Shown: piece by piece, positions 1 to 64,000 of the stretch
Layout: every line of letters begins with the position of its first letter
How positions within the stretch are numbered: position 1 is the first letter of the stretch
Virus record (IMG/VR): IMGVR_UViG_3300036790_000811
Coordinates: 1-64,000 of that record
Length of the DNA: 64,000 bases
Reading direction: 5' to 3' (one strand)
DNA from: a virus
Position numbers and translations under genes: made by a program
The notes under the pieces: model-generated
The model's database searches: none
What the model saw: only the letters and a program-made list of their open reading frames with translations
Told to the model about the DNA's origin: nothing

Positions 1-762
1 GGCCCCGGACAGCTTCTCGAATTCGGCGTCCATGTGGGGCAGCTTGTCGCCCGACCGCTCGGGGGTGATGATGAAGCTCCGCTCGAACAGGTCGTCCACC
101 CATCCCCCCGTCGCGGTGAGGATCCGCTCTTTGGCACCGAGCATCATGGCGCCGAAACTGGACTGGCGGTTCAGTCCCCCTCCCCTTGCGTCAAGAGAAC
201 CGGAGGACTCCTTGTAGGCCGCAACGAACTTCTGGATCTCCATGTTGGCCCGTCCCCCGCCGATCTCCCGGTCGAATTCATCGAGCGTGATCGTCATGTT
301 GTGGGCCAGCGCCTCCCGCAAGCCGGGCGCGGTCACCATCGTGTCTACCAGTCCCGTCCAGTCGCGGCAGACCGACCCCACCTCCTCCATCAGGCGGGAC
401 TTGCCTGACCCTTTGGCGGCGATGAAGAACAGTCTGGGATGGGCGCCGAACACCAGGGTGCCGTGCATGTCCCGGAAGTGGGTACTGGCGGCCCACAGCA
501 CCGCAAGGTCCAGCGAGGCGGGACTGGGCCAGCGTCCGTACCTGGAGAACATCCAGTGTGTCGCGTCCAGCAGTTTCGCCGAGTTGACGTCCACGTCGCG
601 GCGCTGGTTCAGCTTCTGCGCCCCGACCGTCACCGCCTGCCGGATCCGTGCGGGCTCACTGTCCGGCTTGCGTGCGACCTGGTGCTGCCTGGCTGCCTGT
701 TCCTTCACCGTCTTCGCGCCGGAATTCCCGGCGGCGGTGATGCCCCTGGTAACTGCTCCCAC
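1..762 (-). CDS. DUF3631-like P-loop ATPase (runs off window start)
   Basis: Manual translation from GTG 762: LWAASTH...HPRLFFIAAKGSGKSRLMEE (Walker A)...TITLDEFD (Walker B); start overlaps the upstream TAG. Confidence 0.7.
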   Translation of the reverse strand, partial: MGAVTRGITAAGNSGAKTVKEQAARQHQVARKPDSEPARIRQAVTVGAQKLNQRRDVDVNSAKLLDATHWMFSRYGRWPSPASLDLAVLWAASTHFRDMHGTLVFGAHPRLFFIAAKGSGKSRLMEEVGSVCRDWTGLVDTMVTAPGLREALAHNMTITLDEFDREIGGGRANMEIQKFVAAYKESSGSLDARGGGLNRQSSFGAMMLGAKERILTATGGWVDDLFERSFIITPERSGDKLPHMDAEFEKLSGA

Positions 763-959
763 TATTCCTCCTCCTCCCAGCTGTCCCGGGATCCGTCCCA
801 CTTGATGACGGTTCCGTCAGTGAGGGCAACCACGTCGTTGCGGTAGTTCGGATCGAGTTCCAGTGTCAGTTCAGGGTCATAGTCCGGCAGGGGGTAGATG
901 ATGTCCTGCCAGATGTTGTCACCGGTGTAGTCGTTGAGCTGGTCAGTGAGCTCACTCAT
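762..959 (-). CDS. small acidic hypothetical protein
   Basis: MSELTDQLNDY...WEEEE; ATGA overlap with the upstream gene. Confidence 0.65.
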   Translation of the reverse strand: MSELTDQLNDYTGDNIWQDIIYPLPDYDPELTLELDPNYRNDVVALTDGTVIKWDGSRDSWEEEE

Positions 960-1363
960 GCGAATGCCCCGTCCGTCTTGTCGTGGAAGTCGTTCACGTC
1001 CGTGTAGTAGCCGATCTTCGCGCCCGGGTCCCTGCGGAACAGCTCCGCGATCAGCTCCCCCCACTCCTCCCATGTGGCCGCGAACTTGAGAGTGGTCGCG
1101 TAGTTCACGCTCGCGCCCCGTCCTCCGCTGCCGTTGCGGACCCTCCGGGTCTTCTGCCGCGTCCCGTAGCGGGTCGCGTAGCCTTCGGGGAGCTTCCCCC
1201 CGGTGCCGGTGCCCAGCTGGACATCCACCGCGCGAGCGTGGCTCCGTGAGCCGTGCGCGGAGTACTCCGCGAACCGCACGCCCGTGGCTATGAGCTCGTT
1301 GTACTGGCACGTAGCCAGGGCCTCGGCGATCTCGTCGTCTGTCAGCTTTGTGTGTATCCGCAT
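956..1363 (-). CDS. hypothetical phage protein
   Basis: 135-aa ORF with purine-rich SD-like sequence upstream, packed in operon. Confidence 0.7.
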   Translation of the reverse strand: MRIHTKLTDDEIAEALATCQYNELIATGVRFAEYSAHGSRSHARAVDVQLGTGTGGKLPEGYATRYGTRQKTRRVRNGSGGRGASVNYATTLKFAATWEEWGELIAELFRRDPGAKIGYYTDVNDFHDKTDGAFA

Positions 1364-1377
1364 CGATCTTTCCCCTA

Positions 1378-1887
1378 TCAGTCTAGGCAGGACACGGGAA
1401 GCTGGATCCAGTTCCCGTGCTCGCAGGCTTCCCCGTCATCGGAGGTGAACCGGTTGATCACCAGGTTGTTCACCTGGCACTGGCACGCGTCCCCGTCCTT
1501 GAACTGTTCCGCGCCGACGTGAGCGATGACGCCGCATGCCGCGCAGTACTCGTTGGAGTCGCTCCCCTGCGAGGTGAGATACAGGTCCTCCGAGATGTCG
1601 TGCTCTCGCGCGTACTCGGTACGGCAGGATTCCGAGCAGAAGGGGAGAAGATCCCCGTCCCCCAGATAGTCACCGTCAGCGTTGGTTCCGATGTAGTGCA
1701 TGTCTTTCTCCTTAACAGTCCGGGTGCTCTCGCCATTGATGTCCGGGTGCTTCCGGTCAAATGCCTCCCGCATGTCGGCGGCGACGGTGCAGTCATCCGC
1801 GTGGGAGCTGATCTCGTCCGGGTAGGGGGTAGCGCACTCCCCGCAATAGGGGAAGCCTTCGTTGTCGTCTATGGGCCAGTCGTCCAT
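1378..1887 (-). CDS. Cys-rich hypothetical protein, probably two in-frame cistrons (internal start at 1701)
   Basis: MDDWPID...YCGECATP; internal AAGGAG SD before MHYIG. Confidence 0.6.
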   Translation of the reverse strand: MDDWPIDDNEGFPYCGECATPYPDEISSHADDCTVAADMREAFDRKHPDINGESTRTVKEKDMHYIGTNADGDYLGDGDLLPFCSESCRTEYAREHDISEDLYLTSQGSDSNEYCAACGVIAHVGAEQFKDGDACQCQVNNLVINRFTSDDGEACEHGNWIQLPVSCLD

Positions 1888-2039
1888 CAGGTCTCCGTTT
1901 CGGGGTAGGCGTCGGCTTGCCAGCCGGCGGGGATGACGTCCCGCACCATAGCGAGGCGCGAGAGAACGTCCCACTGCGTGCAGGGGATCGGGTTGCCCAT
2001 GGGGTCCCCGCACGTGATCCGGATAGACCAGCGCTTCAC
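1887..2039 (-). CDS. small hypothetical protein
   Basis: 50-aa ORF filling the gap with GTGA and TGATG overlaps. Confidence 0.45.
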   Translation of the reverse strand: MKRWSIRITCGDPMGNPIPCTQWDVLSRLAMVRDVIPAGWQADAYPETET

Positions 2040-2518
2040 TGGCCTAGCAGGGTGCGCAGGTAGTCAGCCGTGAGCCAGTCCGGCAGGGGCTCCACTAGCC
2101 ACGCGTGCCCCCATTTGTAGCCTGTCTCGGGGCACGGGGGACTGTCCAGTCCCGCGTTCTTCTCCTGGTGGACGCAGCCGGGCTTCATGTCGTTGAGGTG
2201 ATACCTGCCCAGGGCGAGCAGGTCACGCACGGTGCCCATGCTGACTCCCCGGACGGGCTTCCCGTTCGCTATCAGTTCCTTCAGCGGCTCCGCAGTGGCG
2301 CCGCCCATCAGGACGCCAGTCCCGCTCGCGTTCAACACCCACGGCGTGAGGATGAACCGCTGGGCGTCCCGGACCGTTGCGTGAGCGGTGGTCTGGTGGT
2401 CCCCCGGGACGGAAATCAGGGTCACGCTCACGGTGACCCGGAGGCGGGACTTGTATCCGTAGCTGTCACCGGGAATGGTCCCGATGTAGTGATGGGTGAC
2501 GCTGAAATTTGTCATCAC
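2036..2518 (-). CDS. hypothetical phage protein
   Basis: 160 aa; YHLNDMKPGCVHQ...CPETGYKWGHAWL. Confidence 0.7.
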   Translation of the reverse strand: MMTNFSVTHHYIGTIPGDSYGYKSRLRVTVSVTLISVPGDHQTTAHATVRDAQRFILTPWVLNASGTGVLMGGATAEPLKELIANGKPVRGVSMGTVRDLLALGRYHLNDMKPGCVHQEKNAGLDSPPCPETGYKWGHAWLVEPLPDWLTADYLRTLLGQ

Positions 2519-2596
2519 TTTCCCTTTCGGTGGTCTGTCATTGCGTGGCCACGGGTGCCTTTGCGGCGTACGCCTGTCGCGTTCCGTGGCTTGGTG

Positions 2597-2785
2597 CTAC
2601 TTCCGCTTGCGGTCCAGCTTGCGCTGAGCCTCATCCTTGCTGGCGGCAAGGATCACTCCCGGGCTAGGAGTGCCGTGCACGGTGCGCATGGTCTCCAGCC
2701 CGGTAAGCCATGCCCGCATCTCGCCTTTTTCGTAAGGTCCGAGAATGACCGTGCTTTCGGTGCAGAGCCATCGGTATATCTCCAT
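2597..2785 (-). CDS. small hypothetical protein
   Basis: 62-aa ORF with GAAAGGA SD. Confidence 0.55.
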   Translation of the reverse strand: MEIYRWLCTESTVILGPYEKGEMRAWLTGLETMRTVHGTPSPGVILAASKDEAQRKLDRKRK

Positions 2786-2832
2786 CGGATATCCTTTCCG
2801 GTTTGATATAATCGCAGGTAGATGACTTGTGT

Positions 2833-3123
2833 CTAGTCTTCCGTCACCGAGTAGGCGAGCCCGAGATCATGGTCCCCGTCATATCCCGGGGTGTCACCGT
2901 AGATCGTGTCCGGACCATGCTCACTGCTCGCATAGGCGTCCAGCTCATCCACTGTGGAGCTGTAGGGACCCCCATCCCCGGTAACGTCCACCGCGAAATC
3001 CTCGGACTCCCTGCGCCGTTCCGCGAGCCAGCTCCATGCGTCCCTCGGGGAGTCGAATACCGGGGGATCGTCATCCATCGGGAGATACCCGGGGACATTT
3101 TCCGTGGCCACATACTTACTCAC
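2833..3123 (-). CDS. acidic hypothetical protein
   Basis: GTG start, SKYVATENVPGYLPMDD. Confidence 0.6.
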   Translation of the reverse strand: MSKYVATENVPGYLPMDDDPPVFDSPRDAWSWLAERRRESEDFAVDVTGDGGPYSSTVDELDAYASSEHGPDTIYGDTPGYDGDHDLGLAYSVTED

Positions 3124-3352
3124 TGACAAGCTCCATATCCGTGATGGTGCCCCGTCCCGACAGGGTGATGGTGCAGGTCCTCCCCGCGTAACGGAGCTCG
3201 GAGCCGTAGAGCAACAGCCCGATCTGGGCATTCGACTTCGTGTTCCAGGTCCCCTCCGACGTGCGGACCGCGTAGACATTGTGGCCGTTGGAGGTACGCA
3301 GGTATTTCACCTCGTGCACCGTGGCAGTGAACGGGTTGGTCAGCATGATCAT
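3116..3352 (-). CDS. hypothetical protein
   Basis: 78-aa ORF, GAAAGGA SD, ATGA overlap. Confidence 0.6.
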   Translation of the reverse strand: MIMLTNPFTATVHEVKYLRTSNGHNVYAVRTSEGTWNTKSNAQIGLLLYGSELRYAGRTCTITLSGRGTITDMELVSE

Positions 3353-3543
3353 TTCCTTTCATCTCTATCAGGGCGGGGAACTGACCGCCGGTCATCGTTC
3401 TGCAGTTCGGCTAGCGTGTCGTGCAGGACGTCGTCCCCGACAGTGCAGTCCGGGGAATGCGACGCGGGGGTTTCCGGATCATCGGTACCGCACTCTCCGC
3501 AGTAGCCATCGGTCGCCCAATCGGACCATGAGTAGTCTTTCAC
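3349..3543 (-). CDS. small CxxC...HxxxC protein
   Basis: YCGECG...HSPDCTV, similar to the N-terminal part of 1378..1887. Confidence 0.55.
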   Translation of the reverse strand: MKDYSWSDWATDGYCGECGTDDPETPASHSPDCTVGDDVLHDTLAELQNDDRRSVPRPDRDERK

Positions 3544-3547
3544 CTGG

Positions 3548-3766
3548 TCATTTCCTTTCGGTGTTCGTGACCCGCGAGAGTCCGGGAAGAACCTTGCTCG
3601 CGTCGTACCCGTACGATCCGAGTATCGCGATGTACTCGGGGTGCCTAGGGGGAAAGCCTCCCTTGGCGAGCCATTCCCCTAGCGCGTCGGCGCATTCCGC
3701 CGCCTGCCAGGAATGCCCCCGCCGCTCCGCTGCGAGCAGGTCCGCCAGTGCCTGATCCGGATCCAT
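3548..3766 (-). CDS. hypothetical protein
   Basis: MDPDQALADL...EWLAKGGFPP, a small-protein motif I recognise from actinophages. Confidence 0.65.
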   Translation of the reverse strand: MDPDQALADLLAAERRGHSWQAAECADALGEWLAKGGFPPRHPEYIAILGSYGYDASKVLPGLSRVTNTERK

Positions 3767-3839
3767 GTCATCTCTCTTTCGCTAGCCGGTCATTGATGCC
3801 CACGGAGACTAACGAAACGCTGCCTCCATGGGCACGGAA

Positions 3840-4022
3840 TCACTGGCTGACGTAGATCCCGTTCCGGCGCATGACCTGCGCGCGGGCAACCAGGTCACGG
3901 GACGCTTGCGCTTCCGCCGCCTTGCGCTCCCGCTCCCGCTTGTCACGGAGCCGGCCGATCACGGCCACGGGGTTGTCAGCCGGAACAAAGCGGCCCTTGC
4001 CATTGCGGTATGACTTTGCCAT
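3840..4022 (-). CDS. small basic hypothetical protein
   Basis: MAKSYRNGKGRFV; GAAAGGA SD. Confidence 0.55.
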   Translation of the reverse strand: MAKSYRNGKGRFVPADNPVAVIGRLRDKRERERKAAEAQASRDLVARAQVMRRNGIYVSQ

Positions 4023-4098
4023 CGGATCATCCTTTCGGTAGGTGCGTCCCTCATGGCGCACGCGGAGTGCCACGGGTGACCGTGGCAGACCGCGGGAG

Positions 4099-4305
4099 TC
4101 AGATGGCTTGCTCACTGCGGTACTTGCGTACGGCCGCCTTAACGGCTTTGATTTCCGGGCTGAGCATGTTGTCGGGAAGGTCAACGTCGAACGCGGTTTC
4201 CACGCGGTACAGCGCGTCGTCCCAATCGATCCGCGTGCCATTGTCGTAGAAACTGCATATGTAGTCTGCTACCTCGTCCATATCTAGATCTTCGAACTTA
4301 GCCAC
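4099..4305 (-). CDS. small hypothetical protein
   Basis: 68 aa; GAGGT SD. Confidence 0.55.
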   Translation of the reverse strand: MAKFEDLDMDEVADYICSFYDNGTRIDWDDALYRVETAFDVDLPDNMLSPEIKAVKAAVRKYRSEQAI

Positions 4306-4414
4306 GATCTACCTCATGAATCGCAGGTTCGTGATGTCGCCGCCTGATCGCCGCCATGTCGTCATCCTTTCGCCGATGCCCCGTACGGGGCACAGAGGGG
4401 TCTGTGAGTCCCTC

Positions 4415-4451
4415 AAACCCCGACCCGGTATCAGGTACCGGGTCGGGGTTT
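4415..4451. terminator. intrinsic terminator (possibly bidirectional)
   Basis: 16-bp perfect inverted repeat AAACCCCGACCCGGTA-N5-TACCGGGTCGGGGTTT. Confidence 0.7.
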
Positions 4452-4458
4452 CAAAGCC

Positions 4459-4659
4459 TCACGGATAGGTGCGCAGGCTCCGGCGGAGTGCTTCGGCCTT
4501 AATGTCGGTCACCAGGTAGAAACCGGTACCCCGGTCATACTCGATCTTCTGCCCGGCATAGCCCCACCAAGTGCTCATCCTGGCTTCATCCATGATCCAC
4601 AGGGGAAGTCCGCGATCGGTGCACCACTGCTCGGTTTCCTCGTGGGTAAGACGTTCCAT
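4459..4659 (-). CDS. small hypothetical protein
   Basis: MERLTHEE; GAAAGGA SD. Confidence 0.55.
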   Translation of the reverse strand: MERLTHEETEQWCTDRGLPLWIMDEARMSTWWGYAGQKIEYDRGTGFYLVTDIKAEALRRSLRTYP

Positions 4660-4732
4660 GACCTGTCCTTTCGGTTGACCATACGGCCATAGCCACAGAG
4701 GGAACACGTCCCTCCGTGACTAAAGCGGTACG

Positions 4733-5041
4733 TCAGTTCTCGGAGGTGAGAGTGCGCTCATAGGTCACGGCAGGACCGGCGGTGTCGGTCGTGATCCGGT
4801 GGAGCTGGGAGGTATCCGAGTCCTTTCCGGTGACCTGCATGTAGCCGTCCGGCCAGACGGTGACCTGTGTCCCGTCCGTGAGCGTGAGCTCCGCCAGGAC
4901 GGCGTTGGACGGTCCGGCTGACTCCCTGTGGTAGTGCCCCTCCACTGACAGGGGGACGTTGTGAACGATGTTCACTTCCCCGAACGGAGGGTGAACGTCG
5001 GGATCGACGGTGATCAGGTCATGCATCGAGTCGGTGTTCAT
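4733..5041 (-). CDS. hypothetical protein
   Basis: 102 aa; ATGA overlap. Confidence 0.6.
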   Translation of the reverse strand: MNTDSMHDLITVDPDVHPPFGEVNIVHNVPLSVEGHYHRESAGPSNAVLAELTLTDGTQVTVWPDGYMQVTGKDSDTSQLHRITTDTAGPAVTYERTLTSEN

Positions 5042-5217
5042 GAGTCTGTTCCCTCAATCCTGGTGATGACGTAGCCGGACGCGATGAGCGCGTAGACCCG
5101 CTGCGAGAGGCTGGAAAGGTGCAGGTAGTCGTTCAGTTCCGGGGCGCGGGTGCCATCGGGACGGGGGCGGGAGTCCTGATAGGTGATCCTGTACTCGGTG
5201 TCTTGATTCACGGTCAT
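5038..5217 (-). CDS. small hypothetical protein
   Basis: MTVNQDTEYRITY. Confidence 0.5.
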   Translation of the reverse strand: MTVNQDTEYRITYQDSRPRPDGTRAPELNDYLHLSSLSQRVYALIASGYVITRIEGTDS

Positions 5218-5310
5218 CTCTCTATCGCGTTGACATCTAGGTAGACGGTACACCGTGAGAGGCGCATGCGGAAGCCATGGGAGGGATACTCGTGGCAACC
5301 GTGCGCTTCC

Positions 5311-5481
5311 CTAGCGGACGGACGCAAGGACGGAGTCGGTCACCAGGATCAGGGTGCCCTTGCTGTTTACGGTGAAGTACCGGACCGACGGGCGCCGGCC
5401 TAGCTCCCTGGTGACGGCCGACAGGTCGGACCGCGACGTGATCTCGTAGGCGTATTCCGGGTTGAATGTCATGATCATCAT
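5311..5481 (-). CDS. small hypothetical protein, first gene of the leftward operon
   Basis: Manual translation MMIMTFNPEYAYEIT...; GAAAGAG SD-like sequence. Confidence 0.5.
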   Translation of the reverse strand: MMIMTFNPEYAYEITSRSDLSAVTRELGRRPSVRYFTVNSKGTLILVTDSVLASVR

Positions 5482-5943
5482 CTCTTTCGGTGTGCTGATG
5501 CTGCGTACCGCCCGTGGGGTCTAAGCCCATTGCCCGTGCCCTGGGAGTTACCGGGAGCGGGATGTAATCCGTTCGGCGGGACAAGGCGAGGATTGGTCGC
5601 CTGCGAGTCATAGCCGGATCGATCAGTGATCCCTGAGTGCTCCCGTACGCTCCCGCACGTCTTTTATGCGGGCAGTCATGTAACAGGTTCGTTGTCTAGA
5701 GCCAGGGTCGTCTGTCCCCGCGTCTCCCGGTAAGGCCGCCTAGATCTCGTCTGCTGCACCATCGGCTCAACCACCGGCCCATCGGCATGGGCGTCGTAAT
5801 CGCGAGCAGGAGGCTAAGCCTCGGAACTGTCTCGCGGCTGATTCAGTTGTCCGGCTTCGCCATCGCCCGCAAGCTTTGAGCCTCTTGCGCCCGGGGCCTT
5901 TCGGTGATCCCGGACTCGGTTCCTGGCGTCGCTCGGTGGAACA
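5482..5943 (-). ncRNA. putative large structured leader/ncRNA
   Basis: No credible ORF; many hairpins and a 10-bp long-range helix 5548-5557/5724-5733; directly downstream of a consensus promoter. Confidence 0.5.
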
Positions 5944-5949
5944 TGACCG

Positions 5950-5978
5950 ACGCTACGGAGATAGGTGCACCGTGTCAA
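5950..5978 (-). promoter_or_regulatory. sigma70-type promoter
   Basis: TTGACA-N17-TAGCGT on the minus strand. Confidence 0.75.
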
Positions 5979-6005
5979 GAGATGTCAACGCTCTGATTCT
6001 CATCG

Positions 6006-6578
6006 TTACCGTCCTGTGACATCACCAGGGGAAGGGTTCCACGCTGCCCTGCACTTGTAGCAGGCCACGGTGCCGGCCGACGTCTCGATCACGGGATGCC
6101 CGGGGTGCGTGGCGTGATAGCGGATCAGGGCAGCATCGCGGGGGAGGACGGGCAAAATCTCATTAGAGTGAGTCTCATTAGTATCGTTGCTCATCTGGGT
6201 GAGCACGGTAGGTTGCTCACCCAGATGAGCAAGGTCGGGCATGGTGATGCCGTAGACCGTGGCTTTTCCCGGTCGCTTGCGCTCGGTGAGCCATCCCAGC
6301 GATACGAGAGTGGCAAGGTGCCGCCGCACGGTTGCCTGCCCGAATCCCGTCATGGTGGCTAGCGTGGCGACGGACGGTCGTAGCTCATGTCCCCACGTTC
6401 CGTACCGGCCGGCGAGCCATGATGCTGTCCACCGGATGTCCTGCGACCCTTTGGCGGTACCGAGCTTGCGGAGCGTCTCGTCACTGCCCATGGCGGCGAA
6501 CCATGCTGTCAGCCCCTCTGAGGGACGCCGACCCCCGGATCGGTACATCGGGACCCCCCGTCCCGGAAACCGGCTCAC
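6006..6578 (-). CDS. helix-turn-helix (HTH_36-like) DNA-binding/replication-type protein
   Basis: PSVATLATMTGFGQATVRRHLATLVSLGWL...RPGKATVY. Confidence 0.7.
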   Translation of the reverse strand: MSRFPGRGVPMYRSGGRRPSEGLTAWFAAMGSDETLRKLGTAKGSQDIRWTASWLAGRYGTWGHELRPSVATLATMTGFGQATVRRHLATLVSLGWLTERKRPGKATVYGITMPDLAHLGEQPTVLTQMSNDTNETHSNEILPVLPRDAALIRYHATHPGHPVIETSAGTVACYKCRAAWNPSPGDVTGR

Positions 6579-6658
6579 AGTCGCTCATAGAGCCGTCTGG
6601 GGCATAAGGAAAGCCCCCCACTCAATCGAGTGAGAGGCTTCCCCCCGGGGAACAGTTG

Positions 6659-7039
6659 TCAGTTGCTCTCGTCGCAGTTGTTGAGCTGACCGGACCGGAG
6701 CGTGCAGGTGAATTCCGCGTACTTCCCGTTGACCAGCGCGGTGCGGCTCACCCGATTCCCGCCGACGCTGACCCATCCGGCAGAGTCCCACCGGGTCACG
6801 GCAGGACGGGGAGCCGGATGACGGCTCATCAGCGGTCCCTGGAACTGAAGGACGGCCATCACCATGGCGGTCATCGCCAGGGCCGCCATGGCGATAGCCA
6901 GGGGCAGGAAGCGCTTTGGGTAGGTCATGGTAGCCATCGTCCCCAGGCGCGCCCAGAAGAGGCACCGGGAACTGTGCAGCGGACGGTACAGCGGCGTAGC
7001 GGCGGGGGCGGGAGTTCCTGCGTGCCTCATGATCATCAT
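6659..7039 (-). CDS. membrane/secreted hypothetical protein
   Basis: Hydrophobic segment FLPLAIAMAALAMTAMVMAVL; GAAAGG SD. Confidence 0.5.
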   Translation of the reverse strand: MMIMRHAGTPAPAATPLYRPLHSSRCLFWARLGTMATMTYPKRFLPLAIAMAALAMTAMVMAVLQFQGPLMSRHPAPRPAVTRWDSAGWVSVGGNRVSRTALVNGKYAEFTCTLRSGQLNNCDESN

Positions 7040-7344
7040 CCTTTCACCGGTCTATCAGTACCAAAGGTACACCATCGGGGGATCGGTCAACACCCTCGGA
7101 GGGAACCAATCTGGCAGTACCTCTATAGGGTTATGCCGTTATACCCCGATATCAGGGGACTTGTCCGTTTCGCATCATCGTACTGGACCGCTGGTCAATT
7201 TTAGAAGGGTGAGTTTACTAGTTTTTAGTGGACGGATGTCCGTTAAAACGTGAGTGTGTGTGAGTGCAGTGATGGAGGGCACTGCGACAGCACGGCGAGC
7301 CGTAGCCTGCCTGCCATTCACCACTTCCACGCACCTAGACCACC

Positions 7345-7358
7345 GTTTCACGTGAAAC
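7345..7358. promoter_or_regulatory. parS: parS site 1
   Basis: Perfect palindrome GTTTCACGTGAAAC, the actinobacterial parS consensus. Confidence 0.85.
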
Positions 7359-7452
7359 ATTCACTTCCTCCGTCCTGTACTCGACTACCACTGACTACGT
7401 GCTACGGTAACCGACCCTGTGCTACCGTTCGCTAGTCTGTGAGACTAGCACC

Positions 7453-7466
7453 GTTTCACGTGAAAC
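7453..7466. promoter_or_regulatory. parS: parS site 2
   Basis: Second perfect GTTTCACGTGAAAC within the 19-bp direct repeat CACCGTTTCACGTGAAACA (7341-7359, 7449-7467). Confidence 0.85.
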
Positions 7467-7720
7467 AGTACCTGTGACTCAGTCCCCGGACGAGTCCGGA
7501 GCTGCCCCGTGGTCACCTCCCTGTAGAGCCGGGCTCCCCTGAGAGGGAAGCCCCCCGGGGTGGGGAGGGCGCCGGGACCCGCCCCGGGATGATTCGCCCC
7601 GAGGGGGGCAGGTGGTGCTGGGACGGCAGCCCCTATAGCGCACCAGAAGAAAATTCCCTTCGGGCGATGCGAAATTTACAAAAAAAGTAAACTTCCTCGC
7701 GCGTTACGAGAATCCCGTTC

Positions 7721-7909
7721 TCATTCCCTGCCTGGGCGGTTCTTCTTGCGCACGTACTCCCGGTGCGCTTCCAGCTCCTCCGGGGTGAGAACCCGGGTCT
7801 CTACCTCACCGTCGCGTTCATGGTCAAGACGCTCAAGCTCGTGCTCGCGCCTCTCAGCGCCAGACCGTGTCGTCCATGTCCCGAACGTCGGGTAGGGGTC
7901 TTTTATCAC
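7721..7909 (-). CDS. small charged hypothetical protein
   Basis: 62-aa ORF. Confidence 0.5.
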   Translation of the reverse strand: MIKDPYPTFGTWTTRSGAERREHELERLDHERDGEVETRVLTPEELEAHREYVRKKNRPGRE

Positions 7910-8011
7910 TTGACCTTAAGGGAACCAACGTCAAAACCAGCCAATCATAGTTAACTGTCAAGTCACCAGAAAAGCAAATGACCCCCCAGTCGCCCGGGAG
8001 GTCATCGTCTT

Positions 8012-8434
8012 CTAGAGAGGCTCGTCGTTGAAAGTCCGCAGGTCATGAGGGGTAGAGCAGTCATCCACCAGGAAGTCACAGGCTCCCGTCAGGCTGGCGA
8101 GGTGATGGGAGCACACCGCTCTGGTGACGATCCGGCCGCAGTTGAAGATCAGCTGGAGCCTGGTGCTGGCCTCCGTTGCGCACTCACTGCACCGGGTCAC
8201 CTGATGAGGCAGGTCCGCTACCCTCCAGGATTCGATGGCCAGGGACTCTTTCCCGACCTCCAGCTTGGACGTGCCGTTCTCCAGCCCCCGCCGCACGCTA
8301 TCGGAACAGGTCCGGCAGGTGAACGTCGTCACCACCACGTCCGGCAGGCCCCCGATGATGAACGCCTTCACCGGGACGCTCACTCCGCACTGCTCGCAGG
8401 TCTGGGGGATCGTCATCGTGCTCATCTCAGTCAT
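8012..8434 (-). CDS. Cys-rich zinc-binding protein
   Basis: CEQC, CRTC, CSEC, CSHH. Confidence 0.6.
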   Translation of the reverse strand: MTEMSTMTIPQTCEQCGVSVPVKAFIIGGLPDVVVTTFTCRTCSDSVRRGLENGTSKLEVGKESLAIESWRVADLPHQVTRCSECATEASTRLQLIFNCGRIVTRAVCSHHLASLTGACDFLVDDCSTPHDLRTFNDEPL

Positions 8435-8867
8435 CCTCTCTGCCGTTCATCCGCTGCATCTCATCGATCACCGCCTGCGAGACCTGTCCTCCCGTAAGCG
8501 AGGCGTAGTTCCCGACTGCGTAAGCGTTGTCGTATTGGTCAACGCCTCCTCCGGAGGGGATATTCCAGGTGACCGGCTGGTTCCAGGTCTGGGGAGCGCT
8601 CCAGGTGGCCGAGATCTGAACATTGGGCGCAGACAGGCTGTAGAGCGGCAGCGGGTACACGCGCTCCTCCCCGTCGATACTTCTGGCGCCCTGGTAGACC
8701 ATGCTCCCGGGGCATGTCAGGCAGGCGAACCGGTACTCCGGCTTCTCCCAGACCAGCAGGTGGTCCGGGCATACTCCCCGGGCAATAAACGTGCCGCAGC
8801 CGGTGCATATCTCCGCCACGGCCCATCCTGCCTTCGCCCGGCACATGCCAGCCCATTCACATATCAC
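8427..8867 (-). CDS. Cys-rich zinc-binding protein
   Basis: GTG start (GTGA overlap) ICEWAGMC...ICTGC...CPDH. Confidence 0.6.
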   Translation of the reverse strand: MICEWAGMCRAKAGWAVAEICTGCGTFIARGVCPDHLLVWEKPEYRFACLTCPGSMVYQGARSIDGEERVYPLPLYSLSAPNVQISATWSAPQTWNQPVTWNIPSGGGVDQYDNAYAVGNYASLTGGQVSQAVIDEMQRMNGREDD

Positions 8868-9160
8868 GTCGTACTCCAGATGGGAGATGAGAGAGCCGGA
8901 AGGTTCGCCCCGAGCAACGGGCGTAGCCGCATCTTGTCCGCGCCGGAGTAGTCCCGGACGTCCCCGAAGGTGTTCTTGGCCATTCTCAGGATGACACTGC
9001 TCCCGCAGGCGCAGTACGACCCATTGCCTACCCACGCCTCCCAGCGGGACATGCAGGAGTTGCACAGCACCATGATGGCGTGAGCGTGGCACAGGGGGCA
9101 TATCTCGGCGGCGGCCCACAGCGCCCTCCACGGGCATTCCGGGCTCCAGTCGCATTTCAC
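8864..9160 (-). CDS. Cys-rich zinc-binding protein
   Basis: KCDWSPEC...ICPLC...CNSC. Confidence 0.6.
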   Translation of the reverse strand: MKCDWSPECPWRALWAAAEICPLCHAHAIMVLCNSCMSRWEAWVGNGSYCACGSSVILRMAKNTFGDVRDYSGADKMRLRPLLGANLPALSSPIWSTT

Positions 9161-9390
9161 AGCAGCCGGTACTCCCGTTCTCCGTCAATCTCCCACGCGG
9201 TATGCGTCCAGATCTGACAGTCCGGGCACCAGAGGGGATCGGTTCCCCTCACGAAGGGCTGAATATGGTCACGGCAAACGACTATCGCCTCTTTCCGGCG
9301 GCACTGCACGCAGAGCCATGCGACGACTCCCTCCGGCAGGGGGCAGAACACGCTCGCGGACTCCCAGCCGCACCTACCGCGTATCAGTAC
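9157..9390 (-). CDS. Cys-rich zinc-binding protein (start probably non-canonical)
   Basis: RCGW...FC...LCVQC...CRDH...CPDC; GGAGG SD upstream of GTA at 9390. Confidence 0.5.
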   Translation of the reverse strand, partial: VLIRGRCGWESASVFCPLPEGVVAWLCVQCRRKEAIVVCRDHIQPFVRGTDPLWCPDCQIWTHTAWEIDGEREYRLL

Positions 9391-9622
9391 GGCCTTTGCC
9401 TCCCGTCTCCTGATCGTGCCCCCCTTGAGGGAGCTGCGCCTCCCAGCGCTCAAGAAGGTCCGCGTACTTCCGGTAGTTCCGGAGATTAGGCTCACCGCCA
9501 CGTTCCCATCGTGCGTAGGTGCGCGTCGATACTCCTGCCACGCCGGCTGCCTCCACGATCGTAATCCTCACGGCGAGCCTCAGTCTCCTGCGTTCCGCAG
9601 CCGGCGGGAGCTGCGGCATCAC
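9374..9622 (-). CDS. XRE-family HTH regulator
   Basis: LRLAVRITIVEAAGVAGVSTRTYARWERG. Confidence 0.75.
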   Translation of the reverse strand: MMPQLPPAAERRRLRLAVRITIVEAAGVAGVSTRTYARWERGGEPNLRNYRKYADLLERWEAQLPQGGHDQETGGKGRTDTR

Positions 9623-10488
9623 CGGGGCTTCCGCAGGACCGGGTAGGGGTTGCCCATCCCGTTCTTGGGGGACTGGAGGTGCCTCAGCTGCTCGCCCTTC
9701 TGCCAGGCGTTCCAGATCCGGCACATCCACCAGACCTGGTACGGCGTCTGCTTGTTCAGGCTGAACCGGGACCGGACCATGATCAGTGCCCGGTCCTCAT
9801 TGTCCTGGCTGCCCCAGGTGAGAACGTCAAAAAACACCTCCGCCGCTGCCGGGGAATAGCCGTAGCGTTCCGTGATCAGCCAGTACATGAACGCCAGCGC
9901 TCCCCGGTTGCCCGAGATGTACCCCCAGCCCGGCTCCCACTTGCGGACCGCCGTCAGGGTCCGGAGGATCTCCTCGGAATAGACCGGCCACTGCGCGGCG
10001 AGCATGGCCCGTCCCGCGCTCCCCGTCCGGTTCCACGATGCCAGCCCCCCCCTGCCCTCGTGAGCACGCTCAGTGTCCCGCCAGGCGAGGATCTTGCGCA
10101 GCAGGGTCTCCACGTGATTGGCCCCGGGTACTCCGGCCGCATGCAGGTCATCGGCCAGCTGCTGCTTAGCCGAATCGTTCATCGTGGAGCGCGAGGCGGG
10201 GTCCACCCCCCGGGTGACGCGGGCCCGGATGGTCACTCCCGACTGCGCGACTGCCGTGAGGGTGTGCTGTCCGTCCGCGAGGATGTCGTTCCAGTCGAAG
10301 GTGACGCCTCCCGAGCCGTTCTCGGCCCACTGGCCCGCTTCCATCATCTCCCTGAGCTGCCGGACGCGCCCGACCCGGATGGTTCGGTTCCTGCTGTTCT
10401 TCTCCAGGTACAACTCCGCGACTTCCGGAGTGATCTCCTCGTTCGCGTGGGTGATCTCGTGGTAGATTCTCTTCGCTGTCATCATCAT
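9619..10488 (-). CDS. ParB/DGQH-type N-terminal domain protein
   Basis: ITPEVAELYLEKNSRNR...W..NG...FD....LADGQHTLTAV. Confidence 0.7.
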   Translation of the reverse strand: MMMTAKRIYHEITHANEEITPEVAELYLEKNSRNRTIRVGRVRQLREMMEAGQWAENGSGGVTFDWNDILADGQHTLTAVAQSGVTIRARVTRGVDPASRSTMNDSAKQQLADDLHAAGVPGANHVETLLRKILAWRDTERAHEGRGGLASWNRTGSAGRAMLAAQWPVYSEEILRTLTAVRKWEPGWGYISGNRGALAFMYWLITERYGYSPAAAEVFFDVLTWGSQDNEDRALIMVRSRFSLNKQTPYQVWWMCRIWNAWQKGEQLRHLQSPKNGMGNPYPVLRKPR

Positions 10489-10558
10489 CCTTTTCGCTGG
10501 TCACAAGCCCGGGGACGGTTACCATCCGCAATGACCGCCGTCCCCGGGGAATGGTGAC

Positions 10559-10586
10559 AGGCTACTCCGTGTCTGGTCCATGTCAA
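10559..10586 (-). promoter_or_regulatory. sigma70-type promoter for the leftward operon
   Basis: TTGACA-N16-TAGCCT. Confidence 0.55.
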
Positions 10587-10680
10587 CCTTTTGTCCGGAG
10601 AATGTCAGTCGGAAATAGCAAGATCGGGTTACTGATGGAGAGGATGAACCGATGAAAGCCTCACATGAGGAGTCCCGGGC

Positions 10681-11109
10681 ATGATCCTCGGCTTCACCGG
10701 CACCCGCGAGGGGCTTACCCCCTTCCAGCGGGCCGCGCTCGTTACGTTCCTGGTCAGCACGAGGCTTACCGAGATCCATCACGGGGACTGCCGGGGGGCC
10801 GATGCCGAATTGCATGAGATGGCCCGGACCCTGCTCGTCCGGACGGTCATCCACCCCCCGTCCGATCCTGTCCTGCGGGCCTTCTGCACGGGAACGGAGG
10901 TCCTGCCCGCGAGGCCCTACCTGGTGCGCGACCGGGACATCGCGGAAGCGTGCGAAGAACTAGCCGCCTGTCCCGACGGCCCCGAGCGGGCAAAATCCGG
11001 GACCTGGTACACGATCCGCCAGGCGTGGAGGCTAGGGAAGACGGTGACGATCTTCTATCCGGACGGACAGGTGCAGGTTGACGAGAAAGGGGTACCGCCG
11101 ATAGCGTGA
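10681..11109 (+). CDS. SLOG/DprA-like Rossmann-fold protein
   Basis: ILGFTGTREG...IHHGDCRGAD...YLVRDRDI...SGTWYTIRQA. Confidence 0.75.
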   Translation: MILGFTGTREGLTPFQRAALVTFLVSTRLTEIHHGDCRGADAELHEMARTLLVRTVIHPPSDPVLRAFCTGTEVLPARPYLVRDRDIAEACEELAACPDGPERAKSGTWYTIRQAWRLGKTVTIFYPDGQVQVDEKGVPPIA

Positions 11110-11154
11110 CGAGGCACGGTCTCCAGCGTGACCGTGCGGATGGGGAGATGACTG

Positions 11155-11526
11155 ATGGAATGTGTCCATTGCGGCAGGGAGCTCAAGGGATACGGGGAAG
11201 TAGAGGGGAACCCCGTCTGCCACCCGGATCCGGCAGCTAACTTCCCGGACTGCTACCGCAGGATCACGGTCTACCGGGAGCCGATCGGAATCCTGAAGGA
11301 ATTCGAGGACACGCCCCCGGGAGTTGAGGAGCCTCTCACCGGCTGGAAGGCGTGGTCCGGGGTGCAGGAGGATCTTCATTCCGAGGCGACCGTCTGCGTC
11401 ACCCACATGAGGTTCATTCCCTGCCGGAAGGAATACGGCTGCCTCATCTCCGTTCTTCCCGGTGACGTGGAACGCGTGAGGAAATACCAGAATGACGAGG
11501 CAGGAGATCATCACCCGGCTGAATGA
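11155..11526 (+). CDS. Cys-rich hypothetical protein
   Basis: 123 aa; GGGGAG SD. Confidence 0.55.
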   Translation: MECVHCGRELKGYGEVEGNPVCHPDPAANFPDCYRRITVYREPIGILKEFEDTPPGVEEPLTGWKAWSGVQEDLHSEATVCVTHMRFIPCRKEYGCLISVLPGDVERVRKYQNDEAGDHHPAE

Positions 11527-11645
11527 GGTATTCGTCAAGCCGTACTGCACGCCTGACCGTCTTCCGGGATACGGACGGCGAGAACTCGATCCGGGTTCTT
11601 GCCTACGGAGAGATCGCCGACGCGCTGGCAGATGACTAGACGGGG

Positions 11646-11677
11646 GAATAGCCGGATGACCGGCTATTCTCTTTTTT
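11646..11677 (+). terminator. intrinsic terminator
   Basis: GAATAGCCGG-ATGA-CCGGCTATTC followed by a T-tract. Confidence 0.6.
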
Positions 11678-12301
11678 GTGCCGAAAACTATCTCCCCGCA
11701 TGTGGCGCTCCGTTCCCGCCTGAAGGAAACGGTGACCGAAGTTCTCGCGCTCAACACCCGGCTTGAGGCCATCATCACCGTCAAGCCTTCTCATCCGTCA
11801 TCCGGATTTCACGGGAAGATCGATTTCAGCTCCCCCCCCTGGCATGCCCAGGCGGCGAATACGGTTCTCGATCTTCACGCCTGGAGCCGGGACGCGGAAG
11901 CTCTCACGCGGATCCGGGCCACTCTCCCCGCCCGCTACCGGGGCGGAAGTTCCGCCAATACCCGCAAGGCCCTCGGCTCGCTCTACAGCCTGTCCGAAGG
12001 AATCGATGATGCCGTCGTCTACGACACGATCCGCTGGCTGGAAGGCTGGTGCCGCAAGGCCGAAGTCGTTCTCGGCGAGCGGGAGGCGATACGCCGGCTT
12101 CCGCAGCAGCCGGGTGAGACTGCCCGGCTCTGCCCGTGGTGCCGGAAGGATACGTTGCGGCAGATGACCCGGCAGGGTGTCATCTTCTGCGTTGACATCC
12201 TCTGTAGATCGGAGGATGGGGATCGCCCCCGTGCCCAGCTGGAGATGTTTGACGGTCAGTGGGAGTTGAGATGGATGGACGGTGTTCTTGGAACTCCCTG
12301 A
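11678..12301 (+). CDS. hypothetical protein with C-terminal Zn ribbon (possible late regulator)
   Basis: SSPPW motif; CPWC...C....C. Confidence 0.6.
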   Translation: MPKTISPHVALRSRLKETVTEVLALNTRLEAIITVKPSHPSSGFHGKIDFSSPPWHAQAANTVLDLHAWSRDAEALTRIRATLPARYRGGSSANTRKALGSLYSLSEGIDDAVVYDTIRWLEGWCRKAEVVLGEREAIRRLPQQPGETARLCPWCRKDTLRQMTRQGVIFCVDILCRSEDGDRPRAQLEMFDGQWELRWMDGVLGTP

Positions 12302-12316
12302 GAAGCGGAGGGAATC

Positions 12317-12577
12317 TTGACCGGCTGGGAGGGTCTGCCCCGAGTTGAGCTGGACGGGGACAACTGGCCTCTCGATGTGGCGGCCACGATCCTGGATATG
12401 ACCGAGCGTGACCTGCGGGACCTGGTCCGCCTGTCGGGCCTGAAGCCCGTCGGCACGATGACTATGGCCCAGTTCCGCCGGTCGGGACGTACCCCCCGGG
12501 TCTACGACGGCAGTCGCCTGGCGCTTCTGTGTGACGAAATGCGCCAGATCCGGGAGAAAATGGCGCAGGATACCTGA
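12317..12577 (+). CDS. small HTH DNA-binding protein
   Basis: WPLDVAATILDMTERDLRDLV...GRTPRVY. Confidence 0.6.
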   Translation: MTGWEGLPRVELDGDNWPLDVAATILDMTERDLRDLVRLSGLKPVGTMTMAQFRRSGRTPRVYDGSRLALLCDEMRQIREKMAQDT

Positions 12578-12778
12578 CCGGAGAGCACCGTACCTGGTCT
12601 TCAGAAACCTTTAAGCGATTTCGTGAACCGGTGGACAGCGCTGGACAAGGGTGGTTACCGTTGCGTATAACTTGAGCAAGGGGAGGTATGCCTTGCTCAA
12701 GCGCGAGGCCCGTAGCCCTCCCTGAACCCGAGACGCGAATTACGGGCCGGCTTACTGCCTACTCCACGGAGTACATTC

Positions 12779-13645
12779 ATGTCTCGCGGACGTCATGCAG
12801 CTCCTTCGGCAACCCGGAAGGCCATATCTGCCGGGGTTTCCGTTACCACCACCACGCTCGCGGCCAGTGCGGTCGCGGCAATAGCGGTGGCAGGGGGTCA
12901 CGCTAGCGCAAGCACGACACAGGCGGCACCTGTCAATCCCGTCAAGGTACAGGCCGACGCTTACGTAGTCCACACGGTTAAAGTCCAGGCGGCCAGTCAC
13001 TACACCGTCAAATCCGGCGACACGCTCTCCGGGATAGCCCAGGCTAATCTCGGAAGTGCCGGCAAGTACGAGTGCCTGGCGGCAGCCAACGGCATTGAGA
13101 ACCCGAATCTCATCTACGTGGGACAGGATCTCGTCCTTGACTGCTCAACGGGCGAGATCAGCCAGCAGCCCGAGAATACTCCCGCAAGCGAGCCGCCATC
13201 CAGTGACTCGTCTACGGATTCGTCTACGGATGAGTCTGCCACGACTCACGATTCTTCCCAAGCGGTATCCACGTCCGGAGACGGGAGCTTCCAGTCCTGC
13301 GTTATTTCCCGCGAGTCGGGCGGTAACCCGGACATCTGGAACGCGAGTGGACATTATGGACTCTACCAATTTTCGGAGAGTACCTGGGAAGCCTACGGCG
13401 GTTCTGCCAGTGATTTCGGCCACGCTAGCGTGGCCGAGCAGAATCAAGTGTTCGAGAACGCTATGGCAACTCCCGGCGGAGAGGGAAATTGGGGTCCTTA
13501 CGATGGATGCTTATGCAATGTGTTAGAATCCTCGTATGGAACGTACGCCACCCCCAGAACCCGGGACCCGTTTCGGGCGCTGGACAGTTACCGGAGAGTC
13601 ATTCATGAGGGATCCGTCGCATCGAGCCATACCGGTTCGTTGTGA
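12779..13645 (+). CDS. secreted LysM + Rpf-type transglycosylase (domain ends at 13510, followed by TTA)
   Basis: GRH signal start; LysM YTVKSGDTLSGIA...NGIENPNLIYVGQ; Rpf-like CVISRESGG...YGLYQFSESTW...EQ...WGPYDGC. Confidence 0.85.
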   Translation: MSRGRHAAPSATRKAISAGVSVTTTTLAASAVAAIAVAGGHASASTTQAAPVNPVKVQADAYVVHTVKVQAASHYTVKSGDTLSGIAQANLGSAGKYECLAAANGIENPNLIYVGQDLVLDCSTGEISQQPENTPASEPPSSDSSTDSSTDESATTHDSSQAVSTSGDGSFQSCVISRESGGNPDIWNASGHYGLYQFSESTWEAYGGSASDFGHASVAEQNQVFENAMATPGGEGNWGPYDGCLCNVLESSYGTYATPRTRDPFRALDSYRRVIHEGSVASSHTGSL

Positions 13646-14060
13646 GTGCGGCGCGGAGGCCAGCGTATTGGTTTTCCAGCTCCGGAACGGCAGGTCCGTC
13701 AGTTGCGGTTGCCATAAGCGTGAGCAAGTAGCCACGCTAGTTGGAAGAACGCGCTGGAAAGACTCGCACGGGCGGAGTAAAGACCCCCTCTATCAGCTCT
13801 GGCTCAGGATCAAGAAACGATGTGATGATCCGAAGGCCCACAACTACCGCTGGTACGGTGCTCGCGGCATTAGCGTCTGGGATAGCTGGAGAAATGACGC
13901 AGGGGCGTTCATCTCCTACATCGAGAAGAACCTCGGTCCCCGCCCCGACGGATGCTCGCTGGACCGCATTAACAACGACGGCAACTACGAGCCGGGAAAC
14001 TTGCAGTGGGCTACCGCTGTTGAGCAGGCGCGTAACCGTCGTCCGAGGAGTGGCGATTGA
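13536..14060 (+). CDS. free-standing HNH homing endonuclease (HEG1)
   Basis: FGRWTV...CECG...SCGC...YGARGI...SLDRINNDGNYEPGNLQWAT..EQARN. Confidence 0.85.
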   Translation: MERTPPPEPGTRFGRWTVTGESFMRDPSHRAIPVRCECGAEASVLVFQLRNGRSVSCGCHKREQVATLVGRTRWKDSHGRSKDPLYQLWLRIKKRCDDPKAHNYRWYGARGISVWDSWRNDAGAFISYIEKNLGPRPDGCSLDRINNDGNYEPGNLQWATAVEQARNRRPRSGD

Positions 14061-14101
14061 CGATAGAGCGAACAGACAGGGCGCATAGCGCGCATTAGGC
14101 T

Positions 14102-14133
14102 TGAAGGGGCTTTCCTCCGGGAAGGCCCCTTCA
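14102..14133. terminator. stem-loop / terminator
   Basis: TGAAGGGGCTTTCC-TCCG-GGAAGGCCCCTTCA. Confidence 0.6.
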
Positions 14134-14153
14134 GTATGTAATGAGGTGGTTGT

Positions 14154-15920
14154 GTAGCCAACGATTTTCCGGTCGGCTGGGATCTCCCTGAGGGATTTGA
14201 GGACTTCCCGGCGGATGTTCAGCGGTACTTCATCGATGAGATGAACAAGCGGATGCCGAAGCCTCCCCGGCCGTGGCATTCGATGGCCCGTCCTAAGCAG
14301 CTTCCCCCGGATCATTCTCGGCATCACCTCGCTGACAAAAACGGCTACCGCTGCCAGTGGAAAGAAAAGGACGGCACCCCCCACGTCTGCACGGGAGATA
14401 AAGACTGGTTCATCTGGCTCTTTCTCGCCGGCCGCATGGTCGGAAAAACGATGACCGGCTCGAACTGGATCCTGGAGGAAGCCCTCAAGTACCCCGGAAC
14501 CCGGTGGGCGGTCGTGGCACCCACGTTCCAGCAGGTTCAGGAAGTCTGCTTTACCGGGGACTCGGGAATCATCGCGCAGGCGCTGCCCGGGGAGATCTCG
14601 GAGTACAACAAGAACGCGATGATGATCGTGCTCCAGAACGGCAGCGAGATCAAGGGGTTCTCGGCCGAGGCTCCGGAACGTATTCGTGGTTACAACTTGT
14701 CCGGCGCGTGGCTGGACGAGGTGGGCTCGTACCGGAATCGCGTCATCTGGGATGAGGCGCTCGGCCCGGCTCTCCGCAAAGGAAATCCCAGGGTTGTCGT
14801 CACGACCACCCCAAGTGGCAGCCCTCTCCTGAGGGAGTGGGTGGAGCGGTTCACCAATGCCGCAAAGAAGGGTGAGCCGTGCGACATCCACCTCACCCCT
14901 GCGCGCTTCAGTGAGAACGACACCATCCCGAAGAAGCAGCTCGAACGTCTTGAGGAGCAGTACGGCGGTACCCGTATCGGGCGCCAGGAACTCGAAGGCG
15001 AGATGCTGGAAGACTTCGAGGGAGCCCTCTGGAAGCGGAGCTTCATCGAGGACCACCGGGTAAACGAGTCGGATTACTTTGACAAGGCCGGCCGCATCAG
15101 GACCGAGCTGTTCGGCCGGATCGTGGTGGCAGTGGACCCGTCGATGACATCCGGCGAGACGTCGGACGAGTCCGGGATCGTCGTCGCGGGAGAAGGCGCC
15201 GACGGCGACGGCTACCTGATCGCTGACTGGAGCGTGCAGGGTACCCCCGAGGAGACCATGCGCCGAGCCGTGGCCGCCTACTACGAGTACCACGCTGACT
15301 GCGTGGTCATGGAGACCAACCAGGGCGGTGACTACCTGGTCAAGGCCCTGCGCGCCGCCGACCCGCATGTCCCTCCCCGGCTGGTTCACGCCTCCAAGGG
15401 GAAGATGATCCGTGCCCAGCCTATTTCCATGCTCGCCGAGCAGGGCAGGCTGCACCATATCGGGTTTTTCCCGAAACTAGAGGACCAGCTTTGTACCCTG
15501 GTTCCCGACGCGTCGCGGAATCAGCACGACGACCGGGCTGACGCGTTTGTCTGGGCGATGACCGAGCTGCGGGGAATTACCGACGGCTCCTACCTGGCCA
15601 CCTATGGCCACAAGTACTGCAAGTCCTGCGGTAAGACCATCCGGACGTCCGCCCGGCTGTGCCCCGGTTGCGGCAAGATGCAGGACAGCAGTGACGACCA
15701 GACCCCCACTGCCGGCAAGTGGGCCGGCGCCTACCTGAACCACTGCAAGAAATGCGGCGAGAATTACCCGCAGCGCTTCAAGAAGTGCCCCACTTGCAAC
15801 CCGACTCCGGAAACCTACATGGCCGCCGTCCAGAAGGCGTCGGGACAAGGGGGAGGCTGGCTATCCTATTCCGGGAGAGACTGGTTCAAGGGAGCAGGCC
15901 TGTTATCAGATGCGAGGTAG
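14154..15920 (+). CDS. terL: terminase large subunit with C-terminal Zn-ribbon extension (first ATG 14241; frame open from 14145)
   Basis: LAGRMVGKT, VVAPT, WLDE, VTTTP, GRQELEG, VAVDP, METNQGG, HDDRADA. Confidence 0.92.
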   Translation, partial: VANDFPVGWDLPEGFEDFPADVQRYFIDEMNKRMPKPPRPWHSMARPKQLPPDHSRHHLADKNGYRCQWKEKDGTPHVCTGDKDWFIWLFLAGRMVGKTMTGSNWILEEALKYPGTRWAVVAPTFQQVQEVCFTGDSGIIAQALPGEISEYNKNAMMIVLQNGSEIKGFSAEAPERIRGYNLSGAWLDEVGSYRNRVIWDEALGPALRKGNPRVVVTTTPSGSPLLREWVERFTNAAKKGEPCDIHLTPARFSENDTIPKKQLERLEEQYGGTRIGRQELEGEMLEDFEGALWKRSFIEDHRVNESDYFDKAGRIRTELFGRIVVAVDPSMTSGETSDESGIVVAGEGADGDGYLIADWSVQGTPEETMRRAVAAYYEYHADCVVMETNQGGDYLVKALRAADPHVPPRLVHASKGKMIRAQPISMLAEQGRLHHIGFFPKLEDQLCTLVPDASRNQHDDRADAFVWAMTELRGITDGSYLATYGHKYCKSCGKTIRTSARLCPGCGKMQDSSDDQTPTAGKWAGAYLNHCKKCGENYPQRFKKCPTCNPTPETYMAAVQKASGQGGGWLSYSGRDWFKGAGLLSDAR

Positions 15921-15923
15921 CGA

Positions 15924-16169
15924 ATGGCGCGACTGATCGTAGTTCCCGATAGCGGGGAAATGGACGCCGATACCAAGAGGATTCTCCGGGAGCAGCTGGA
16001 AGCCGGCGAAGGATGCCGATGGTGCGGCGGCCTCCATCAGCGGGAGTGCCCGCGCCTGAAGAAGGTCACCTACCATCCCACCGACGGGAGCCAGGTCCGG
16101 GACGTTGAATTCTGGTCCGATTCTGAGTGGGACAAGTCGAGCATCATCTTTCCTGAGGACCTGACGTGA
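15924..16169 (+). CDS. small Zn-binding protein
   Basis: CRWCGGLH...CPR. Confidence 0.65.
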   Translation: MARLIVVPDSGEMDADTKRILREQLEAGEGCRWCGGLHQRECPRLKKVTYHPTDGSQVRDVEFWSDSEWDKSSIIFPEDLT

Positions 16170-16339
16170 GCGAGAGTCCGTTGCCCGACCCGTTCGGGGT
16201 TGGTCCCGACCTCACCACGTTCGGCGTGAATGTGGTGGCGATGATCAGCGCCCTCATGGCGGCCGGGATGGAGAAGCCCGACGCCATGTGGTTCACCCTG
16301 GAGCTCATGACCCGGATGGCCAAGGGGAAGACCTCTTAA
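16166..16339 (+). CDS. small hypothetical protein
   Basis: Manual ORF MSESPLPDPFG...; GTGA overlap, GAGG SD. Confidence 0.5.
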   Translation: MSESPLPDPFGVGPDLTTFGVNVVAMISALMAAGMEKPDAMWFTLELMTRMAKGKTS

Positions 16340-16457
16340 ATCCGGAATGCTATAATCACAGCAGGTTCTGCTATGCCTGCGGATAGGACTGTGTGACGAT
16401 AACTTTTTCCACTGCCCTTAATGAGGGCATGGCCGCTCCTGACCGAACGGTCTCCCG

Positions 16458-18293
16458 GTGAAGTACGTCCCGTACTATCCGGGAGGCTGGGAAAACGGCA
16501 GCGGCGGAGATACTCCCATTATCGCCGCCGCCCTTGACGTCATGGAAGCGGGCATCGGCGCAGCGGCGCTGCCGACTACCGTGATGGTCACTACCGTCGG
16601 AGCCACATTCAGTCCCTGGGTGACGGCCAGCACAACGTCAATTACGCTTTTCTGGTCCAGTCCGGGGTTCAGTACCGTTACCGGAACGGCACCGACTCTT
16701 TCTTTCGGGTCAGCGGGTACTCGCGCTGTCTATATGACGGCGATTGACTCGAATGGCTATGATGCCATGAGTCAGGTTCAGATGTTCAATATCGGATTTC
16801 TCAATACTGATGACGAAGGTCAGTCATCTCTGCCGTCGTCGTACAACTGGACATCTCAAGAAGTTTCGGCCGTGGCGAACGTAAACTCCATGACTGGCCT
16901 CCAGGTCTTCTGTGCCGCCAATATTGCCACTCTTGGGGGAACACTCGATTGCTCGGGGATGGGTCAGCTTCAACATATTGAGTGTTACGCATCCCAGTTT
17001 CAGAATGTATACGTCTCAGGGTGTATTAGCATGATTCGGCTTTGTGTCGAGGAAAATAACCTGACGGTACTCAATATCAATCCGGTTCAGCCGAACCTGC
17101 TTGACCTGCGTGCCGCAGGTCAAGCAGGTGATGCCCTGACGCTTGTGCCACTTGCTATTGACGCGCTATCCGAGTGGCATTTTTGTATCCGGGACCAGGT
17201 GATTACGAACTGGCCCGACCTCGGAACGCAATTCCCGGTACTGGAAGAACTCTGGATATGGAATACCGGTTACAGCGGGGAGCTGGCTCCCGGATCGATA
17301 TTGCTGACCAACGTGCAAGCATACGATAATTCCGGGCTTACCTCAGCGGTATTTGCGGATGGCGCATTCTCAGATAACGACACGTATCTTGACTTGCACG
17401 ATTGCACGCTGGCTTCGATTACACTTCCGACGACTAATGGCCTGATCTATGTGGACCTATCCGGGAATGCCCTTGACACCGCTCAGGTTAATTCCGTTCT
17501 TGAGAACCTAGCGGGTAATAGCATCGCTGACGGCATAGTTAACCTCAGCGGTGGCACTAATGGTGTTCCGTCTGGCGGGGGAAGTACTGCCGTCACAACA
17601 CTGGAAGGGCGTGGGTGGACAGTAACCGTCAATTCCGGCGGGGGTGGCAATTTCACTCACGAGGACAGCGCGTTTAATTCCAGCACGTCAGCGACATCGC
17701 TGAGTATTACATTGAGCGGCGCCGTCAGCGCGGGTGACTTGTTGGTAATGGTGGTACAAACCGCTGGCGGCAGTACGAATGTCACCGTCACCGACACCGC
17801 CAGTAATGTATGGGCATCTTCTGATGGAGGCCAGACCTGGTACTGTCTGTCGTCGCTTGCCGCGCCGTCAGGCTTGACCGTGACCGCTGTCGTTACGGGT
17901 GATTATTATATTCACCAGGTACTTGCCGACCGGTTTGCTCATAATGGAACTGTCACTTACGGGGCGGGTGTCAGTACGGGAAGTTCTGGTACGCCGGGTC
18001 TTAACTACAACAACACGGGATGCGGTGACCTTGGCACTGTTGCGGCCGGGGTGCTGGCGTGGGGTGCATTCAGTAGTGATGACACGACCGGTAATCAGGA
18101 GTATACGGCCGGGTTCCAGAGCGGTTCCAGCGGAACCGCCGACGTGATTGGCTCCCAGTTTGCCGGGGCGGCGGGTACTGGCGTAAGCATGTACGTCCTC
18201 GACTGTGTGAACGCTGATGTGACACTAACGTGGTACGGCACGGGCGGCGCGGCATTCGGACATGCAGTCAGTGCTTATTTCCCGACGTCGTAA
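16458..18293 (+). CDS. leucine-rich-repeat, S/T/G-rich protein (probably virion-associated)
   Basis: LRR-like repeats (LEELWIWNT, YLDLHDCTL, YVDLSGNAL); lower GC than its neighbours. Confidence 0.65.
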   Translation: MKYVPYYPGGWENGSGGDTPIIAAALDVMEAGIGAAALPTTVMVTTVGATFSPWVTASTTSITLFWSSPGFSTVTGTAPTLSFGSAGTRAVYMTAIDSNGYDAMSQVQMFNIGFLNTDDEGQSSLPSSYNWTSQEVSAVANVNSMTGLQVFCAANIATLGGTLDCSGMGQLQHIECYASQFQNVYVSGCISMIRLCVEENNLTVLNINPVQPNLLDLRAAGQAGDALTLVPLAIDALSEWHFCIRDQVITNWPDLGTQFPVLEELWIWNTGYSGELAPGSILLTNVQAYDNSGLTSAVFADGAFSDNDTYLDLHDCTLASITLPTTNGLIYVDLSGNALDTAQVNSVLENLAGNSIADGIVNLSGGTNGVPSGGGSTAVTTLEGRGWTVTVNSGGGGNFTHEDSAFNSSTSATSLSITLSGAVSAGDLLVMVVQTAGGSTNVTVTDTASNVWASSDGGQTWYCLSSLAAPSGLTVTAVVTGDYYIHQVLADRFAHNGTVTYGAGVSTGSSGTPGLNYNNTGCGDLGTVAAGVLAWGAFSSDDTTGNQEYTAGFQSGSSGTADVIGSQFAGAAGTGVSMYVLDCVNADVTLTWYGTGGAAFGHAVSAYFPTS

Positions 18294-18319
18294 ACATCAG
18301 GATAGGTAACGGTGATGGC

Positions 18320-18802
18320 ATGACCACCCTCTATCCGGATACCACGACATATCCCGGTCCGGCTGTATACCCGGGAACTTCCGGTACCGTCGGCCTGGTA
18401 CTTGACTGGACAGTCGGCAGTCCAGGAACTAACTGGAATATTGGTACGGCGGGAACGGAGTGGAATGTGGCCTACAGTAGTGCGCAGATCACGAGCCTGA
18501 GTACGCAGTACGTATTTGTTCCCGTTCAGGTAACCAAGGCGGGAGCGGCCTATAATCCGACTGCCGACCCGGTGCAGTTCGCTTTTGCTCCTACCGTATT
18601 TTACGTTCCGCAGGATTCAGACTGGGTAGACGGGTCATGGCAGACGATCAGCACCTCCCTGATTTATCCTTACAATGCCCAGTGTCTTGTCGGTCCTTCC
18701 GGGGCAACGGTTCTCACGTCCGGGAATTACGTTATTTACGTGAAAGTTACCGATGATCCGGAAATTCCTGTGCTCACTGCCGGCTCCCTGGCTATTACCT
18801 GA
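18320..18802 (+). CDS. putative virion structural protein
   Basis: YNPTADPVQFAF...YVIYVKVTDDPEIPV. Confidence 0.6.
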   Translation: MTTLYPDTTTYPGPAVYPGTSGTVGLVLDWTVGSPGTNWNIGTAGTEWNVAYSSAQITSLSTQYVFVPVQVTKAGAAYNPTADPVQFAFAPTVFYVPQDSDWVDGSWQTISTSLIYPYNAQCLVGPSGATVLTSGNYVIYVKVTDDPEIPVLTAGSLAIT

Positions 18803-18866
18803 GAAATAACAGGGTGTTACGAAAGAAGCCTGACAATTCACGTAGCTTACGAAAAGGAGCGCCGGA

Positions 18867-21800
18867 ATGGCTGACAAGCGCCGGGTTGCCGCCGCACTGA
18901 AGTCAATTCCCGGGGCTCGCCCCACGATGGCTCCTCAGTCGTCGGGGTACGGTTCCGCGTCGCCTATCGCGGCGATGATGAACCAGCAGAACCAGTTCGC
19001 CAACTCCTATGGTCCTTTCCTGCCCCGGCCGAGCCAGGTGTTCACCGACGGCGCTTTCGGTCCCATGTCGCCCATTCAGCCGGTGCCGGTGGACAATCCC
19101 CCGCCGGGAGGGGAGTTCGCCGACCCCAGAAGCTGGGAATACCGGGTCGGCTGGAACCTTCCGACTCCTCCGGGGACTGAGGGTCTCAAGCTGGCAAGCT
19201 TCCAGCAGCTGAAGACCCTCAGTGAGAAGTACTGTTTGGCACCAGAAACCCGGGTACTCTGCTCGGACTTCACGTGGCGTCAGCTATCGGACATCAGCGT
19301 GGGTGATGAGCTCATCGCGTTTGACGAAGATCCCCCCGCTCGTGGACTGCACCGTAAGATGCGGTTTGCGACAGTGACGGCGTATGACCGGATTACACGT
19401 CCCTGCTACCGGGTGACACTGACAGACGGTCGTACGGTTGTCGCATCCGCCGAGCATCTATGGCTTGCCGGACGTGACAAGGCGGATGGTTCCTGCGCCT
19501 GCGAAATCTGCGGAAAGCAGTTCGGCCGCGCTCAGGGGCTGGGTGTGCACCGCAGGCAGGTTCACGATATCGAGGGTCAGTGGAAGCACAACAACTTCGG
19601 AGCATGGACGGTGACGGCGCAGCTGCGCCCGGGAAGCACTATCCGTGATCTCGGCTCCCCCTGGGAAGAGGATTTTTCCCGGGAAGCCGGCTATCTCTCT
19701 GGCGTTTACGACGGGGAAGCTTCTCTTAATATCGCGAACGGTAATCATAAAGGCTGGGGAATTGGATTCCCGCAGAATGCTGGTCCGGTTTTCGATGAAG
19801 TAGAAGCCATTCTCAAGCGCAAGGAATATGGTTTTCGGATTCACGGTCCAGGTATTAATGACTCCTGTAAGCATATTACGATCAGCGGGATGCGTGATTG
19901 TTTCCGCTTCATGGGAGAAATGCGCCCTCTTCGTCTTCTAGGAAATGCCAGGAAGTGGATAGAGGGAAATAGCCCTTCCCGTGCTGGATGTGCGACCGTG
20001 GAATCCGTAGAATTCCTGGGCGAGCGAGAGGTAATCGCTGCCGGCACGAGCACGAGCACGCTTATTGCGGAAGGGCTGTTTTCGCACAACAGCGTCGCCC
20101 GCGCCTGCATCGACCTGCGCCAGCAGGAGATCCGTGGTCTCGAATGGGAGATCACGATGACCAAGGAAGCGGCGAAGGCATACCAGAACTCGCACGCCAG
20201 GATGAAGGACTTCGGGGTCCGCGCGGCGGAGGCCACGAAGTTCTTCAAGCGTCCCGATCCGGATTATTGGACGTTCAGCTCGTTCATGAACGCGATGCTG
20301 GAAGAGATCTTCGTCTACGACGCCCTGAGTGTCATCTTCCGTCCCAAGTACGGTGCCAAGTTCGGGCGCGGCGGTCGCGGGCTCCTCGGCAGCGACCTGG
20401 ACTCGCTCCGTCTCATTTCGGGACCGACGATCCGTCCCCTGGTGGACCTGCACGGCAACATCCCCAAGGCTCCGGGGACTCCGGCCTACCAGCAGTACCT
20501 GTACGGCGTCCCCCGCTCGGACTACATGTCCATCCTTCGGGGTGACGACATTGCGGGAACCGTCCTGGCGGGGTCGGAATACAACGAGTTCACCGCCGAC
20601 TTGATGCTGTACGCCCCCTACTGGCCGCGCCGGGAGACCCCCTACGGCTTCCCGCCGATTGAGCGCGCCCTCTTGCCGGTGATCGCCGGGCTTCAGAAGC
20701 AGGAATACCAGCTTGACTTCTTCTCCGAGGGTTCGGTTCCGGCGGTCTATATCTCCCCGGGTGACCCCAATATCACCCCGACGCAGATCAAGGAGCTGCA
20801 AGACGCCCTGAACGGGATCGCAGGGGATCCGGCGTACCACATGAAGGTCGTCGTCCTCCCTCCTGGCTCTAAGGTCGAGCCGCAGAAGCCCGTGGATCTC
20901 GCGGACTCCTTCGACCTGCTCGTTCAGACTCAGGTGTGCATGGCATTCGATTGCCAGCCGGCAGAGCTGGGCATTCTGCCGAACGTGGGCAGCAACCAGG
21001 GCGGTGGCGGAGCCTCGGCCGGTGCCATCCGCCTCGGCATGCAAGAAGCCCGGGACATCAAGTCCCGCAAGTCCACGAAGCCGACCCTGCACTTCATCGC
21101 CAGCATCTTCAACTATATCCTTCAGGATGTCTGCGGCCAGAAGGACATGAAGTTCACCTTCGAGGGCCTCGCCGACGACGAGGACCAGCAGGCGATTACC
21201 GACCTCGGCGTCCAGCAGGTCCAGAACGGTATCGCGTCTATCGATGAGGTCCGGGACCGCCTTGATCTTCCCCCATGGGGCCTGTCCGAGACGTCGGAGC
21301 CGGTGGTCTTCACCGCCCAGGGGCCGATCCCGTTCTCCATGGCCCCGCAGCTCATCGCGAACATGCAGGGACAGAACGGAGGGTCGTCGTCATCCGGGAA
21401 CTCGAACAATGGTACCCAGTCCAGCAATTCCGGGCAGCGCACTTCCTCCTCGCGGACGAGGACGAATCAGCCCTCGGTGCGAGCCGGAGGGCAGACCAAG
21501 CCCAACGGCAGTCATCAGGCGCCGATCGCCCCGCATCGCGAGTCCCTGACGCCCGCACATAGTGCCGCCAGCGGGGCCGTGCAGAGCCCTACTCCCCGAA
21601 CTGGCGGCACCCCTTCGCGATCAAGTGTGGCCGGATCGAGGAAGAAGGCGGTGGAGGCTGAGTTCGGTGCCCTGAAGCGCCACCTCCGCAAGGGCCGGCT
21701 GATTACCACCTGGGAAACGCGGCACATTCCCGAGCGGTCCCTGTCCATGATTTCGGAGGACATCGCCAACGGCCTGCTGATTGACTCCGCCGTGGACCGG

Positions 21801-24014
21801 GCCACCGATTTCGTTCTGAAGGACGAAGAGGACATCTTTGAGCCGATCGTGGCCAAGGCACAGCAGTGGCCGGGCTGGGAGCGCGATCTCGGGCTCGTCG
21901 GTGCCTATAAGCAGCAGATTGAGGGAGCCTTTGCCGTTGCCCAGGCCAAGGGTGAGCAACTGCGCCACAAGGCGGCCAACGGGGGCATGTTCGTCTCCAG
22001 CTCTGCCCTGCGGGGACTCATTTCGGATGAGATGCATGACACTTTCCTGGGGGTTCTCCAGCCTCTGTGGAGCGAAGCGTGGCACCTCGGTTACGAGGCG
22101 GCCAAATCTCTGGTCACGGGCCAGGACGCGGACTTCGCCGTCAAGCACGAGAGCGGTGCGCTCGACGGGTTTATCGACACCCAGGGCGCTCACTGGGCGG
22201 AACAGATCGCCCGGACCGGCCTGAAGAACGAGAACGCCCGGACTGAGGCTATCGCCCGGACCGAAATAGCCCGCGCCGTGAACGCGGCGGCCATCCAGGC
22301 GTACCGGGACTACGGTGTCACCCACAAGCAGCTCATGCTTGCTCCTGATGACGCCTGCGACATCTGCAAGGATGCCGAGGATGAGGGTGTCATCCCGCTG
22401 GACGCGATCTTTCCTCAGGGAGGTCTTGGCGGTCCACTTCATGTTTCGTGCCGATGTGTCCCTGTCGCCGCCGGGATCGAGTTGGAGCCTCCGCAGGGAC
22501 ATCTCGGCAAGAGCCTTCTCGGGGATCTGGCTGCATCCGGTCCCTTTCCTTCCAGTGGGCCCGATCACCCCTACAGGCAGGACGGGCAGTCCGGAGCTGG
22601 CAACTGCGAGTGCGGTCATGCCGCAAGTGCACACGAAGATAAGTCCCGGCTTGCTTGGCTGCTGATGCGCGCCCGGGATGATGACGGCAAGTACCGCTTC
22701 CTGCTCCAGCAGCGGGACGACGGCACCTGGGGTATGCCCGGCGGCACGACTCACGTCGGGGAAGATCCGTGGGACGCCGCTATCCGCGAGTGTACGGAAG
22801 AAGTCGGGGACCTTCCGGGCATGACCGTGGCCGCCACGTTCCACCACGAGGAAGACAATGGCGCTCGCGCCTACGTCTGGATGGTGGACGTTCCCTATTT
22901 CCAGCCGAAGATGAACGGCTCGACTCCCGAGGAGACCCAGGGTGTCGCCTGGTTCCGGCGCAAGGAGATCGACAAGCTTAACCTGACCGGAAAGTTCCGC
23001 GAAGACTGGGAGCAGACGCCCGATATCCGGGAGTACGCCACCAAGAACCAGAACATGGTGAACGAATCCGGTGAGCGACTGGCGATCGTGGACTCCCAGG
23101 CACCGCTGCACGCTTCGGGAGCGCGGTGGCCCTACCCGAACCGGTCGCCGAACGGCTTTCCGATCGAGGACCCGCACTACAACCAGGCACCGGGCGAAAT
23201 GGGAGCCAGCGAGCCTCCCCGCAAGGACCTGGACAGCGATACCCCGACCCGGCTGTACCCCAGGGGTACCGAAGACGAGAAATTCCCGCCCAGGAGGGGA
23301 AAGGGCAAGCCCGCCAAGAAGTTCCCGGAGCAGGGCGACGAACAGTGGCCCGAGACCGAGAACGGCGGAGCGCAATCATCGTCCGCTCAGGTAGGGGGCA
23401 ATACGGGAGTCCCGAAAGCGGGTCCCGTGCCGGCGGTAGGGAGCGTCCCGGCGAAGACGCCGACTCCGATGGCGCCCCGGAGTGTTCCTCCGCAGGTTTA
23501 CGATCCCGCTGACGCGGTGGCGACGGAAGAAGACGGGGAAATCGCGTACTACCCCCAGCCGAAGCCGAAGAAGGGAAAGGGTGCCGCGAATTACACGGAC
23601 CCTTCTCCGGTGGACGCCGAGCACGTATACGTTCAGCTCGCCAGGAATTTCCCACCAAAAGCTATTGCCTGGGTTCAGCGAGCTCGATGGATCGGCCCCA
23701 TCTGGATTCCGTGGGATCGGATTGATACTGACGACCAGGATGAATGGGCCGCCTCCCACCAGCCTGAGCACGTGAAAGATTTCATGCGCCAGATCAAGGA
23801 TCATGACGGCCGGATCGTCCCGTCGGTCCTGGTTCAGGAGCCAGACGGCGGAAAGGCGTTCATCGTAGACGGTCATCACCGTGCTCTCGCCCGGGAAAAG
23901 CTGGAGCAGCCGGTGCTCGCTTATCTCGGGACGATTAACCCGGATGATCGGCAGGCGGCACTGGAAACCCATAGCGCCCAGGTTCATCACGGTGCCGACC
24001 ATGACAATAACTGA
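18867..24014 (+). CDS. portal protein fused to MuF, Nudix and ParB-like domains, intein-interrupted
   Basis: Portal region (PYGFPPIER, DEVRDRLDLPP); MuF IARTE...CDIC...PLHVSCRC; Nudix box GGTTHVGEDPWDAAIRECTEEVG; IVDGHHR. Confidence 0.88.
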   Translation: MADKRRVAAALKSIPGARPTMAPQSSGYGSASPIAAMMNQQNQFANSYGPFLPRPSQVFTDGAFGPMSPIQPVPVDNPPPGGEFADPRSWEYRVGWNLPTPPGTEGLKLASFQQLKTLSEKYCLAPETRVLCSDFTWRQLSDISVGDELIAFDEDPPARGLHRKMRFATVTAYDRITRPCYRVTLTDGRTVVASAEHLWLAGRDKADGSCACEICGKQFGRAQGLGVHRRQVHDIEGQWKHNNFGAWTVTAQLRPGSTIRDLGSPWEEDFSREAGYLSGVYDGEASLNIANGNHKGWGIGFPQNAGPVFDEVEAILKRKEYGFRIHGPGINDSCKHITISGMRDCFRFMGEMRPLRLLGNARKWIEGNSPSRAGCATVESVEFLGEREVIAAGTSTSTLIAEGLFSHNSVARACIDLRQQEIRGLEWEITMTKEAAKAYQNSHARMKDFGVRAAEATKFFKRPDPDYWTFSSFMNAMLEEIFVYDALSVIFRPKYGAKFGRGGRGLLGSDLDSLRLISGPTIRPLVDLHGNIPKAPGTPAYQQYLYGVPRSDYMSILRGDDIAGTVLAGSEYNEFTADLMLYAPYWPRRETPYGFPPIERALLPVIAGLQKQEYQLDFFSEGSVPAVYISPGDPNITPTQIKELQDALNGIAGDPAYHMKVVVLPPGSKVEPQKPVDLADSFDLLVQTQVCMAFDCQPAELGILPNVGSNQGGGGASAGAIRLGMQEARDIKSRKSTKPTLHFIASIFNYILQDVCGQKDMKFTFEGLADDEDQQAITDLGVQQVQNGIASIDEVRDRLDLPPWGLSETSEPVVFTAQGPIPFSMAPQLIANMQGQNGGSSSSGNSNNGTQSSNSGQRTSSSRTRTNQPSVRAGGQTKPNGSHQAPIAPHRESLTPAHSAASGAVQSPTPRTGGTPSRSSVAGSRKKAVEAEFGALKRHLRKGRLITTWETRHIPERSLSMISEDIANGLLIDSAVDRATDFVLKDEEDIFEPIVAKAQQWPGWERDLGLVGAYKQQIEGAFAVAQAKGEQLRHKAANGGMFVSSSALRGLISDEMHDTFLGVLQPLWSEAWHLGYEAAKSLVTGQDADFAVKHESGALDGFIDTQGAHWAEQIARTGLKNENARTEAIARTEIARAVNAAAIQAYRDYGVTHKQLMLAPDDACDICKDAEDEGVIPLDAIFPQGGLGGPLHVSCRCVPVAAGIELEPPQGHLGKSLLGDLAASGPFPSSGPDHPYRQDGQSGAGNCECGHAASAHEDKSRLAWLLMRARDDDGKYRFLLQQRDDGTWGMPGGTTHVGEDPWDAAIRECTEEVGDLPGMTVAATFHHEEDNGARAYVWMVDVPYFQPKMNGSTPEETQGVAWFRRKEIDKLNLTGKFREDWEQTPDIREYATKNQNMVNESGERLAIVDSQAPLHASGARWPYPNRSPNGFPIEDPHYNQAPGEMGASEPPRKDLDSDTPTRLYPRGTEDEKFPPRRGKGKPAKKFPEQGDEQWPETENGGAQSSSAQVGGNTGVPKAGPVPAVGSVPAKTPTPMAPRSVPPQVYDPADAVATEEDGEIAYYPQPKPKKGKGAANYTDPSPVDAEHVYVQLARNFPPKAIAWVQRARWIGPIWIPWDRIDTDDQDEWAASHQPEHVKDFMRQIKDHDGRIVPSVLVQEPDGGKAFIVDGHHRALAREKLEQPVLAYLGTINPDDRQAALETHSAQVHHGADHDNN
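19233..20090 (+). mobile_element. intein (286 aa) with LAGLIDADG-like motif
   Basis: KY|CLAPETRV...ASAEHLW...YLSGVYDGEAS...IAEGLFSHN|S. Confidence 0.9.
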
Positions 24015-24565
24015 GAAGCTCCTGCTTCCAGATAGTCCACCATGGCCTGCAGTCTTTTGATGTCATCTTTTACCCATCCAAGAATCAGGTTGCAGTCTTT
24101 ACAGAGAAGGCCTCGAATCTTTCCTGACTCATGGCAGTGGTCGATCGACATCCTGGCGGTCTTATTGCCGCATATGTCGCAACCATCTCCAGCTCGGCGC
24201 CGCGCCTCTACCTTGAGCCCGTCTGGGCCATAGATTCGGCGTACACGTGCGACTCGCTGGTTTTGGAGACTGCGTTCTTTGTTTGCGTGATGCCACTCCA
24301 GGGAGTTCTTGGACATGCATCGTTTACAGATGCGCTGTCGTTTGTCCCGGTAACGTATGTTTTTCCCGAATCCTTCAATCGGTTTTTCTTCGTCGCATCG
24401 AGTGCACGTTCGCTTGGTGTCGCCTAGCACCACGGGCGCCGGGGCTCTAGAGATGAACACGTCCCCATATGTCATGAATCTTCGATAGTGGAGTCGGCAG
24501 TAGCCCCTCGCGACGTGCGGCCGAACGCAGTCGGGGACATCGCATTTCCTTTCTTTTGGTGTCAT
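23987..24565 (-). CDS. endonuclease VII-like homing endonuclease (HEG2)
   Basis: CDIC...IDHCHESGKIRGLLCKDCNLILG. Confidence 0.85.
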   Translation of the reverse strand: MTPKERKCDVPDCVRPHVARGYCRLHYRRFMTYGDVFISRAPAPVVLGDTKRTCTRCDEEKPIEGFGKNIRYRDKRQRICKRCMSKNSLEWHHANKERSLQNQRVARVRRIYGPDGLKVEARRRAGDGCDICGNKTARMSIDHCHESGKIRGLLCKDCNLILGWVKDDIKRLQAMVDYLEAGASQLLSWSAP

Positions 24566-24602
24566 AAATTCAATCTTAGCAAAGAAGGTGAGGTGATGTA
24601 GG

Positions 24603-24925
24603 ATGGTCGAGAAGTCTGAGCAGACTCCGACGCTTAGCAGCGAGCATCACCCTCTCGGAAGGGAGGGCTTGTGGCGCACTCCAAGTAAGCGCGTTCCGGA
24701 GAAACAGCAGCTTCCGGCTTATTTAACATCCAGAACATCGCCCGCGCCCTCATGAGAGACCAGGGCATGGATGAATCGCAGGCCATCGCCACTGCCGTCA
24801 ATGCGGTGAAGCGCTGGGCGCAGGGCCATCTCGGGGAAGGCGGAGGCCAGGTGCACCCTGAAGTGGTAGCCGCCTCCCGTGCTGCGCTTGACGAATGGCG
24901 CAAGCTCCGGGAAGAACATCAGTGA
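24603..24925 (+). CDS. head-module protein interrupted by a frame break at TTA 24723 (recoded gene)
   Basis: MVEKSEQ...QQLPAY | TTAAC | IQNIARALMRDQGMDESQAIATAVNAVKRWAQG...; GAGGTG SD; ends in a GTGA overlap with the next gene. Confidence 0.7.
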
Positions 24926-25137
24926 AGCGCCACACTAAGCAGATCCGCAAGCGCCGGGAACGAGCCGAACGCGCGTTGATCGAACTCGCTCTCGCGCTTG
25001 ACAAATGTGATTCTCTCGGGGTAAAACTTGAACATGGAATAGCCGTGTCCAGATACGGTTATGTGATCCCGTTCAAGAAAGGCTGGGGCGTCCGCATGAT
25101 GGCGGAGTCCGGCCGCGACGAAGACTACTTCGACTAA
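24922..25137 (+). CDS. small basic hypothetical protein
   Basis: GTG start KRHTKQIRKRRE. Confidence 0.55.
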   Translation: MKRHTKQIRKRRERAERALIELALALDKCDSLGVKLEHGIAVSRYGYVIPFKKGWGVRMMAESGRDEDYFD

Positions 25138-25146
25138 TGACTTTCC

Positions 25147-25168
25147 AGCCCGCTTTGCGGGCTTTTTT
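25147..25168 (+). terminator. intrinsic terminator
   Basis: AGCCCGC-TTT-GCGGGCT followed by TTTTT. Confidence 0.7.
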
Positions 25169-25191
25169 GATGCCCGTACCCATGGAGGCGT

Positions 25192-27975
25192 GTGGCTGCC
25201 ACTCTGACTAATGACAACGAGATCCTCTACAGCAGCTTCCCGATCGAGAAGACCGAGACGACTGAAGACGGGGACCTGATTGTCTACGGCAAGGCGTCAG
25301 ACGGCGGCCTGGACTCCGACAGTCAGATCGTAGATCCCAAGTGGATGGCGAAGGCGGCTCAGGAATGGCTGAGTACGGGCGGCAATCTTCGGGTGCAGCA
25401 CTCGGCGCAGCGCGATCCTGCCGGGGTTGGCCTGGAAGCCACAACCGACGACTCAGGGAGTACGTGGGTTAAGGGGCTTGTTGTCGAGCCGGTTGCCCAG
25501 AAGCTTGTCAGCAAGGGCGCACTTCGTGCTTACTCGGTGGGTATTGCCCGTCCGACTATTACGCGAGACGCTTCTGCCCCGGGAGGCCGGATCATCGGCG
25601 GCGAGCTCGTAGAAATTTCGCTTGTAGACAGGCCCGCTAACAAGCGATGCGGAATCCAGCTCGTGAAGTCCGCGAGTGACGGTACTCCTGAATATGTCGG
25701 TGAGGTCTTCGGCTCCGAGGAGGACATCTCCAAGGCCCTGGGCGCGGATACCGTCAAGAACTACGACGCTGACGGGGAAGTCCCCGAGTCTTCCATTCCG
25801 CTGGCACAGGACACGGTGTTCTCGTTCACGCCGAACGACCTGGCGAAGATCGTCAAGTCTAAGGTCATCGAGGAACACTACGCCGAGCTGGCGATGAAGG
25901 CCATCGGTGATGCGGAATACGAAATTCTCGGTAAGGATCACCGCGAGTTCACCACTGATCGCCGCAAGGATCTTGCCGGACAGGGCAATGCCCTTCCGGA
26001 TGGCAGTTACCCCATTCCCGATAAGGACGCCCTTCGTCGTGCCGCCATCCTGGCGCGCTCCGGGCACGGAAACGCAGCGGCAGCGCGCCGCCTGATTGCC
26101 CGTAGGGCGAAGGAGCTTGGTGTGGCAAATCCGCTCGACGCGGACGACAAGGTCAAGAACGAGGATGTGACGACCGCCCCCGTGGCTGAGCCGGAGGTTC
26201 CCAAGGAGGCGGACGCGGACGTCACGAAGGACCCCGCCGACGGTGACGGTCCCGGCCCGGTGGACAAGAAGAAGCCGAAGAAGGGCAAGAACGGGAAGCC
26301 CCTTCCGCCCTGGCTCCAGGACAACAAGGGCAACTCCAAGTCCGGTGACTCGCCGTCGAACAAGCAGGACAACTCCGGTGACGGGGATGACGCTGACGAC
26401 GATGACGACGACAAGAAAGACATGGACTGCAAGCTCCAGCACACTCACACCGAGAAGTGCCACCCGAGCGGCACTCCGCAGAGCACCTCTGGCGCCAAGG
26501 ACTCTCCCCCGATGAAGGAGATCCCGGACCCGGGCGCGGCGGAGTACACCCCCATGCCTGCCGGGCGGGCGACAGAACACCACAAGGGCGCCAACCCGGA
26601 GCAGGTCGCACTCATGCGCTTCAAGAGCGTGGGCATGGATCCCGACCTCGGCCGTCTTCACGACCTGACCTGTGCCGCGTTCCACCCGGAGGACGTCGCC
26701 AAGTATCACCCGTTCGCGGATTTCGCTTCCACGATCGACACCGGGGTCTGGCAGCGCAAGGCCGTAGACGCGGCCTGCGGCCCGCTGGACCAGGCGATGG
26801 CGATGACCCAGGTGTGGCAGGCGGCGGAGACGCTCAAGGGCGCCGACCTGGCTGACCTCAACGACTACCGGCTGGCGCTGCACAAGGCGTTCCGGGACGC
26901 GAATCCCGGGCCGTCCAGCTATCCGTCGCCGGGCTCCATTTCGCCGGACCGTTACAACCGGCCGCTGATCACGGACGGGCACGAGACGTCGTCGCCCGGA
27001 CATGACGGACCGAACTCCTCTCCCGACGTCGCTTCGCACGCGCCGTCCGGCGGGGACCATTTCGACCGCCCCCCGCTGGGGGAGGGTCATCAGTCGCCGT
27101 CCCCCTCGTTCATGAAGGGCGGCTTCCCGTACCCGACTGAGCAGGGCGTGCCGACCAAGGTCCCCTTCGCCCACGCCGAGAAGGAGCGCGCCCGTCAGGC
27201 TCTGAGCCTGATGCACGATCATCTCGCCCGGATGTTCCCGAGTGCCTGCCCCATGCATGAGCAGGACCCTCACCGCGTTGACCAGCGCCCGGCGGTGCCG
27301 GAGCCGGTCGGCAAGACGGTAGAGCCGGAGGCTCAGGCCGAAGCGGTGAGCAAGTCCGAGACTCCCGGGAACGTCTTCAAGGCGGAAGTCGGCGACGACG
27401 AGGTCATCAAGGGCATTCGCAAGAAGCTGGCCAAGAAGGTTCTGAGCGGCAAGCTGACCGTGGACGAGGCGCGCGCCAAGCTGGGCCGCGCTCGTGCCCA
27501 GAAGTCTGACGAGCCCGACGAGAACGTCGTCAAGGGCCTGTTCGAGACCGGGAAGATCACCCGGGAAGAGGCGCTCAAGCAGCTGGGACTCCAGGAGCCG
27601 GCGGCTCCCGCTCCCGCTGTCAAGGCAGCCGTCCCCGACGTCCCGACTCTTACCCCGGACATCATCAAGTCCGCGATTACGGAGGCTATCGCCCCGATCG
27701 CGCAGGAGCTGGCCAAGGCCAGGGAAACGATCGATGAGCAGCAGAAGGCTCTCGACGTCCTGGCTGACCAGCCCGACCCGAGCACCGCCGCGTTTGCTGG
27801 AATCGCGGTGAATAAGTCGAGTCGCCCGGCGGGCGTCCCGACCCAGGCTGAGATCGCGGAGCGAACTCAGACGATGGTTATGCGGCAGCTCGACAGGGCT
27901 TACCGCACCAGCGAGAACCCCGCAGAGCGGGAAGCCGCCTTCCAGGCGCTTAGCAAGTACCGCGCATTTGAGTAA
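25192..27975 (+). CDS. prohead protease / scaffold fusion
   Basis: IVYGKASD...RVQH...YSVGI...EISLVDRPAN; ALPDGSYPI module; long acidic/Pro-rich scaffold-like tail. Confidence 0.85.
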   Translation: MAATLTNDNEILYSSFPIEKTETTEDGDLIVYGKASDGGLDSDSQIVDPKWMAKAAQEWLSTGGNLRVQHSAQRDPAGVGLEATTDDSGSTWVKGLVVEPVAQKLVSKGALRAYSVGIARPTITRDASAPGGRIIGGELVEISLVDRPANKRCGIQLVKSASDGTPEYVGEVFGSEEDISKALGADTVKNYDADGEVPESSIPLAQDTVFSFTPNDLAKIVKSKVIEEHYAELAMKAIGDAEYEILGKDHREFTTDRRKDLAGQGNALPDGSYPIPDKDALRRAAILARSGHGNAAAARRLIARRAKELGVANPLDADDKVKNEDVTTAPVAEPEVPKEADADVTKDPADGDGPGPVDKKKPKKGKNGKPLPPWLQDNKGNSKSGDSPSNKQDNSGDGDDADDDDDDKKDMDCKLQHTHTEKCHPSGTPQSTSGAKDSPPMKEIPDPGAAEYTPMPAGRATEHHKGANPEQVALMRFKSVGMDPDLGRLHDLTCAAFHPEDVAKYHPFADFASTIDTGVWQRKAVDAACGPLDQAMAMTQVWQAAETLKGADLADLNDYRLALHKAFRDANPGPSSYPSPGSISPDRYNRPLITDGHETSSPGHDGPNSSPDVASHAPSGGDHFDRPPLGEGHQSPSPSFMKGGFPYPTEQGVPTKVPFAHAEKERARQALSLMHDHLARMFPSACPMHEQDPHRVDQRPAVPEPVGKTVEPEAQAEAVSKSETPGNVFKAEVGDDEVIKGIRKKLAKKVLSGKLTVDEARAKLGRARAQKSDEPDENVVKGLFETGKITREEALKQLGLQEPAAPAPAVKAAVPDVPTLTPDIIKSAITEAIAPIAQELAKARETIDEQQKALDVLADQPDPSTAAFAGIAVNKSSRPAGVPTQAEIAERTQTMVMRQLDRAYRTSENPAEREAAFQALSKYRAFE

Positions 27976-28008
27976 TAGCTCCGCAAAGATCTTCAGTTTG
28001 GAGGAAGT

Positions 28009-29871
28009 GTGGCAGAAATTGTCACTGAGGCGGTTAACGCTGCGCAAAATGTGCGCGAGCAGGATGCCGCCCAGGCCCGTCGTAGCACCTATGAGGGCAT
28101 GTTCACGTCCAAGGCCAAGAACCTCGTCAAGGGTGCCGGTCACGTCTCTAACGGCGGCGTGCCGCTGGACGACGTCACCCACGCCGGCGAGATCCTGACC
28201 AAGTCTCACCAGGCGATCCTGAGTACCCGGGCGGCCACTGCCGAAGGTGTCAACAACACCGACTCGGTCGTCAACCGGATCTCCGGCGACTTCTGGGCCA
28301 GCCGCCAGGCCGGCGGCATCAAGCACATGGCCAAGCGCGACAGCGACATCCGCAAGTCGTTCACGGCCGGCAACCTCGGGCAGAACGGGGTTCCTTACGG
28401 CCTGGTCCCGTTCGACCTGCTTGCGCCTTCCCGCCTGATCTACCCGGTCTACACCCTCTTCCGGAACAAGTTCCCGCGTCCCGCCGGACAGGGCGCCTCG
28501 CGCCAGGTTTACGGCCTGCTGGGCATCTCCGGTTCGCAGACCGGCGGACAGGGTGTCGTTGACATCTCCATCCCGGAGCTTGTTTCCGGCTCGAACGCCA
28601 ACATGGGTACCTGGCCCCTGAACATCCCCAAGACCGGGTCGCAGACCGAGTACAAGCTCAACGTTCCCTATCGCTTCTTCGGCCTGTCCGAGTCCCTGAG
28701 CTGGCTCGCCCAGTTCGAGGGCCAGGGCTTCGAGGACATCAGCGCGCTGGCCAACCTGGTTCTGCTTCAGGAAATGATGCTGGGCGAGGAATACCAGATG
28801 ATCGCGGGCTCCTCGCAGAGTCTCCCCGTTCCCGGCGCCCCCACTCTGGTCGCCCGTACGGCGGGATCGAACGAGACCCAGTTGAACGGCGGCACGGGCG
28901 CGACCCTGTATGTCAAGGTCACGGCGTTGAACTACTTCGGCGAGACGACGGCGGTTACAGGCGCGAACGTCGCGTTCCTGGCTGGTCAGGTCGTAGACGT
29001 TGCCATCTCTCCCGTCGCCGGGGCGCAGCAGTACAACGTTTACGCCTCCACCTCCAGTGCGGCAACGGCCGGTATCCAGGTCGGTACGACCGTGCAGGCT
29101 GGCGTGACCTATCAGGGTCTCCAGTCGGCCAACTCGGTCGGCGGTACCCGAATCACTCTTCAGGGCGCCGTTAACACTTCCGGTCAGGTGGTTCCGACTG
29201 TTGACTCCGGCACTGGTTCCAGCCAGCGCATGGAGGGTCTCATCCCGACCTTGTCGGGCCTGTCGTCCACCGGTTCTGGTCCTTACGCCAACGTGGGCTT
29301 CGAGTCCTCGGGCGTCTGGAAGGGCGGCTACGTCAACCAGAACGTCGGCACCCACCTGAGCACCAACGCGATCTTCACCGCGCTGGACGCCCTGTGGGAG
29401 AACAACGGCATGAACAACGTCAGCCCGGGTTCCTACAAGGCGGACCCGAGTGAGATCGTTGCCGACGGCGGCGACCTCATGCGGCTGGCGAACGACATGC
29501 TGCTCCAGGGCGCCGGCATGAACTACCTGCTCAACATCTCCCAGGACCAGATCTCTGGCATCCGGGCCGGTGCTGCGGTGGCGGAGTTCGTGAACCCGGT
29601 GACGCGCTCCACGGTCAAGCTCACGGTCCACCCGTGGATGACCCAGGGCACGGCACTGCTGATGTCCTACCAGCTCCCGCAGACGTGGTCTCACGTTGAC
29701 AATGCGTGGGAGATGACCGTCGTTCAGGATTATACGTCTTGCGCGTGGCCCGTCATTGACGCTACGTTCCGGTACAGCATCTTCTTGCTCGGCAGCCTCG
29801 TTGCCCATGCCCCCTTCTACTCGGGCATCCTTTCCGGGCTTCAGGTAAGCGACACGACCCCGTACTCCTGA
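28009..29871 (+). CDS. major capsid protein
   Basis: Follows the protease; PFDLLAPSRLIYPVYTLFRNKFPR...VHPWMTQG; strongly biased codons; downstream hairpin. Confidence 0.85.
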   Translation: MAEIVTEAVNAAQNVREQDAAQARRSTYEGMFTSKAKNLVKGAGHVSNGGVPLDDVTHAGEILTKSHQAILSTRAATAEGVNNTDSVVNRISGDFWASRQAGGIKHMAKRDSDIRKSFTAGNLGQNGVPYGLVPFDLLAPSRLIYPVYTLFRNKFPRPAGQGASRQVYGLLGISGSQTGGQGVVDISIPELVSGSNANMGTWPLNIPKTGSQTEYKLNVPYRFFGLSESLSWLAQFEGQGFEDISALANLVLLQEMMLGEEYQMIAGSSQSLPVPGAPTLVARTAGSNETQLNGGTGATLYVKVTALNYFGETTAVTGANVAFLAGQVVDVAISPVAGAQQYNVYASTSSAATAGIQVGTTVQAGVTYQGLQSANSVGGTRITLQGAVNTSGQVVPTVDSGTGSSQRMEGLIPTLSGLSSTGSGPYANVGFESSGVWKGGYVNQNVGTHLSTNAIFTALDALWENNGMNNVSPGSYKADPSEIVADGGDLMRLANDMLLQGAGMNYLLNISQDQISGIRAGAAVAEFVNPVTRSTVKLTVHPWMTQGTALLMSYQLPQTWSHVDNAWEMTVVQDYTSCAWPVIDATFRYSIFLLGSLVAHAPFYSGILSGLQVSDTTPYS

Positions 29872-29930
29872 CCTAGTAAAAGGCATTTTTCGAACAGTTG
29901 AACACTTTCGATACGATGTCTTTCTCCTAG

Positions 29931-29968
29931 CCTTCGGTCCCCAGTTTAATCTAGCCGGGGACCGAAGG
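29931..29968 (+). terminator. stem-loop after the capsid gene
   Basis: CCTTCGGTCCCC...GGGGACCGAAGG. Confidence 0.6.
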
Positions 29969-30014
29969 ATGTCAGGACTTGACCTACCCACCAATCAGAT
30001 GCTACGTTTAGAAC

Positions 30015-31118
30015 ATGGCGAAGCATCTGACAGAAGATCAGAAGAAGTACGTCCTTCAGCGTTACAACGAGGGCACCTCACTCCGCGCGATCGGCAGGGA
30101 GATTGAGCGTCCTGACATCACCGTGCGCCGGACCCTGGAATCCATGGGCGTGGAGTTCGGTGTTGCCCGGACCACAAACAAGCGGTCCTCGCCCGAGACT
30201 GAGGCTCTCGTTGTTCGGCTTTACGACGAGGGCACGACTTGGGCGCTCATCATGGAGCAGGCGTACATCACCGACGTCACTGTCTCCAAGATCCTCAAGC
30301 GTAACGGTCGTGATCTGACTCGCCAGGGAACGACTGAGGGCGAAGAGGAGATCATCAGTGCTCTCTATGCGGCAGGTCATAGCGCCCGCCATATCGGGGA
30401 GAAGCTCGGGCACAGCAAGACCACGATCGTCCGTAGTATCGTTACCAATGGTGGCAAGATCCGGATCGCCGGATGCGAGTACCCGGACTATTTTGACGTG
30501 GTGGACACTCCCGAGAAGGCGTACTGGCTCGGGTTTATCGCTGCCGATGGCTGCATGATAACCACGGCAGGACATCCCGAAGGGGACCATCTCGCGATTC
30601 AGCTAGCCATCGTTGATCGCGATCATCTGGCTAAGCTGAAGAAGGTTCTCGGAGCCCAGGCGGCGATTCTCACGGGCGCCAACACGGGCTTCGGGAATGG
30701 CACTCAGCGTCGCGCAAGTCTCACGGTCGGCTCTCGGAGACTTGCCATGGCTCTCATTGCTCTCGGCATCACGCCCCGCAAGAGTGCTACCGCCGAACCT
30801 TGGAACGGTCCTGCTGACCTCATGCCGCACTACTGGCGAGGCATGGTTGACGGCGACGGCTCCATTGCCCGTAAGGGCGACGGACTCTGGACCCTCTTCC
30901 TCTGTGGCTCCGAGGCATGTGTTCGCGCGTTTACCGCATGGGCGCACGACGTCTGCGGGACGAACGCGACGCCCTACTTCAAGTCCGGCTGCTGGTACGT
31001 CTCCATCGCCGGGCGATACCAAGTGCGCAAGCTCGTTGCCGCACTGTACGAAAACGTTCCCGTCTCGCTTGACCGCAAGCAGGAGCGGGCTAATGCCGTA
31101 CTTGCGGCAGGAAACTAG
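30015..31118 (+). CDS. free-standing LAGLIDADG homing endonuclease with N-terminal HTH repeats (HEG3)
   Basis: AYWLGFIAADG and YWRGMVDGDG; LDRK near the C-terminus. Confidence 0.88.
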   Translation: MAKHLTEDQKKYVLQRYNEGTSLRAIGREIERPDITVRRTLESMGVEFGVARTTNKRSSPETEALVVRLYDEGTTWALIMEQAYITDVTVSKILKRNGRDLTRQGTTEGEEEIISALYAAGHSARHIGEKLGHSKTTIVRSIVTNGGKIRIAGCEYPDYFDVVDTPEKAYWLGFIAADGCMITTAGHPEGDHLAIQLAIVDRDHLAKLKKVLGAQAAILTGANTGFGNGTQRRASLTVGSRRLAMALIALGITPRKSATAEPWNGPADLMPHYWRGMVDGDGSIARKGDGLWTLFLCGSEACVRAFTAWAHDVCGTNATPYFKSGCWYVSIAGRYQVRKLVAALYENVPVSLDRKQERANAVLAAGN

Positions 31119-31160
31119 CGGCATACGCCGCAATCTTCACAAGACAACAAAGGAGCAAGT

Positions 31161-31490
31161 GTGGCGATTGCCGCTGCGTGGCAACTCTCGACCGTTGTGA
31201 CCACTACGGTCAATACTTTTTACACCGTCCCGTCTGCGGGTACGGCCCCCTACGGGGCCTATGCCCGGGATCTGGTCGTCAACAATGGCGGGGGTAATAC
31301 CCTGTTCATTACCATGAACCCGTCATCTACGACCTGCACTAGTGCGGCTAGCTTTGCGATCCCGCCGGGTGGTTCGGTTATCCTGACTCAGTGCCAGGTG
31401 CCGGCAGCCTCGGTGATCGGTGTCGCGTGCGCCGGGACGCTCAGCACGTTGGCCAACATCGGCTTCGGTACCAACGTCAGCTACATCTAA
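31161..31490 (+). CDS. small virion-type protein
   Basis: AAGGAG SD; beta-rich LVVNNGGGNTLFI. Confidence 0.65.
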   Translation: MAIAAAWQLSTVVTTTVNTFYTVPSAGTAPYGAYARDLVVNNGGGNTLFITMNPSSTTCTSAASFAIPPGGSVILTQCQVPAASVIGVACAGTLSTLANIGFGTNVSYI

Positions 31491-31499
31491 GGAGCCCTT

Positions 31500-32000
31500 A
31501 TGGCCTACTTCGGCCCAGGGGTCCCGAACAATGTAAACCTGACCCCCACCGCAATGCTGGTGTTCACGCCCAATCCGAGCGCGAACTCCACGGTTCGGAT
31601 CGTCAATCAGGGCAGCTCCACGGTCTACGTGGGGGGTGCGAATGTGTCCGCGAACAGCGGCATTCCCGTCGCCCCTCTTGCCCGCATCGAGCTACCCGTC
31701 ATGAACACCTCGCTGTACGCCGCCGGGTCCTACGGCCCCTCCACAGCGTCCAGTACCACGCTGGCGGCGGCCACTACGGCGGCCACCACAGCCATCACCA
31801 CGGCGGCTTCCGTTCCCACGGGATCCACCCTGCTGATCGGCAACGGCAGCGGCACGGAGTTCGCCACCGTCACGGTCGGCGGCACGACCGTGGGTACGAG
31901 TCCGCTGCTTTACGACCACGCCTCCGGCGCGGCAGTGAAGTACGTGAATCCCGTCATCGGACTACTTCAGGTCCAGGGCGGCACGTCCGGTATTGCCTGA
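31500..32000 (+). CDS. Thr/Ala-rich virion-type protein
   Basis: AAGGAG SD; IVNQGSSTVYVGG. Confidence 0.65.
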   Translation: MAYFGPGVPNNVNLTPTAMLVFTPNPSANSTVRIVNQGSSTVYVGGANVSANSGIPVAPLARIELPVMNTSLYAAGSYGPSTASSTTLAAATTAATTAITTAASVPTGSTLLIGNGSGTEFATVTVGGTTVGTSPLLYDHASGAAVKYVNPVIGLLQVQGGTSGIA

Positions 32001-32100
32001 CGGAACTGTCCCGTTAAAGGCGTAGTGTAATTCCCGAACAGCGAGAGACTCCTGGCACTGCCCTCGTGCCAGGAGTCTCTTCCAGGAAAGGGTTATGTGA

Positions 32101-33105
32101 GTGAAGATCTTCGTGACCGGCATCGCCGGTTTTCTCGGGGCGCACATTGCTCGTGAGGCGATAGACCGGGGCTGGGAAGTCACCGGGATCGACAGCATGC
32201 TCTCGGCGGTTGACGATACGCTTGAAGGTGCCGAATGGAAGAGGACGGACTGTCGAGATGCCGACAGTTATGCGGATCTGATTCACGATGTAGATGTCGT
32301 TTATCACTGCGCAGCAGCTCCCTATGAGGGACTTTCGGTCTTTTCTCCCCAGATCGTTTTCGAGAACACCCTGCTTTCTACCGTTGGTCTTCTCCGGGCG
32401 TCGGTGAATGCTGGAGCGCGCCGATTCATCTTCGCTTCCTCCATGTCCCGTTACGGTCATGGAGCACCCCCTTTCACTGAAGAGACGTCGTCGGTCCCCG
32501 TTGATCCATACGGAGTGGCGAAGGTCTCGGCCGAGAACGCAGTGAAGAACATCTGTGACCTGCACGGCCTGGAATGGGTCATCGCAGTTCCGCATAACGT
32601 CTACGGCCCCGGCCAGCGATACTGGGATCCGTACCGCAATGTTCCGGCGATTATGGTCAATCGGGTGTTGCAGGGCAAGCCGCCGGTCGTCTACGGAAAC
32701 GGTTCACAACGCCGGTCACTGTCCTATGTGGCCGATGTCAGTGTCCCGATGATCGCCATGGCGGATCACCCTCACGCTCCCGGCGAGATCTTCAACGTGG
32801 GACCCGGCGGGGCGGGTGTTACGATCGCAGAGCTGGCGGAGAAGATCATCCGGCTGGCGAACGTGGACTTCGATCCCGAGTACTATCCTGATCGTCCGAG
32901 TGAGGTGCGCTACGCCTTCTGTTCAGACGAGAAGACCCGGAACGTTCTCGGCTATGAGTGCCAGTGGACCCTGGAGGCGGGACTGGAGAAGCTTATCGCC
33001 TATATCGCCGAAAAGGGTCCCCGGCCGTTTGACTACCATCTCCCGCTGGAGATCACCAATACTCCGCTTCAGACGCCGCGTACGTGGACCGAGAGACTGA
33101 TGTAG
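32101..33105 (+). CDS. NAD-dependent epimerase/dehydratase
   Basis: IFVTGIAGFLG, PYGVAK (YxxxK), HNVYGPG. Confidence 0.92.
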   Translation: MKIFVTGIAGFLGAHIAREAIDRGWEVTGIDSMLSAVDDTLEGAEWKRTDCRDADSYADLIHDVDVVYHCAAAPYEGLSVFSPQIVFENTLLSTVGLLRASVNAGARRFIFASSMSRYGHGAPPFTEETSSVPVDPYGVAKVSAENAVKNICDLHGLEWVIAVPHNVYGPGQRYWDPYRNVPAIMVNRVLQGKPPVVYGNGSQRRSLSYVADVSVPMIAMADHPHAPGEIFNVGPGGAGVTIAELAEKIIRLANVDFDPEYYPDRPSEVRYAFCSDEKTRNVLGYECQWTLEAGLEKLIAYIAEKGPRPFDYHLPLEITNTPLQTPRTWTERLM

Positions 33106-34196
33106 TGGAACGTATCCGTTACGGCGGGATCATCGCGGGAGGCGAGGAAATTGCTGCGGTTACCGAGGTTCTCAAAGGCCAGGAGTGGGCTTCCGGAGCC
33201 AAGGTCGCAGAATTCGAGGAAAAGGCCGCCGGGTGGCAGGGATGCCGTCGCGCACTTTTTGTCAATTCCGGGTCCTCGGCGCTACTGCTTGCGATGTCTG
33301 TTCTTCCGGAACATTCCCGGATCGCGATGCCAGCACTTCAGTTTCCCACGCTTTACAGTGCCGCAGTCCGGATCGGGCATATCCCGGTGCTCGTGGACAT
33401 TGACGACACCCTGAACATGGATCCGGCCCGATTGGACGAGGTGACCGGAAGCGTTGATGCCGTGGCTTTCGTTCACATGGCTGGCAATCCGGCGAACATC
33501 AGGGAAGTACGCGATATCTGCGCTCGGCACGGTCTCCTTCTGATTGAGGACGTTTGCGAGGCTCTCGGGGCTTCCGATGATGGCATCAGGGCAGGAAAAG
33601 TCGGACTCGTCTCCGCTGTCTCTACCCATGGGGCTCATCACATCTGCACCGGGGAGGGCGGTCTCGCTTTCACCGACGATGAAGCCGCTTACCAGAAGAT
33701 GCGGCGCATTCGCGACTGGGGTCGCGCTTACGGAACTTTCGAGATTCCGGGATACTACGAGCATTACATCTTCTCGGAGCTAGGCTTCAATCTCCACGCA
33801 AGTGACATTCAGGCCGCATTGGGGATCGTCCAGCTCGATCGTGCCGGAGGATTCATCGAGCGGCGCAGGGAAAACTGGGATCACCTGCGGCACGAGATTC
33901 GGGAAATGCCCATAGAACTTCCCCGGACAGGTACCGATCCGTCATGGTTTGCCTTTCCGATGCTGGTTCCGGAAAGACGCGCGGAGTTTATCTCCCACCT
34001 GGAAAACTCGGATATCGAATGCCGGACTATTGTCGCGGGAAACATGCCCCGACAACCAATTTGCAATGACAATCCGGAGCGCTTTCCATTTGCGGACAAG
34101 TGGTTCCATCGCGGATTGTGGATCAGTGTTCATCCCCGGATTACACCCGAGCAGATAGCGTACGCCGGAGAGAAGGTCAGGGAGTTCTGGGCGTGA
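33105..34196 (+). CDS. DegT/DnrJ-family PLP enzyme, RfbH/ColD-type (His at the catalytic Lys position)
   Basis: VNSGSSA, IEDVCEALG, GAHHICTGEGG, IRDWGR, SWFAFP. Confidence 0.85.
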   Translation: MERIRYGGIIAGGEEIAAVTEVLKGQEWASGAKVAEFEEKAAGWQGCRRALFVNSGSSALLLAMSVLPEHSRIAMPALQFPTLYSAAVRIGHIPVLVDIDDTLNMDPARLDEVTGSVDAVAFVHMAGNPANIREVRDICARHGLLLIEDVCEALGASDDGIRAGKVGLVSAVSTHGAHHICTGEGGLAFTDDEAAYQKMRRIRDWGRAYGTFEIPGYYEHYIFSELGFNLHASDIQAALGIVQLDRAGGFIERRRENWDHLRHEIREMPIELPRTGTDPSWFAFPMLVPERRAEFISHLENSDIECRTIVAGNMPRQPICNDNPERFPFADKWFHRGLWISVHPRITPEQIAYAGEKVREFWA

Positions 34197-34858
34197 CACG
34201 CGTTTCGGTTCTACTGACTACCTATAATCGCCCCGCAATGCTCGAAGAGGCTGTTCAGTCGGTACTGACACAGACATACACCGACTATGAACTGTTCATC
34301 CTTGATGACAATTCTTCCCTTTCTGAACAGCATGCCCTGATCGCTGGGTACTGGAACGATCCCCGTGTGCGCGTCTACAAGGACAACGTTTCCCGGGAGC
34401 GACGACGTGACCGTGTTCGCTATGCGACCATGATTAACGTGGGTCTCCAGCTCGCACGAGGGGAGTACATCACTTACCTGTGCGATGACGACCTGTTCTT
34501 GCCCGACCGGCTGGAGACGATGACTGCCCGGCTAGACCAGGGCGACTGTCAGGTGGTCTACGGGGAACAGCAGATGGAGAATTACCGGGGCGCAGATCGC
34601 GGTATCCGTTTCCAAGCTGCTGGGGTTCTGGAAAACGCCTACGGCGTGGACCACTCCTCGGTCATGCACACCAAGGGTGCCTCCGATGCCGTCGGAGGCT
34701 GGGACGACAATCCCGGTCGCTGGCATGACGCCGATGCTGCATTCTGGGCACGTCTGACAAGTGCGGGATATCATTTTCATCCAGTAAACAAGGTTACCGA
34801 TATCCATCGGTTCCATGATGCCTCAGTGCAATCATCGGGATACGGCAGGGATTTTTAA
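34193..34858 (+). CDS. GT2 glycosyltransferase
   Basis: VSVLLTTYNR, ILDDNS, YLCDDD. Confidence 0.9.
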   Translation: MTRVSVLLTTYNRPAMLEEAVQSVLTQTYTDYELFILDDNSSLSEQHALIAGYWNDPRVRVYKDNVSRERRRDRVRYATMINVGLQLARGEYITYLCDDDLFLPDRLETMTARLDQGDCQVVYGEQQMENYRGADRGIRFQAAGVLENAYGVDHSSVMHTKGASDAVGGWDDNPGRWHDADAAFWARLTSAGYHFHPVNKVTDIHRFHDASVQSSGYGRDF

Positions 34859-34876
34859 TGCAATTCAGTACTGACA

Positions 34877-35629
34877 GTGGAGGGTCCAATGACTAATAGG
34901 GCTTTTGTTACCTACGCTGTCGGTGAAGGCGGTACAGGCACGATCACCCTATTCAATCAGCAATCAGTTACTCTCAATACTGTTACCGGAGATTACACTC
35001 TCGGATGCATGTTTTCGCTAAGTGAAGATATGCCCCTTGCTGGTATCTGGTGGTACTCACCTACCGGCGATACGAATCTTCCGACAGCATCCGTTATCTA
35101 CAATGCCGAGACTGAGTCGGAAGTGGCCGGTACGCTAAACGCTTCTCCTGCCTGGTCTGGGGTGGCAGGCTCCGGGTGGATCAGGTGCGACTATTCCGGC
35201 AGCGGCGTGACTTTGTCATCTGACGTGAATTACATAGCCTGTATTGTCCATAGCGGACTTCTTCAGGCTACCTCCAACTACTGGACGACGGGTACAGGCG
35301 CATCCGGTATCACCAGTGGCCCACTATCGGCACCGAATTACTCTTCGTCGGGAAATCTTCAGGATTCGTACGTATTTTCTTCCAGTACTCCTGATTTTCC
35401 GACCGATTCAGATGGCAGTAATTACTGGGTGGACGTTGAGGTCGGAACTCCGGCACTGCCTGTAAATGCGCAAGCGGTTATTGTCGGGCCAGACGGATCT
35501 TTTATCGATAATCTGTCCGTGACAACCCAGCTTAGCTATAACTACGAGAAATGGCAGGTGGAGAACAATCTTGCCGTCGCCCTTCGCGAAGCAGCCGAAG
35601 ACGATACTCTCGGCGTAGTTTTCCTGTAA
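34877..35629 (+). CDS. DUF4082-like beta-rich protein
   Basis: YTLGCMF...GIWWY...FPT...SNYWVDVEV. Confidence 0.6.
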   Translation: MEGPMTNRAFVTYAVGEGGTGTITLFNQQSVTLNTVTGDYTLGCMFSLSEDMPLAGIWWYSPTGDTNLPTASVIYNAETESEVAGTLNASPAWSGVAGSGWIRCDYSGSGVTLSSDVNYIACIVHSGLLQATSNYWTTGTGASGITSGPLSAPNYSSSGNLQDSYVFSSSTPDFPTDSDGSNYWVDVEVGTPALPVNAQAVIVGPDGSFIDNLSVTTQLSYNYEKWQVENNLAVALREAAEDDTLGVVFL

Positions 35630-35656
35630 TTTTCCAACCTAGAAGAGGAGTGGCGA

Positions 35657-36361
35657 ATGAGTCTTCTGGTAATAGTCCCGACGCGCACCCGCAAGGCCCA
35701 GTGTGAGCGCCTCATCGAATCCTTCGAGAAGACGACCGACTCCGCTGAGCTGCTTTTCGTCGTAGACGGCGATGACGACAGCTATGAGACGATGGACTGG
35801 CGCGGTCACTCCTCCTCGACAATGTCCCCGAGGGGAAGTCTCGCCCAGAAGCTGAACCACACCGTGGATGCGGTGCTCGATAAATTTGATCAGATCATGT
35901 GGACCGGCGATGACCATGAGTTCGTCACCGAGCACTGGGATACTCTCCTCCTGGAAACGCTGGAAAAGCATGGCGGCTCAGGCTGGGTCTATCCCGACAA
36001 CGGCAGGCGCAAGGATGTTCCGGAGAGCTGGCTGTGCTCCTCCGACGTCATCCGGGAGCTGAACTGGTATGCGAACCCGATTCTCCAGCACTACTACATC
36101 GATAACTCGATTGCCGTGCTGGGCAAGCGCACTGGTCTTATGTATTACGCACCGGACGTGAAGATTCCCCATCATCACTACTCGGTGGACAAGCAGACCG
36201 AGTACGACGCGCTTTACAAGGAAACCGAGACCTCGTTCGGGCAAGCGGATGCTCAGGCATTTGCCACGTGGCACAACAGTCCGATGGCGTCGGGCGACGT
36301 CTCACGCCTGCGCCGCAAGTTTAATTCCGATGTAGCTTGGGCCATAGAGAAGGTGGCGTAA
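35657..36361 (+). CDS. GT-A fold glycosyltransferase
   Basis: VIVPTRTR, VVDGDD, TGDDH, HYYIDN. Confidence 0.8.
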   Translation: MSLLVIVPTRTRKAQCERLIESFEKTTDSAELLFVVDGDDDSYETMDWRGHSSSTMSPRGSLAQKLNHTVDAVLDKFDQIMWTGDDHEFVTEHWDTLLLETLEKHGGSGWVYPDNGRRKDVPESWLCSSDVIRELNWYANPILQHYYIDNSIAVLGKRTGLMYYAPDVKIPHHHYSVDKQTEYDALYKETETSFGQADAQAFATWHNSPMASGDVSRLRRKFNSDVAWAIEKVA

Positions 36362-36631
36362 ATGGCGATCTCAACTGGCGTGAGCAGTACTGCCGCCGGA
36401 TTCCTGTGTACCGTTCCCCCCGGTCCCTGCACGGTTGTTCTCTCTGCCGCCGGAACTGGCACTACGGCGTACGTCAGCCCGAGTACGGCAAGTGCCGCTA
36501 CGGCATCCACAGTCGGAGTGGCTGTGAACGCGGGAGCGTCTCCGGTTACTTTCAGCACCTATCCAGGCTCCAAGGGATGCAACCTGTATGCCTCCGGTGC
36601 GGTTACCTACCTCATCTCGACGGACGCCTGA
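36362..36631 (+). CDS. small virion-type protein
   Basis: Ala/Thr-rich; ATG immediately follows the upstream TAA. Confidence 0.55.
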   Translation: MAISTGVSSTAAGFLCTVPPGPCTVVLSAAGTGTTAYVSPSTASAATASTVGVAVNAGASPVTFSTYPGSKGCNLYASGAVTYLISTDA

Positions 36632-36632
36632 T

Positions 36633-36992
36633 ATGGCAAAGATATTTCTTCCCCCGGGGTGCATGGGCGTAGGCGACGGAGATGACAAGCGCATGGCCAA
36701 CAAGCCCGGTGGTCACCTCACGCTTGACGACAGCGATCCCCGCGACGCGAAGATCCTCCGCAAGCTTCAGAACCAGGACTACGCACAGGCGGGACTCGTG
36801 GACGCAGGACCGGAGAAGTTCGCCGTACGGAACACCCAGGCCGAGGGCCGCTGGTGCCGCACCTGCGGTCGCCTCTGGCATGCATGGGCGAAGATCTGCT
36901 CCAAGTGCGGCCAGGAGACCGTTCTCGAATCCGAGATGGACCGGACGCTCCCCGAGGGCCAGTACGCGCCCTTCGGGCCTGTCGCCAACTGA
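36633..36992 (+). CDS. Zn-ribbon hypothetical protein
   Basis: MAKIFLPPGC...CRTC...CSKC. Confidence 0.65.
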   Translation: MAKIFLPPGCMGVGDGDDKRMANKPGGHLTLDDSDPRDAKILRKLQNQDYAQAGLVDAGPEKFAVRNTQAEGRWCRTCGRLWHAWAKICSKCGQETVLESEMDRTLPEGQYAPFGPVAN

Positions 36993-36995
36993 AAA

Positions 36996-37030
36996 GACCA
37001 CCCGCACAGGGGCCATCCGTGCGGGTGGTC
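36996..37030. terminator. hairpin between convergent genes
   Basis: GACCACCCGCAC...GTGCGGGTGGTC. Confidence 0.65.
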
Positions 37031-37034
37031 GCTC

Positions 37035-37412
37035 TCAACTGAGGGGATAGAGCGCGTCCTCGTCGTAGGCGTTCACGTGGTAATCCCGAACCGTGAACTT
37101 CCTGCGCTCGATGAACGGGATGTCGCTGGCGGTACCCTTCTTCGCCCACCCCAGCTGTTCGCGAATCTCCAGCTTGACCAGCTCGTAGCGTTCTGACCAC
37201 AGGTCCCGGTTGTACTTCGCCGTCCGGAGCATCTCGGCAGCTTCGGGGCCCAGTTCCTTCGCGGACTCCTTGATCTCCGGGTAGGTCTCCTTCAGCCGGC
37301 CGGTCTCGCTCTTGACCCACTTGACCAGGCTCACCCCCGGAGGGCGGCGCAGCAGTAGGAGCTGGCTCGGGTAGTCCTCGGTCACTTCAGTCCGCTGGCG
37401 GATCGTCTTCAT
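37035..37412 (-). CDS. hypothetical protein
   Basis: MKTIRQRTEV; GAAAGGA SD. Confidence 0.6.
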   Translation of the reverse strand: MKTIRQRTEVTEDYPSQLLLLRRPPGVSLVKWVKSETGRLKETYPEIKESAKELGPEAAEMLRTAKYNRDLWSERYELVKLEIREQLGWAKKGTASDIPFIERRKFTVRDYHVNAYDEDALYPLS

Positions 37413-37693
37413 CGGTTTCTTCCTTTCATCGCTATCGGCGTGACGGGATCGCAGCAGTTCAGCCAGGAGCAGCTGGTCCCGTCCTCGAAGTACAGGGTGT
37501 CCTTGTCCGAGGCCACCCATATGACCTGGTGAATATAGCTTCCGTGGACCCGGACGTAATCTCCGGGCTTCGGGCGATTGCGAGTCCACTGCACGTTGCG
37601 CCAGGTAGCGCGCGGTGCCAGGACCCAGGGCCAGATCAGCCGTTCTGTCTTCAGCACCCCCGGAACGTGCCGTTCGAGCCACCACCACATCAT
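37409..37693 (-). CDS. hypothetical protein
   Basis: 94 aa; ATGA overlap. Confidence 0.55.
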   Translation of the reverse strand: MMWWWLERHVPGVLKTERLIWPWVLAPRATWRNVQWTRNRPKPGDYVRVHGSYIHQVIWVASDKDTLYFEDGTSCSWLNCCDPVTPIAMKGRNR

Positions 37694-37710
37694 TCATCCT
37701 TTCCCCTCCG

Positions 37711-37740
37711 ACGCTATCCCGGCGTCGGTGTTTTTGTCAA
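37711..37740 (-). promoter_or_regulatory. sigma70-type promoter
   Basis: TTGACA-N18-TAGCGT, same hexamers as the promoter at 5950-5978. Confidence 0.7.
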
Positions 37741-37775
37741 CGCCCTTGCGAGGGCAGGTATTCCGGAGGAAGCCC

Positions 37776-38477
37776 ATGACCCTCTATGCACGCTCGGACC
37801 TGATGAGCGTGAGCGTTCCAGTCAGCAGCGGCGGCTGTGGAGTTGGCCACTCAAGGTCAGTGACCCAAGGCGCACCTGCGAAGGAGTGGAAGCTCCAGTG
37901 CCCCTCGTGCGAGTCCTTCCTCAAGGGAGGCGGGCGCACGACCCTGAAATACACCCCCGGCGACCTCAAGAACGGCATCACTCCCACGCAGGAGCGCGTC
38001 GCGGACTGCGACCCCTGCTGGAGCACGAGCCCCGAAGCCATTCCGCTGACCCCTGATGAGTCCCGGGTGTCGGCCACCCGAGCCGAGCGCGGTGCTCAGC
38101 AGATCCAGATGATCCAGGCTCTCGCGGCCCTGCGGTCCACCGGAATCGAGGTTCCGGCTGAGGCCATGTGGCTGCTGGAGCGTGAGCTCCCGGATTCTCT
38201 CGTCAAGGGCAAGATCCTGTGTGCTGCCGGTCACGAGAACGTGGCGGGCGCCAAGTTCTGCGCCGAGTGCGGCACGTCGATGTCGGTCCGTGCCGCCGTG
38301 GAGGCGCCGAAGATCCCGGAGCCCCGCGAGGAACCGCGTCAGGAGCCGAAGCAGAACACCTGGACCGCTGACCAGCTGGACAAGCTGCACGGCATGACCC
38401 TGAAGAAGATGTGCCGGGAACGCGGCCTGCCTGACACGGGCGGCCGGGAAGCAGTAATCAAGCGTCTGTCAGCCTAG
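37776..38477 (+). CDS. Zn-ribbon + SAP-domain protein
   Basis: CAAGH...FCAECG; LDKLHGMTLKKMCRERGLPDTGGREAVIKRL. Confidence 0.7.
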   Translation: MTLYARSDLMSVSVPVSSGGCGVGHSRSVTQGAPAKEWKLQCPSCESFLKGGGRTTLKYTPGDLKNGITPTQERVADCDPCWSTSPEAIPLTPDESRVSATRAERGAQQIQMIQALAALRSTGIEVPAEAMWLLERELPDSLVKGKILCAAGHENVAGAKFCAECGTSMSVRAAVEAPKIPEPREEPRQEPKQNTWTADQLDKLHGMTLKKMCRERGLPDTGGREAVIKRLSA

Positions 38478-38484
38478 GAGCGCG

Positions 38485-38664
38485 ATGTCGAGAGCAGCCG
38501 GACTGTGCAAATTGTGCGGCGGGCCCAAGCGGGGCCGGGCGGCACGGACGGCTGCTCCCATCGCCCAGTGCAGTGAATGCGGCGCGGATATCTGCCCGAA
38601 GCACGCTACGTGGCGTGATGACAGTTACATCTGCAAACGATGCGAGAGGGCATCCAAGACATGA
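38485..38664 (+). CDS. small Cys-rich protein
   Basis: Manual ORF CKLC...CSEC....CPKH...CKRC; AGGAG SD. Confidence 0.6.
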   Translation: MSRAAGLCKLCGGPKRGRAARTAAPIAQCSECGADICPKHATWRDDSYICKRCERASKT

Positions 38665-39644
38665 CGATGCCAGTCCCGCTAGGGCTAACCCCGTACATAA
38701 GCCCCGCCACGCTTACGCAGGCATCTACGGGTGTTGACTACAGCTCTATTCCCGCGACCCCGAACTTCGATCCCCAGGCCAACAACTCCGAGCTGTGGAA
38801 CATCTGCCAGCGCGCTACGGCCATGGCGGACCAGTACTGCAACCAGGTACTCCGGGCGACACTGGATACCGAGGTCATGCGCGGTCCGGACTACCGGGTC
38901 ACCGTAGGTCCCCAGGCCGGGGGAGCCTACCCCACTCCCTACTGGGGGAATGCGGGATCGAACGCGCGAATGATCATGTCCCGCTGGCCGGTCCTCGCGG
39001 TCAACGGCATCAAGGTCAGCCCGAACAACTTCCCCCGCAACTGGGTAACGGTCCCGGCGAACAACTACGAGCCGGAGCTTCCCCCGTACGGGATCTTCAA
39101 TAGCGTGGCTCCCGGTGACGACGCCTACGGCGGCCAGGCCATCATCATGGGAGCCGGCTACGTCGGCTGGAACTACGGCCGAAACGGCTATGTCCTCCAG
39201 GTCAGCTACACCAACGGCTGGCCGCATACCTCGCTGACGACCGTGGCACCCGCAGGAGCCGAGACCATCTCCGTGGCGGACACCACGGGCTGGGCCGTCA
39301 GCAACTACGAGGACACCGTAACGGGAGCCACGGGAGTTTTCAAGGACGGGGGACAGCAGGAGGCGGGGTCGGTCGTCTCCGCGTCCACCACGTCCGGACC
39401 CGGCACCCTGACCCTGAGTTCCCCGCTCCAGTTCACTCATCAGGGCGGGGTCGTGTTCAGCACTCTTCCCGGGGCGATTGAGCAAGCCTGCATCCTGTTC
39501 GGTGCCGGACAGGCTCTCGTCCGGGGTGCCACTACGACCACCATTCACGCTATCGGGGGTCATGCCCAGTCCAGCGGGGCTGACTTCAGCGAGCTGAATC
39601 TTGAGGGCGAGATTTTGCTCCATCCCTTCCGTCGGAGTGTGTAA
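38661..39644 (+). CDS. head-to-tail adaptor-like protein
   Basis: ATAMADQYCNQVL...VSYTNGW...LPGAIEQACIL...LLHPFRR. Confidence 0.7.
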   Translation: MTMPVPLGLTPYISPATLTQASTGVDYSSIPATPNFDPQANNSELWNICQRATAMADQYCNQVLRATLDTEVMRGPDYRVTVGPQAGGAYPTPYWGNAGSNARMIMSRWPVLAVNGIKVSPNNFPRNWVTVPANNYEPELPPYGIFNSVAPGDDAYGGQAIIMGAGYVGWNYGRNGYVLQVSYTNGWPHTSLTTVAPAGAETISVADTTGWAVSNYEDTVTGATGVFKDGGQQEAGSVVSASTTSGPGTLTLSSPLQFTHQGGVVFSTLPGAIEQACILFGAGQALVRGATTTTIHAIGGHAQSSGADFSELNLEGEILLHPFRRSV

Positions 39645-40142
39645 GTGGCCGAGAGTGCGGCCAAGGTCGCGGCCCGCAAGCGCCGGGAGGCTATCCGTGC
39701 TGCTCAGCGCGCACGGGTCAGGGCTCAGCGCAAGGCCATCCGGGAGGCGGCCCGCAAGCAGCGGGACGCCGAGCGCCGCGCTGCCCGTGCCGTCGCAAGG
39801 GCTAAGCGTGAGGCAGCCCGCAGAGCCGCCCGCGCTGCGGCCAGGGCCTACCGGCATGATCTCCGGACCGATGCCCGCGCGATCCGCCGGGGAGCCGAGA
39901 TCGAGGCCCGCGCCCGGAAGGCGGCGGTTTCCAACGCGAAATACCTGGCGAAGCGGAAGACAATAGCACAGGCGCGCCTCCGGCCGTTCCTCGGGCTGAA
40001 CACGAAGATCGTCCCGTATCCCCGGGATCTGTCGGGACACGCCGGATGGCATACGCACTACAAGTCCGGGACGATTATCCGGGGCTTCTACTCCACCTGG
40101 GGCGCACAGTCCCGCGACAGGGCTGACAACCCCTTCATCTGA
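39645..40142 (+). CDS. Arg/Ala-rich highly basic protein
   Basis: ARKRREAIRAAQRARVRAQRK... Confidence 0.65.
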   Translation: MAESAAKVAARKRREAIRAAQRARVRAQRKAIREAARKQRDAERRAARAVARAKREAARRAARAAARAYRHDLRTDARAIRRGAEIEARARKAAVSNAKYLAKRKTIAQARLRPFLGLNTKIVPYPRDLSGHAGWHTHYKSGTIIRGFYSTWGAQSRDRADNPFI

Positions 40143-40187
40143 TTGCCGCTCATTATACGTAATGCTAAAATGACCCAGAGGTGACCC

Positions 40188-40775
40188 ATGCCCTTGGTGG
40201 TGGTCCAGTCGTTCATCAAGGGTCTTCTCGACGGACTCGAAATGCCGTACTCTCAGCCGGCTGCCCAGACGTACGTCACCCCCCCCGATCCCCGGATTCA
40301 GTCTCGCATTCCCGCCATCTACATCTGGCCAGGGGAGGGCGAGGAAAACCGCTCCCAGGAACTCGGCGGTACGATCCCCCGCAATAGTGGCCCGAACACC
40401 CCTTCCGGGACCAAGGGCCAGCTGCACCAGATGAGCGTTTACCTCACCTGGTTCTCGGCCAATCAGGGCACCGAGGGCGACCCGATCTTTCCCGGGATGA
40501 TCGACGCGGTGATGAGCGCCCTGAGATACTCCCAGCCGAACCCGGCGGAGATTACCGACCCGAATACGGGACTCACGTCCACGGTCTACAACGTGGGCGA
40601 GACGATGCGCTATCACACAGGGCTGGAATCCACCGAGGATGAGCGCTGGCTCAGATACGACTGTCTTGTGGACGTGTCGGTCTGGGAAATTATGCAAGCG
40701 TTATCCGTTAACTGGAGGCGTGTGAACACAGGGACCATTACGGTCACAGGAATTTCAATTAGGAGCGTGATCTGA
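40188..40775 (+). CDS. tail terminator-like protein (likely natural end WEIMQA, then TTA at 40701)
   Basis: Lies directly before the major tail gene; IPAIYIWP. Confidence 0.65.
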   Translation: MPLVVVQSFIKGLLDGLEMPYSQPAAQTYVTPPDPRIQSRIPAIYIWPGEGEENRSQELGGTIPRNSGPNTPSGTKGQLHQMSVYLTWFSANQGTEGDPIFPGMIDAVMSALRYSQPNPAEITDPNTGLTSTVYNVGETMRYHTGLESTEDERWLRYDCLVDVSVWEIMQALSVNWRRVNTGTITVTGISIRSVI

Positions 40776-42149
40776 ATGGCCCTTACCGGCGGTGGCCTAG
40801 GAGGCCTTGGCGGGCCCAATATTTATCCGAGCGTTCTCACGTGGCTTGGCCTTGCGCGAGAGCTAACGGCGGGCAATCCAGTTCTTCCGGTCTGGACGCA
40901 CCCCCTTGACCAGGGATCATTCGAGCCCGAGGATACGCCTAAGTTCCTTCAGGACAAGGCGATCCGTGGCGCGATGACGGACCTGTTCTATGAGACCCTC
41001 GGCGTTGAGTCCGCCGCGTTCTCGTTCGGCGGTCCCAACTTCCTGGACACGCACGGATACTTCTTCGACAACGTCTTCGGCGATCTGTCCAGTTCATGCA
41101 GCACCCTTTCGACTAGTACGACTGTCGCCGCTACTCTCCCTGTTGGCGCAACGTCCATGACGGTAGCCTCCACCGCCGGGATGTCCACTGGCGGTTACAT
41201 TCAGATCGGAACGGCAGCCTCCACGCTGACCTCTTCTTATATCAATGAAGTCGTTCAGATCACTAGCATGATCACGACGGCTGTGACCTTCGCGAACAAC
41301 CCGCTCCGGTTCGCTCACACGGCAGCCACTCCCGTGGCTCCCTGCGTTCTCAGTACTGCTACCACCTTCACGCACCGTTTCGCGGCCCTGAACTCCCAGC
41401 TCGGCTACGGTGGCGCCTATGGTGCGCAGCCCCCGACGCACACTTTCACGGACCAAACAAATGTAGTCAATGCCCTGACGGCCGGCTACATCTCCGGCAA
41501 CCCCTTCGGCACGGTTCCCACCAACACCTACGGTGCCCGGCAGTACGCTTTCTCGTGCCTGAAGAACATCGACTTTTCCGGTAATGCGGAACAGCTGCTC
41601 GGCATCAAGATGGCCGGGGACAGCTTCTTGTCCACCCCGGTTCCCGCAGGGACGCCGCCCATACTACAGACGACCGGCGCCAGGCCCATTCCCAACTGGG
41701 CCGCGACAGTGAACATCCTGGGACAGACGGTGCCGACGACGACCGTCGGCGAGTTCATGGTGTCCTTTAAGCGTCAGACGCAGGTGTACTGGACGGTTCA
41801 GGGATCGCAGCAGCCGTTCGTCATCGCACGCGGACCGCTGACCATGGACGGGACGATCCAGTACGACCCGACTACATCGGAAATCCCGCTGGACATCATG
41901 CTCCTGAACGCCCAGGGTCCGATGAGCATCAACCTGAGCAATGCGAACATCCCGAACTCGGGCCCCCTGTTCAACTTGACGTTCACTGCTTCCCAGGTCG
42001 CGAACGTCAAATCCAAGATCAACCGGTCCAAGGACCTAGTGGCTTACGGCAACTCATTCGAGGGCGTTGGAAATGCCACAGATGTGGGTGGTTCTGGGGG
42101 TCTTGGCCCGGGAACCATCACATTGGTCAACACGGTCGCCACTTACTGA
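40776..42149 (+). CDS. major tail (tube) protein
   Basis: WLGLARE...FLQDKAIRG...THRFAALN; followed by the chaperone gene. Confidence 0.8.
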   Translation: MALTGGGLGGLGGPNIYPSVLTWLGLARELTAGNPVLPVWTHPLDQGSFEPEDTPKFLQDKAIRGAMTDLFYETLGVESAAFSFGGPNFLDTHGYFFDNVFGDLSSSCSTLSTSTTVAATLPVGATSMTVASTAGMSTGGYIQIGTAASTLTSSYINEVVQITSMITTAVTFANNPLRFAHTAATPVAPCVLSTATTFTHRFAALNSQLGYGGAYGAQPPTHTFTDQTNVVNALTAGYISGNPFGTVPTNTYGARQYAFSCLKNIDFSGNAEQLLGIKMAGDSFLSTPVPAGTPPILQTTGARPIPNWAATVNILGQTVPTTTVGEFMVSFKRQTQVYWTVQGSQQPFVIARGPLTMDGTIQYDPTTSEIPLDIMLLNAQGPMSINLSNANIPNSGPLFNLTFTASQVANVKSKINRSKDLVAYGNSFEGVGNATDVGGSGGLGPGTITLVNTVATY

Positions 42150-42721
42150 CGGTTACCTCTTCGCCACTGAGCGTAGTGCATAGAGCACCACCCCCGACCA
42201 AAGTAGGGCTTATCGCACCCCGGTTCCCCGCATCGGCGGTTATCGGTAACTCGTTTGGTTCGCAACGCCGCGCTGCGATCCCGTGCGCACTGCTTGCAGA
42301 TGCGCTGCTTGAATGAACCGTCGGAATAGCGAGCGATCTTCGTATTTTCTTCGGTCCATTCGTGATCGTTATCGCAAGAGGTGCGACTTGCCTCATAGTG
42401 AGTACCATGCCGGATTTCGTCCAACTTGTTCTCGCTGCTTGTTCCCCAGGCGAGGTTAGACAGTGCCGGATTCCGGCAGTCACCATCAAGATGGCGAGCT
42501 TCTTGTCCTGAAGGCTTCGGTCCTATGAATGCTTCCAGGACAAGGTGGTGCAGATATTTACCTTTCTGCCTTCCATCCCTGAAGAGAACTACCATCGGAT
42601 AGCCGCCGCTATTGCTATAGCTTGGTTTCAGGATGATGTTCCGTCGCAGGCTGAGAACGTTGCCCTCATCCGAAATCTTGTAGTACTCCTCAAATCCCAC
42701 CACTGGGCACCACTGAGTCAT
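42143..42721 (-). CDS. NUMOD4-HNH homing endonuclease (HEG4)
   Basis: WCPVVGFEEYYKISDEG...HHLVLEAFIGP...RHLDG...NLAWGTSSEN. Confidence 0.88.
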   Translation of the reverse strand: MTQWCPVVGFEEYYKISDEGNVLSLRRNIILKPSYSNSGGYPMVVLFRDGRQKGKYLHHLVLEAFIGPKPSGQEARHLDGDCRNPALSNLAWGTSSENKLDEIRHGTHYEASRTSCDNDHEWTEENTKIARYSDGSFKQRICKQCARDRSAALRTKRVTDNRRCGEPGCDKPYFGRGWCSMHYAQWRRGNRQ

Positions 42722-42760
42722 CTGTCAATCATATCATAGTTACTAAAACAGGAGACGCGA

Positions 42761-43350
42761 ATGGCTCGTGCAGAGCTTCCATCCGGCGGATTTATCGAAT
42801 ACCGGGACCACTTGCTCGCACGAGACAAGTTCGTCGTGCAAGATTCGGTCACCCTCACCTTCAAGGACGGGGGAAACGAGACCAGCATGGGCATCGTCAA
42901 TGATCAGCGCAATGCCCTGCTCGGACGGATTATCACCTCATGGTCCTATCCGGTACCGATCCCGTCCCAGAACTCGTTCCAGGCAGCGGACGTGGTTATC
43001 GGCGAGGCCATGGACCTCGATGATTACAACGCCTTGTCCAAGGCCGTACAGCCCCTGATGGACAAACTCACCGAGCGCACCACGGGGGATGACCCAAAAA
43101 AGCCGTAGCGCGCATCGCCCAGATCATCGTCTACCGCTACAACGGGGGCGCGGAGAATTTCCAGCCGGAATACCCGGAAGAACTTCCGCCGAAGATGATG
43201 ATCTACCACTACTTCGCCCGGCACCGGGGCTGGACTCCGCGCCAGGTAGATGAGCTGGAGATCGGCGAACTCGAATGGCTTGCCCTCCTGGATGAGGCAT
43301 TCGGCGTGGCTGAAGAGAGAATCCGCAGGCAGAACAATCTAGGAAAGTGA
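42761..43350 (+). CDS. tail assembly chaperone G/GT with -1 frameshift (G: 42761-43108)
   Basis: Slippery A AAA AAG at 43096-43102; -1 frame open to TGA 43350 (GWTPRQVDEL). Confidence 0.85.
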
Positions 43351-43357
43351 GCCGCGA

Positions 43358-44497
43358 ATGAGCCGTGTTATGTGGCACAGCGTCAGTCCCTGGGCCCCGA
43401 GTGGGTACGGAGTTCAGACCCAGATCTGGACCCGGCGCCTCAAGGAACTGGGTCACGAGGTCATCATCAGCTCTTTCTGGGGAATTCAGGGCGGTGCTAC
43501 CCAATGGGAAGGCATGATGGTCCTCCCCGGCTTCGGGGGTGCCTACTGCACGCCGTCGCTGCATCAGCATGCCAAGGCCTTCAAGCCCGACCTCGTCATC
43601 ACCCTCGGGGACATCTGGGTGATGGACGCCAACCTCCTCCGGGAGATCCCGGCGGCTCACTGGCTCCCCTCGGACTCGCGCCCCATGTCCTCGGCCGACC
43701 GGGGTGTCGCGGAAGCCTCCGGCGATGACCTGATCGCGATGAGCAAGTTCGGCCACCAGCGGTTCCTGGACGCGGGCTTCACGAACGCCCTCTACGTCCC
43801 CCACGGGATCGACACTGAGGTCTTCAAGCCGCTGGACAACGTGAAGGAACTGCGCGAAGCCTGCGGCCTGACGGAGGATCACTTCGTCATCGGCATCAAC
43901 CAGGCCAACAATGACGCCATCCGCAAGGCCCTGCCGGAGCAGATGTTGGCGTTCGCCCGGTTCGCGAAGAACCATGACGACGCCATGCTCACCCTGCACA
44001 CCGGGGTTAAGCAGGAAGGCGGCCAAGACCTGGAGGCCGTGGCCGAGAATCTCGGCATCCTGGACCGGATCCGGGTGGTGGACCAGTACCGCTACACCAG
44101 CGGGATGATCACCCAGTCTGACCTGAACGAGTGGTACAACGTCCTGGACGTGCTGTCCCAGGCGGTCTACGCCGAAGGCTTCGGCCTCCCGGTCGTGGAG
44201 GCGCAGGCGACCGGTACCCCGGTGATCACCACGAACGCCTCCGCCATGGAGGAGCTGAACCCCTACGGCATTACCGTGGACGGGGAGCCCTTCTGGAACG
44301 GCGTCCACAAGGCATGGTGGATACGTCCCAGCGTCAGGGAGATCGCGGATTCCTACGAGCTCGCCTACGAGAAGCGCAAGGACGTCAAGCCTGATCTCTA
44401 CCGGGACTTCGCCGGGACCTATGACTTCCGCAAGGTCAGTCCGGAATTCATGGAGCCGGCGGTTGAAGAGTTGCTTCGCCGCATGAAGGACCGCTGA
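43358..44497 (+). CDS. GT4 (GT-B) glycosyltransferase
   Basis: SGYGVQT, VPHGID, EGFGLPVVEAQATG. Confidence 0.9.
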   Translation: MSRVMWHSVSPWAPSGYGVQTQIWTRRLKELGHEVIISSFWGIQGGATQWEGMMVLPGFGGAYCTPSLHQHAKAFKPDLVITLGDIWVMDANLLREIPAAHWLPSDSRPMSSADRGVAEASGDDLIAMSKFGHQRFLDAGFTNALYVPHGIDTEVFKPLDNVKELREACGLTEDHFVIGINQANNDAIRKALPEQMLAFARFAKNHDDAMLTLHTGVKQEGGQDLEAVAENLGILDRIRVVDQYRYTSGMITQSDLNEWYNVLDVLSQAVYAEGFGLPVVEAQATGTPVITTNASAMEELNPYGITVDGEPFWNGVHKAWWIRPSVREIADSYELAYEKRKDVKPDLYRDFAGTYDFRKVSPEFMEPAVEELLRRMKDR

Positions 44498-44511
44498 CTT
44501 AAAGGGGTGAC

Positions 44512-45000
44512 ATGGACCTCCAGGGACTGATTGAACAGTTGGAGGTCCTGAAAGGTGCTGTCGAGAACGCGGCAGCTCCTTCCGCGACGGCAATGGCGGA
44601 GAACTTCCGCAAGGGAGTAGTTGAGGTCACGCTCCGCCAGATATCTCATGCTCCCGGGCTGTACTGGGAAGCGCCAGCGGGCCAACCTCCTGCCTATGTT
44701 ACGGGAAATCTTGCCCGTTCCGTCCGGACTACCCCCGCCAGCGGGACGCCGAGGGCTTCGGCATTCGTAGCAGCCTATGCGAAATATGCCGCGCTTCAAG
44801 CTTTCGGAGGCGAAACCCGGCCGACTCAAGGCAAGTACATGCACTGGCGAAATTCCGGCGGCAGTTGGTTCAAGGAGCGCGTCTATGTTCCCGCCCACCC
44901 CTACTTTCCGCCTACCCTGGGTCGTCAAATTTCCGATGGCAGTCTCTCTAATGTCGCAGCAGAAACTTTCTGGGCTCGCATTTCTCCGCTTCTTTCCTAG
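44512..45000 (+). CDS. HK97 gp10-like tail-completion protein
   Basis: PPAYVTGNLARS...YAALQAFG...PAHPYFPP. Confidence 0.7.
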   Translation: MDLQGLIEQLEVLKGAVENAAAPSATAMAENFRKGVVEVTLRQISHAPGLYWEAPAGQPPAYVTGNLARSVRTTPASGTPRASAFVAAYAKYAALQAFGGETRPTQGKYMHWRNSGGSWFKERVYVPAHPYFPPTLGRQISDGSLSNVAAETFWARISPLLS

Positions 45001-45590
45001 GAAGCCCGGAGGGATGCGAGCCTTCTTTTTGCTGTCTCTAGATTGTTTGCTATAAGTCGCAGACGGTCTGGATCCTCTCGCCCCTGCCCTATCAATAGGT
45101 TGCATGAAGGGCAGGCGAGGCCTCGCCTGCATAGTTCACATGAGTACCCGTAGCGGCAGCATGAGTGATCGTGATCCATTACAAATCCACGAGGATTTAC
45201 TGTATCCAGTACCTCGGCGCAGAGGTAGCATCTGCCGTTTTGTAGAGCCAGGAATTCAGCTACCAACTCATCCCAGTTACGACCATGCCTGTATGACATA
45301 CCGGAGCGTGGATTTTTCTCCCGAAACTCGCGAGACTTATTGACGTAATATTCTCGATGGCTAGATACATGCTGGCGTCTTTGGCATTTTTCACTACAGA
45401 AGCGACGCGAACTACGTTCGGCGGTAAAGGAAATGCCGCAACGTTCGCATACTTTTTCGAGGACATCAAAACCGCGCTGCCTTTTTCGTGCAGCTCGGTC
45501 TATACATTCCCTTGAACAAAATCGCTTATTCTTGTGCGCCGCCTTGACAGTCTTTCCGCACTCTTCACAGGTGATCATCGTTACCCGCAT
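44997..45590 (-). CDS. endonuclease VII-like homing endonuclease (HEG5)
   Basis: QNGRCYLC...MDHDHSCC...RRGLACPSCNLLIG; FCSREC-type repeats. Confidence 0.85.
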   Translation of the reverse strand: MRVTMITCEECGKTVKAAHKNKRFCSRECIDRAARKRQRGFDVLEKVCERCGISFTAERSSRRFCSEKCQRRQHVSSHREYYVNKSREFREKNPRSGMSYRHGRNWDELVAEFLALQNGRCYLCAEVLDTVNPRGFVMDHDHSCCRYGYSCELCRRGLACPSCNLLIGQGREDPDRLRLIANNLETAKRRLASLRAS

Positions 45591-45628
45591 AGTAGTCCAC
45601 CTTACGCGAAGGAAGGAGGTGAACCAGC

Positions 45629-48600
45629 ATTCCGGAACTTCCAGAGGTGAATGAAGCCTTCGTTGCTGACGTGAGTGACTACCTTGTCGGCATTCAGGAA
45701 ATGATCGACAAGACAGTTGAGGCTGCCGAGTCCGTAGCCAACCTGCGTCGCGAGATCGAGGAGCTTCCTCGCGAGACGATCGTCACGGTCAAGTACGTCC
45801 GGGAAACCGTCGGTGAAGCTCCTGAAGATATCCAGCGGACGGTTACTGACGTCACGGACGTTACGGGCGGCGCTAGTGACGATATCCAGAAGGCCGGGGA
45901 GCAGGCACAGCAGGCCCGGGAAGACTTCGAGGACATGTCCGAGTCCGCCGGGGAGGCCAGTGAGCGCCTGGAGGAACTCAGCGACGAGGCAGCCGGGCTC
46001 GATGAACACCTGGACGAAGTCCGGGAGAACGTCGGTGATCTCAAGGAGAACCTGGAGGACGCCGGCAATGCCATGGAGAATGCCGCCAGGGATACTCGCG
46101 ATTACGATGCCGCCAACCGTGAGGCGATGGAAAGCGCAAGGCAGCTGGGAGAGCGCACCCTTGAAGGCAAGGAGGGTATGGATGAATTTATTGACGCTCT
46201 CGATGAGGCTGTTCCCGGCCTGAAACAGTTCATGACGGAAAGTGCCATTGCCGGCGAAAGCCTGAAAGACCTGGGCGAGGATGCGGATCTCGCGACGATC
46301 GCGGCGGATGCATTCGACCGCGCCGTCACCGACGGCGATCTCACCATCGCCCAGACGACTGCCCTGCTGCGCGCCGCTCTTGCCGCCTACAAGGAGCTCG
46401 GGGACGCGACCAGCGTCGCCGCCGTCGGTCAGTATGCCCTCAACGAGTCGATGGACGCGACCGACATGAAGGCGACCGAGCAAGCCTCTTTGCTCCAGAT
46501 CGTCACTACCGCCCAGCGCAACTACGCCTCCATGACCAAGGACCTGGTAGTCGCGGAGCAGGCCGAGGAGGCCGCTCTCGCCGCCACCGAGGAGGAGCTG
46601 AACGCAAACGCGGTAAGCACCCTGGAAATGGCGGATGCCCAGACGTTCGCCAACGCCAACGTCATCGCCACGATGAACTCCGAGCGCAAGTACGCCGAGA
46701 CGATCTCCATGGTCCAGGAGATCCAGGAGCGCGAGCAGGAACAGCTCATAGAGCTTTCCATTGCCTACGAGGCAGAGGCGGCGGCGGCCCGGGAAGCGGC
46801 GGCGGCGACTGAGGAGCAGCGGGCGCAGTCGGAGCGCCTTGATGCCGAGATCCTCATCGAGGAAGAGGCGATGAACCGCCTCCGGGAATCGACCGGCGGC
46901 GCTACCGTCGCATTCGACCAGTTCCAGACAGCAATCGAAGATCTTCACGCCAATACCGACGGCGTCACGACCGACATGGACGCCCTGGCCGAGGCGCTCG
47001 CTCGCCAGGATGCCGGGGCTAATGCCGCTCGCGGTGCCTACGCCGCCCTGGCCGATGGTTTCGATTCTGCCGCCGAGGCGCTGACCAGTTACCGCCAGGG
47101 CATGACGATGACCACGGAGCAGGTGCATGTCCTCAACATCCTCCTCAGCTCCCTGGCCACGGGCGGTCTTCCCGCCTTCAATGAGGCCCTCCGCGCGAAC
47201 ACTGAGTCGTTCGATGACCTGGATGTGGGCATGCGGGGTGCCGTTGCTTCCAGCGACGCCTACCTGGCCGGCATGGAGACCGTCAGCGCGACTCAGCAGA
47301 AGCTGACGGAAAACACTATCTTCGCCAACGAGGCGCTGGCCATGGCGGGCGTTGAAGCCATGAAGCTGAGCGCCACGGAAGCAACACTCGCCGGGGATAC
47401 CGAGACGGTAGCGAGCGTCATGGCCGCCGCCCGGGAAGCGGTAGCCCAGTTCACCACCACCAGTCACGCCAGTGCCGAAGATGTTGCCAATCTCGCCGCC
47501 GTGACCCTGGCCCTGACGAACACCATCACGGCGAGCGGGGGAGCCTACCGGGGCTGGGGGGCCGGGCTTTCCAGTGCCAGCGTTGTCGCCGCCGGAGGCC
47601 TGCTGGACATGGTTGAGGCGGCTAAGCAGGCCAGCGCCGAAACCGGCGTCACGGGCGCCAACATGCTCGCCATGGCGGCAGCCGCCAGGCAGGCCGGGGA
47701 CAATATCGGCGGCATGACAATCCCCCTCGGGGCTGCCGCCTTCGGTATCACCGGAATCGGCACGGCCCTCCACCTGGTCTTCATGGCCGTGGTGGAGCTT
47801 CTCGCCACGCTCGTCCCGGCGATGATCGCCGCTGCCGCCGGGGCCTCGGTTCTGGTGCAGGGTTTTTCCCAGCTCAAGACTCAGCTCACCAGCGTCTATG
47901 AGGTGGGAGAATCGCTCGGTCCCGCGTTCGGGAAGACGCAGGGCGACATGCTCGGGCTGGGCCACAGTCTCCAGGTCGCCCAGAATGCCGCCGACCCTGA
48001 TGCCTACGAGCTGCTCGGCGAGGCGATTATCGGGGTGGACGGGGCCACCGGTCACCTGAATGACCAGATGGGCAGCGTCACTCATACCAGCCAGGCGGCG
48101 GGGCAGGGTATTTCCTCGTTCGGCCAGATGGGACTGGCGGTCGGCAGCGAGCTGGAGAAGTTCGGCGCGGGAATCGACGCCGACCTGAACAGCAACCTGA
48201 AGACGGTCACGAGCCTGCTGGCCAACGCCGTTCCCGACCTGGTGGAGTGGGGCCAGGTCATGGGCAACCTCGGTCACGCCGTTCTCAACCTCGCCGCCGA
48301 CATGCCGGGTCTGGCCGAGATCATCCTGAAGGTCATCGACGGCATTACGCAGCTCGTCAAGTGGGTCTCCGAGCTCAACCCGACGCTTATTGCCGTCGTC
48401 TTCGGCTTCGAGGAAGCCTACCGGTGGTCCGGTCTCCTGGTCGGGATCTTCGGCCTGCTCGCTCGGGCCATCGCCCTGGTCGGCACTCTCGGCCTGCCGG
48501 TCATCGGCAAGATCGGCATGAACATGGGCGCCATGGCCGCCAATGTCATTACCGGTGTCGGTGACATGATCGTCAACTTCACCGCCCTCCTGGAGAAGAT

Positions 48601-51259
48601 GGGGCTGCTCGCCGCCGGGGTGAAAGACGTGAGCGAGGCCATGGACATGGAGTCTGAGGCCGCCGCCATGTCCGGCGCGATGACGACTCTCGATGCAGGG
48701 GCGACGACCCTGGTCGGGGGACTCGGCAAGGCGGCGGCGTTCATGTCCGGGCCGTGGGGCGCGGCCGTCATGCTTGCCGTGGCCGCCCTGACCGTCCTGA
48801 CGATCTGGATTGTCAACACCAAGAACGCCACGCAGCAGTGGGTAGAGGCATCCCAGAAGGCGGTGTCCTCCGCCACCAACCTGACGGTGCTGAATGTCAT
48901 CGGCCAGCAGCTGGCCGACACGACCCAGAAGCTCGCCCAGACGAATGACGCGTGGAACGCCAGCCAGCAGCGCGGCCTGCTGTCCGCTGCCGAGTCCGTG
49001 ACCTCCACCAAGGCCCTGACCCAGAATCAGCAGCAGCTTTTCAATGAGAGCAACAACGTCGTCGCCGGCGCGGAGTCGATCTCCCAGACGTACGGGGTGA
49101 GCTTCTCGGCCGCCCTCGGCATCGCTGACCTGGCCGGGGTCAAGCTGGCAACGACGCAGGTGACTCTCGGGGTAAACGCGAACAAGGCCGGGATCCAGAT
49201 CGAGTCCCTGATCCAGGGCTTTGATTCCCTGGGGCAAAGCGGGAATACCCTGGCCAACTCCATGAACGCGATCAATGTCGAAGCCGGAATCCAGAGTTCC
49301 CAGATCAGCAAGGTCAATACCGCCTGGGATCAGTTCATCTCGATGGCCACCTCCCTGACATCCGGGTTCTCCCAGCTCAACCTGGACCTGGAACAGATGG
49401 GCAATGTCGCGGCGGTGACCGGCTCCAAGATCACGGCGTTCTCCACGTCCGCCACGGCGGGCATCACCTTGTCGGTGAGCCAGATCGCCGCCAGCCTGAA
49501 CACCTTCAGCGGCTCCTCTGCCCAGACCTGGCAGGCGTTCGACCAGTCCATTACCGGCGCCAACACCTTCATCGACAGCCTGCGCACCGGCATGACCGCC
49601 GGGGTGGTTACCAGCGGGGATTACACCAAGGGCGTTGCCGATATCGTCGCGGAGCTGATTCCCTACGCGGCCCAGTCCAAGACGGCGGCGGCAGAGGTCA
49701 GTGCCCTGGCACAGGAGGCCGGAGGACCCGCGACCGACAGTATTTCCGCTCTCAAGAGCTGGGTGGACAAGGCCGGGGGCTCCACGAGCAATATGTCCGG
49801 GCTCGTGGACACGCTTACCCAGAAGCTGACCAACGTCACCTCGGTAGCCAAGACGTTCGCGGACACTCTTCAGCAGGATGTCATCAATGCCATTGCCAGT
49901 GCCGGGGTCAATACTTCCAACATCACCGGCCTGACGGAGGCGTACACCAAGTCGCTTCAGGAAAACGGCTCGCAGTCCGGGGTTACCAAGAGCGCTCAGG
50001 ATCAGCTGACCAAGACTCTCCAGAGTTACGGTTTCTCGGCTTCGGACATCAAGGAGCTTGAGCAGGAACTGACCCAGGCGTACGGCAATAACGCCTCCCA
50101 GGCTGGCACCACCAAGGGCAAGACGGACAGTCTCAGGGGATCTATTACCGAGGCCGGGAACCAGGCCACCATCGTGGGCAACGGCGGTATGCGCATCCTG
50201 TCTGACGGTGCCCAGAGCGTGAACAAGCAGGCAGGTGCTGCCGAGAGCACGCTCAGGCAGTGGCCGTCGCACGAGGCCACGACCTTTCACATGTCCGGTA
50301 CCGGCGGCGCGAACATCTCAGCGAGCGTGGGCGGGTTCAGCATTCCCGGCGGCGGCGGCGTCCGCATTACGCCGATGTCGGCCGGCGGCGTGCTGCCCGG
50401 CTACGACCCGGGCCACGACAGCATTCACGCCCTGCTGTCTCCCGGCGAGGGGATTCTCGTCCCGCAGGCGGTGCGGGCACTGGGCGGCGAGCAGGGCATC
50501 ACGTCCATCAACAAGAGCGTCCGGCACTTTGCGGGCGGCGGTGTCGCCTTCCCGGACGTGACCGGCCAGTCGGCCGGGATGGCGCAGGCGGCGGCGACCG
50601 ACATGACCGATGCTCTCGGCCATGCCGCCGCGAACGCGGTCACCTATATCCAGCATCATCTTCAGCAGGAACTGACGGCGGCAGCCGGAACAGTCACCGG
50701 CCATCTGTCCGCTTCGGAATCGGCGGTCGCGAGCCTGATGACGGTGATGGCCGCCGCCCAGGGGTGGACCGGAGCCCAGCTTCAGGCCCTGCTGGCCGTG
50801 GAATCCCGTGAGGCCGGGTTCAACCCGAACGCCAAGAACCCTTCTTCCGGTGCCTACGGCCTCGCCCAGTTCATCGACGGTCCCAGCGAATACGCCCAGT
50901 ACGGCGGCAATGCCAATACCGTCGCGGGGCAGATCACGGGGATGCTGGCCTACATTAAGAGCCGCTACGGGAATCCCGAAGGTGCCCTCGCCCATGAAGT
51001 GAGCGCGGGCTGGTATGACCAGGGCGGCATGCTGGCCCCGGGCTGGACTCTTGCCCTGAACAATACGGGCCAGCCGGAGCGCGTTACGGCTCCAAATGGG
51101 TCGGGACCGGGCGAAGGCGGAATGGTCCATGCGATCTTCCAGATTGACGGCAAGAGCGTCTTCGAGGGAGTCCAGCCCTACGCTCTGCAATGGAATTCGA
51201 GAAATAGGGGCAATGGCAACATGGGTGCCGCCGGGTTTGCTCCTAACCGAGGTGCCTAA
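45629..51259 (+). CDS. tape measure protein with C-terminal lytic transglycosylase (probable ATT start 45629; first GTG 45647)
   Basis: ~1870 aa, Ala-rich; LSPGEGIL; ESREAGFNPNAKNPSSGAYGLAQF. Confidence 0.9.
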   Translation: MPELPEVNEAFVADVSDYLVGIQEMIDKTVEAAESVANLRREIEELPRETIVTVKYVRETVGEAPEDIQRTVTDVTDVTGGASDDIQKAGEQAQQAREDFEDMSESAGEASERLEELSDEAAGLDEHLDEVRENVGDLKENLEDAGNAMENAARDTRDYDAANREAMESARQLGERTLEGKEGMDEFIDALDEAVPGLKQFMTESAIAGESLKDLGEDADLATIAADAFDRAVTDGDLTIAQTTALLRAALAAYKELGDATSVAAVGQYALNESMDATDMKATEQASLLQIVTTAQRNYASMTKDLVVAEQAEEAALAATEEELNANAVSTLEMADAQTFANANVIATMNSERKYAETISMVQEIQEREQEQLIELSIAYEAEAAAAREAAAATEEQRAQSERLDAEILIEEEAMNRLRESTGGATVAFDQFQTAIEDLHANTDGVTTDMDALAEALARQDAGANAARGAYAALADGFDSAAEALTSYRQGMTMTTEQVHVLNILLSSLATGGLPAFNEALRANTESFDDLDVGMRGAVASSDAYLAGMETVSATQQKLTENTIFANEALAMAGVEAMKLSATEATLAGDTETVASVMAAAREAVAQFTTTSHASAEDVANLAAVTLALTNTITASGGAYRGWGAGLSSASVVAAGGLLDMVEAAKQASAETGVTGANMLAMAAAARQAGDNIGGMTIPLGAAAFGITGIGTALHLVFMAVVELLATLVPAMIAAAAGASVLVQGFSQLKTQLTSVYEVGESLGPAFGKTQGDMLGLGHSLQVAQNAADPDAYELLGEAIIGVDGATGHLNDQMGSVTHTSQAAGQGISSFGQMGLAVGSELEKFGAGIDADLNSNLKTVTSLLANAVPDLVEWGQVMGNLGHAVLNLAADMPGLAEIILKVIDGITQLVKWVSELNPTLIAVVFGFEEAYRWSGLLVGIFGLLARAIALVGTLGLPVIGKIGMNMGAMAANVITGVGDMIVNFTALLEKMGLLAAGVKDVSEAMDMESEAAAMSGAMTTLDAGATTLVGGLGKAAAFMSGPWGAAVMLAVAALTVLTIWIVNTKNATQQWVEASQKAVSSATNLTVLNVIGQQLADTTQKLAQTNDAWNASQQRGLLSAAESVTSTKALTQNQQQLFNESNNVVAGAESISQTYGVSFSAALGIADLAGVKLATTQVTLGVNANKAGIQIESLIQGFDSLGQSGNTLANSMNAINVEAGIQSSQISKVNTAWDQFISMATSLTSGFSQLNLDLEQMGNVAAVTGSKITAFSTSATAGITLSVSQIAASLNTFSGSSAQTWQAFDQSITGANTFIDSLRTGMTAGVVTSGDYTKGVADIVAELIPYAAQSKTAAAEVSALAQEAGGPATDSISALKSWVDKAGGSTSNMSGLVDTLTQKLTNVTSVAKTFADTLQQDVINAIASAGVNTSNITGLTEAYTKSLQENGSQSGVTKSAQDQLTKTLQSYGFSASDIKELEQELTQAYGNNASQAGTTKGKTDSLRGSITEAGNQATIVGNGGMRILSDGAQSVNKQAGAAESTLRQWPSHEATTFHMSGTGGANISASVGGFSIPGGGGVRITPMSAGGVLPGYDPGHDSIHALLSPGEGILVPQAVRALGGEQGITSINKSVRHFAGGGVAFPDVTGQSAGMAQAAATDMTDALGHAAANAVTYIQHHLQQELTAAAGTVTGHLSASESAVASLMTVMAAAQGWTGAQLQALLAVESREAGFNPNAKNPSSGAYGLAQFIDGPSEYAQYGGNANTVAGQITGMLAYIKSRYGNPEGALAHEVSAGWYDQGGMLAPGWTLALNNTGQPERVTAPNGSGPGEGGMVHAIFQIDGKSVFEGVQPYALQWNSRNRGNGNMGAAGFAPNRGA

Positions 51260-51303
51260 TCGTACTTTCGCATCCTTGCGGAACAGCAGAAACGGACGAT
51301 GAC

Positions 51304-51450
51304 ATGGATATTCACCTGGATCACCAGGCAGTGGCGACTGTCCGGAAGGCTGTCAGTTCCTGCTGCGGCATGCCCCTGGATTTTCCCGAGTGGCACTGCC
51401 GCCAGTGCGGGGAATCCTGCGAACTCGTTCTTGAAGAGGATGACTCATGA
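51304..51450 (+). CDS. small Cys-rich protein
   Basis: Manual ORF SSCC...CRQC...C; ATGA overlap. Confidence 0.5.
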   Translation: MDIHLDHQAVATVRKAVSSCCGMPLDFPEWHCRQCGESCELVLEEDDS

Positions 51451-51815
51451 GTGACGGCGTCTCCACGACTTACGCGAATACGATGCTGACGAGCCTCACG
51501 GCCGCTTCCCTTTACATCAAGCTGCATACCGGGGATCCGGGAGCGGCGGGCACTGCCAGTCCTTCGTCGGTAACGACCCGCGAGAATGTCACGTGGGGCG
51601 CCCCGACCTCGGGGATTACCACTGCCAGCAATCAGCCCGTCTGGTCCTCCTGGGGCGGCACAAATGGCGAGATCGTGACCGACCTGTCCTTCTGGACGGC
51701 CTCGTCGGGCGGTACCTTCGCCACGTCCATGAACCTGACCTCGCCGGTTACGATGAACAGCGGCAACAGCATCACCTTGACGACGATTTCCATAGGAATT
51801 CCGACCGCCAGCTAA
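51447..51815 (+). CDS. minor tail protein
   Basis: YIKLHTGDPGAAGT...FWTASSGG. Confidence 0.7.
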   Translation: MSDGVSTTYANTMLTSLTAASLYIKLHTGDPGAAGTASPSSVTTRENVTWGAPTSGITTASNQPVWSSWGGTNGEIVTDLSFWTASSGGTFATSMNLTSPVTMNSGNSITLTTISIGIPTAS

Positions 51816-51825
51816 GGAATGACCC

Positions 51826-54800
51826 ATGGGATTCACCGCAGTCGGGACGATCTTCGATAACGGCAACGGGAATTCCACCTTTTCTGTTAGCCCGCAGGCC
51901 GTCGGGGACATCCTGCTCGTTGAGATCATCGTCTCCGGTTCCAGCAGCATCACCGTCACCGCTCTGCTTGGCGGCGGGGTGACCACGTGGACCAAGATCG
52001 CCTCCTATGCCGGGACGAGTAACGCCGCGACCGGCTCGGTATGGATGGGAACCGTCACCACGACGGGATCCGCCGTCGGGATCCCGACTTTCTCCGGGGG
52101 CACGTCCGGAGACTTCCTGGAAATGGCCGGACAGGAGTACTCCTCCACCACCGGGGCGATGTTCGCTCAGGCAGCCTACCTGGACACCAGTTTCACCGGA
52201 AACATGCCGTCGCTCACCCCGTCCGGGGCGGGACAGATGTATTTCTGCTTCGCCTCCGACAACGGGATCGCCTCGCCGGGAAGCACGACGGGATACGTCT
52301 ATCAGCTGGACGCCACCGGGAACGGGCTCGCCTACAACCAGAACTGCACGTCCGGGGTCAGTACCCATCCGGTCTGGACGGACGGCAACCTTTCTTTCGG
52401 GATTGCCGTTCTCATTTCCGGATCGGGATCGGGATCCAACACCGCCACGGGGTCTTTGACGATCACCCCGCAGATGAACGCCCAGGCGGCACCGGGAGGC
52501 AGCGCCCAGGCCGCTCTTACCGTTACTCCCGGGTTTCTTGCCGTCGCTTCCGGTGGTTCGGGAGCCCTCAGTATCGCCCAGATCGTCCCGGGCAACGTCA
52601 TCAACGACTACGGGCTGGACAATGTCCCGTTCACGGTGAACACGCCCGGCACCGGCACGATGCTCGCCGCCTTTATCGGGTGGAATGCCGCCGCCTCCAC
52701 GGCACAGTCGTCCGGTAAGGCACCCGCCGTCAACGTCACGGACTCGGCCGGCAACCTGTGGCGGCAGGCGGGCATCACCGCCGTTGATCCGCTTGCCCGC
52801 TGCGCCCTCTGGGTGGCCGACAATCCCCGGCAGACCGAATGGGTATCGGTTGCCCTTACCGGATGGGGATACTCAACCGCGTACACGATCGTGGAACTGG
52901 ACGGCGTCCCGAGTTCACTGGGGCAGATCTCCCTGGACTTCGTCTCCCCCGTCACGACCGACACCCCGGTCACGACCCTGACGATTCCCTCCCAGACGGC
53001 CTCCACGTCCGACCTGGTGCTCGGGGTGGTCACCACGGGAGGACCGGGAGGCCCCCTGACCGTCCCCACGGGATGGACGGGCATCCAGGCGGTCGGCGGG
53101 GCGACGTCCGGGGACGTGACGACGTATTCGGTGTACCGGCAGAGCTCGGCCGGCGCGGTGACGCTGGCACCCTCCTGGGCTAACTCCGTCCCGGCGTCGG
53201 GCGTCATGGCGGGAATCAGGATCACCTCGGCGGCTCCTGTCCAGCCGAACCCGAACTTTCCCGCCATCCGGGTGGAGGCGGCTTTCGGGGCGACCCCGGG
53301 CGACTGGACCCAGTCCGTGGACTACACCTATGACATCGGCGGCCTGGCCTGGACCGACATCAGCCAGTACACGACCGACGAAGAAGGCCAGTCCACCATC
53401 AGCGTCAAGCGGGGACGGCAGTACGAACTGAGCCAGGAAGAAACCGGGACGCTTGAGGTCCAGCTGGACAACCACACCGGGATCTTCACCTACTCCAACA
53501 CCGCCAGTACCTTCTATCCCAACGTGATCCCGGGTACCCCGCTGCGCGTGACGGCCTGGTTCGGCGGGGTGCAGTACCCGGTGGGATTCGGGTACGCGGA
53601 GAAGTGGCCGCAGGAGTGGCCGAAGATGCCCCAGTGGGGTTTCTCCCGGGTCACCGCGACCGATGCCTACGGCCCGCTGGCCGCCTGTAATCTCTTCTCG
53701 GCGGTCATTTCCGAGATCCGCAAGGACTCCCCGTACGCCTACTTCCCGACGACGGAACAGTACGAGTTCACCACCCAGTCCCTGGATCCGGTCCAGGCTC
53801 CCCTGGACGCCAACGGCCTGATCGCGGCCAACTATGCCTTCGGGAACAACCGTTTCGGGGCCTACCGGGACGGCTACGACCAGCCCGTGACTGTCGGTCA
53901 GGCGCTGAACCTGATGGGGGACCAGAACACCACCCTCGGGGCCACGACCTACACCGGCCAGGAGGTCAACGACAACGGGCCGGGGATGTTCTACTTCGAC
54001 AACGGCATCCCGACGAACGCCAGCGGGAAATCCTTCGCCGTCGAGTTCTGGTTCGCCTGGGGCAACACCTCCAGTTTCGCCTGCACGATGCTGTCCGCGT
54101 GGGCATCCCCCAGCAGCTTCTTCACCGTCGCCACGAGTACGACTCCCCCTTCCGCCGGAGGCGTTCTCACGGTCGGCATCAACACTCCCGCCGAGGGCAA
54201 CACCCTGGAGGCGGGATTCTTCGTCAACGGCACGGAGATCTCCGGGGGGACGTTCAACCAGGACACGTACGCTCCGCAGCACTTCGTTCTCAACGTGGCC
54301 GGCACGAACGTCACCGCCTACCTCAACGGGGTGCAGCAGCCGAACACTCCCTCGGTGGCGACGATCCCCATGATCCGGGCGTTCGCCCTGGGGCCGGCGA
54401 GATTCTCTTACGATGTTTCCGGCATGGTCGTCTACAACGGCTACAACTACATATCCGGCCACGCGGCCTGGTACTCGCACGCCCTCAATCCGACGGTGAT
54501 CTCCAACCACTACGAGTCGGGTGCCACCGGTTTCGTCGGAGACCCGGCACCGGGACGGTTCGCCCAGGTCCTGACGTGGGGAGGGCTGGGCCTCAAGCGC
54601 GGCGGAACCGCCTGGTACAACACGTACGGCAATTATGAGGGCACGTTCATGTCCGAGGCGTACGACTACGACGGATCCTCGGCCGCCGACATCATGAGCC
54701 AGATCACCCAGTCCGAGGGCGGCCGGTGCTACATCCAGGCCAACGGCAGCATTGTCTACGCCTACCGCTGGAGCCTGTATGACCAGCCGGTCGTGGCCCA

Positions 54801-55347
54801 GTTCGGGGACCAGCCGGGACAGCTGCCGTTCGAGAACGACACCAGCTTCGCGGTAGACAACCAGTTCATCTTCAACGTGGTCAACGCGACCCAGCAGCGC
54901 GGTCCTAACCAGGACCTGTTCATCCAGGAAAACAATTTCCAGAGCCAGAACCAGTTCTTCATGCGCTCCGGGATCAGCTACCAGTCGTACGCGATGCTGC
55001 CGTTCGACGTCAGCGACCTGGTGAACTGGTCGGTCGCCAAGTACCAGGAACCCCACGACCGGGTGGTCCAGGTCACCATTGACGTGGCCGGGGTCCAGGC
55101 GTCCAACTCGGCATTGTTCCCGACCATTCTCTCACTGGAGCTGAATCAGACGATCACGGTGACGAGAACCCCGATCGGGGGCAGCCAGATATCCCTGACC
55201 GGGGTTATCCAGCAGATATCGCACGAATTCGGGGCCGCGAGCTGGAAGACCACCCTCGAAGTGACTCCTTTGATCCCGGAAGCCAATGCCCTGATCGCGG
55301 ATAATACAGGTAATGACACTCCGGGATCGAGCTTTTTGGCGTGGTAG
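51826..55347 (+). CDS. minor tail/baseplate protein with LamG-like domain
   Basis: WTDISQY...VKRGRQYEL; FAVEFWF; SEGG. Confidence 0.75.
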   Translation: MGFTAVGTIFDNGNGNSTFSVSPQAVGDILLVEIIVSGSSSITVTALLGGGVTTWTKIASYAGTSNAATGSVWMGTVTTTGSAVGIPTFSGGTSGDFLEMAGQEYSSTTGAMFAQAAYLDTSFTGNMPSLTPSGAGQMYFCFASDNGIASPGSTTGYVYQLDATGNGLAYNQNCTSGVSTHPVWTDGNLSFGIAVLISGSGSGSNTATGSLTITPQMNAQAAPGGSAQAALTVTPGFLAVASGGSGALSIAQIVPGNVINDYGLDNVPFTVNTPGTGTMLAAFIGWNAAASTAQSSGKAPAVNVTDSAGNLWRQAGITAVDPLARCALWVADNPRQTEWVSVALTGWGYSTAYTIVELDGVPSSLGQISLDFVSPVTTDTPVTTLTIPSQTASTSDLVLGVVTTGGPGGPLTVPTGWTGIQAVGGATSGDVTTYSVYRQSSAGAVTLAPSWANSVPASGVMAGIRITSAAPVQPNPNFPAIRVEAAFGATPGDWTQSVDYTYDIGGLAWTDISQYTTDEEGQSTISVKRGRQYELSQEETGTLEVQLDNHTGIFTYSNTASTFYPNVIPGTPLRVTAWFGGVQYPVGFGYAEKWPQEWPKMPQWGFSRVTATDAYGPLAACNLFSAVISEIRKDSPYAYFPTTEQYEFTTQSLDPVQAPLDANGLIAANYAFGNNRFGAYRDGYDQPVTVGQALNLMGDQNTTLGATTYTGQEVNDNGPGMFYFDNGIPTNASGKSFAVEFWFAWGNTSSFACTMLSAWASPSSFFTVATSTTPPSAGGVLTVGINTPAEGNTLEAGFFVNGTEISGGTFNQDTYAPQHFVLNVAGTNVTAYLNGVQQPNTPSVATIPMIRAFALGPARFSYDVSGMVVYNGYNYISGHAAWYSHALNPTVISNHYESGATGFVGDPAPGRFAQVLTWGGLGLKRGGTAWYNTYGNYEGTFMSEAYDYDGSSAADIMSQITQSEGGRCYIQANGSIVYAYRWSLYDQPVVAQFGDQPGQLPFENDTSFAVDNQFIFNVVNATQQRGPNQDLFIQENNFQSQNQFFMRSGISYQSYAMLPFDVSDLVNWSVAKYQEPHDRVVQVTIDVAGVQASNSALFPTILSLELNQTITVTRTPIGGSQISLTGVIQQISHEFGAASWKTTLEVTPLIPEANALIADNTGNDTPGSSFLAW

Positions 55348-56018
55348 CGCATCTTGGAGTAGTGCGGATAGCAGAGACCCTTGCCATAGTGCGCCTTTTC
55401 GCAACCCGGTTCCGTGCAACGGCGGGCGTTGGGATTGTTTTTCTGGTTGCGATTGTAGTGGTTCTTGCACAAACCCCTGGCGTACGCCGCTTTCTCGCAC
55501 TCAGGTTCTTCGCAGCGAGGAGAATCCGGGTTGGATAGTTTCTCTTCTATGTAATCCCGGTGCCGCTCTCGGCGACACTTTCGACATACTCGATCACCCT
55601 TTTGGCCTATATACGTATTGTCGCTTGTATATGGATGACCCCGAGGACATTCAATTATGTTCTTGCGGATTCCATGTTGAATGTCATCGAGAAGGTTCTC
55701 TTTGTAGGTTCCGTATGCAAGATTGGAAAGTCTGTTATCGGCAGGATTTCCGTTGAGATGCCGAGAAACGATGCTTTTAGGTTTAGGACCCACAAAGGCA
55801 TCCAGGACGATGCGGTGCACGAGTCTGACTATTCCCCTTCCGTTTCGGTGAAGGGTAACTCGGAGATGACCGCTCGGATTCGGAGTCGGCCTAAGATAGG
55901 GCCAGTCTGTACCGCGAGGACCCTTGCGGTAGACGAGACGTTTCACGCGTCCGTAGTCTGATACTGCATAAAACTCTTCATAGTCCACCACTGGAAGCCA
56001 GCGCTCCTGATCCGCCAT
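55146..56018 (-). CDS. NUMOD4-HNH homing endonuclease (HEG6)
   Basis: MADQERWLPVVDYEEFYAVSDYG...VHRIVLDAFVGP...RHLNGNPADN. Confidence 0.88.
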   Translation of the reverse strand: MADQERWLPVVDYEEFYAVSDYGRVKRLVYRKGPRGTDWPYLRPTPNPSGHLRVTLHRNGRGIVRLVHRIVLDAFVGPKPKSIVSRHLNGNPADNRLSNLAYGTYKENLLDDIQHGIRKNIIECPRGHPYTSDNTYIGQKGDRVCRKCRRERHRDYIEEKLSNPDSPRCEEPECEKAAYARGLCKNHYNRNQKNNPNARRCTEPGCEKAHYGKGLCYPHYSKMRYHAKKLDPGVSLPVLSAIRALASGIKGVTSRVVFQLAAPNSCDICWITPVRDIWLPPIGVLVTVIV

Positions 56019-56051
56019 GGACTGGAGTGTAACACAAGGAGGTGATGTTAG

Positions 56052-58321
56052 GTGCCAATCTCCCCTTCCAGCTATGCGACGAACACTCCCATAACTGCGC
56101 ACCAGCTTTTAACCAGGATTTTTACAGCATAGATGGCAGTGCATTCAATGCCACGGGAACAAGCTTTCACGCTAACCGCCCCCTGCTGGTAGAGACTTTC
56201 ATCAAGGCGGGAGCGCAGGCTACCGCCCCTACGGGGGGAGCACCCAGCTTCCTCGGCGGGGTGAACGGGGACGCCATCTCGGTGATCGACAACGCTGCCC
56301 TGTACGGGACCGGCGCGGACGGGGTCGGCAACGAGGCGAGATTCAACTCCGGCGGGGCTGTTGCTCCCGGCTCGGCGGGGATCTCGGGCCAGTACGGCGG
56401 CTGGAACCTCATGTTCGCGTTCGTCCCGATCTCCAAGTTCCCGGTCGCCGGGGGCATGTACGGCGTGGAGTGGAACGACTCCGCCATCACCGGCAATCCT
56501 CCGGCTGACATCGGCTGCATGCAGCCCGCCAGCACGGTCTACAACAACGCCGGCTTCGCCTGCGACATGGTCGAGCTCGTCCCCCCGCTCTACAGCGCGG
56601 ACTGGGGTCCGTCGGTCTACGCACTGAGCCCGACCGCTACCAGGATCCCGCTGGTGGTCAACACCGTCACGACGGTAGGCCAGACCCCGCGCTTCACCCA
56701 GATCTGGACCGGCGTCCTGAACGGCTACGGCACGCCGGTAAGCACGGTGCCGTCCCCGATGACGGTGATCACCGGGCTGACGACACTCAGCAGCTCGGCA
56801 CTGAACGCCACGATCAACCAGAGCCTGAACCTGCTCAACTACCCCCCGATGCTGGACGTGACGGTCCAGTCCACGGCGCCGATCAACGCCAGCTCCGTGA
56901 CGACCGTGCCGTTCAGCAACACCCCGGTTGAAGACAACTACAGCGGCTACAACGTCTCTGCCCGCACCTACACGGTGCCGTTGTCCGGACTGTACTTCAT
57001 GCACGCGAACCTGATCTACAGCCCGGCCTTTACCGTGGGAACGGCGATCGCCGGGTTCGACGTCAACGGGGCCATCCGGTGGGGAGGGGCCTACGCGGCG
57101 ACCCCGAGTGCCAACCAGAACACCGGGGCCTCGGTCACCAAGCTGTTCGACCTGAACGCCGGGGACACTGTCCAGGTCATCACCGCCACCAGCGTGGCGG
57201 CAGCCTTCGGCAGCGCGAACTACAGCCACTTCATCATGAACTGGATGGGCGCGCTCAACAGCAGCACCCAGCACTGGAAGCCGCCGAACGTCACGGGCTT
57301 CCAGTTCACCGCCGGGATGCCCCCCGAGTCGGTCACGAACATCGTCCAGAACTCCTACTTCACGGCCGGGACGAGCAAGTGGAGCGGCTTCAACGGGTCG
57401 TTCACCGTGACCTCAAGCCCGGCCGCCGGGGCACCGTATCCCAATGCCGGCGTCTACGTGAACAACGGGTCGGCGTCCGGGGCGATGGAAGGCGGGGGGA
57501 CATTCCAGGTCGATCCCACCGAAGTGGTCTACCTGGACGCGTGGACCTGGACCTCGGGAACGGTAATCCAGGCCGGGTTCGACTTCCTGAACAGCGGGAC
57601 CTACGTCACGTCGGTGCTGTCCAACTTCACCGTGCCGACCCAGACGTGGAAGCTGGTCAGCCTGCCCGTTACCGCCCCCTCGTCGGCCATCAACAGCGCC
57701 TACGCCCGGGTGGGAACCCCGTCCGGGAGCGGTGCCACGATCCAGACGCAGGCGATCCTGGCAGGCTTCCAGAGACCTCTCGCGCCCCAGCTGAACGAGA
57801 AGATCGCCAACGACCTCAACTTCCTCATCAACCGCCCGTACCTGATGGCCCGCCAGACGACGGCAACCTCAGGGACGGTGAATACCGCCATCACGGTGCC
57901 GATGCAGACCGCGACGGGACTGATCCACAGCACCTTCGGGGACAACTACGGCGGCTGGAACGGCACCGCCTACACCGCCCAGGTTCCGGGCTGGTACCTG
58001 GCGGTCGAGGAAATCGGCGCGGCCACCCGCTCGACGGCGAATTCCGGCGACAGCCTGACGGCGGGCTTCTCGGTCCCCACTAGCGGCGGGGTAAACGCTC
58101 CCACGACCCCCCAGGCGATGCCGGACTGGTACCAGCAGATCCAGGTGGCCGGGAGCTGGACTTATCCCACGGCGGCGACGGCGATCGGCGCCTACTACCT
58201 CAACACCGGGGAATCCATCTCCCCCAGTGCGCGGTACCAGTCGGGCACGGCGACCAGCTGGACGACGGACACCTCGCACAGCTTCAATGGGCAGTTCAGC
58301 CTCATCTATTTGAGTTCGTAG
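56052..58321 (+). CDS. minor tail protein with a frame break at TTA 56109 (recoded gene)
   Basis: SD AGGAGG 9 nt before GTG 56052; MPISPSSYATNTPITAHQL | TT | NQDFYSIDG; C1q/CBM-like beta domains. Confidence 0.7.
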
Positions 58322-58880
58322 AGTTACCATGTCGTCGCTTTTGCATCCTTATCCTATGGCATTCGCGACATGTACGTCCTTTTTTCTCTCCGACTCGAAT
58401 ATAAGTATTTTCCTCGGTAAATTCATGATCTTTCAGGCAGTGAGTTTTTTGACTATTCTTCGCGGAGACGCTGTAGCTGCGAAGAGTGTTTACTCTCGAT
58501 GTAACCGCTTCCAAGTGATTCGGATTGACACAGAGGCGCACTCGACACAAATGATCAATCTGTAGTTGATTGTGAATCGGACCGTAGGCTATAAGAAAAC
58601 TGAGCCTATGAGCACCGCGTGTTACGTTACGACTTATAGAAAATACTCCGTATCCATCTTTTCCCACAGTTCCATTCCATATCCAGCAAGGCCCTAGGTC
58701 GGGACGATATTCTGGAACTGGACCTTCTTTATTCACTTTAGAGAAAAATCGATCTATCTTTGATCGTGCATAAAAGTTAACGCTTGAATCTCCATACTTT
58801 ACCCATCGCTGGTAATGCTTAGAACAGTAACCATAACCGTGGATCGGTGCAGTACATCCGCCATCATCGCCAAGGCACAT
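58302..58880 (-). CDS. HNH homing endonuclease (HEG7)
   Basis: CWIWNG...GYG...AHRLSF...IDHLCRVRLCVNPNHLEAVT. Confidence 0.9.
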   Translation of the reverse strand: MCLGDDGGCTAPIHGYGYCSKHYQRWVKYGDSSVNFYARSKIDRFFSKVNKEGPVPEYRPDLGPCWIWNGTVGKDGYGVFSISRNVTRGAHRLSFLIAYGPIHNQLQIDHLCRVRLCVNPNHLEAVTSRVNTLRSYSVSAKNSQKTHCLKDHEFTEENTYIRVGEKKGRTCRECHRIRMQKRRHGNSTNSNR

Positions 58881-58909
58881 GGCGAGAAGTATAGAGCAGG
58901 AGGTGCGCC

Positions 58910-61234
58910 TTGAGCTTGTCGCCTGACGATCCGTATGCTGCCGCCACCAGCGCGGTGCCTACGAGTACCACCAACCAGATCCCCGGCAACATGGTGGGCA
59001 ACAACTCCAACACCATTAACACCGCCGAGATCAACCTGGGCACGGGCGGCAACGGGGCCATCTACGGCTACACCGGAAGTCCCTCCACGGCGAACCTCTA
59101 TTTCTCGCTGGCTCCCGCCGCCGGAACTGACACCTACGGCAACACCTACCCGGCCGGCATCAACGTGCTGGCGGGATCGATCGCGGGCGCCTCCATGACC
59201 GGGGTTTCCCTTGACTCCACCTCGGTCCTGAACTCCAGCTCCGTGCTCACCCCGAGTGTCGTCTCGCCGTCGATTTCCGGGGGTACCGCCGCTTCCCTCG
59301 TCCATACGATGACCAACAGCTCGGGTGCGGTCCTGGGATATACCTCAGGATCAACCTCCCAGACCTGGTCCACGGCCGGAACCTACTCCTTCACCGTTCC
59401 CACGTCCGTCTCCACCATGCGGGTACAGGGCTGGGGAGCGGCAGCCGGCGGCGGGGGGGGCGGTGCCACCAATGAAGGCGGGGAGTCCGGAGGCGGCGGC
59501 GAGTATGCCGAGGAGCCGTCCCTGTCGGTGAATCCCGGGGACGTCTACACGATCTTCATCGGGGGCGGAGGCCAGGGCGGTTTCAACTTCCAGGGCGGCG
59601 GCCAGGGGGGTACCACGATCGTCACCCCCCCCAGCACCAGCATCAACCCTCCCGTGGTAGCCAACGGCGCCGGGGCGACCGCGAACTACCAGGGCGGCAA
59701 CGGGGGAACCGGCTCCTTCAACACCATCCACTACGACGGCGGCGACGGCGCGGACGCGGCCCACGGCGGCGGCGGGGCCGGCGGCGGCAGCTCGGCCGGG
59801 CCGTCCGGCGAGGGCAATCAGGGCTCGGAATGCGCCGGGGGCAATGGCGGAACGGGCGCAGCCCCCCCGTCCGGCGGCGGGGCAGGCGGGGCAGGCGGCA
59901 ACACCGGCCTGTCCGGCGTCTCCGGTTCCTCCCCGGGCGGGGGAGGCGGCGGCGCGGGCTATATCGTCACCGGCACGACGACCGGCAGCTACAGTTACGC
60001 TCCCTCGGGCACCTACTCCTACTGGGGCAACAACGGGGCCTTCCGCTGCACGACCCCGCTTTACCAGGGACTCCAGCCCAATAACACGCACGGTCAGTAC
60101 CAGTTCTCCTACGTCCTGTTCCCGTATGCCGCCATGCAGTCCGAGCTGGCGGGCAAGGTCATCACCCGGGTAGCGCTGGAACTCAACGCCCTGCACTCCA
60201 CCAACGGCTCGACTGTCCTGATCCAGCTTCAGCTCTCCAGCCAGGCGAGCTTCAGCTCGTTTGCCTCCCCCACCAGCGGGGGCACCATCCGGAACTGGGA
60301 TGACGTCTGGATTTCCCTGGGGAAGATCACCCATGTCTTCTCCAGCACCGCCACGATCGGGGCGCTGATCCAGGACGGCGGCTTCAAGTCGCTGCTGATC
60401 GGCCCCGGGTCCAACTGGGGCGCTACCCAGACATGGGGGTACTTCGAGACCCCCACGCTGGTGGTCAGCTACGGCAACAGTGCCACCCAGGCAGGCAACG
60501 GCGGGGACGGTCAGGTCACTATTACCTACGGCACCGGGACTCCCTCCTACACCCTCGGCATCAGCTCCGTTTCCTCCACCGATCCCTACGGCAATCCCGT
60601 CCAGGCCGGAGTCACCAGCGGTCAGGTCACCGTCATCGGCTCCAGCACCACTCCCACCTCGGTAGCCGATTCCAGCGTGGTCAGCGCGAACGAGGGCGGC
60701 AATCTCGCCGTCACGAACTCCTCGGGCTTCTCGGGGTATGTCCCGCTTACCCTGACCGATACCGCGACCTATACGGGAACCGGCACGACACCTGCCATGG
60801 TTACCGCCGGATGGGTTATTCCCGCCGGGGACGCGAGCGAGGGCAGTGTCTATGAGGTGGAGGTCCCGTTTGCCGGCACCTATCTCAATACCATTACCAC
60901 CCAGGTCTGGCTGAATGGCGCGAATGTCGCAGGCGATAATGCCGTCGGCCTTCTGTCAACGACGCAGCTTACGACGGGGTGGGTGAAAGGCTGGGTCATG
61001 GTCACCGGCACCGGGGCGACGGGCAGCTGTACCGCCATGATCGAGGGCAGCGTCGGCCTTGACGGCGCAAGGACCGGCACCAATGCCGCCCCCCTCACCG
61101 GGGTCGGACCGAATAAGGCATTCAATACCACCATTCCTAATACCGTCGGGATTGCCATCGCCAACGGTGCCGGCGGAGGCAATACCTCTTCAACGACAGG
61201 ATACGGAAGCATCTTCACCCGCAAGGGACCCTAG
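58910..61234 (+). CDS. glycine-rich minor tail/fibre protein
   Basis: AGTDTYGN; TWSTAGTYSFTVP; poly-Gly tracts. Confidence 0.75.
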   Translation: MSLSPDDPYAAATSAVPTSTTNQIPGNMVGNNSNTINTAEINLGTGGNGAIYGYTGSPSTANLYFSLAPAAGTDTYGNTYPAGINVLAGSIAGASMTGVSLDSTSVLNSSSVLTPSVVSPSISGGTAASLVHTMTNSSGAVLGYTSGSTSQTWSTAGTYSFTVPTSVSTMRVQGWGAAAGGGGGGATNEGGESGGGGEYAEEPSLSVNPGDVYTIFIGGGGQGGFNFQGGGQGGTTIVTPPSTSINPPVVANGAGATANYQGGNGGTGSFNTIHYDGGDGADAAHGGGGAGGGSSAGPSGEGNQGSECAGGNGGTGAAPPSGGGAGGAGGNTGLSGVSGSSPGGGGGGAGYIVTGTTTGSYSYAPSGTYSYWGNNGAFRCTTPLYQGLQPNNTHGQYQFSYVLFPYAAMQSELAGKVITRVALELNALHSTNGSTVLIQLQLSSQASFSSFASPTSGGTIRNWDDVWISLGKITHVFSSTATIGALIQDGGFKSLLIGPGSNWGATQTWGYFETPTLVVSYGNSATQAGNGGDGQVTITYGTGTPSYTLGISSVSSTDPYGNPVQAGVTSGQVTVIGSSTTPTSVADSSVVSANEGGNLAVTNSSGFSGYVPLTLTDTATYTGTGTTPAMVTAGWVIPAGDASEGSVYEVEVPFAGTYLNTITTQVWLNGANVAGDNAVGLLSTTQLTTGWVKGWVMVTGTGATGSCTAMIEGSVGLDGARTGTNAAPLTGVGPNKAFNTTIPNTVGIAIANGAGGGNTSSTTGYGSIFTRKGP

Positions 61235-61248
61235 CAAAGGAGAATATA

Positions 61249-61695
61249 ATGTCCAATCACTTCCCTGAGACTCCATCGTCTTTCAGTCTTTCCTCTATCA
61301 CCTATTACGCCGCTATCGGCGGTCACCTGACGACCTCTCCCCTTAACGGGCAAGGCGGCGCTATAGTGCCAGTTTCCGGCTCTCCTCTTTATTTTGACGA
61401 GGAGTATGCCAGTTCCTATGTCTTCGAAAATCAGCTCCAGGATCCCGGCCCCAATCCAAGTCTCATTATCCAGTTTCCCACTCCAGGTGAAACTGGATCT
61501 TTCGATCAGGATGCCGTGGAAAGTGCTTTCACGGATGCCATTACGGCCTACTGTCAGGCCATTTCAGATCTCGGAGCCGGAACTTTGTCACAAATACAGG
61601 AAACAGTGGGCACGCAACGAATCTGGACTTGGACGGACAGCACGAGCACGTTCACCCTCACGTATTCCAACAGCCTTACTTATCCGCCAGCGTAA
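61249..61695 (+). CDS. hypothetical protein
   Basis: AAGGAG SD; 148 aa. Confidence 0.6.
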   Translation: MSNHFPETPSSFSLSSITYYAAIGGHLTTSPLNGQGGAIVPVSGSPLYFDEEYASSYVFENQLQDPGPNPSLIIQFPTPGETGSFDQDAVESAFTDAITAYCQAISDLGAGTLSQIQETVGTQRIWTWTDSTSTFTLTYSNSLTYPPA

Positions 61696-61709
61696 GAGGA
61701 GAAAAGGAA

Positions 61710-62033
61710 ATGACTGTAGGGGCACAGGCAACCAGCGGCACTATTGACAACACGCTTACCACCCTGTCTCTCAGCCTCCGGGACCTGATGGATCAGATCA
61801 ACAACCTGTGGACGTTTGTCGGGAACGGCGCCGAGGGTACTCCCGCAACCGTTCTGGCGAGTGTCGGCTATGACGGCACCAACACCGATGCCCCGGGGGA
61901 TCAGAGCGACGCTTCCTATGCGGCGTATCTCATCACCATGATGAACACCCTGGCCCAGATCTACTACGGCCAGACGGCTCCTACCGTCTATAACTACGAG
62001 GGTGCACTCGCCCCCCTCTGGGCCGGAAGATGA
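61710..62033 (+). CDS. hypothetical (virion-type) protein
   Basis: MTVGAQATSG; AAGGA SD. Confidence 0.6.
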   Translation: MTVGAQATSGTIDNTLTTLSLSLRDLMDQINNLWTFVGNGAEGTPATVLASVGYDGTNTDAPGDQSDASYAAYLITMMNTLAQIYYGQTAPTVYNYEGALAPLWAGR

Positions 62034-62156
62034 GTTACGGAGTTATTTTCTCCGGAAACTATTAACACCTACAATTAAATAACGGTTCTACAGTCACTCC
62101 GGAGGGTCACCCATGCACCAGCACGACATCACGACGGCTGTCCTCCGGAGCCGGGC

Positions 62157-62735
62157 GTGATATGGATCTCGGTCGCTTCCACCATTGCCGCCCTCGTCGC
62201 GGCCACGGTCGCTTACCTCGGGTTCCGCGAGAACCGGGGAGACCGGCAGGCGGAACGCCTGAAAGGCGCCATTGAGACCGCCCTCCAGCCGCTGGTGCAC
62301 CGCATTACTTCTGTCGAGCAGCAGAACACTGACGCGGCCCAGCGCCTCCAGGATGTGGTTGAGATCATTATCGGCAAGGCGCTCCAGCCGATTCAGCAGC
62401 AAGTCGTCGTCCTTGAGACCAAAATTGACGTGTTCTGGAAGCAAGTCGCCATGGACGCTGCCAAGATCCTCCACCAGCCCGATCCCCGGCGCTCGGAAAT
62501 CGACCGGCTCCTGGAGCTGTTCATGGAAGACGCCCTTGACGCTGACGAAGAACTCCAGTTGCGGAAATTCCTCCTCAAGATCCGGAATTATGAGGAAGGA
62601 GCGAATATCGGGTTCCCGGTCCAGCCGGGAGAGCAGACGGCAGCCGCCATTCTCCTGCGTACCATGAATCACGCCATTACCCCCCGGCATAGCACCGCCG
62701 CGCACTTCCAGGGAGATCCCGATGCCGGAAATTGA
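62157..62735 (+). CDS. membrane-anchored coiled-coil protein (lysis-region type)
   Basis: N-terminal TM helix; LETKIDVFW. Confidence 0.65.
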   Translation: MIWISVASTIAALVAATVAYLGFRENRGDRQAERLKGAIETALQPLVHRITSVEQQNTDAAQRLQDVVEIIIGKALQPIQQQVVVLETKIDVFWKQVAMDAAKILHQPDPRRSEIDRLLELFMEDALDADEELQLRKFLLKIRNYEEGANIGFPVQPGEQTAAAILLRTMNHAITPRHSTAAHFQGDPDAGN

Positions 62736-63207
62736 TGAATCCGCGATGATCCGTGCCGCCGAGCGGCAGGTGGACAGGCTTACCCGCGCGGTGACATGGT
62801 TCAAGTACTGCCTGATCCTGGTCGGGGTAGTCTGCGCCGGGCTTGCCGTTCTCGCGGTGCTGTTCGGCATCCAGTCGAGCCAGACGCGGGCCCTGTCCAA
62901 GAAAATCCAGCAGGGATCGATTACCTCCTGCCAGGGCGGCAATGCCACCCGGGCGGCCGACACGCAGATCTGGGACAAGTTCGTCGCCCTGCTGCTCGGC
63001 ACCAGCTCCAACGCCTCCAAGGACCAGTGGAACGGCTTCCTGTCCTATGTGGCGGTGAACGATCCCGCCCAGGCTCCCGCATGGGATGAGTTCATGAAGC
63101 TGTACCTGACGGTTTCTCCCGCCACTCAGGCCGAGGCGAAGCAGTTCGAGAAGTACGTCGCCCAGATCGACGGCAGCCGCGACTGCATGAAGCTTTACGG
63201 AAAGTGA
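62722..63207 (+). CDS. membrane protein
   Basis: Single TM helix; SC..GN..R...RDC. Confidence 0.65.
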   Translation: MPEIDESAMIRAAERQVDRLTRAVTWFKYCLILVGVVCAGLAVLAVLFGIQSSQTRALSKKIQQGSITSCQGGNATRAADTQIWDKFVALLLGTSSNASKDQWNGFLSYVAVNDPAQAPAWDEFMKLYLTVSPATQAEAKQFEKYVAQIDGSRDCMKLYGK

Positions 63208-63211
63208 GTGT

Positions 63212-63640
63212 GTGGCTGACGTCCCCGCCCACGACCAGAAGGTAACGCACTCTTACTGGATCAGGTTCCCGGAACATCCCGCAAGAGACGGTGACCCGAA
63301 TTACAAAGATTTCGAGACGTACCGCAAGCGCACCAGAGATACGGCAAAGTGCGCTATCGGGAAACACCGGGATGATTTCTCCGACTGTCAGGGGCGCCTT
63401 GAACTCCATCACTCGCATATTGAGTTCTCCCTCCAGAACGGCGTCAATCTCGCCTGGCTGGAGAAGGACTATCCTGGCGTTTCCGACCCGGATACAGTCG
63501 GCGCGTGGATAGAAAGTGCCGAGAACCTTGAATGGCTCTGCGAGCGGCATCACAGAGGTGATCTCGGAGTTCATCTTCTGTCAGCTTCGGATTATGAGGC
63601 TGCGAGATTCGTCAAGGGACTATCCAGGGAGAAGTCATGA
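63212..63640 (+). CDS. HNH-like hypothetical protein
   Basis: LELHHSHIE...NLEWLCERHHRG..GVH. Confidence 0.6.
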   Translation: MADVPAHDQKVTHSYWIRFPEHPARDGDPNYKDFETYRKRTRDTAKCAIGKHRDDFSDCQGRLELHHSHIEFSLQNGVNLAWLEKDYPGVSDPDTVGAWIESAENLEWLCERHHRGDLGVHLLSASDYEAARFVKGLSREKS

Positions 63641-63795
63641 TCCGTCTTATCGCCATCGTCGCGTTCGCGCTGGGAATCGTCTTCTACGCCTGGAGTCTCG
63701 GACATGGAGCTTTCCAGTGGCCCCTCTTCGCCCTCATCGGGTTCCTCTGCCTCGCCATCGACGGGCCGTGGAACTGGAAGTGGCCGCATTCGTAA
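63637..63795 (+). CDS. small two-TM membrane protein (holin candidate)
   Basis: Manual ORF MIRLIAIVAFALGIVFYAW...LFALIGFLCLAI. Confidence 0.55.
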   Translation: MIRLIAIVAFALGIVFYAWSLGHGAFQWPLFALIGFLCLAIDGPWNWKWPHS

Positions 63796-64000
63796 GTTTC
63801 TCCGGTCCACCATCGGCACTGCCATCTTTGGTTTTTCGGATGGTTTGGTATCAATTGTCGGCGTCATCATCCTTCTCGCCAGCCAGGCTCCGCATCTGGT
63901 GTTCCCGGCGGCGGCCATGGGAGCGGTATCGGCTGCCTATTCCATGGCATCCGGGGATGCGATGGGGCAAACGCAGACGCACTGGGCGGCGGTTCCCGTC
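63788..64000 (+). CDS. VIT1/CCC1-family membrane protein (partial)
   Basis: AIFGFSDGLVSIVGV...AVSAAYSMASGD. Confidence 0.7.
   Translation, partial: MRKFLRSTIGTAIFGFSDGLVSIVGVIILLASQAPHLVFPAAAMGAVSAAYSMASGDAMGQTQTHWAAVPV

Follow-up and report, generated by a model that had tools for sequence, protein, structure and literature searches.

What does the codon UUA mean to a phage that never writes it in the body of a gene? The question arises from 64,000 nucleotides of an uncultured soil phage of actinomycetes (IMG/VR record IMGVR_UViG_3300036790_000811, positions 1 to 64,000; this whole stretch is referred to below as the window). An earlier sequence-only reading had proposed that in-frame TTA is absent from gene bodies and is confined to frame breaks and apparent protein ends; all of the TTA positions that it named were found in place. 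To establish the distribution of the codon, genes in the window were called with a codon model in which the TTA score was neutralised. Across ∼17,600 called codons (17,647), TTA occurred in frame five times versus 212 times out of frame (130 and 82 by phase in the same gene call); other rare codons were used normally (CTA, 48; ATA, 49; AGA, 40). None of the five (13511, 13523, 15903, 40701 and 56048) lay within a gene body: the first two are amino acids 245 and 249 of 288, the third is amino acid 555 of 559 and the fourth is amino acid 172 of 195. The TTA at 56048 was rejected as an in-frame codon, as the start of its gene had been mis-called and the true start, GTG 56052, lies in a different frame. 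No internal TTA was present in the AT-richer gene at 16458-18293 (GC3 of 0.59) or in any of the five minus-strand endonuclease genes. Control phages of similar GC3 carried 2.5 to 8 TTA per 1000 codons, scattered along their genes. The count and the relative positions thus confirm the distribution in the window, with no ordinary mid-gene TTA.

The same avoidance extends across a clade of ∼77 soil phage contigs, even where GC3 is 0.5: in 77 related loci (∼400,000 codons) TTA is likewise missing from gene bodies, as it is from those of the relatives G1 and G2. Two syntenic relatives avoid it, one of which has a GC3 of only 0.52 and uses 4 TTA versus 326 TTG. TTA might simply be the rarest leucine codon, with terminal TTAs representing neutral read-through stop losses and frame breaks representing inactivated, dispensable genes. 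Indeed, all high-GC actinomycetes and the phages that infect them use TTA sparingly (PMC10732093), a canonical in-frame stop lies 5 to 55 codons downstream of every terminal TTA, and C-terminal length also varies among relatives that lack TTA. However, bodies remain free of TTA even at a GC3 of 0.52, and stalling as late as codon 555 (of 559) would lose as much product as stalling within the body. The ends of the genes concerned were compared with those of their homologues. The relevant features are as follows:

12779..13510, plus strand: gene for a LysM and Rpf-like transglycosylase (Pfam LysM and Transglycosylase-like), translated as far as the codon preceding TTA
13511..13513, plus strand: terminal TTA of the Rpf-like gene, from alignment to homologue stops
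13536..14060, plus strand: HNH endonuclease gene (phrog_374, E 1e-44, alignment from residue 10)
14241..15902, plus strand: large terminase gene with a C-terminal double zinc ribbon (Pfam Terminase_6N and Terminase_6C)
15903..15905, plus strand: terminal TTA of the terminase gene (standard-code stop TAG 5 codons on)
23987..24565, minus strand: HEG2, a homing endonuclease of Endonuclease VII type (Pfam match)
40188..40700, plus strand: gene for a conserved 171-aa late-operon protein (65% identity to G1, 64% to G2)
40701..40703, plus strand: terminal TTA of the 171-aa protein gene (standard-code stop 24 codons on)
55146..56018, minus strand: HEG6, a homing endonuclease with HNH_3 and NUMOD4 (domain match)

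Canonical stops stand at exactly the position of TTA 13511 in 2 homologues, of TTA 15903 in 10 and of TTA 40701 in 27. Rpf homologues in the relatives G7 and G3 read ...PYDGC followed by TGA where the window reads ...PYDGC followed by TTA; a second in-frame TTA follows at 13523-13525, and translation to the standard-code stop (13643-13645) would give a tail overlapping the HNH endonuclease gene by 110 nt. Ten of 11 terminase homologues stop at W+7, the position of TTA 15903, and a strain of ∼95% identity, found in a second soil metagenome, has kept this TTA. G1 and G2 have their TAA stop opposite TTA 40701, and 27 clade homologues end exactly there. The 171-aa protein had no match in Pfam, NCBIfam or PHROG, and the label “tail terminator” given to it earlier was neither supported nor refuted. 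The proposal that TTA serves as a de facto stop at these three sites is supported by the exact match to TGA, TAG and TAA stops of homologues. It had also been extended to two homing endonuclease genes, for which the TTAs were placed as described, but homologues do not show protein ends there. In HEG2, TTA 24008-24010 lies 7 codons ahead of TGA, and the only close homologue (66%, in the related phage L084) extends 38 residues beyond this point. HEG6 has in-frame TTAs at 55311-55313 and 55302-55304, and under the standard code a further 55 codons would be read, antisense to the closing stretch of the minor tail gene; that the HEG6 protein ends at its TTA is plausible.

Clade-wide, TTA was observed at the position of a homologue's stop six times versus ∼0.2 expected (Poisson P ∼6e-8), whereas the far commoner CTA, AGA and ATA were found at such positions 1, 1 and 0 times. 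A reciprocal case was also identified, in which a TTA of G2 (50274) lies opposite the TAG of the window at 55345. In loci L089 and L077, TTA is the sole separator between two genes, which neutral read-through would join, as elsewhere it would overlap real genes. The distribution of TTA resembles that of a stop codon mis-read as sense, and this raises the alternative that UUA is a true fourth stop, read by a class I release factor of altered specificity of the sort found in labyrinthulean mitochondria and peDinoflagellate plastids; the coding gaps described below would then be stop-stimulated hops comparable to that of T4 gene 60, in which UAG follows the take-off codon. The base following terminal TTA (+4) is also non-random, all 13 being pyrimidines (9 of them T) versus a fraction of ∼0.5 for canonical stops; such a bias is not predicted by simple stalling. 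That TTA ends only ∼5% of the genes in the window counts against a fourth stop, and also against the pausing account given below.

Whereas the gene ends concern termination alone, two further TTAs stand at frame breaks within conserved genes:

24603..24722, plus strand: first part of a small conserved head-module protein, 40 codons (...QQLPAY; 67% identity to G1, 54% to G2)
24723..24727, plus strand: 5-nt coding gap TTAAC, from comparison with uninterrupted homologues (site a)
24728..24925, plus strand: second part of the head-module protein (IQNIARALMRDQ...EEHQ, then stop), in another frame, from G1/G2 alignment
56052..56108, plus strand: first 19 codons (VPISPSSYATNTPITAHQL) of a minor-tail-like protein, 68% identity to the start of the uninterrupted G1 gene
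56109..56110, plus strand: 2-nt coding gap, CTT-TT-AAC, from comparison with G1 (site b)
56111..58321, plus strand: remainder of the minor-tail-like protein (NQDFYS...)

At both sites the old frame continues with TTA (site a, TAT-TTA-AC; site b, TTA 56109-56111), and the old frame closes shortly afterwards (10 codons on at 24753, and 7 codons on at 56130). Site a has no start codon upstream of the junction in the downstream frame; a TTA at 24719 is in that frame, yet upstream of the junction. The sequence-only reading had described both discontinuities, and relatives do encode both proteins as uninterrupted frames. At site a, G1 and G2 read LPAY-V/L-QNI/V in a single frame and the junction is bridged by 15 clade homologues, the window having 5 extra nt; at site b, G1 reads HQLNQDLY in a single frame and the window has 2 extra nt. 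The same 5-base insert occurs in L084, a phage from another sample (TAC-TTAAC-ATC), and G2 has its own 4-nt break in the same minor-tail-like gene, nine codons further on (TAT-TTAA-GAC). Each gap in the window lies close to the start of a homing endonuclease gene (HEG2, 158 nt from site a; HEG6, 91 nt from site b), and the TTAAC gap and a HEG2 homologue (66%) are both found in L084, while neither is present at this site in G1 or G2.

Since the window is a metagenome assembly and the comparison was made at contig level, assembly or sequencing errors might account for the frame breaks and odd stops. A Logan assembly (127.7-kb contig, depth of 44) showed no differences and no indels over the 14 kb from 13001 to 27000; this is a separate assembly, although its run may be the source sample of the window itself, so that the reads are not independent. 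Agreement between the two contigs speaks against such errors, as do the retention of TTA 15903 in a related strain from another soil metagenome and of the TTAAC insert in a separate sample, and errors would not create TTA every time. We regard this explanation as extremely improbable. At three other sites, breaks led by TTA are present in relatives, one of these sites being common to four phages, and in an unbiased scan of junctions across the clade all true breaks began with TTA, the rest being gene fusions or fissions with a stop and a start. The same break is kept in diverged phages, in structural genes present in every relative, and together with the excess of TTA at homologue stops this makes neutral codon rarity a very improbable account. 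RNA folding of 111-nt segments spanning each of the two sites, and likewise the L084 site, identified no stimulatory structure (z of +0.2, −0.2 and 0.0), and no GGAGG-like or Shine-Dalgarno-like motif was found upstream of either break in the window.

Independent comparative evidence hence supports the core of the earlier proposal, that UUA is not read as ordinary leucine and would instead act as a hop trigger in mid-gene and as an effective stop codon where genes end. We consider it probable that an undecodable UUA pauses the ribosome, and that sequence context then sets whether a hop or the end of translation follows. UUA would effectively not be decoded as leucine in infected cells, most likely for want of its cognate tRNA-Leu(UAA), which would be missing or in short supply, on the model of bldA in Streptomyces. 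The tRNA sets of the phages are compatible with such a shortage: of the 42 tRNAs in G3, a complete relative, some are Ile-TAT, Arg-TCT and Leu-CAA/GAG/CAG, but none is Leu-TAA; Leu-TAA is also absent among the 35 tRNAs of G7 (71% complete), and no tRNA-Leu(UAA) was found in the record of the window. On the host side, a Streptomyces genome carrying a distant capsid relative has tRNA-Leu(UAA), and UUA may therefore be conditionally readable there, while in the draft genome of an Actinoallomurus, a candidate host because a capsid relative is present in it, tRNA-Leu(UAA) was not found by a pattern search that did recover tRNA-Leu(CAA).

With UUA in the A site the ribosome would pause, and at the three gene ends (Rpf-like lysin, terminase and 171-aa late protein), where re-pairing is predicted to be impossible, translation would end, presumably with release of the finished chain; two endonuclease genes may also end at TTA. 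Rescue by tmRNA would mark the product for degradation, which weighs against stall-based release on a sense codon. At the two sites near the starts of divergent homing endonuclease genes, peptidyl-tRNA would re-pair a few bases downstream and so restore the conserved protein. At site b the move would be from CUU to UUU (+2), for which re-pairing with G-U pairs is plausible; at site a it would be from UAU to AAC (+5), with only 2 of 3 bases matching; and at site c, a related break, a move from GAU to either GAC or GGC would be a good fit, all three being judged from sequence only. The incomplete match at site a and the lack of detected stimulatory elements count against this account.

A fourth stop would require a factor to read it. 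No codon-reading release factor (PCRF domain) was detected in any of 25 clade genomes, 14 of which are at least 90% complete; a stand-alone GGQ domain was found in 4 of the 25, and in some relatives the GGQ factor is encoded within tRNA arrays. Organellar precedents tie UUA termination to mutations of RF2 or RF1 (PMC12574857). However, Streptomyces-type hosts have and use tRNA-Leu(UAA) (PMC4255298), so a UUA-reading host release factor is unlikely in them, and we judge a true fourth stop to be improbable. A joint reading, also unlikely though slightly less so, would hold that termination at UUA is active and selected instead of a passive stall: UUA followed by a pyrimidine would be a fourth stop signal, read by a host release-factor variant or resolved by a codon-independent GGQ factor, and UUA followed by a purine would be a hop signal, allowing homing endonucleases to introduce coding gaps that are protective. 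If true, a conditional variant genetic code would be common to a large clade of soil actinophages.

Returning to the preferred reading, in which UUA is effectively undecodable, stop replacement and hopping occur in a single genome with a clear comparative signal, which suggests that both effects could arise from one cause. It further suggests that homing endonucleases could break their own target sites in essential genes without killing the phage. For this phage and its ∼77-contig clade, gene callers using the standard code would misplace C-termini, call overlaps that do not exist, fuse genes and report apparent pseudogenes. In the searchable literature, use of a sense codon as a stop is confined to mitochondria and plastids, and UUA-triggered hopping to a few terminase genes of Streptomyces phages and prophages.

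Several known systems share features with these sites. In prfB (encoding RF2), a +1 frameshift occurs at CUU UGA C, and CUU UUA AC at site b similarly combines a slippery CUU-U with a slow A-site codon; however, site b would need +2 rather than +1, its slow codon is a sense codon, and it has no upstream Shine-Dalgarno element. In Streptomyces phage phiHau3 and two prophages, the large terminase gene contains 10-nt gaps that begin with UUA (Atkins and co-workers 2023, PMC10732093; Smith et al. 2013, as cited there); the sequence-only reading had cited the phiHau3 case correctly, and for these gaps a missing functional tRNA-Leu(UAA) is the proposed trigger (PMC10732093). There, as here, a short insert that opens with an avoided UUA disrupts the frame of an essential phage gene, relatives have that gene without interruption, and the old frame meets a stop soon after the insert. 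The gaps in the window differ in length (2 and 5 nt versus 10 nt), in affecting small head-module and minor-tail-like proteins rather than terminase, in having no detected upstream stem-loop or Shine-Dalgarno element, and in lying 91 to 158 nt from the start of a divergent homing endonuclease gene; stop-replacing TTA, as seen in this phage, is not described in PMC10732093. UUA does end translation in the mitochondria of labyrinthuleans (Thraustochytrium; NCBI table 23), as well as in peDinoflagellate plastids and Marsupiomonadales mitochondria (PMC12574857), where gene bodies likewise lack the codon, it stands at the stops of homologues, and the cognate tRNA is missing from the genome (here, from the tRNA sets of relatives). 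In contrast, a third to half of organelle genes end in UUA versus ∼5% here, RF2 or RF1 is mutated there whereas no altered release factor is known here, and Streptomyces-type hosts decode UUA as leucine at some stages. Finally, T4 gene 60 contains a 50-nt bypass beside the mobA homing endonuclease (bioRxiv 10.1101/2022.08.31.505936). T4 relies on matched GGA codons, UAG, a stem-loop and a nascent-peptide signal, whereas here 2 to 5 nt would be skipped at the slow codon UUA and no such signals were found; in both systems, however, the coding gap adjoins a free-standing homing endonuclease gene, and gap and endonuclease travel together, both being present in the window and L084 and neither in G1 and G2.

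Genes were called with a purpose-written codon-model caller in which the TTA score was set to zero to avoid circularity; 12 GC-rich loci on which the caller settled on the wrong strand were excluded from the counts. In the window, TTA occurred 5 times in frame versus 212 times out of frame (17,647 called codons), and the other rare codons CTA, ATA and AGA were used 48, 49 and 40 times, respectively. Across the five minus-strand homing-endonuclease genes, TTA was found only at 24008c, 55311c and 55302c.

In-frame TTA codons in the window
13511 and 13523, Rpf-like ORF, amino acids 245 and 249 of 288
15903, terminase, amino acid 555 of 559
40701, amino acid 172 of 195
56048, in frame under a wrong start only
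24008c, minus strand, endonuclease HEG2, amino acid 186 of 192
55311c and 55302c, minus strand, endonuclease HEG6, amino acids 236 and 239 of 290

These counts and positions bear out the sequence-only reading in its description of TTA as missing from gene bodies and confined to two frame discontinuities and apparent protein ends. Two syntenic relatives with ∼65-70% DNA identity to the window, G1 (48 kb, 51% GC) and G2 (59 kb, 60% GC), held 4 TTA in 14,510 codons (G1, despite a GC3 of 0.52 and 326 TTG) and 5 in 17,401 (G2), all of them ≤8 codons from a called start or ≤43 codons from an ORF end. Over the clade the rate was 0.2 per 1000 codons (∼400,000 codons, 77 loci); unrelated phages from the same search with GC3 of 0.5-0.65 carried 2.5-8 TTA per 1000 codons, throughout their genes.

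The claim that TTA marks the protein end in five ORFs held for 13511, 15903 and 40701, where homologue stops support it. At 40701 the window reads WEIMQA-TTA where G1 has WEIINA-TAA and G2 WEIMNA-TAA, and then the next gene's ribosome-binding site and start; this codon is the exact end of 27 clade homologues. The terminase ends ...DWFKGAGL-TTA (15903), with the stop at W+7 from a conserved tryptophan in 10 of 11 homologues, and the same TTA is preserved, among varying neighboring bases, in a ∼95% identical strain from a second soil metagenome. The Rpf-like domain ends ...PYDGC-TTA at 13511 versus ...PYDGC-TGA in homologues of two relatives; read by the standard code, this ORF would overlap by 110 nt the HNH endonuclease gene that follows, which is well supported and starts at ATG 13536. 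In the reciprocal case, a TTA in the minor tail gene of G2 exactly opposes the window TAG at 55345. An unbiased tally found TTA opposite a homologue's stop 6 times against ∼0.2 expected (P about 6 × 10−8), and CTA 1, AGA 1 and ATA 0 times, though each of these is 5-8 times commoner in genes. Two of the six tally sites (17748 in locus L089 and 6305 in L077) are boundaries between adjacent genes lacking any canonical stop, so that read-through would fuse both proteins. C-terminal length also varies among relatives without TTA, and some extensions thus do not involve it. For the two endonucleases, in which TTA lies a few residues past the last domain, ends at TTA would be consistent with the pattern but are not demonstrated; the only close HEG2 homologue continues 38 residues farther. 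Separately, the G2 terminase is 775 aa long versus 559, owing to an in-frame insertion of ∼765 nt that might be an intein-like element (L003 8160-10376; G2 8061-10388).

Both frame breaks in the window were resolved against relatives, and the starts ATG 24603 and GTG 56052 agreed with homologues. At the first (24723-24727, a small head-module protein), the frame from ATG 24603 encodes ...QQLPAY; TTA AC comes next, and a different frame then encodes IQNIARALMRDQ...EEHQ*. The counterpart in G1 and G2 is a single-frame protein of ∼100 residues (LPAY-V-QNI and LPAY-L-QNV), relative to which the window has five extra bases. At the second (56109-56110, a minor-tail-like protein), the frame from GTG 56052 encodes VPISPSSYATNTPITAHQL with CTT as its last codon; two extra bases follow, and then AAC CAG GAT... 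(NQDFYS...), where G1 runs in a single frame (...ITAHQLNQDLYTYDG). In G2 the minor-tail-like gene is broken at a different place, nine codons beyond this site (TAT-TTAA-GAC). In all three breaks TTA is the next old-frame codon, and an old-frame stop lies ≤10 codons on. A scan for any between-frame junction (tblastn of 933 clade proteins against all loci) yielded two kinds of event only: gene fusions or fissions with a stop and start, and TTA-led breaks. It recovered the G2 site, and found the first window break again in L084 (TAC-TTAAC-ATC) within diverged flanks. In L069, L074, L084 and L127 a third site (GAT-TTAG-GAC or GGC) lay early in the homologue of 38640-39644, and candidate junctions flagged in the same gene region of G2, L070, L089 and L101 had TTA within or next to them. 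Alignment lengths favor a reading in which TTA at the breaks would not be decoded at all.

Such a hop would have the peptidyl-tRNA re-pair past the UUA gap in the new frame.

Re-pairing at the gaps, inferred from sequence (old P-site to new P-site codon, shift)
Minor-tail-like protein, window: CUU to UUU, +2
Small head-module protein, window and L084: UAU or UAC to AAC, +5
G2's own break: UAU to UAA, +4
Third site, four relatives: GAU to GAC or GGC, +7

RNA folds at both window gaps and the L084 gap were not better than those of shuffled sequence, and no Shine-Dalgarno-like element stood out at the gaps. The window had no Rfam match at gathering thresholds, and hence no introns or known recoding RNAs. 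Quadruplet decoding, in which TTAA or TTAG would count as one codon, was rejected as it leaves the 2-nt and 5-nt gaps unaccounted for, and transcriptional slippage was rejected since T runs are just 3-4 long. In the window and relatives, terminal TTA was followed by T or C in 13/13 cases (T in 9), and hop TTA always by A or G, so that a TAA or TAG overlaps it in the +1 frame. No such +4 bias was seen at canonical stops.

Six free-standing homing-endonuclease genes of the Endonuclease VII and HNH types are spread over the late operon, and five run antisense to it; a further HNH gene is located at the record's end (76124-76489c).

Homing-endonuclease genes in the window
13536-14060, plus strand
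23987-24565, minus strand (HEG2, Endonuclease VII type)
42143-42721, minus strand
44997-45590, minus strand
55146-56018, minus strand (HEG6, HNH_3 and NUMOD4)
58302-58880, minus strand

HEG2 starts 158 nt from the head-module gap, and HEG6 starts 91 nt from the minor-tail gap. In L084 a HEG2 homologue (66% identical) adjoins the same gap, and G1 and G2 have neither gap nor gene at the site. By analogy, this pairing fits the logic of T4 mobA and gene 60, whereby the endonuclease's own target would be disrupted by the insert. A candidate third window gap, upstream of a chaperone-like gene by the endonuclease gene 42143-42721, was rejected because the gene is uninterrupted from ATG 42761; the remaining three endonuclease genes of the window had no gap beside them. 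That tail-assembly-chaperone-like gene (42761-43108) carries, just 5′ of its stop, a slippery CCA AAA AAG (43094-43102) that G1 and G2 share and that resembles a −1 frameshift site of the lambda G/GT type.

The window comprises the opening 64 kb of an IMG/VR record of 76.5 kb with 61.8% GC. Positions 13001-27000 showed 0 differences from a 127.7-kb contig, at depth 44, that Logan independently assembled from a soil metagenome run (X1). The window may itself derive from the sample behind that run, so both assemblies probably rest on the same reads; a second run (X2) gave no cover over 23742-24675. Complete relatives measure 95-130 kb with direct terminal repeats, which together with the Logan contig makes the record probably part of a ∼128 kb phage. 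Pfam searches of the terminal genes found no integrase or host genes at either end, and the "provirus" record is probably a phage genome fragment rather than an integrated prophage. Within the window, one 1715-aa ORF (18867-24014) joins portal, MuF-like and NUDIX domains. No close relative among cultured phages emerged from megablast or tblastn (terminase <40% identical, capsid-like protein <28%), and GTDB genomes gave no match to the terminase profile and only distant relatives with the capsid profile. The capsid-like protein (28009-29871) matches 77 related IMG/VR loci and has distant relatives in genomes of Actinoallomurus vinaceus (51%), Streptomyces sp. (46%), Arthrobacter terricola (39%) and Actinomycetota MAGs; those in A. 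vinaceus JCM 17939 (L169) and Streptomyces sp. NPDC093261 (L170) lie within large contigs of cultured actinomycetes. These relatives and the Rpf-like lysin point to an actinomycete host.

The best-supported cause is that UUA is undecodable or barely decodable. The window has zero tRNAs; those of the record, all 3′ of the window, are Arg-TCT, Met-CAT, Thr-CGT and two tRNA-like genes with abnormal anticodon loops, none of which reads UUA.

tRNA and tRNA-like genes of the record
69164-69237c, minus strand
70087-70160c, minus strand
73646-73717c, minus strand
74873-74962c, minus strand
75103-75173c, minus strand

A complete relative (G3) has 42 tRNAs, including readers of A-ending rare codons (Ile-TAT, Arg-TCT, Lys-TTT and others), Leu-CAA, Leu-GAG and Leu-CAG, without Leu-TAA, and relative G7 (71% complete, 35 tRNAs) resembles it, likewise without Leu-TAA. 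Among candidate hosts, the Streptomyces genome with a distant capsid relative (L170) has a tRNA-Leu(UAA) gene, in line with the bldA literature. An anticodon-loop and T-loop pattern found no tRNA-Leu(UAA) in an 11.5-Mb Actinoallomurus draft, which as a draft cannot prove absence; the CAA version of the pattern found tRNA-Leu(CAA). The main rival is that a release factor reads UUA. TTA as a stop has been published for organelles only, tied to mutated release factors (PMC12574857), and the literature searched yielded nothing of the kind in phages or bacteria. A phage-encoded codon-reading release factor was rejected, none being present in 25 clade genomes. Four of the 25 (L144, L145, L146 and L147) encode a ∼135-aa stand-alone GGQ (RF-1 domain) protein that lacks a codon-reading domain, in L144 at 1453-1860 (G003:C1 about 39253-39660), within the 42-tRNA array of G3. 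This protein might free chains from, or rescue, paused ribosomes; it is absent from complete relatives that do use terminal TTA.

Homologue stops and the uninterrupted frames of relatives support the core proposal that UUA serves as a hop trigger in mid-gene and a de facto stop at gene ends, a mechanism that we infer from sequence. The UUA-led hops of the window resemble those of the phiHau3 terminase, in which UUA leads 10-nt gaps (PMC10732093), but the window gaps are shorter, lie in other genes, are linked to endonucleases and are without the proposed stimulators.

Follow-up and report, generated by a model that had tools for sequence, protein, structure and literature searches.

Short TTA-initiated coding gaps beside free-standing endonuclease genes of a soil phage and their possible bypassing by the ribosome

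Two interrupted virion genes and the neighbouring endonuclease genes

The window, the 64,000-nucleotide stretch of DNA analysed here, from an uncultured soil phage (positions 1 to 64,000 of IMG/VR record IMGVR_UViG_3300036790_000811), carries two virion genes with a broken reading frame, each beside a free-standing endonuclease gene on the opposite strand:

18867..24014, + strand: giant portal-MuF-NUDIX-ParB-like fusion gene (Pfam Phage_portal, Phage_Mu_F, NUDIX)
23987..24565, - strand: HEG2, free-standing His-Me finger (endonuclease VII-type HNH) endonuclease, 192 aa (Pfam and PHROG)
24603-24925, + strand: small head-module gene, gap included (ORF reading and homologue alignment)
24603..24722, + strand: its upstream coding segment, 40 codons from an SD-preceded ATG to the putative take-off codon TAT (Tyr)
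24723..24727, + strand: coding gap 1, TTAAC (DNA alignment with intact homologues)
24728..24925, + strand: its downstream coding segment (IQNIARAL...EEHQ to stop), with a frame shift of +2 against the preceding segment
55146..56018, - strand: HEG6, free-standing NUMOD4 + HNH_3 endonuclease (Pfam and PHROG)
56052-58321, + strand: minor tail protein gene, gap included (ORF reading and homologues)
56052..56108, + strand: its upstream coding segment, GTG start, 19 codons, the last being the putative take-off codon CTT (Leu)
56109..56110, + strand: coding gap 2, TT (homologues read HQL-NQD unbroken)
56111..58321, + strand: its downstream coding segment (NQDFYSIDGS... to stop), assigned from homologues and a GC3 of 0.90 in that frame

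HEG2 matches Endonuclease_7 (PF02945, E=2.4e-18) and the PHROG endonuclease VII family (E=1.9e-30), and has an N-terminal Zn-ribbon of the form CxxC...HY. Its 3' end overlaps by 28 nt that of the fusion gene, which borders the HEG2 insertion on the left and whose C-termini are homologous in the related loci L004, L005 and L056. HEG6 matches a PHROG HNH endonuclease (E=6.8e-55 for 55348-56018) and ends in Zn-finger repeats, and its ORF shares its 3' part with the tail gene upstream, whose end is at 55347. Both are intergenic nuclease ORFs that occur sporadically among otherwise syntenic relatives, as free-standing homing endonuclease genes do. The earlier note on this DNA had placed two TTA frame breaks close to the starts of divergently transcribed, free-standing endonuclease genes, and measurement confirmed this arrangement: both genes diverge from their target genes, with 158 nt (HEG2) and 91 nt (HEG6) between the endonuclease start codon and the gap and start-to-start distances of 37 nt and 33 nt, respectively.

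Read from ATG 24603, frame 0 of the small head-module gene encodes ...KQQLPAY, continues into TTA ACA... and stops at 24753-55, whereas frame 2 encodes IQNIARAL... and is open to 24925. Across this position the uninterrupted L004 and L005 homologues encode ...QQLPAYIQ(S/N)I..., DNA alignment with them revealed a surplus of exactly 5 nt (TTAAC) between TAT and ATC in the window, and tblastn matches to the downstream segment start precisely at the I of IQNIARAL. The first three bases of the gap form the 0-frame TTA, and bases 3-5 (AAC) match the Tyr take-off codon at two of three positions. A GGAG lies 21 nt upstream of the gap and is also found in gap-free alleles; the nucleotide-conservation peak of the gene is located 30-50 nt upstream of the gap rather than at it.

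The minor tail protein gene starts with GTG 56052, 8 nt 3' of AAGGAGG, and its 0 frame encodes MPISPSSYATNTPITAHQL, followed by TTA; this frame closes with the stop codon 56130-32, and the long one picks up again at AAC 56111. The upstream N-terminus is conserved across 25 homologues, and ...TAHQLNQD... is uninterrupted in all 25 that have it, including P0006 (92 % identity), indicating that the window carries two extra nucleotides (TT, 56109-10). Together with A56111, this TT forms the 0-frame TTA, and the overlapping TTT (56108-10) comes close to the take-off CTT.

Gaps and endonuclease genes among relatives

Based on comparison with related phages, in both gene families, an endonuclease gene or its relic occupies the adjacent site at all six gap-bearing loci and at none of about 29 gap-free loci. 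Gap-bearing loci are not all independent: L011 and L020 are 100 % identical in a 3-kb comparison, and L016 is the same contig as L007. Among these loci the insertion was thus not seen independently of an endonuclease gene or its relic, in keeping with the co-occurrence that the earlier note had proposed to check.

In the small-gene family only the window, L056 and L077 have gaps. L056 carries at the same site an endonuclease 66 % identical to HEG2, and the identical TTAAC at the same codon, here after TAC; L077 retains an endonuclease-derived Zn-ribbon fragment and has an 8-nt gap one codon upstream of the gap 1 position. Fourteen loci (L004, L005 and 12 further ones) lack the endonuclease gene and are intact, as is the nearest relative, the soil phage X3/X6 (~90 % nucleotide identity), which has neither HEG2 nor the 5 nt. 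Tail-gene gaps are confined to the window, L011, whose endonuclease is 58 % identical to HEG6 and sits at the same site, and L007, where the gap is kept and an endonuclease gene of the L011 type is reduced to an internally deleted 74-nt relic, which fits the cycle of gain and decay of homing endonuclease genes; about 15 loci of this family lack the endonuclease gene and are intact. A gap is not an obligatory companion of such genes: the neighbours of HEG4, HEG5 and HEG7 in the window are intact, as judged solely by unbroken ORFs, and so are those of the HNH genes of L005 and L070, whose N-termini were compared with homologues.

Four independent gap origins (5, 8, 2 and 4 nt) can be distinguished, each starting with TTA, and at all six gap loci a 0-frame TTA directly follows the last conserved codon:

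TAT/TAC[TTAAC]ATC: window and L056
GAC[TTAAAGGC]TAT: L077
CTT[TT]AAC: window
TAT[TTAA or TTAC]GAC: L007 and L011

An independent Logan assembly, X1 (a 127.7-kb contig at depth 44, possibly from the source sample itself), is identical over 23500-25500; as the same TTAAC also occurs in the diverged L056, gap 1 is not an assembly error. Between the window and L056, pN and pS are 0.28 and 0.67 in the upstream segment of the small gene and 0.19 and 0.78 in the downstream segment; between L007 and L011, the two halves of the tail gene have pS of 0.57/0.60 and pN of 0.23/0.35. The gap-bearing lineages are thus near-saturated at synonymous sites, and both gene halves are still open and conserved. TTAAC is unchanged between the window and L056 although the flanking Tyr codon differs (TAT versus TAC), and the differences from X3/X6 in the downstream segment of the small gene fall at third codon positions of its frame. 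Purifying selection upstream as well as downstream of each gap argues for genes that are still expressed as one protein.

Proposed UUA-triggered bypassing and competing explanations

TTA is the rarest sense codon of this phage, with 2 occurrences among 12,690 codons, and 2 among 889 Leu codons, of 24 structural genes. The phage encodes tRNA-Arg(TCT), tRNA-Met and tRNA-Thr, and a search for a phage tRNA-Leu(UAA) gene found none. Judged from phage codon usage, tRNA-Leu(UAA) may be scarce in the host; an Rpf-type lysin and actinophage matches suggest an actinobacterial host. At every gap locus the triplet before the resume codon is identical to the take-off codon at two or more of three positions. 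This landing triplet is perfect only in L011 (UAU to UAC) and matches at two positions at the other five loci (AAC twice, GGC, UUU and UAA), so that at gap 1 Tyr-tRNA would have to re-pair on AAC despite a mismatch at the first position. RNA folding at the gaps gave no structure above shuffled controls (z -1.5 to +1.1).

We favour, with a probability of roughly 0.55, a reading of these sequences in which the gaps undergo short, UUA-triggered translational bypassing and each is the immunity half of an endonuclease cassette. An HNH endonuclease gene would settle in the intergenic space just 5' of a conserved virion gene, accompanied by a 2-8-nt insertion within the first 20-40 codons of that gene. 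At the DNA level, the insertion would break the recognition or cleavage site of the nuclease, such that the enzyme spares the genome that carries it. At the mRNA level, the insertion would present the ribosome with UUA, less used in these high-GC phages than any other sense codon, and the ribosome would stall with an empty A site over UUA; the peptidyl-tRNA would then detach from the codon before UUA (UAU/UAC-Tyr, CUU-Leu or GAC-Asp), slide 2-8 nt and re-pair with a near-cognate triplet (AAC, UUU, UAA/UAC or GGC), and decoding in the new frame would yield the ancestral, uninterrupted protein. A gap that outlives its endonuclease gene, as in L007, is expected if a bypassed gap is harmless. The imperfect landing triplets, the RNA folding result, the distance of gap 1 from the conservation peak, the intact neighbours of other endonuclease genes and the partial non-independence of the gap-bearing loci weigh against this reading.

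In a rival reading, which we consider unlikely, the cassette is the same and the frame is restored by single-step ribosomal frameshifting rather than by a hop. The +2-class gaps would be resolved by a +2 or -1 shift (UU skipped, or UUA decoded before a slip) and the 4-nt gaps by a +1 shift after UUA at the rare Arg codons AGA/CGA, giving products with 0-2 additional residues. In keeping with this, all four +2-class gaps read NNY-UU-AAN, where dropping UU alone mends the frame, U-UUA-AC is common to both window sites, and L007 and L011 present UUA followed by AGA/CGA, with GAC in the +1 frame, like Ty3-type +1 sites (PMC5009743). However, the U_UUA context for a -1 slip is not kept (L056 and L077 have C-UUA), the extra residues would fall in motifs that are indel-free among homologues (LPAYIQ and YDGSY), an argument also made for Hau3, and the near-cognate landing triplets would be left as coincidence. 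Decidedly unlikely, in our view, is that the UUA gaps are mainly regulatory sensors of the phiHau3 kind, by which virion proteins are made only when a bldA-type host tRNA-Leu(UAA) is uncharged or absent, the endonuclease link being secondary because the nuclease made the indel or the gap hitch-hiked. The Hau3 model itself (PMC10732093), the phiHau3 terminase gene with no endonuclease gene adjacent to it and the persistence of the L007 gap beside a non-functional endonuclease gene all speak for such sensors, but each of the four gap origins has an endonuclease gene or relic no more than ~160 nt away, the 24 structural genes contain no such gap elsewhere, and the ~29 endonuclease-free relatives have no such sensor in these genes.

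Quite improbable is the view that the genes are simply broken, that is, that error-prone repair of endonuclease cuts has left defective proviruses or dying lineages in which no recoding takes place. The indels do adjoin nuclease genes, and IMG/VR classes the record as a provirus of 68 % completeness; against this stand the open halves under purifying selection across near-saturated lineages, the conservation of the gap sequence itself, a 127.7-kb contig at depth 44 in soil, and the fourfold origin of gaps that begin with TTA, as random indels would not be expected all to start with the rarest codon. An upstream peptide and a re-initiated downstream protein might instead be made separately and work jointly or alone, for which frame 2 of the window tail gene, open back to ATG 56045, and the internal ATG 24752 of the small gene could serve. 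Yet ATG 56045 overlaps the SD and would turn the conserved 19-residue N-terminus into unrelated sequence, ATG 24752 is 3' of the conserved IQNIARAL motif, and re-initiation at the first start past the L007 gap would cost ~36 conserved residues, which makes such split genes very improbable. Scarcely credible is a sequencing or assembly artefact, or correction at the RNA level by transcriptional slippage or editing: T3-T4 runs adjoin the gaps, with no specific support beyond this, but IMG/VR and Logan assembled the same gap, which is also present in diverged genomes of separate metagenomes, the T runs are below the length of known slippage, and the 4-, 5- and 8-nt gaps are not homopolymeric.

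Relation to known recoding systems

Endonuclease-linked bypassing of this kind would have a functional parallel in the mobA/gene 60 cassette of phage T4 (Bonocora et al. 2011, as cited in PMC5009743), whose gene 60 insert shields the DNA from nicking by MobA (bioRxiv 2022.08.31.505936, Manning & Atkins; PMC5009743). In both cases a free-standing HNH-family endonuclease gene adjoins a conserved gene with a non-coding insert, some tens of nucleotides inside the downstream gene, that is missing in endonuclease-free relatives; the T4 insert is nuclease-protective and skipped by the ribosome, two properties that the soil-phage gaps may share. The earlier note had drawn this parallel, which extends to function only; the note's interpretation is partly borne out. 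The T4 gap is 50 nt long (20 nt in one clade) and has GGA as both take-off and landing codon, a stop after take-off, a stem-loop and a nascent-peptide signal; the 2-8-nt soil-phage gaps lack that set, having the rare sense codon UUA after take-off instead of a stop, no stem-loop above shuffled controls and no sign of a nascent-peptide signal. The soil-phage loci further depart from T4 in nuclease type (endonuclease VII-type and NUMOD4-HNH_3), in target gene and in lineage, their carriers being high-GC soil phages.

A closer mechanistic precedent, uncited in the earlier note, is the UUA-mediated bypassing of Streptomyces phage phiHau3 (Smith et al. 2013; Antonov et al. 2023, PMC10732093). The terminase genes of phiHau3 and of the StrepC.1 and S. 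catenulae prophages contain UUA-initiated 7- and 10-nt gaps that are bypassed, as seen from a junction peptide detected by mass spectrometry in E. coli and a full-length product in Streptomyces (PMC10732093), and the Hau3 gaps have been read as a bldA-dependent lysis/lysogeny sensor. Both systems have a short block, missing in homologues, that opens with an in-frame UUA and breaks a conserved motif in a late gene that is essential. The landing triplets are related to the take-off triplets in both, and T-TTA-AC recurs in the second gap of Hau3, re-read in L057. The Hau3 gaps measure 7-10 nt, have perfectly synonymous take-off and landing codons and a proposed RNA structure, and adjoin no endonuclease gene, whereas the soil-phage gaps measure 2-8 nt, mostly have 2-of-3 landing, show no structure above shuffled controls, interrupt genes of the head and the tail and always have an endonuclease gene or relic alongside. 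The 'savior' or 'problem' indels offset by low-level frameshifting, such as that in the herpesvirus thymidine kinase G-run (PMC5009743), would resemble our cases in that an indel of advantage to the DNA is tolerated since translation partly mends the frame; they differ in their reliance on homopolymer slippage, in affecting a non-structural enzyme and in their low yield, as against structural virion proteins and a rare-codon signal in the soil phage.

More tentatively, an insertion of a few nucleotides with a UUA start and a near-cognate landing end may be a minimal, structure-free bypass signal in high-GC phages that homing endonucleases routinely exploit as portable immunity. 'Orphan' UUA gaps such as that of the phiHau3 terminase gene would then be footprints of past endonuclease invasions and not purpose-built sensors, an alternative origin for the phiHau3 gaps, and in late phage genes UUA would mean not Leu but 'skip or stall'. 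The idea could extend to L007 and L011, where the endonuclease insertion swapped a stop codon for TTA.

To our knowledge, programmed bypassing has so far comprised one well-studied family (T4 gene 60), the yeast mitochondrial 'byps' and one tentative Streptomyces phage case. The loci described here would add at least four independent, natural and very short gaps (2-8 nt), each with gap-minus alleles in relatives and each with a candidate evolutionary rationale in endonuclease self-immunity, carrying the idea of recoding as the price of nuclease immunity from mobA/gene 60 to another phage world, and they make the minimal sequence for a ribosome hop directly testable. Gene callers mis-annotate both of these essential genes in the window, calling a 759-aa ORF with a false N-terminus and splitting the small gene in two, so that such gaps are probably under-reported in phage metagenomes.

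Frame breaks beside divergent endonuclease genes

The source record is a 76.5-kb IMG/VR virus from soil (soil metagenome runs), and the window, of about 62% G+C, carries its late genes on the plus strand with several minus-strand endonuclease genes interspersed. Pfam/PHROG matches identified the following:

23987-24565, minus strand: endonuclease VII-type His-Me finger protein (HEG2)
42143-42721: further endonuclease gene
44997-45590, minus strand: further endonuclease gene (HEG5, endonuclease VII-type)
55146-56018, minus strand: NUMOD4 + HNH_3 protein (HEG6)
58302-58880: further endonuclease gene

The 193-aa ORF at 32014-32595 (minus strand), probably counted earlier as an endonuclease gene, was ruled out because it has no endonuclease signature; it is antisense to an NAD-dependent epimerase/GDP-mannose dehydratase-like gene (32101-33105, plus strand) that forms part of a sugar-modification block amid the structural genes. 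HEG5 lies between a 162-aa ORF and the tape-measure gene (region 44512-45647), in the usual place of the tail-assembly-chaperone frameshift extension.

The earlier note had described two TTA frame breaks near divergent endonuclease genes, and comparison with intact homologues confirmed both, as insertions (gaps) of 5 nt (TTAAC) and 2 nt (TT). Beside HEG2, in a small head-module gene, the frame from ATG 24603, which is preceded by a Shine-Dalgarno sequence and lies 37 nt from the HEG2 start, ends ...KQQLPAY, next reads TTA ACA TCC... and stops at 24753, and a second frame, IQNIARAL..., is open to 24925. Two IMG/VR relatives (L004 and L005) encode a single unbroken protein of ~97 aa reading ...QQLPAYIQ(S/N)I..., and in a DNA alignment with them the window is longer by exactly 5 nt, the TTAAC between TAT and ATC. 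Beside HEG6, in the minor tail protein gene, the frame from GTG 56052 (8 nt downstream of AAGGAGG and 33 nt from the HEG6 start) encodes MPISPSSYATNTPITAHQL, next reads TTA and stops at 56130, and the long frame of the tail gene restarts at AAC 56111. The motif ...TAHQLNQD(L/F)... is unbroken in all 25 homologues having this N-terminus, including one that is 92% identical (P0006), so the two T at 56109-10 are extra in the window. Gene calling would yield a 759-aa tail ORF whose N-terminus is false.

Gaps and endonuclease genes among relatives

To ask whether gap and endonuclease gene co-occur, as the earlier note had proposed, we compared about 18 distinct tail-gene loci from IMG/VR and JGI metagenomes and 17 small-gene loci. 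In 15 tail loci the upstream tail gene ends ...W-stop 5-25 nt before the ATG, there is no endonuclease gene, and the N-terminus is intact. L011, which does not differ from L020 in the 3 kb compared, carries an endonuclease gene 58% identical to HEG6 at the corresponding place and reads TAT[TTAC]GAC where the others read TAT GAC (YDG motif). L007 (same contig as L016) reads TAT[TTAA]GAC, and its endonuclease gene is reduced to a 74-nt relic in which the first and last codons are joined. Among the small-gene loci, the HEG2 site of L056 (same contig as L076) is occupied by an endonuclease gene with 66% identity to HEG2, and TTAAC recurs at the codon where the window has it, here after TAC. The gap of L077, GAC[TTAAAGGC]TAT, lies one codon upstream of the window position and is adjoined by a fragment with homology to HEG2's N-terminal Zn-ribbon. 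The other 14 small-gene loci are intact and have no endonuclease gene at the corresponding position. In contigs from two more soil studies (X3 and X6), a relative ~90% identical downstream of the gap lacks both TTAAC and HEG2.

Counting relics, an endonuclease gene thus accompanies six of six gap loci, which represent four independent gap origins, versus none of ~29 gap-free loci, and co-occurrence was borne out: among these sequences the association is strong. The gaps fall within conserved motifs at a distance of 91-163 nt from the start codon of the endonuclease gene, and those paired with two homologous endonuclease genes lie 24 nt apart within the same gene. In L005 (5154-5990, minus strand) and L070 (~3197-3700, minus strand), a different HNH endonuclease gene lies between the small genes and a protease/scaffold-capsid fusion gene; the gene neighbouring it has an intact N-terminus in both, and the gap is therefore not an obligatory companion of an endonuclease gene. 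Upstream of the small gene, 18867-24014 is one 1715-aa ORF fusing portal, MuF-like, NUDIX and C-terminal ParB-like (GHHR) domains, an architecture common to L004, L056 and L077.

Proposed decoding across UUA

Both halves of the gapped genes are open and conserved across deeply diverged gap-bearing lineages. Between the window and L056, pS and pN are 0.67 and 0.28 in the upstream half and 0.78 and 0.19 in the downstream half; between L007 and L011 they are 0.57 and 0.23, and 0.60 and 0.35. The window and L056 share an unaltered TTAAC despite differing in the adjacent Tyr codon, and where the downstream frame differs from the X3/X6 relative, the changes fall at third codon positions. Pseudogenes would hardly show such a pattern, which implies that one protein is probably made across the gap. 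Among 5.8 billion proteins, no truncated 0-frame product was found.

In every gap a 0-frame TTA immediately follows the last conserved codon. Of all sense codons, TTA is the least used in 24 structural genes (2 of 12,690 codons), where it occurs in frame only at 15903-15905 in the terminase gene and at 40701-40703 in gene 40188-40775, 6 and 25 codons before the respective stops, which fits a tolerance of UUA only where downstream sequence is dispensable. On the minus strand at 69164-75173 of the full record, past the window, ARAGORN found genes for tRNA-Arg(TCT), tRNA-Met and tRNA-Thr(CGT) together with two irregular tRNA-like genes. The phage record contains no tRNA-Leu(UAA) gene; the phage has its own decoder for rare AGA and none for UUA.

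We infer, with good motivation, that ribosomes would pass the gap by hopping: the peptidyl-tRNA would leave the last codon before the gap (take-off codon) and re-pair after a short hop with the triplet before the resume codon (landing triplet), restoring the ancestral protein. A short hop is favoured because, in all six gap loci, landing triplet and take-off codon agree at two or three positions.

Take-off codons and landing triplets at the six gap loci
Window small head-module gene and L056: UAU or UAC to AAC
L077: GAC to GGC
Window minor tail protein gene: CUU to UUU
L007: UAU to UAA
L011: UAU to UAC

Single-step frameshifting, adding 0-2 residues, would instead join the frames with no hop, and we consider it less likely. 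A -1 slip on U_UUA as the common signal was rejected, since L056 and L077 have C-UUA and TTTAAC is not conserved there; the window has no excess of this hexamer (5 versus 6.8 expected). RNA folding, applied to the surroundings of five gaps and to two gap-free alleles, revealed nothing beyond shuffled controls. In DNA of such high G+C content, a search for ORF junctions at TTA that did not rely on homology was overwhelmed by spurious ORFs.

Short hopping at UUA has a direct precedent in phiHau3 and two prophages, whose terminase genes contain 7- or 10-nt blocks starting with UUA; a lack of the cognate tRNA is proposed, with partial experimental support, to lead to their bypass (PMC10732093). 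We re-read the phiHau3 gaps (L057) as GGC[...]GGT-AAG and TCT[TTAAC...]TCC-ACG; the second (NC_018836, 2924-2933) is TCT[TTAACGGTCC]ACG and opens with T-TTA-AC, the same context as both window gaps. TAA stands in the +1 frame (TTAA) in six of the eight gaps examined.

At L011 (4456-4461) and L007 (4924-4929) the cassette abuts TGG, the last sense codon of the upstream tail gene. TTA stands where the stop codon of that gene would be, and is the reverse complement of the TAA that ends the endonuclease gene. The tail ORF therefore continues for about 42 codons in L007 and about 130 in L011; these phages either make the run-on tails or also treat UUA as an end of translation.

Proposed immunity and probable host

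In T4, a bypassed insert shields against the neighbouring HNH nuclease MobA (PMC5009743; bioRxiv 2022.08.31.505936), and the earlier note had likened the two breaks with their endonuclease genes to this mobA/gene 60 system. In logic the pairing of gap and endonuclease gene resembles mobA/gene 60, and in decoding phiHau3, yet its sequence and anatomy place it in neither group. That gap-bearing DNA would be immune to the adjacent nuclease is likewise a well-motivated inference, the link between gap and endonuclease gene being purely comparative. In nucleotide-conservation profiles the tail gap lies inside a local peak and the small-gene gap 30-50 nt from one, which is neutral evidence. The gap has outlasted the endonuclease gene in L007.

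In 50,697 cultured phage records, blastn/tblastn searches gave no match for the locus or the tail protein, and the small protein gave a distant domain match only. A genome-contig scan with both gene families did not find prophage relatives, and we therefore make no host assignment. The window's best host clue is a LysM + Rpf-like transglycosylase (PF06737) protein at 12779-13645, a domain typical of Actinobacteria. Together with distant matches to Microbacterium and Streptomyces phages, this Rpf-type lysin points to a probable actinobacterial host.

What the first reader, a model, noticed from the sequence alone, without database searches (positions are those of the whole stretch)
56036..56135. 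2-nt slip at CTT-TTA needed to make the 56 kb minor tail protein
Seen: AGGAGG lies 9 nt before GTG 56052, giving MPISPSSYATNTPITAHQL, then TTA (56109), then a stop at 56130. A +2 slip of tRNA-Leu from CUU to UUU gives ITAHQL-NQDFYS. This matches the protein's own internal repeats (LSSSALNAT, LAPQLNEK). Both frame-break sites share the context T-TTA-AC. The only uninterrupted alternative start (ATG 56045) is 2 nt from the SD and itself has TTA as its next codon, so either route meets a UUA.
Basis: partly seen in the sequence, partly recalled or inferred. Interest (0 to 1): 0.8.

Follow-up and report, generated by a model that had tools for sequence, protein, structure and literature searches.

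The report
Nuclease-linked TTA hop in tail gene
A soil phage's tail-fibre gene is broken 19 codons in by two extra T's that create the very rare codon TTA, right beside a selfish DNA-cutting gene, so the full protein can be made only if ribosomes skip two bases there: a rare way of reading genes published so far for one Streptomyces phage gene and for phage T4.

Summary
The frame that starts at GTG 56052 (AGGAGG 9 nt upstream) encodes MPISPSSYATNTPITAHQL. This is the conserved N-terminus of every full-length homologue. The 736-codon body (NQDFYS...) lies in the -1/+2 frame. Against intact relatives the window has exactly two extra T's (CAG-CTT-[TT]-AAC), which put TTA in frame at the break.

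It is not an assembly error: an independent 44x contig is identical. The window holds a second break with the same T-TTA-AC context, a 5-nt TTAAC gap at 24723.

Two other lineages of this tail gene carry a 4-nt TTAA/TTAC insert 21 nt further on. All three broken lineages have a NUMOD4-HNH homing endonuclease gene, or its deletion remnant, directly upstream. Six intact lineages have none. The family has 0 TTA in 4,988 other codons.

Best reading (about 0.7): this is an endonuclease-linked, UUA-triggered short ribosomal hop, or +2 shift from CUU to UUU. It combines the phiHau3 terminase type of UUA bypass with the T4 gene 60/mobA arrangement. Translation itself is not shown.

The scan has noted similar nuclease-linked TTA gaps in other soil phage genomes. 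It is a new variant of a known kind.

The parts
55146..56018 (-). Free-standing NUMOD4-HNH homing endonuclease gene (HEG), divergent from the tail gene. Its own part is about 55328-56018; the ORF then runs on antisense into the 3' end of the upstream tail gene.
   Evidence: Pfam NUMOD4, HNH_3 and a Zn finger. PHROG 1492, E 1.7e-54. 54% identical (E 2e-59) to the HEG at the same site in L006. The stretch 55326-56161 is replaced by 146 nt in relatives X3/X4.
56037..56042 (+). Shine-Dalgarno AGGAGG, 9 nt before GTG 56052 and only 2 nt before ATG 56045.
   Evidence: The same AGGAGGTG...9 nt...start layout is seen in L002 and L006.
56052..56108 (+). ORF1: GTG start plus 18 codons, encoding the conserved N-terminus (M)PISPSSYATNTPITAHQL. 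The last codon, CTT 56106-56108, is the proposed take-off codon.
   Evidence: Identical to the first 19 residues of P0002 and matches all full-length homologues.
56109..56110 (+). Two extra T's, the coding gap. With A 56111 they form the in-frame rare codon TTA (56109-56111).
   Evidence: DNA alignment A4 against intact L026, L001 and L003. Present in the 44x independent contig.
56111..58321 (+). Body of the tail-fibre-like gene, from AAC 56111 (NQDFYSIDGS...) to the stop, in the -1/+2 frame relative to ORF1.
   Evidence: The AF2 model of homologue P0002 shows beta-sandwich domains, and its best Foldseek matches in the PDB are C1q and TNF-family head domains, at low TM-scores (0.09-0.33).
56130..56132 (+). 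TAG stop of ORF1 if no shift occurs.
24603..24722 (+). Second recoded gene, first part: ATG ... QQLPAY, last codon TAT.
   Evidence: tblastn of the L066 and L068 ORFs gives an HSP at 24606-24725.
24723..24727 (+). 5-nt gap TTAAC with TTA in frame. It has the same T-TTA-AC context and the same frame change as at 56109.
   Evidence: Four homologues read LP(A/N)Y directly followed by (I/V/L)(E/Q)N.
24728..24925 (+). Second recoded gene, second part: IQNIARALMRDQG...EEHQ and stop.
   Evidence: Similar to N-terminal or internal domains of large head-module proteins of Streptomyces and Microbacterium phages.
23987..24565 (-). Endonuclease VII/HNH-type HEG, divergent. Its start lies 158 nt from the 24723 gap.
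   Evidence: Pfam Endonuclease_7, E 2.4e-18. PHROG 2633.

Best explanation
The tail-fibre-like gene is one gene read in two frames.

Proposed translation path:
- Ribosomes start at GTG 56052 and make the conserved 19-residue N-terminus.
- They arrive at CUU with the very rare codon UUA in the A site.
- While the A site stays empty, peptidyl-tRNA-Leu slides two bases along the CUUUU run, from CUU to UUU. Its GAG anticodon can pair there through G-U, as in prfB.
- Decoding resumes at AAC and gives ...AHQL-NQDFYS..., colinear with all homologues.
- Ribosomes that read UUA as Leu stop seven codons later.

Proposed origin of the two extra T's: they are not a random lesion. They belong to a mobile unit made of the NUMOD4-HNH homing endonuclease gene inserted just upstream plus a TTA-led mini-insert in the conserved 5' end of the target gene. 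That insert most likely spoils the nuclease's own cutting site without changing the protein.

Shown: the frame break, its exact position, the TTA, the link with the endonuclease across lineages, and the second site.

Inferred: the hop itself, its +2 size, the immunity role, and any dependence on the host's UUA tRNA.
For: 1. All full-length homologues start with the ORF1 peptide. The window differs from intact L026 by exactly TT.

2. It is not an error. The Logan contig of run X1 is identical at 44x. L006 and L030, from different samples, are 99.5% identical and both carry their insert.

3. The event recurs. L002 (TTAA) and L006 (TTAC) carry a 4-nt insert after ...NQDLYTY, again with TTA in frame. 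In both, the body frame has no start before (V/M)FHSNRP. P0009, P0014 and P0015 are called only from FHSNRP.

4. The three broken lineages lie in three separate well-supported clades.

5. The endonuclease link is complete.
- The window has the HEG.
- L006 has a 54%-identical HEG at the same site.
- L002 keeps only both ends of that HEG.
- Intact L001, L003, L026 and L031 have 5-13 nt between the genes, and L009 has 28 nt.
- Relatives X3/X4, where X3 is the probable source of the intact P0002, lack 690 nt net here.
- This makes 3 of 3 against 0 of 6.

6. TTA is 0 of 4,988 codons elsewhere in the family, so its presence at every break is not chance.

7. The N-terminal frame stays under protein-level constraint in broken genes. 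L002 against L006 shows 7 synonymous and 8 non-synonymous codon changes. The conserved positions are kept, apart from conservative I/L exchanges.

8. The same genome has a second T-TTA-AC break beside another HEG.

9. There is a published precedent. The phiHau3 terminase has UUA-led gaps, with mass-spectrometric proof of bypass in E. coli after UUA was changed to UAA, and a full-length product in Streptomyces (PMC10732093). Its g7/g8 site reads TCT-TTA-AC.
Against: - No protein or RNA data exist for this phage.
- No stimulatory RNA structure was found around either site (z-scores -1.0 to +1.2), and there is no internal SD just upstream.
- The take-off and landing codons match only through G-U pairs at 56 kb and poorly at 24.7 kb (UAU to UUU or AAC).
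- The identical motif needs a 2-nt skip at 56109 but a 5-nt skip at 24723 for exact colinearity, so one simple rule does not fit both.
- An open alternative start (ATG 56045) exists in the body frame.
- Three other HEGs in the window (42143-42721, 44997-45590, 58302-58880) have no T-TTA-A/C site within about 250 nt downstream of their starts. Whether the neighbouring genes are broken was not checked, but a TTA gap is evidently not obligatory.
- The host and its UUA tRNA are unknown.
- Two apparently ordinary in-frame TTA codons exist, at 15903 and 40701, so UUA can probably be read.
Confidence: 0.7

Rival explanations
1. Recoding occurs, but as a -1 shift. UUA is read as Leu by tRNA-Leu(UAA), which then slips back from UUA to UUU, and AAC is read next. 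The product is ...AHQL-L-NQD..., one residue longer.
For: U-UUA is a known slippery context for tRNA-Leu(UAA), from general knowledge of the HIV-1 U UUU UUA and coronavirus U UUA AAC sites. Both window sites share U-UUA-AC and need the same -1/+2 change.
Against: - It is not an X XXY YYZ heptamer and no downstream structure was found.
- It adds a residue inside an ungapped, nearly invariant motif, and two residues at 24723.
- It cannot explain L002 and L006, which need +1/+4 at U-UUA-A/C. In L002 the +1 frame even holds TAA.
- Bypass, not a 1-nt shift, was found for phiHau3.
Confidence: 0.12
2. There is no recoding. The two T's are a tolerated scar of endonuclease activity or a recent mutation. 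The protein is made from ATG 56045 or GTG 56042 in the body frame with a foreign 22-residue N-terminus. In L002 and L006 it would start at the start codon before FHSNRP.
For: The body frame is open back to 56042 and has ATG 56045. The N-terminal 41 residues are of low confidence in the AF2 monomer model, so they may be a flexible arm. The closest relative without the HEG is 92% identical, so the insertion may be young.
Against: - ATG 56045 is 2 nt from the SD and lies inside the spacer that is conserved in the family.
- No homologue has that N-terminus.
- It does not explain why every independent break creates an in-frame TTA, in a family with 0 TTA in 4,988 codons.
- It does not explain why L002 and L006 keep the N-terminal reading frame conserved with synonymous changes.
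- It does not explain why a second gene in the same genome has the same motif.
Confidence: 0.13
3. It is a sequencing or assembly artefact, or a dead gene in a defective phage.
For: The record is a metagenome assembly. Only contigs, not raw reads, could be laid.
Against: - An independent assembly is identical at 44x.
- A 2-nt insertion in a run of only four T's is not a typical Illumina error.
- The analogous inserts in L006 and L030 come from separate samples.
- The rest of the 736-codon body is intact and has no TTA.
Confidence: 0.04

Closest known systems
UUA-mediated translational bypassing in the large terminase gene of Streptomyces phage phiHau3 and of two prophages, StrepC.1 and S. catenulae (proposed by Smith et al. 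2013; tested by Antonov et al. 2023, PMC10732093)
   Same: An in-frame, very rare UUA follows directly after the last conserved codon. It is followed by a short block that shifts the frame, and the flanking residues are colinear with uninterrupted homologues. The phage is a high-GC actinophage type. The phiHau3 g7/g8 site even reads TCT-TTA-AC, the same T-TTA-AC context.
   Different: - Gap length: 2 nt here (5 nt at 24723, 4 nt in relatives) against 7-10 nt.
- Frame change: +2 instead of +1.
- Take-off and landing codons are not synonymous here (CUU to UUU), whereas phiHau3 has GGC to GGT and TCT to TCC.
- No flanking stem-loop or SD was found.
- The genes are a tail fibre and a small head-module protein, not terminase.
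- Here the gaps sit beside homing endonuclease genes. No HEG adjoins the phiHau3 sites.
Phage T4 gene 60 50-nt bypass within the mobile mobA HNH element (knowledge: Huang 1988, Bonocora 2011; Manning and Atkins preprint 10.1101/2022.08.31.505936)
   Same: A free-standing HNH endonuclease gene and an untranslated insert in the neighbouring conserved gene travel together. Relatives without the nuclease lack the insert. There are repeated insertions in different lineages and a 'hit and run' remnant (L002). A poorly decoded codon sits in the A site at take-off.
   Different: - The gap is 2-5 nt, not 50 nt.
- There is no GGA/GGA matched pair, and no evident nascent-peptide signal, stem-loop or gap SD.
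- The HEG families differ (NUMOD4-HNH_3 and Endo VII-like).
- The host type is an actinobacterium. This is an analogy, not homology.
prfB (RF2) +1 frameshift at CUU-UGA-C, and low-level +2/+5/+6 hops in E. coli (knowledge: Weiss et al. 1987, cited in PMC10732093)
   Same: Peptidyl-tRNA-Leu on CUU re-pairs on an overlapping UUU while a slow codon sits in the A site. After a first +1 step the A site here holds UAA, which could drive a second step.
   Different: The net shift is +2, not +1. The slow codon is a sense codon (UUA). No SD lies 3 nt upstream.

Membership tests
UUA-led translational bypass (phiHau3 type) | In-frame UUA immediately 3' of the last codon that is colinear with homologues | tested here: met
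   CTT(L19)-TTA at 56106-56111. TAT-TTA at 24720-24725.
UUA-led translational bypass (phiHau3 type) | A short extra block that changes frame and is absent from uninterrupted homologues, with a conserved junction | tested here: met
   2 nt against L026, L001 and L003. 5 nt against L066-L069. N20 is invariant in the family.
UUA-led translational bypass (phiHau3 type) | UUA exceptionally rare in the phage or host | tested here: met
   0 of 4,988 codons in the gene family. 12 of 19,039 in a crude gene set of the genome, at least five of them in miscalled stretches. No tRNA-Leu(UAA) is encoded by the phage. The host's tRNA set is unknown.
UUA-led translational bypass (phiHau3 type) | Take-off and landing codons cognate to the same peptidyl-tRNA | tested here: inconclusive
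   - CUU to UUU pairs only through G-U.
- The 24723 site (UAU to UUU or AAC) matches 2 of 3 positions.
- L006, UAU to UAC, is a perfect match.
- L002, UAU to UAA, matches 2 of 3.
UUA-led translational bypass (phiHau3 type) | Flanking mRNA stem-loop and internal Shine-Dalgarno as stimulators | tested here: not met
   Folding of six stretches around the sites gave z-scores from -1.0 to +1.2. No GGAGG-like motif lies just 5' of the sites. These signals are proposed, not proven, for phiHau3.
UUA-led translational bypass (phiHau3 type) | A contiguous trans-frame protein is made | not testable with these tools
   No proteomic data are available and no RNA run is listed.
HEG-borne bypass cassette (T4 mobA/gene 60 type) | A free-standing homing endonuclease gene directly beside the interrupted gene, both absent from close relatives | tested here: met
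   3 of 3 broken lineages have the HEG or its remnant, and 0 of 6 intact lineages do.
HEG-borne bypass cassette (T4 mobA/gene 60 type) | The insert destroys the endonuclease's own cleavage site | not testable with these tools
   This needs a cleavage assay on TT-less and TT-bearing DNA.
HEG-borne bypass cassette (T4 mobA/gene 60 type) | A 50-nt gap with matched GGA codons, a stop or hungry codon, a 5' stem-loop and a nascent-peptide signal | tested here: not met
   The gap is 2-5 nt and no structure was found. Only the hungry codon is shared. This is therefore an analogue, not a member.
Canonical -1 programmed frameshift | X XXY YYZ slippery heptamer plus a downstream structure | tested here: not met
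   G-CUU-UUA and C-UAU-UUA are not slippery heptamers, and no structure was found.

The most novel reading that the evidence does not exclude
Homing endonucleases of soil actinophages spread as two-part cassettes: the nuclease gene plus a 2-5-nt TTA-led 'immunity mark' written into the conserved 5' end of the neighbouring essential gene. The mark is tolerated only because ribosomes hop over it when tRNA-Leu(UAA) is scarce. As a by-product, synthesis of tail fibres and other virion parts would depend on the host's bldA-like developmental state. The 2-nt CUUUU case would be the shortest natural programmed hop.
Probability: 0.3. Interest if true: 0.85.

Novelty: new variant of a known kind. Interest (0 to 1): 0.7.

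Why it matters
Programmed ribosomal bypassing is known from very few natural cases: T4 gene 60 and its relatives, a yeast mitochondrion, and the phiHau3 terminase.

This locus joins the two phage cases. It has the rare-codon trigger of phiHau3 and the homing-endonuclease linkage of T4 gene 60. It does so with minimal gaps of 2-5 nt and in genes for virion parts.

- It gives a simple, testable model of how a selfish nuclease can mask its target site without altering the protein.
- It suggests how a phage could tie virion assembly to the supply of one host tRNA.
- For annotation, such genes are routinely miscalled. The N-terminus is lost or a wrong start is chosen, as in P0009, P0014, P0015 and the 759-aa ORF here.

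Tried and rejected
- Megablast and tblastn of the gene against INPHARED phages found no match.
The DNA of P0002, P0009 and P0014 could therefore not be read.
- The genome-contig scan gave only distant C-terminal hits in Actinocrinis and Kitasatospora.
- RNA folding around the four sites gave no signal.
- No tRNA genes were found in the relatives' contigs. The phage's own tRNAs (Arg-TCT, Met, Thr-CGT and odd tRNA-like modules) include no UAA anticodon. The 8-nt-loop tRNA-like gene reads CCUUGAAA and cannot pair with UUA, so a phage-encoded shifter tRNA was rejected.
- A GC3-based genome-wide search for further TTA frame switches gave false positives at 27650 and 64472.
- A heuristic search for TTA breaks beside 80 further members of this HEG family in IMG/VR found only the already known L006 contig, plus one false positive (L106). 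It showed no excess over control codons.
- A single-protein HEG query found nothing.
- No RNA holder was listed among the sequencing runs. Only contigs could be laid, so heterogeneity at the TT could not be checked.
- The AF2 model gives the N-terminal 41 residues low confidence, so no structural argument for their need could be made.
- Transcriptional slippage was considered and rejected, because the T runs are only 3-4 long.
- NHEJ fill-in of a nuclease overhang was considered and rejected. The inserts are not tandem duplications at three of the four sites, and two unrelated HEG families are involved.

Full report
**The observation.**
- AGGAGG lies at 56037-56042 and GTG at 56052.
- Nineteen codons give (M)PISPSSYATNTPITAHQL, ending in CTT (56106-56108).
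- TTA follows at 56109-56111, and the frame stops at TAG 56130.
- The long ORF (56042/56045-58321, 759 aa) lies in the other frame. Its ATG 56045 sits 2 nt behind the SD and is followed by TTA.

**Homologues.** A search of 5.8 billion proteins gave 17 relatives. Every one that is called at full length starts MPI.PS..TN.PITAHQLNQD.Y..DGS.F...FHSNRP.
- The closest, P0002 (92% identical), shares all 19 residues of the GTG 56052 frame. It then continues NQDLFSIDGS, which the window encodes in the body frame.
- No relative has the MLGANLPF... peptide.
- At the DNA level, intact L026 reads CAG-CTT-AAC-CAG-GAT and the window reads CAG-CTT-TT-AAC-CAG-GAT. The break is therefore exactly two extra T's.
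- The AGGAGGTG...9 nt...start layout is shared with relatives, so ATG 56045 lies inside the spacer.

**Not an artefact.** The genome is a 76.5-kb virus record from a soil metagenome. An independently built contig of the probable source run is identical over 55000-57500 at depth 44. Only contigs could be laid, so minority alleles remain untested.

**A recurrent event.**
- In two other lineages of the same gene, the N-terminal 26 codons are out of frame with the body. The cause is a 4-nt insert after ...NQDLYTY: TAT-TTAA-GAC in L002 and TAT-TTAC-GAC in L006. This is 21 nt downstream of the window's site, and TTA is again in frame at the break.
- L006 and L030 come from different samples and are 99.5% identical, insert included.
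- L002 and L006 are only 63% identical over the gene.
- On a maximum-likelihood tree the window, L002 and L006 fall in three separate well-supported clades.
- Three database proteins (P0009, P0014, P0015) are called only from FHSNRP, as expected if their 5' ends are also broken. Their DNA could not be fetched.
- In the broken genes the N-terminal frame keeps the family's conserved residues, apart from conservative I/L exchanges. L002 against L006 shows 7 synonymous and 8 non-synonymous codon changes, the latter mostly at positions that vary in the family.
- TTA is absent from all 4,988 other codons of eight genes of the family.
- In a crude gene set of this genome TTA is the rarest of the 13 codons tallied, at 12 of 19,039.

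**The endonuclease link.** The minus-strand ORF 55146-56018 is a NUMOD4-HNH homing endonuclease gene (HEG). Its start lies 33 nt from GTG 56052.
- Relatives X3/X4 have 146 nt in place of 55326-56161. X3 has a 23,106-nt contig, the same length as the contig recorded for P0002. These relatives therefore have neither the nuclease gene nor the break.
- L006 carries a 167-aa HEG that is 54% identical (E 2e-59), at the same place and in the same orientation.
- L002 keeps only about 16 nt of that gene's 3' end and 12 nt of its 5' end, an internal deletion.
- Intact L001, L003, L026 and L031 have 5-13 nt between the upstream gene's ...LSW-stop and the start codon, and L009 has 28 nt.
- In all, 3 of 3 independent broken lineages have the HEG or its remnant, against 0 of 6 intact ones.
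- L002 and L006 are 78-88% identical around the leader and the break, while the neighbouring DNA is 40-65% identical. This fits transfer of the 5' segment together with the element.

**A second site in the same genome.** ATG 24603 gives ...KQQLPAY, then TTA-AC, then a stop at 24753. The other frame continues IQNIARALMRDQG... to 24925.
- Four homologues read LP(A/N)Y directly followed by (I/V/L)(E/Q)N. tblastn places the two parts at 24606-24725 and 24728-24922. The gap here is therefore the 5 nt TTAAC.
- An Endo VII-type HEG (23987-24565, minus strand) starts 158 nt away.
- TTTAAC occurs only twice on the + strand of the window, and these are the two sites.
- The exact 9-mer AGGTGATGT also occurs only twice in the window, in the leaders of these two genes.

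**Mechanism.** Published precedent exists. The phiHau3 terminase gene has two 10-nt UUA-led inserts and two prophages have one insert each (7 nt in the S. catenulae prophage).
- A full-length product was seen in Streptomyces. A junction peptide proving bypass was seen in E. coli after UUA was changed to UAA (PMC10732093).
- In the phiHau3 record I read GGC-TTA-CTCCGGT-AAG and TCT-TTA-ACGGTCC-ACG. The take-off and landing codons are synonymous, and the second site has the same T-TTA-AC context.
- By analogy, at 56109 peptidyl-tRNA-Leu on CUU, facing an empty A site at UUA, would re-pair two bases on at UUU and resume at AAC. The G-U pairing is known from prfB (general knowledge).
- After a single +1 step the A site would hold UAA, which could drive the second step.
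- L006 fits a UAU to UAC hop of 4 nt perfectly. L002 (UAU to UAA) and the 24723 site fit less well.
- A -1 slip after reading UUA as Leu is the main mechanistic rival. It adds residues inside conserved motifs and cannot serve L002 or L006.
- No RNA structure or internal SD was found.
- The phage encodes no tRNA that could read UUA or shift the frame there.

**What the insert is for.** The link with two unrelated HEG families, the fact that all four inserts begin with TTA, and the 'hit and run' remnant parallel the T4 mobA/gene 60 cassette. The likeliest reading is that the insert spoils the nuclease's recognition site in a very conserved stretch. Only inserts that ribosomes can skip, those led by a hungry codon, would survive. 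This is inference.
- Three further HEGs in the window have no T-TTA-A/C site within about 250 nt downstream of their starts.
- A heuristic survey of 80 more members of the HEG family found no further case.

**The protein.** The AF2 model of P0002 (pLDDT 72) shows a chain of beta-sandwich domains separated by two helices. Its best Foldseek matches in the PDB are C1q and TNF-family head domains, at low TM-scores (0.09-0.33). This fits a tail fibre or receptor-binding protein. Residues 1-41 are of low confidence.

**Relation to earlier notes of the scan.** Other agents reported nuclease-linked TTA-led gaps of 2-14 nt in several other soil phage genomes. This report reaches the same reading from its own data. 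Those notes were not used as evidence.

**Verdict.** Recoding is not demonstrated experimentally. The finding is a new variant of a known kind.

Noticed in passing
L002:2842-2850 and L006:2374-2382 (relatives): In both relatives the upstream tail gene ends ...YLSW and is followed by TTA instead of a stop codon. That TTA is the reverse complement of the TAA stop of the inserted HEG. The upstream ORF therefore runs on for 38 codons (L002) or 131 codons (L006), unless UUA acts as a de facto end. Intact relatives have TGA, TAA or TAG there.
   Followed up: partly
window 24591-24599 and 56040-56048: The exact 9-mer AGGTGATGT occurs only twice in the window, each time as the SD and spacer of one of the two broken genes. 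The wider motif is AGGTGATGT(T)AGG(A)TG. It may be a shared leader brought in by the cassettes.
   Followed up: partly
window 42143-42721, 44997-45590, 58302-58880 (all minus strand): There are three more free-standing endonuclease genes in the late region: NUMOD4-HNH_3, Endo VII and HNH_3. None has a T-TTA-A/C site within about 250 nt downstream of its start.
   Followed up: partly
window 15903 and 40701: In-frame TTA codons lie near the 3' ends of apparently ordinary genes: 5 codons before the stop of 14241-15920 and 24 codons before the stop of 40188-40775. Both sit in the context G-TTA-TC.
   Followed up: no
genome 74874-74961, minus strand (L064:10874-10961; outside the window): A type-II tRNA-like gene whose anticodon loop is 8 nt (CCUUGAAA) by Infernal and 6 nt by ARAGORN. 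A second odd tRNA-like element lies at 75103-75173. A below-threshold YrlA (Y RNA-like) match lies at genome 74578-74699 (E 5e-6).
   Followed up: partly
whole record (run X1 record 1): The Logan contig that holds this stretch is 127,718 nt long. By its coordinates it reaches about 60 kb beyond position 1 of the window, so the 76.5-kb record is probably only part of a larger genome or of a prophage with host flanks.
   Followed up: no
window 55146-55327, minus strand: The HEG ORF has no stop of its own at the edge of the insertion. It runs about 67 codons antisense into the 3' end of the upstream tail gene (51826-55347).
   Followed up: partly
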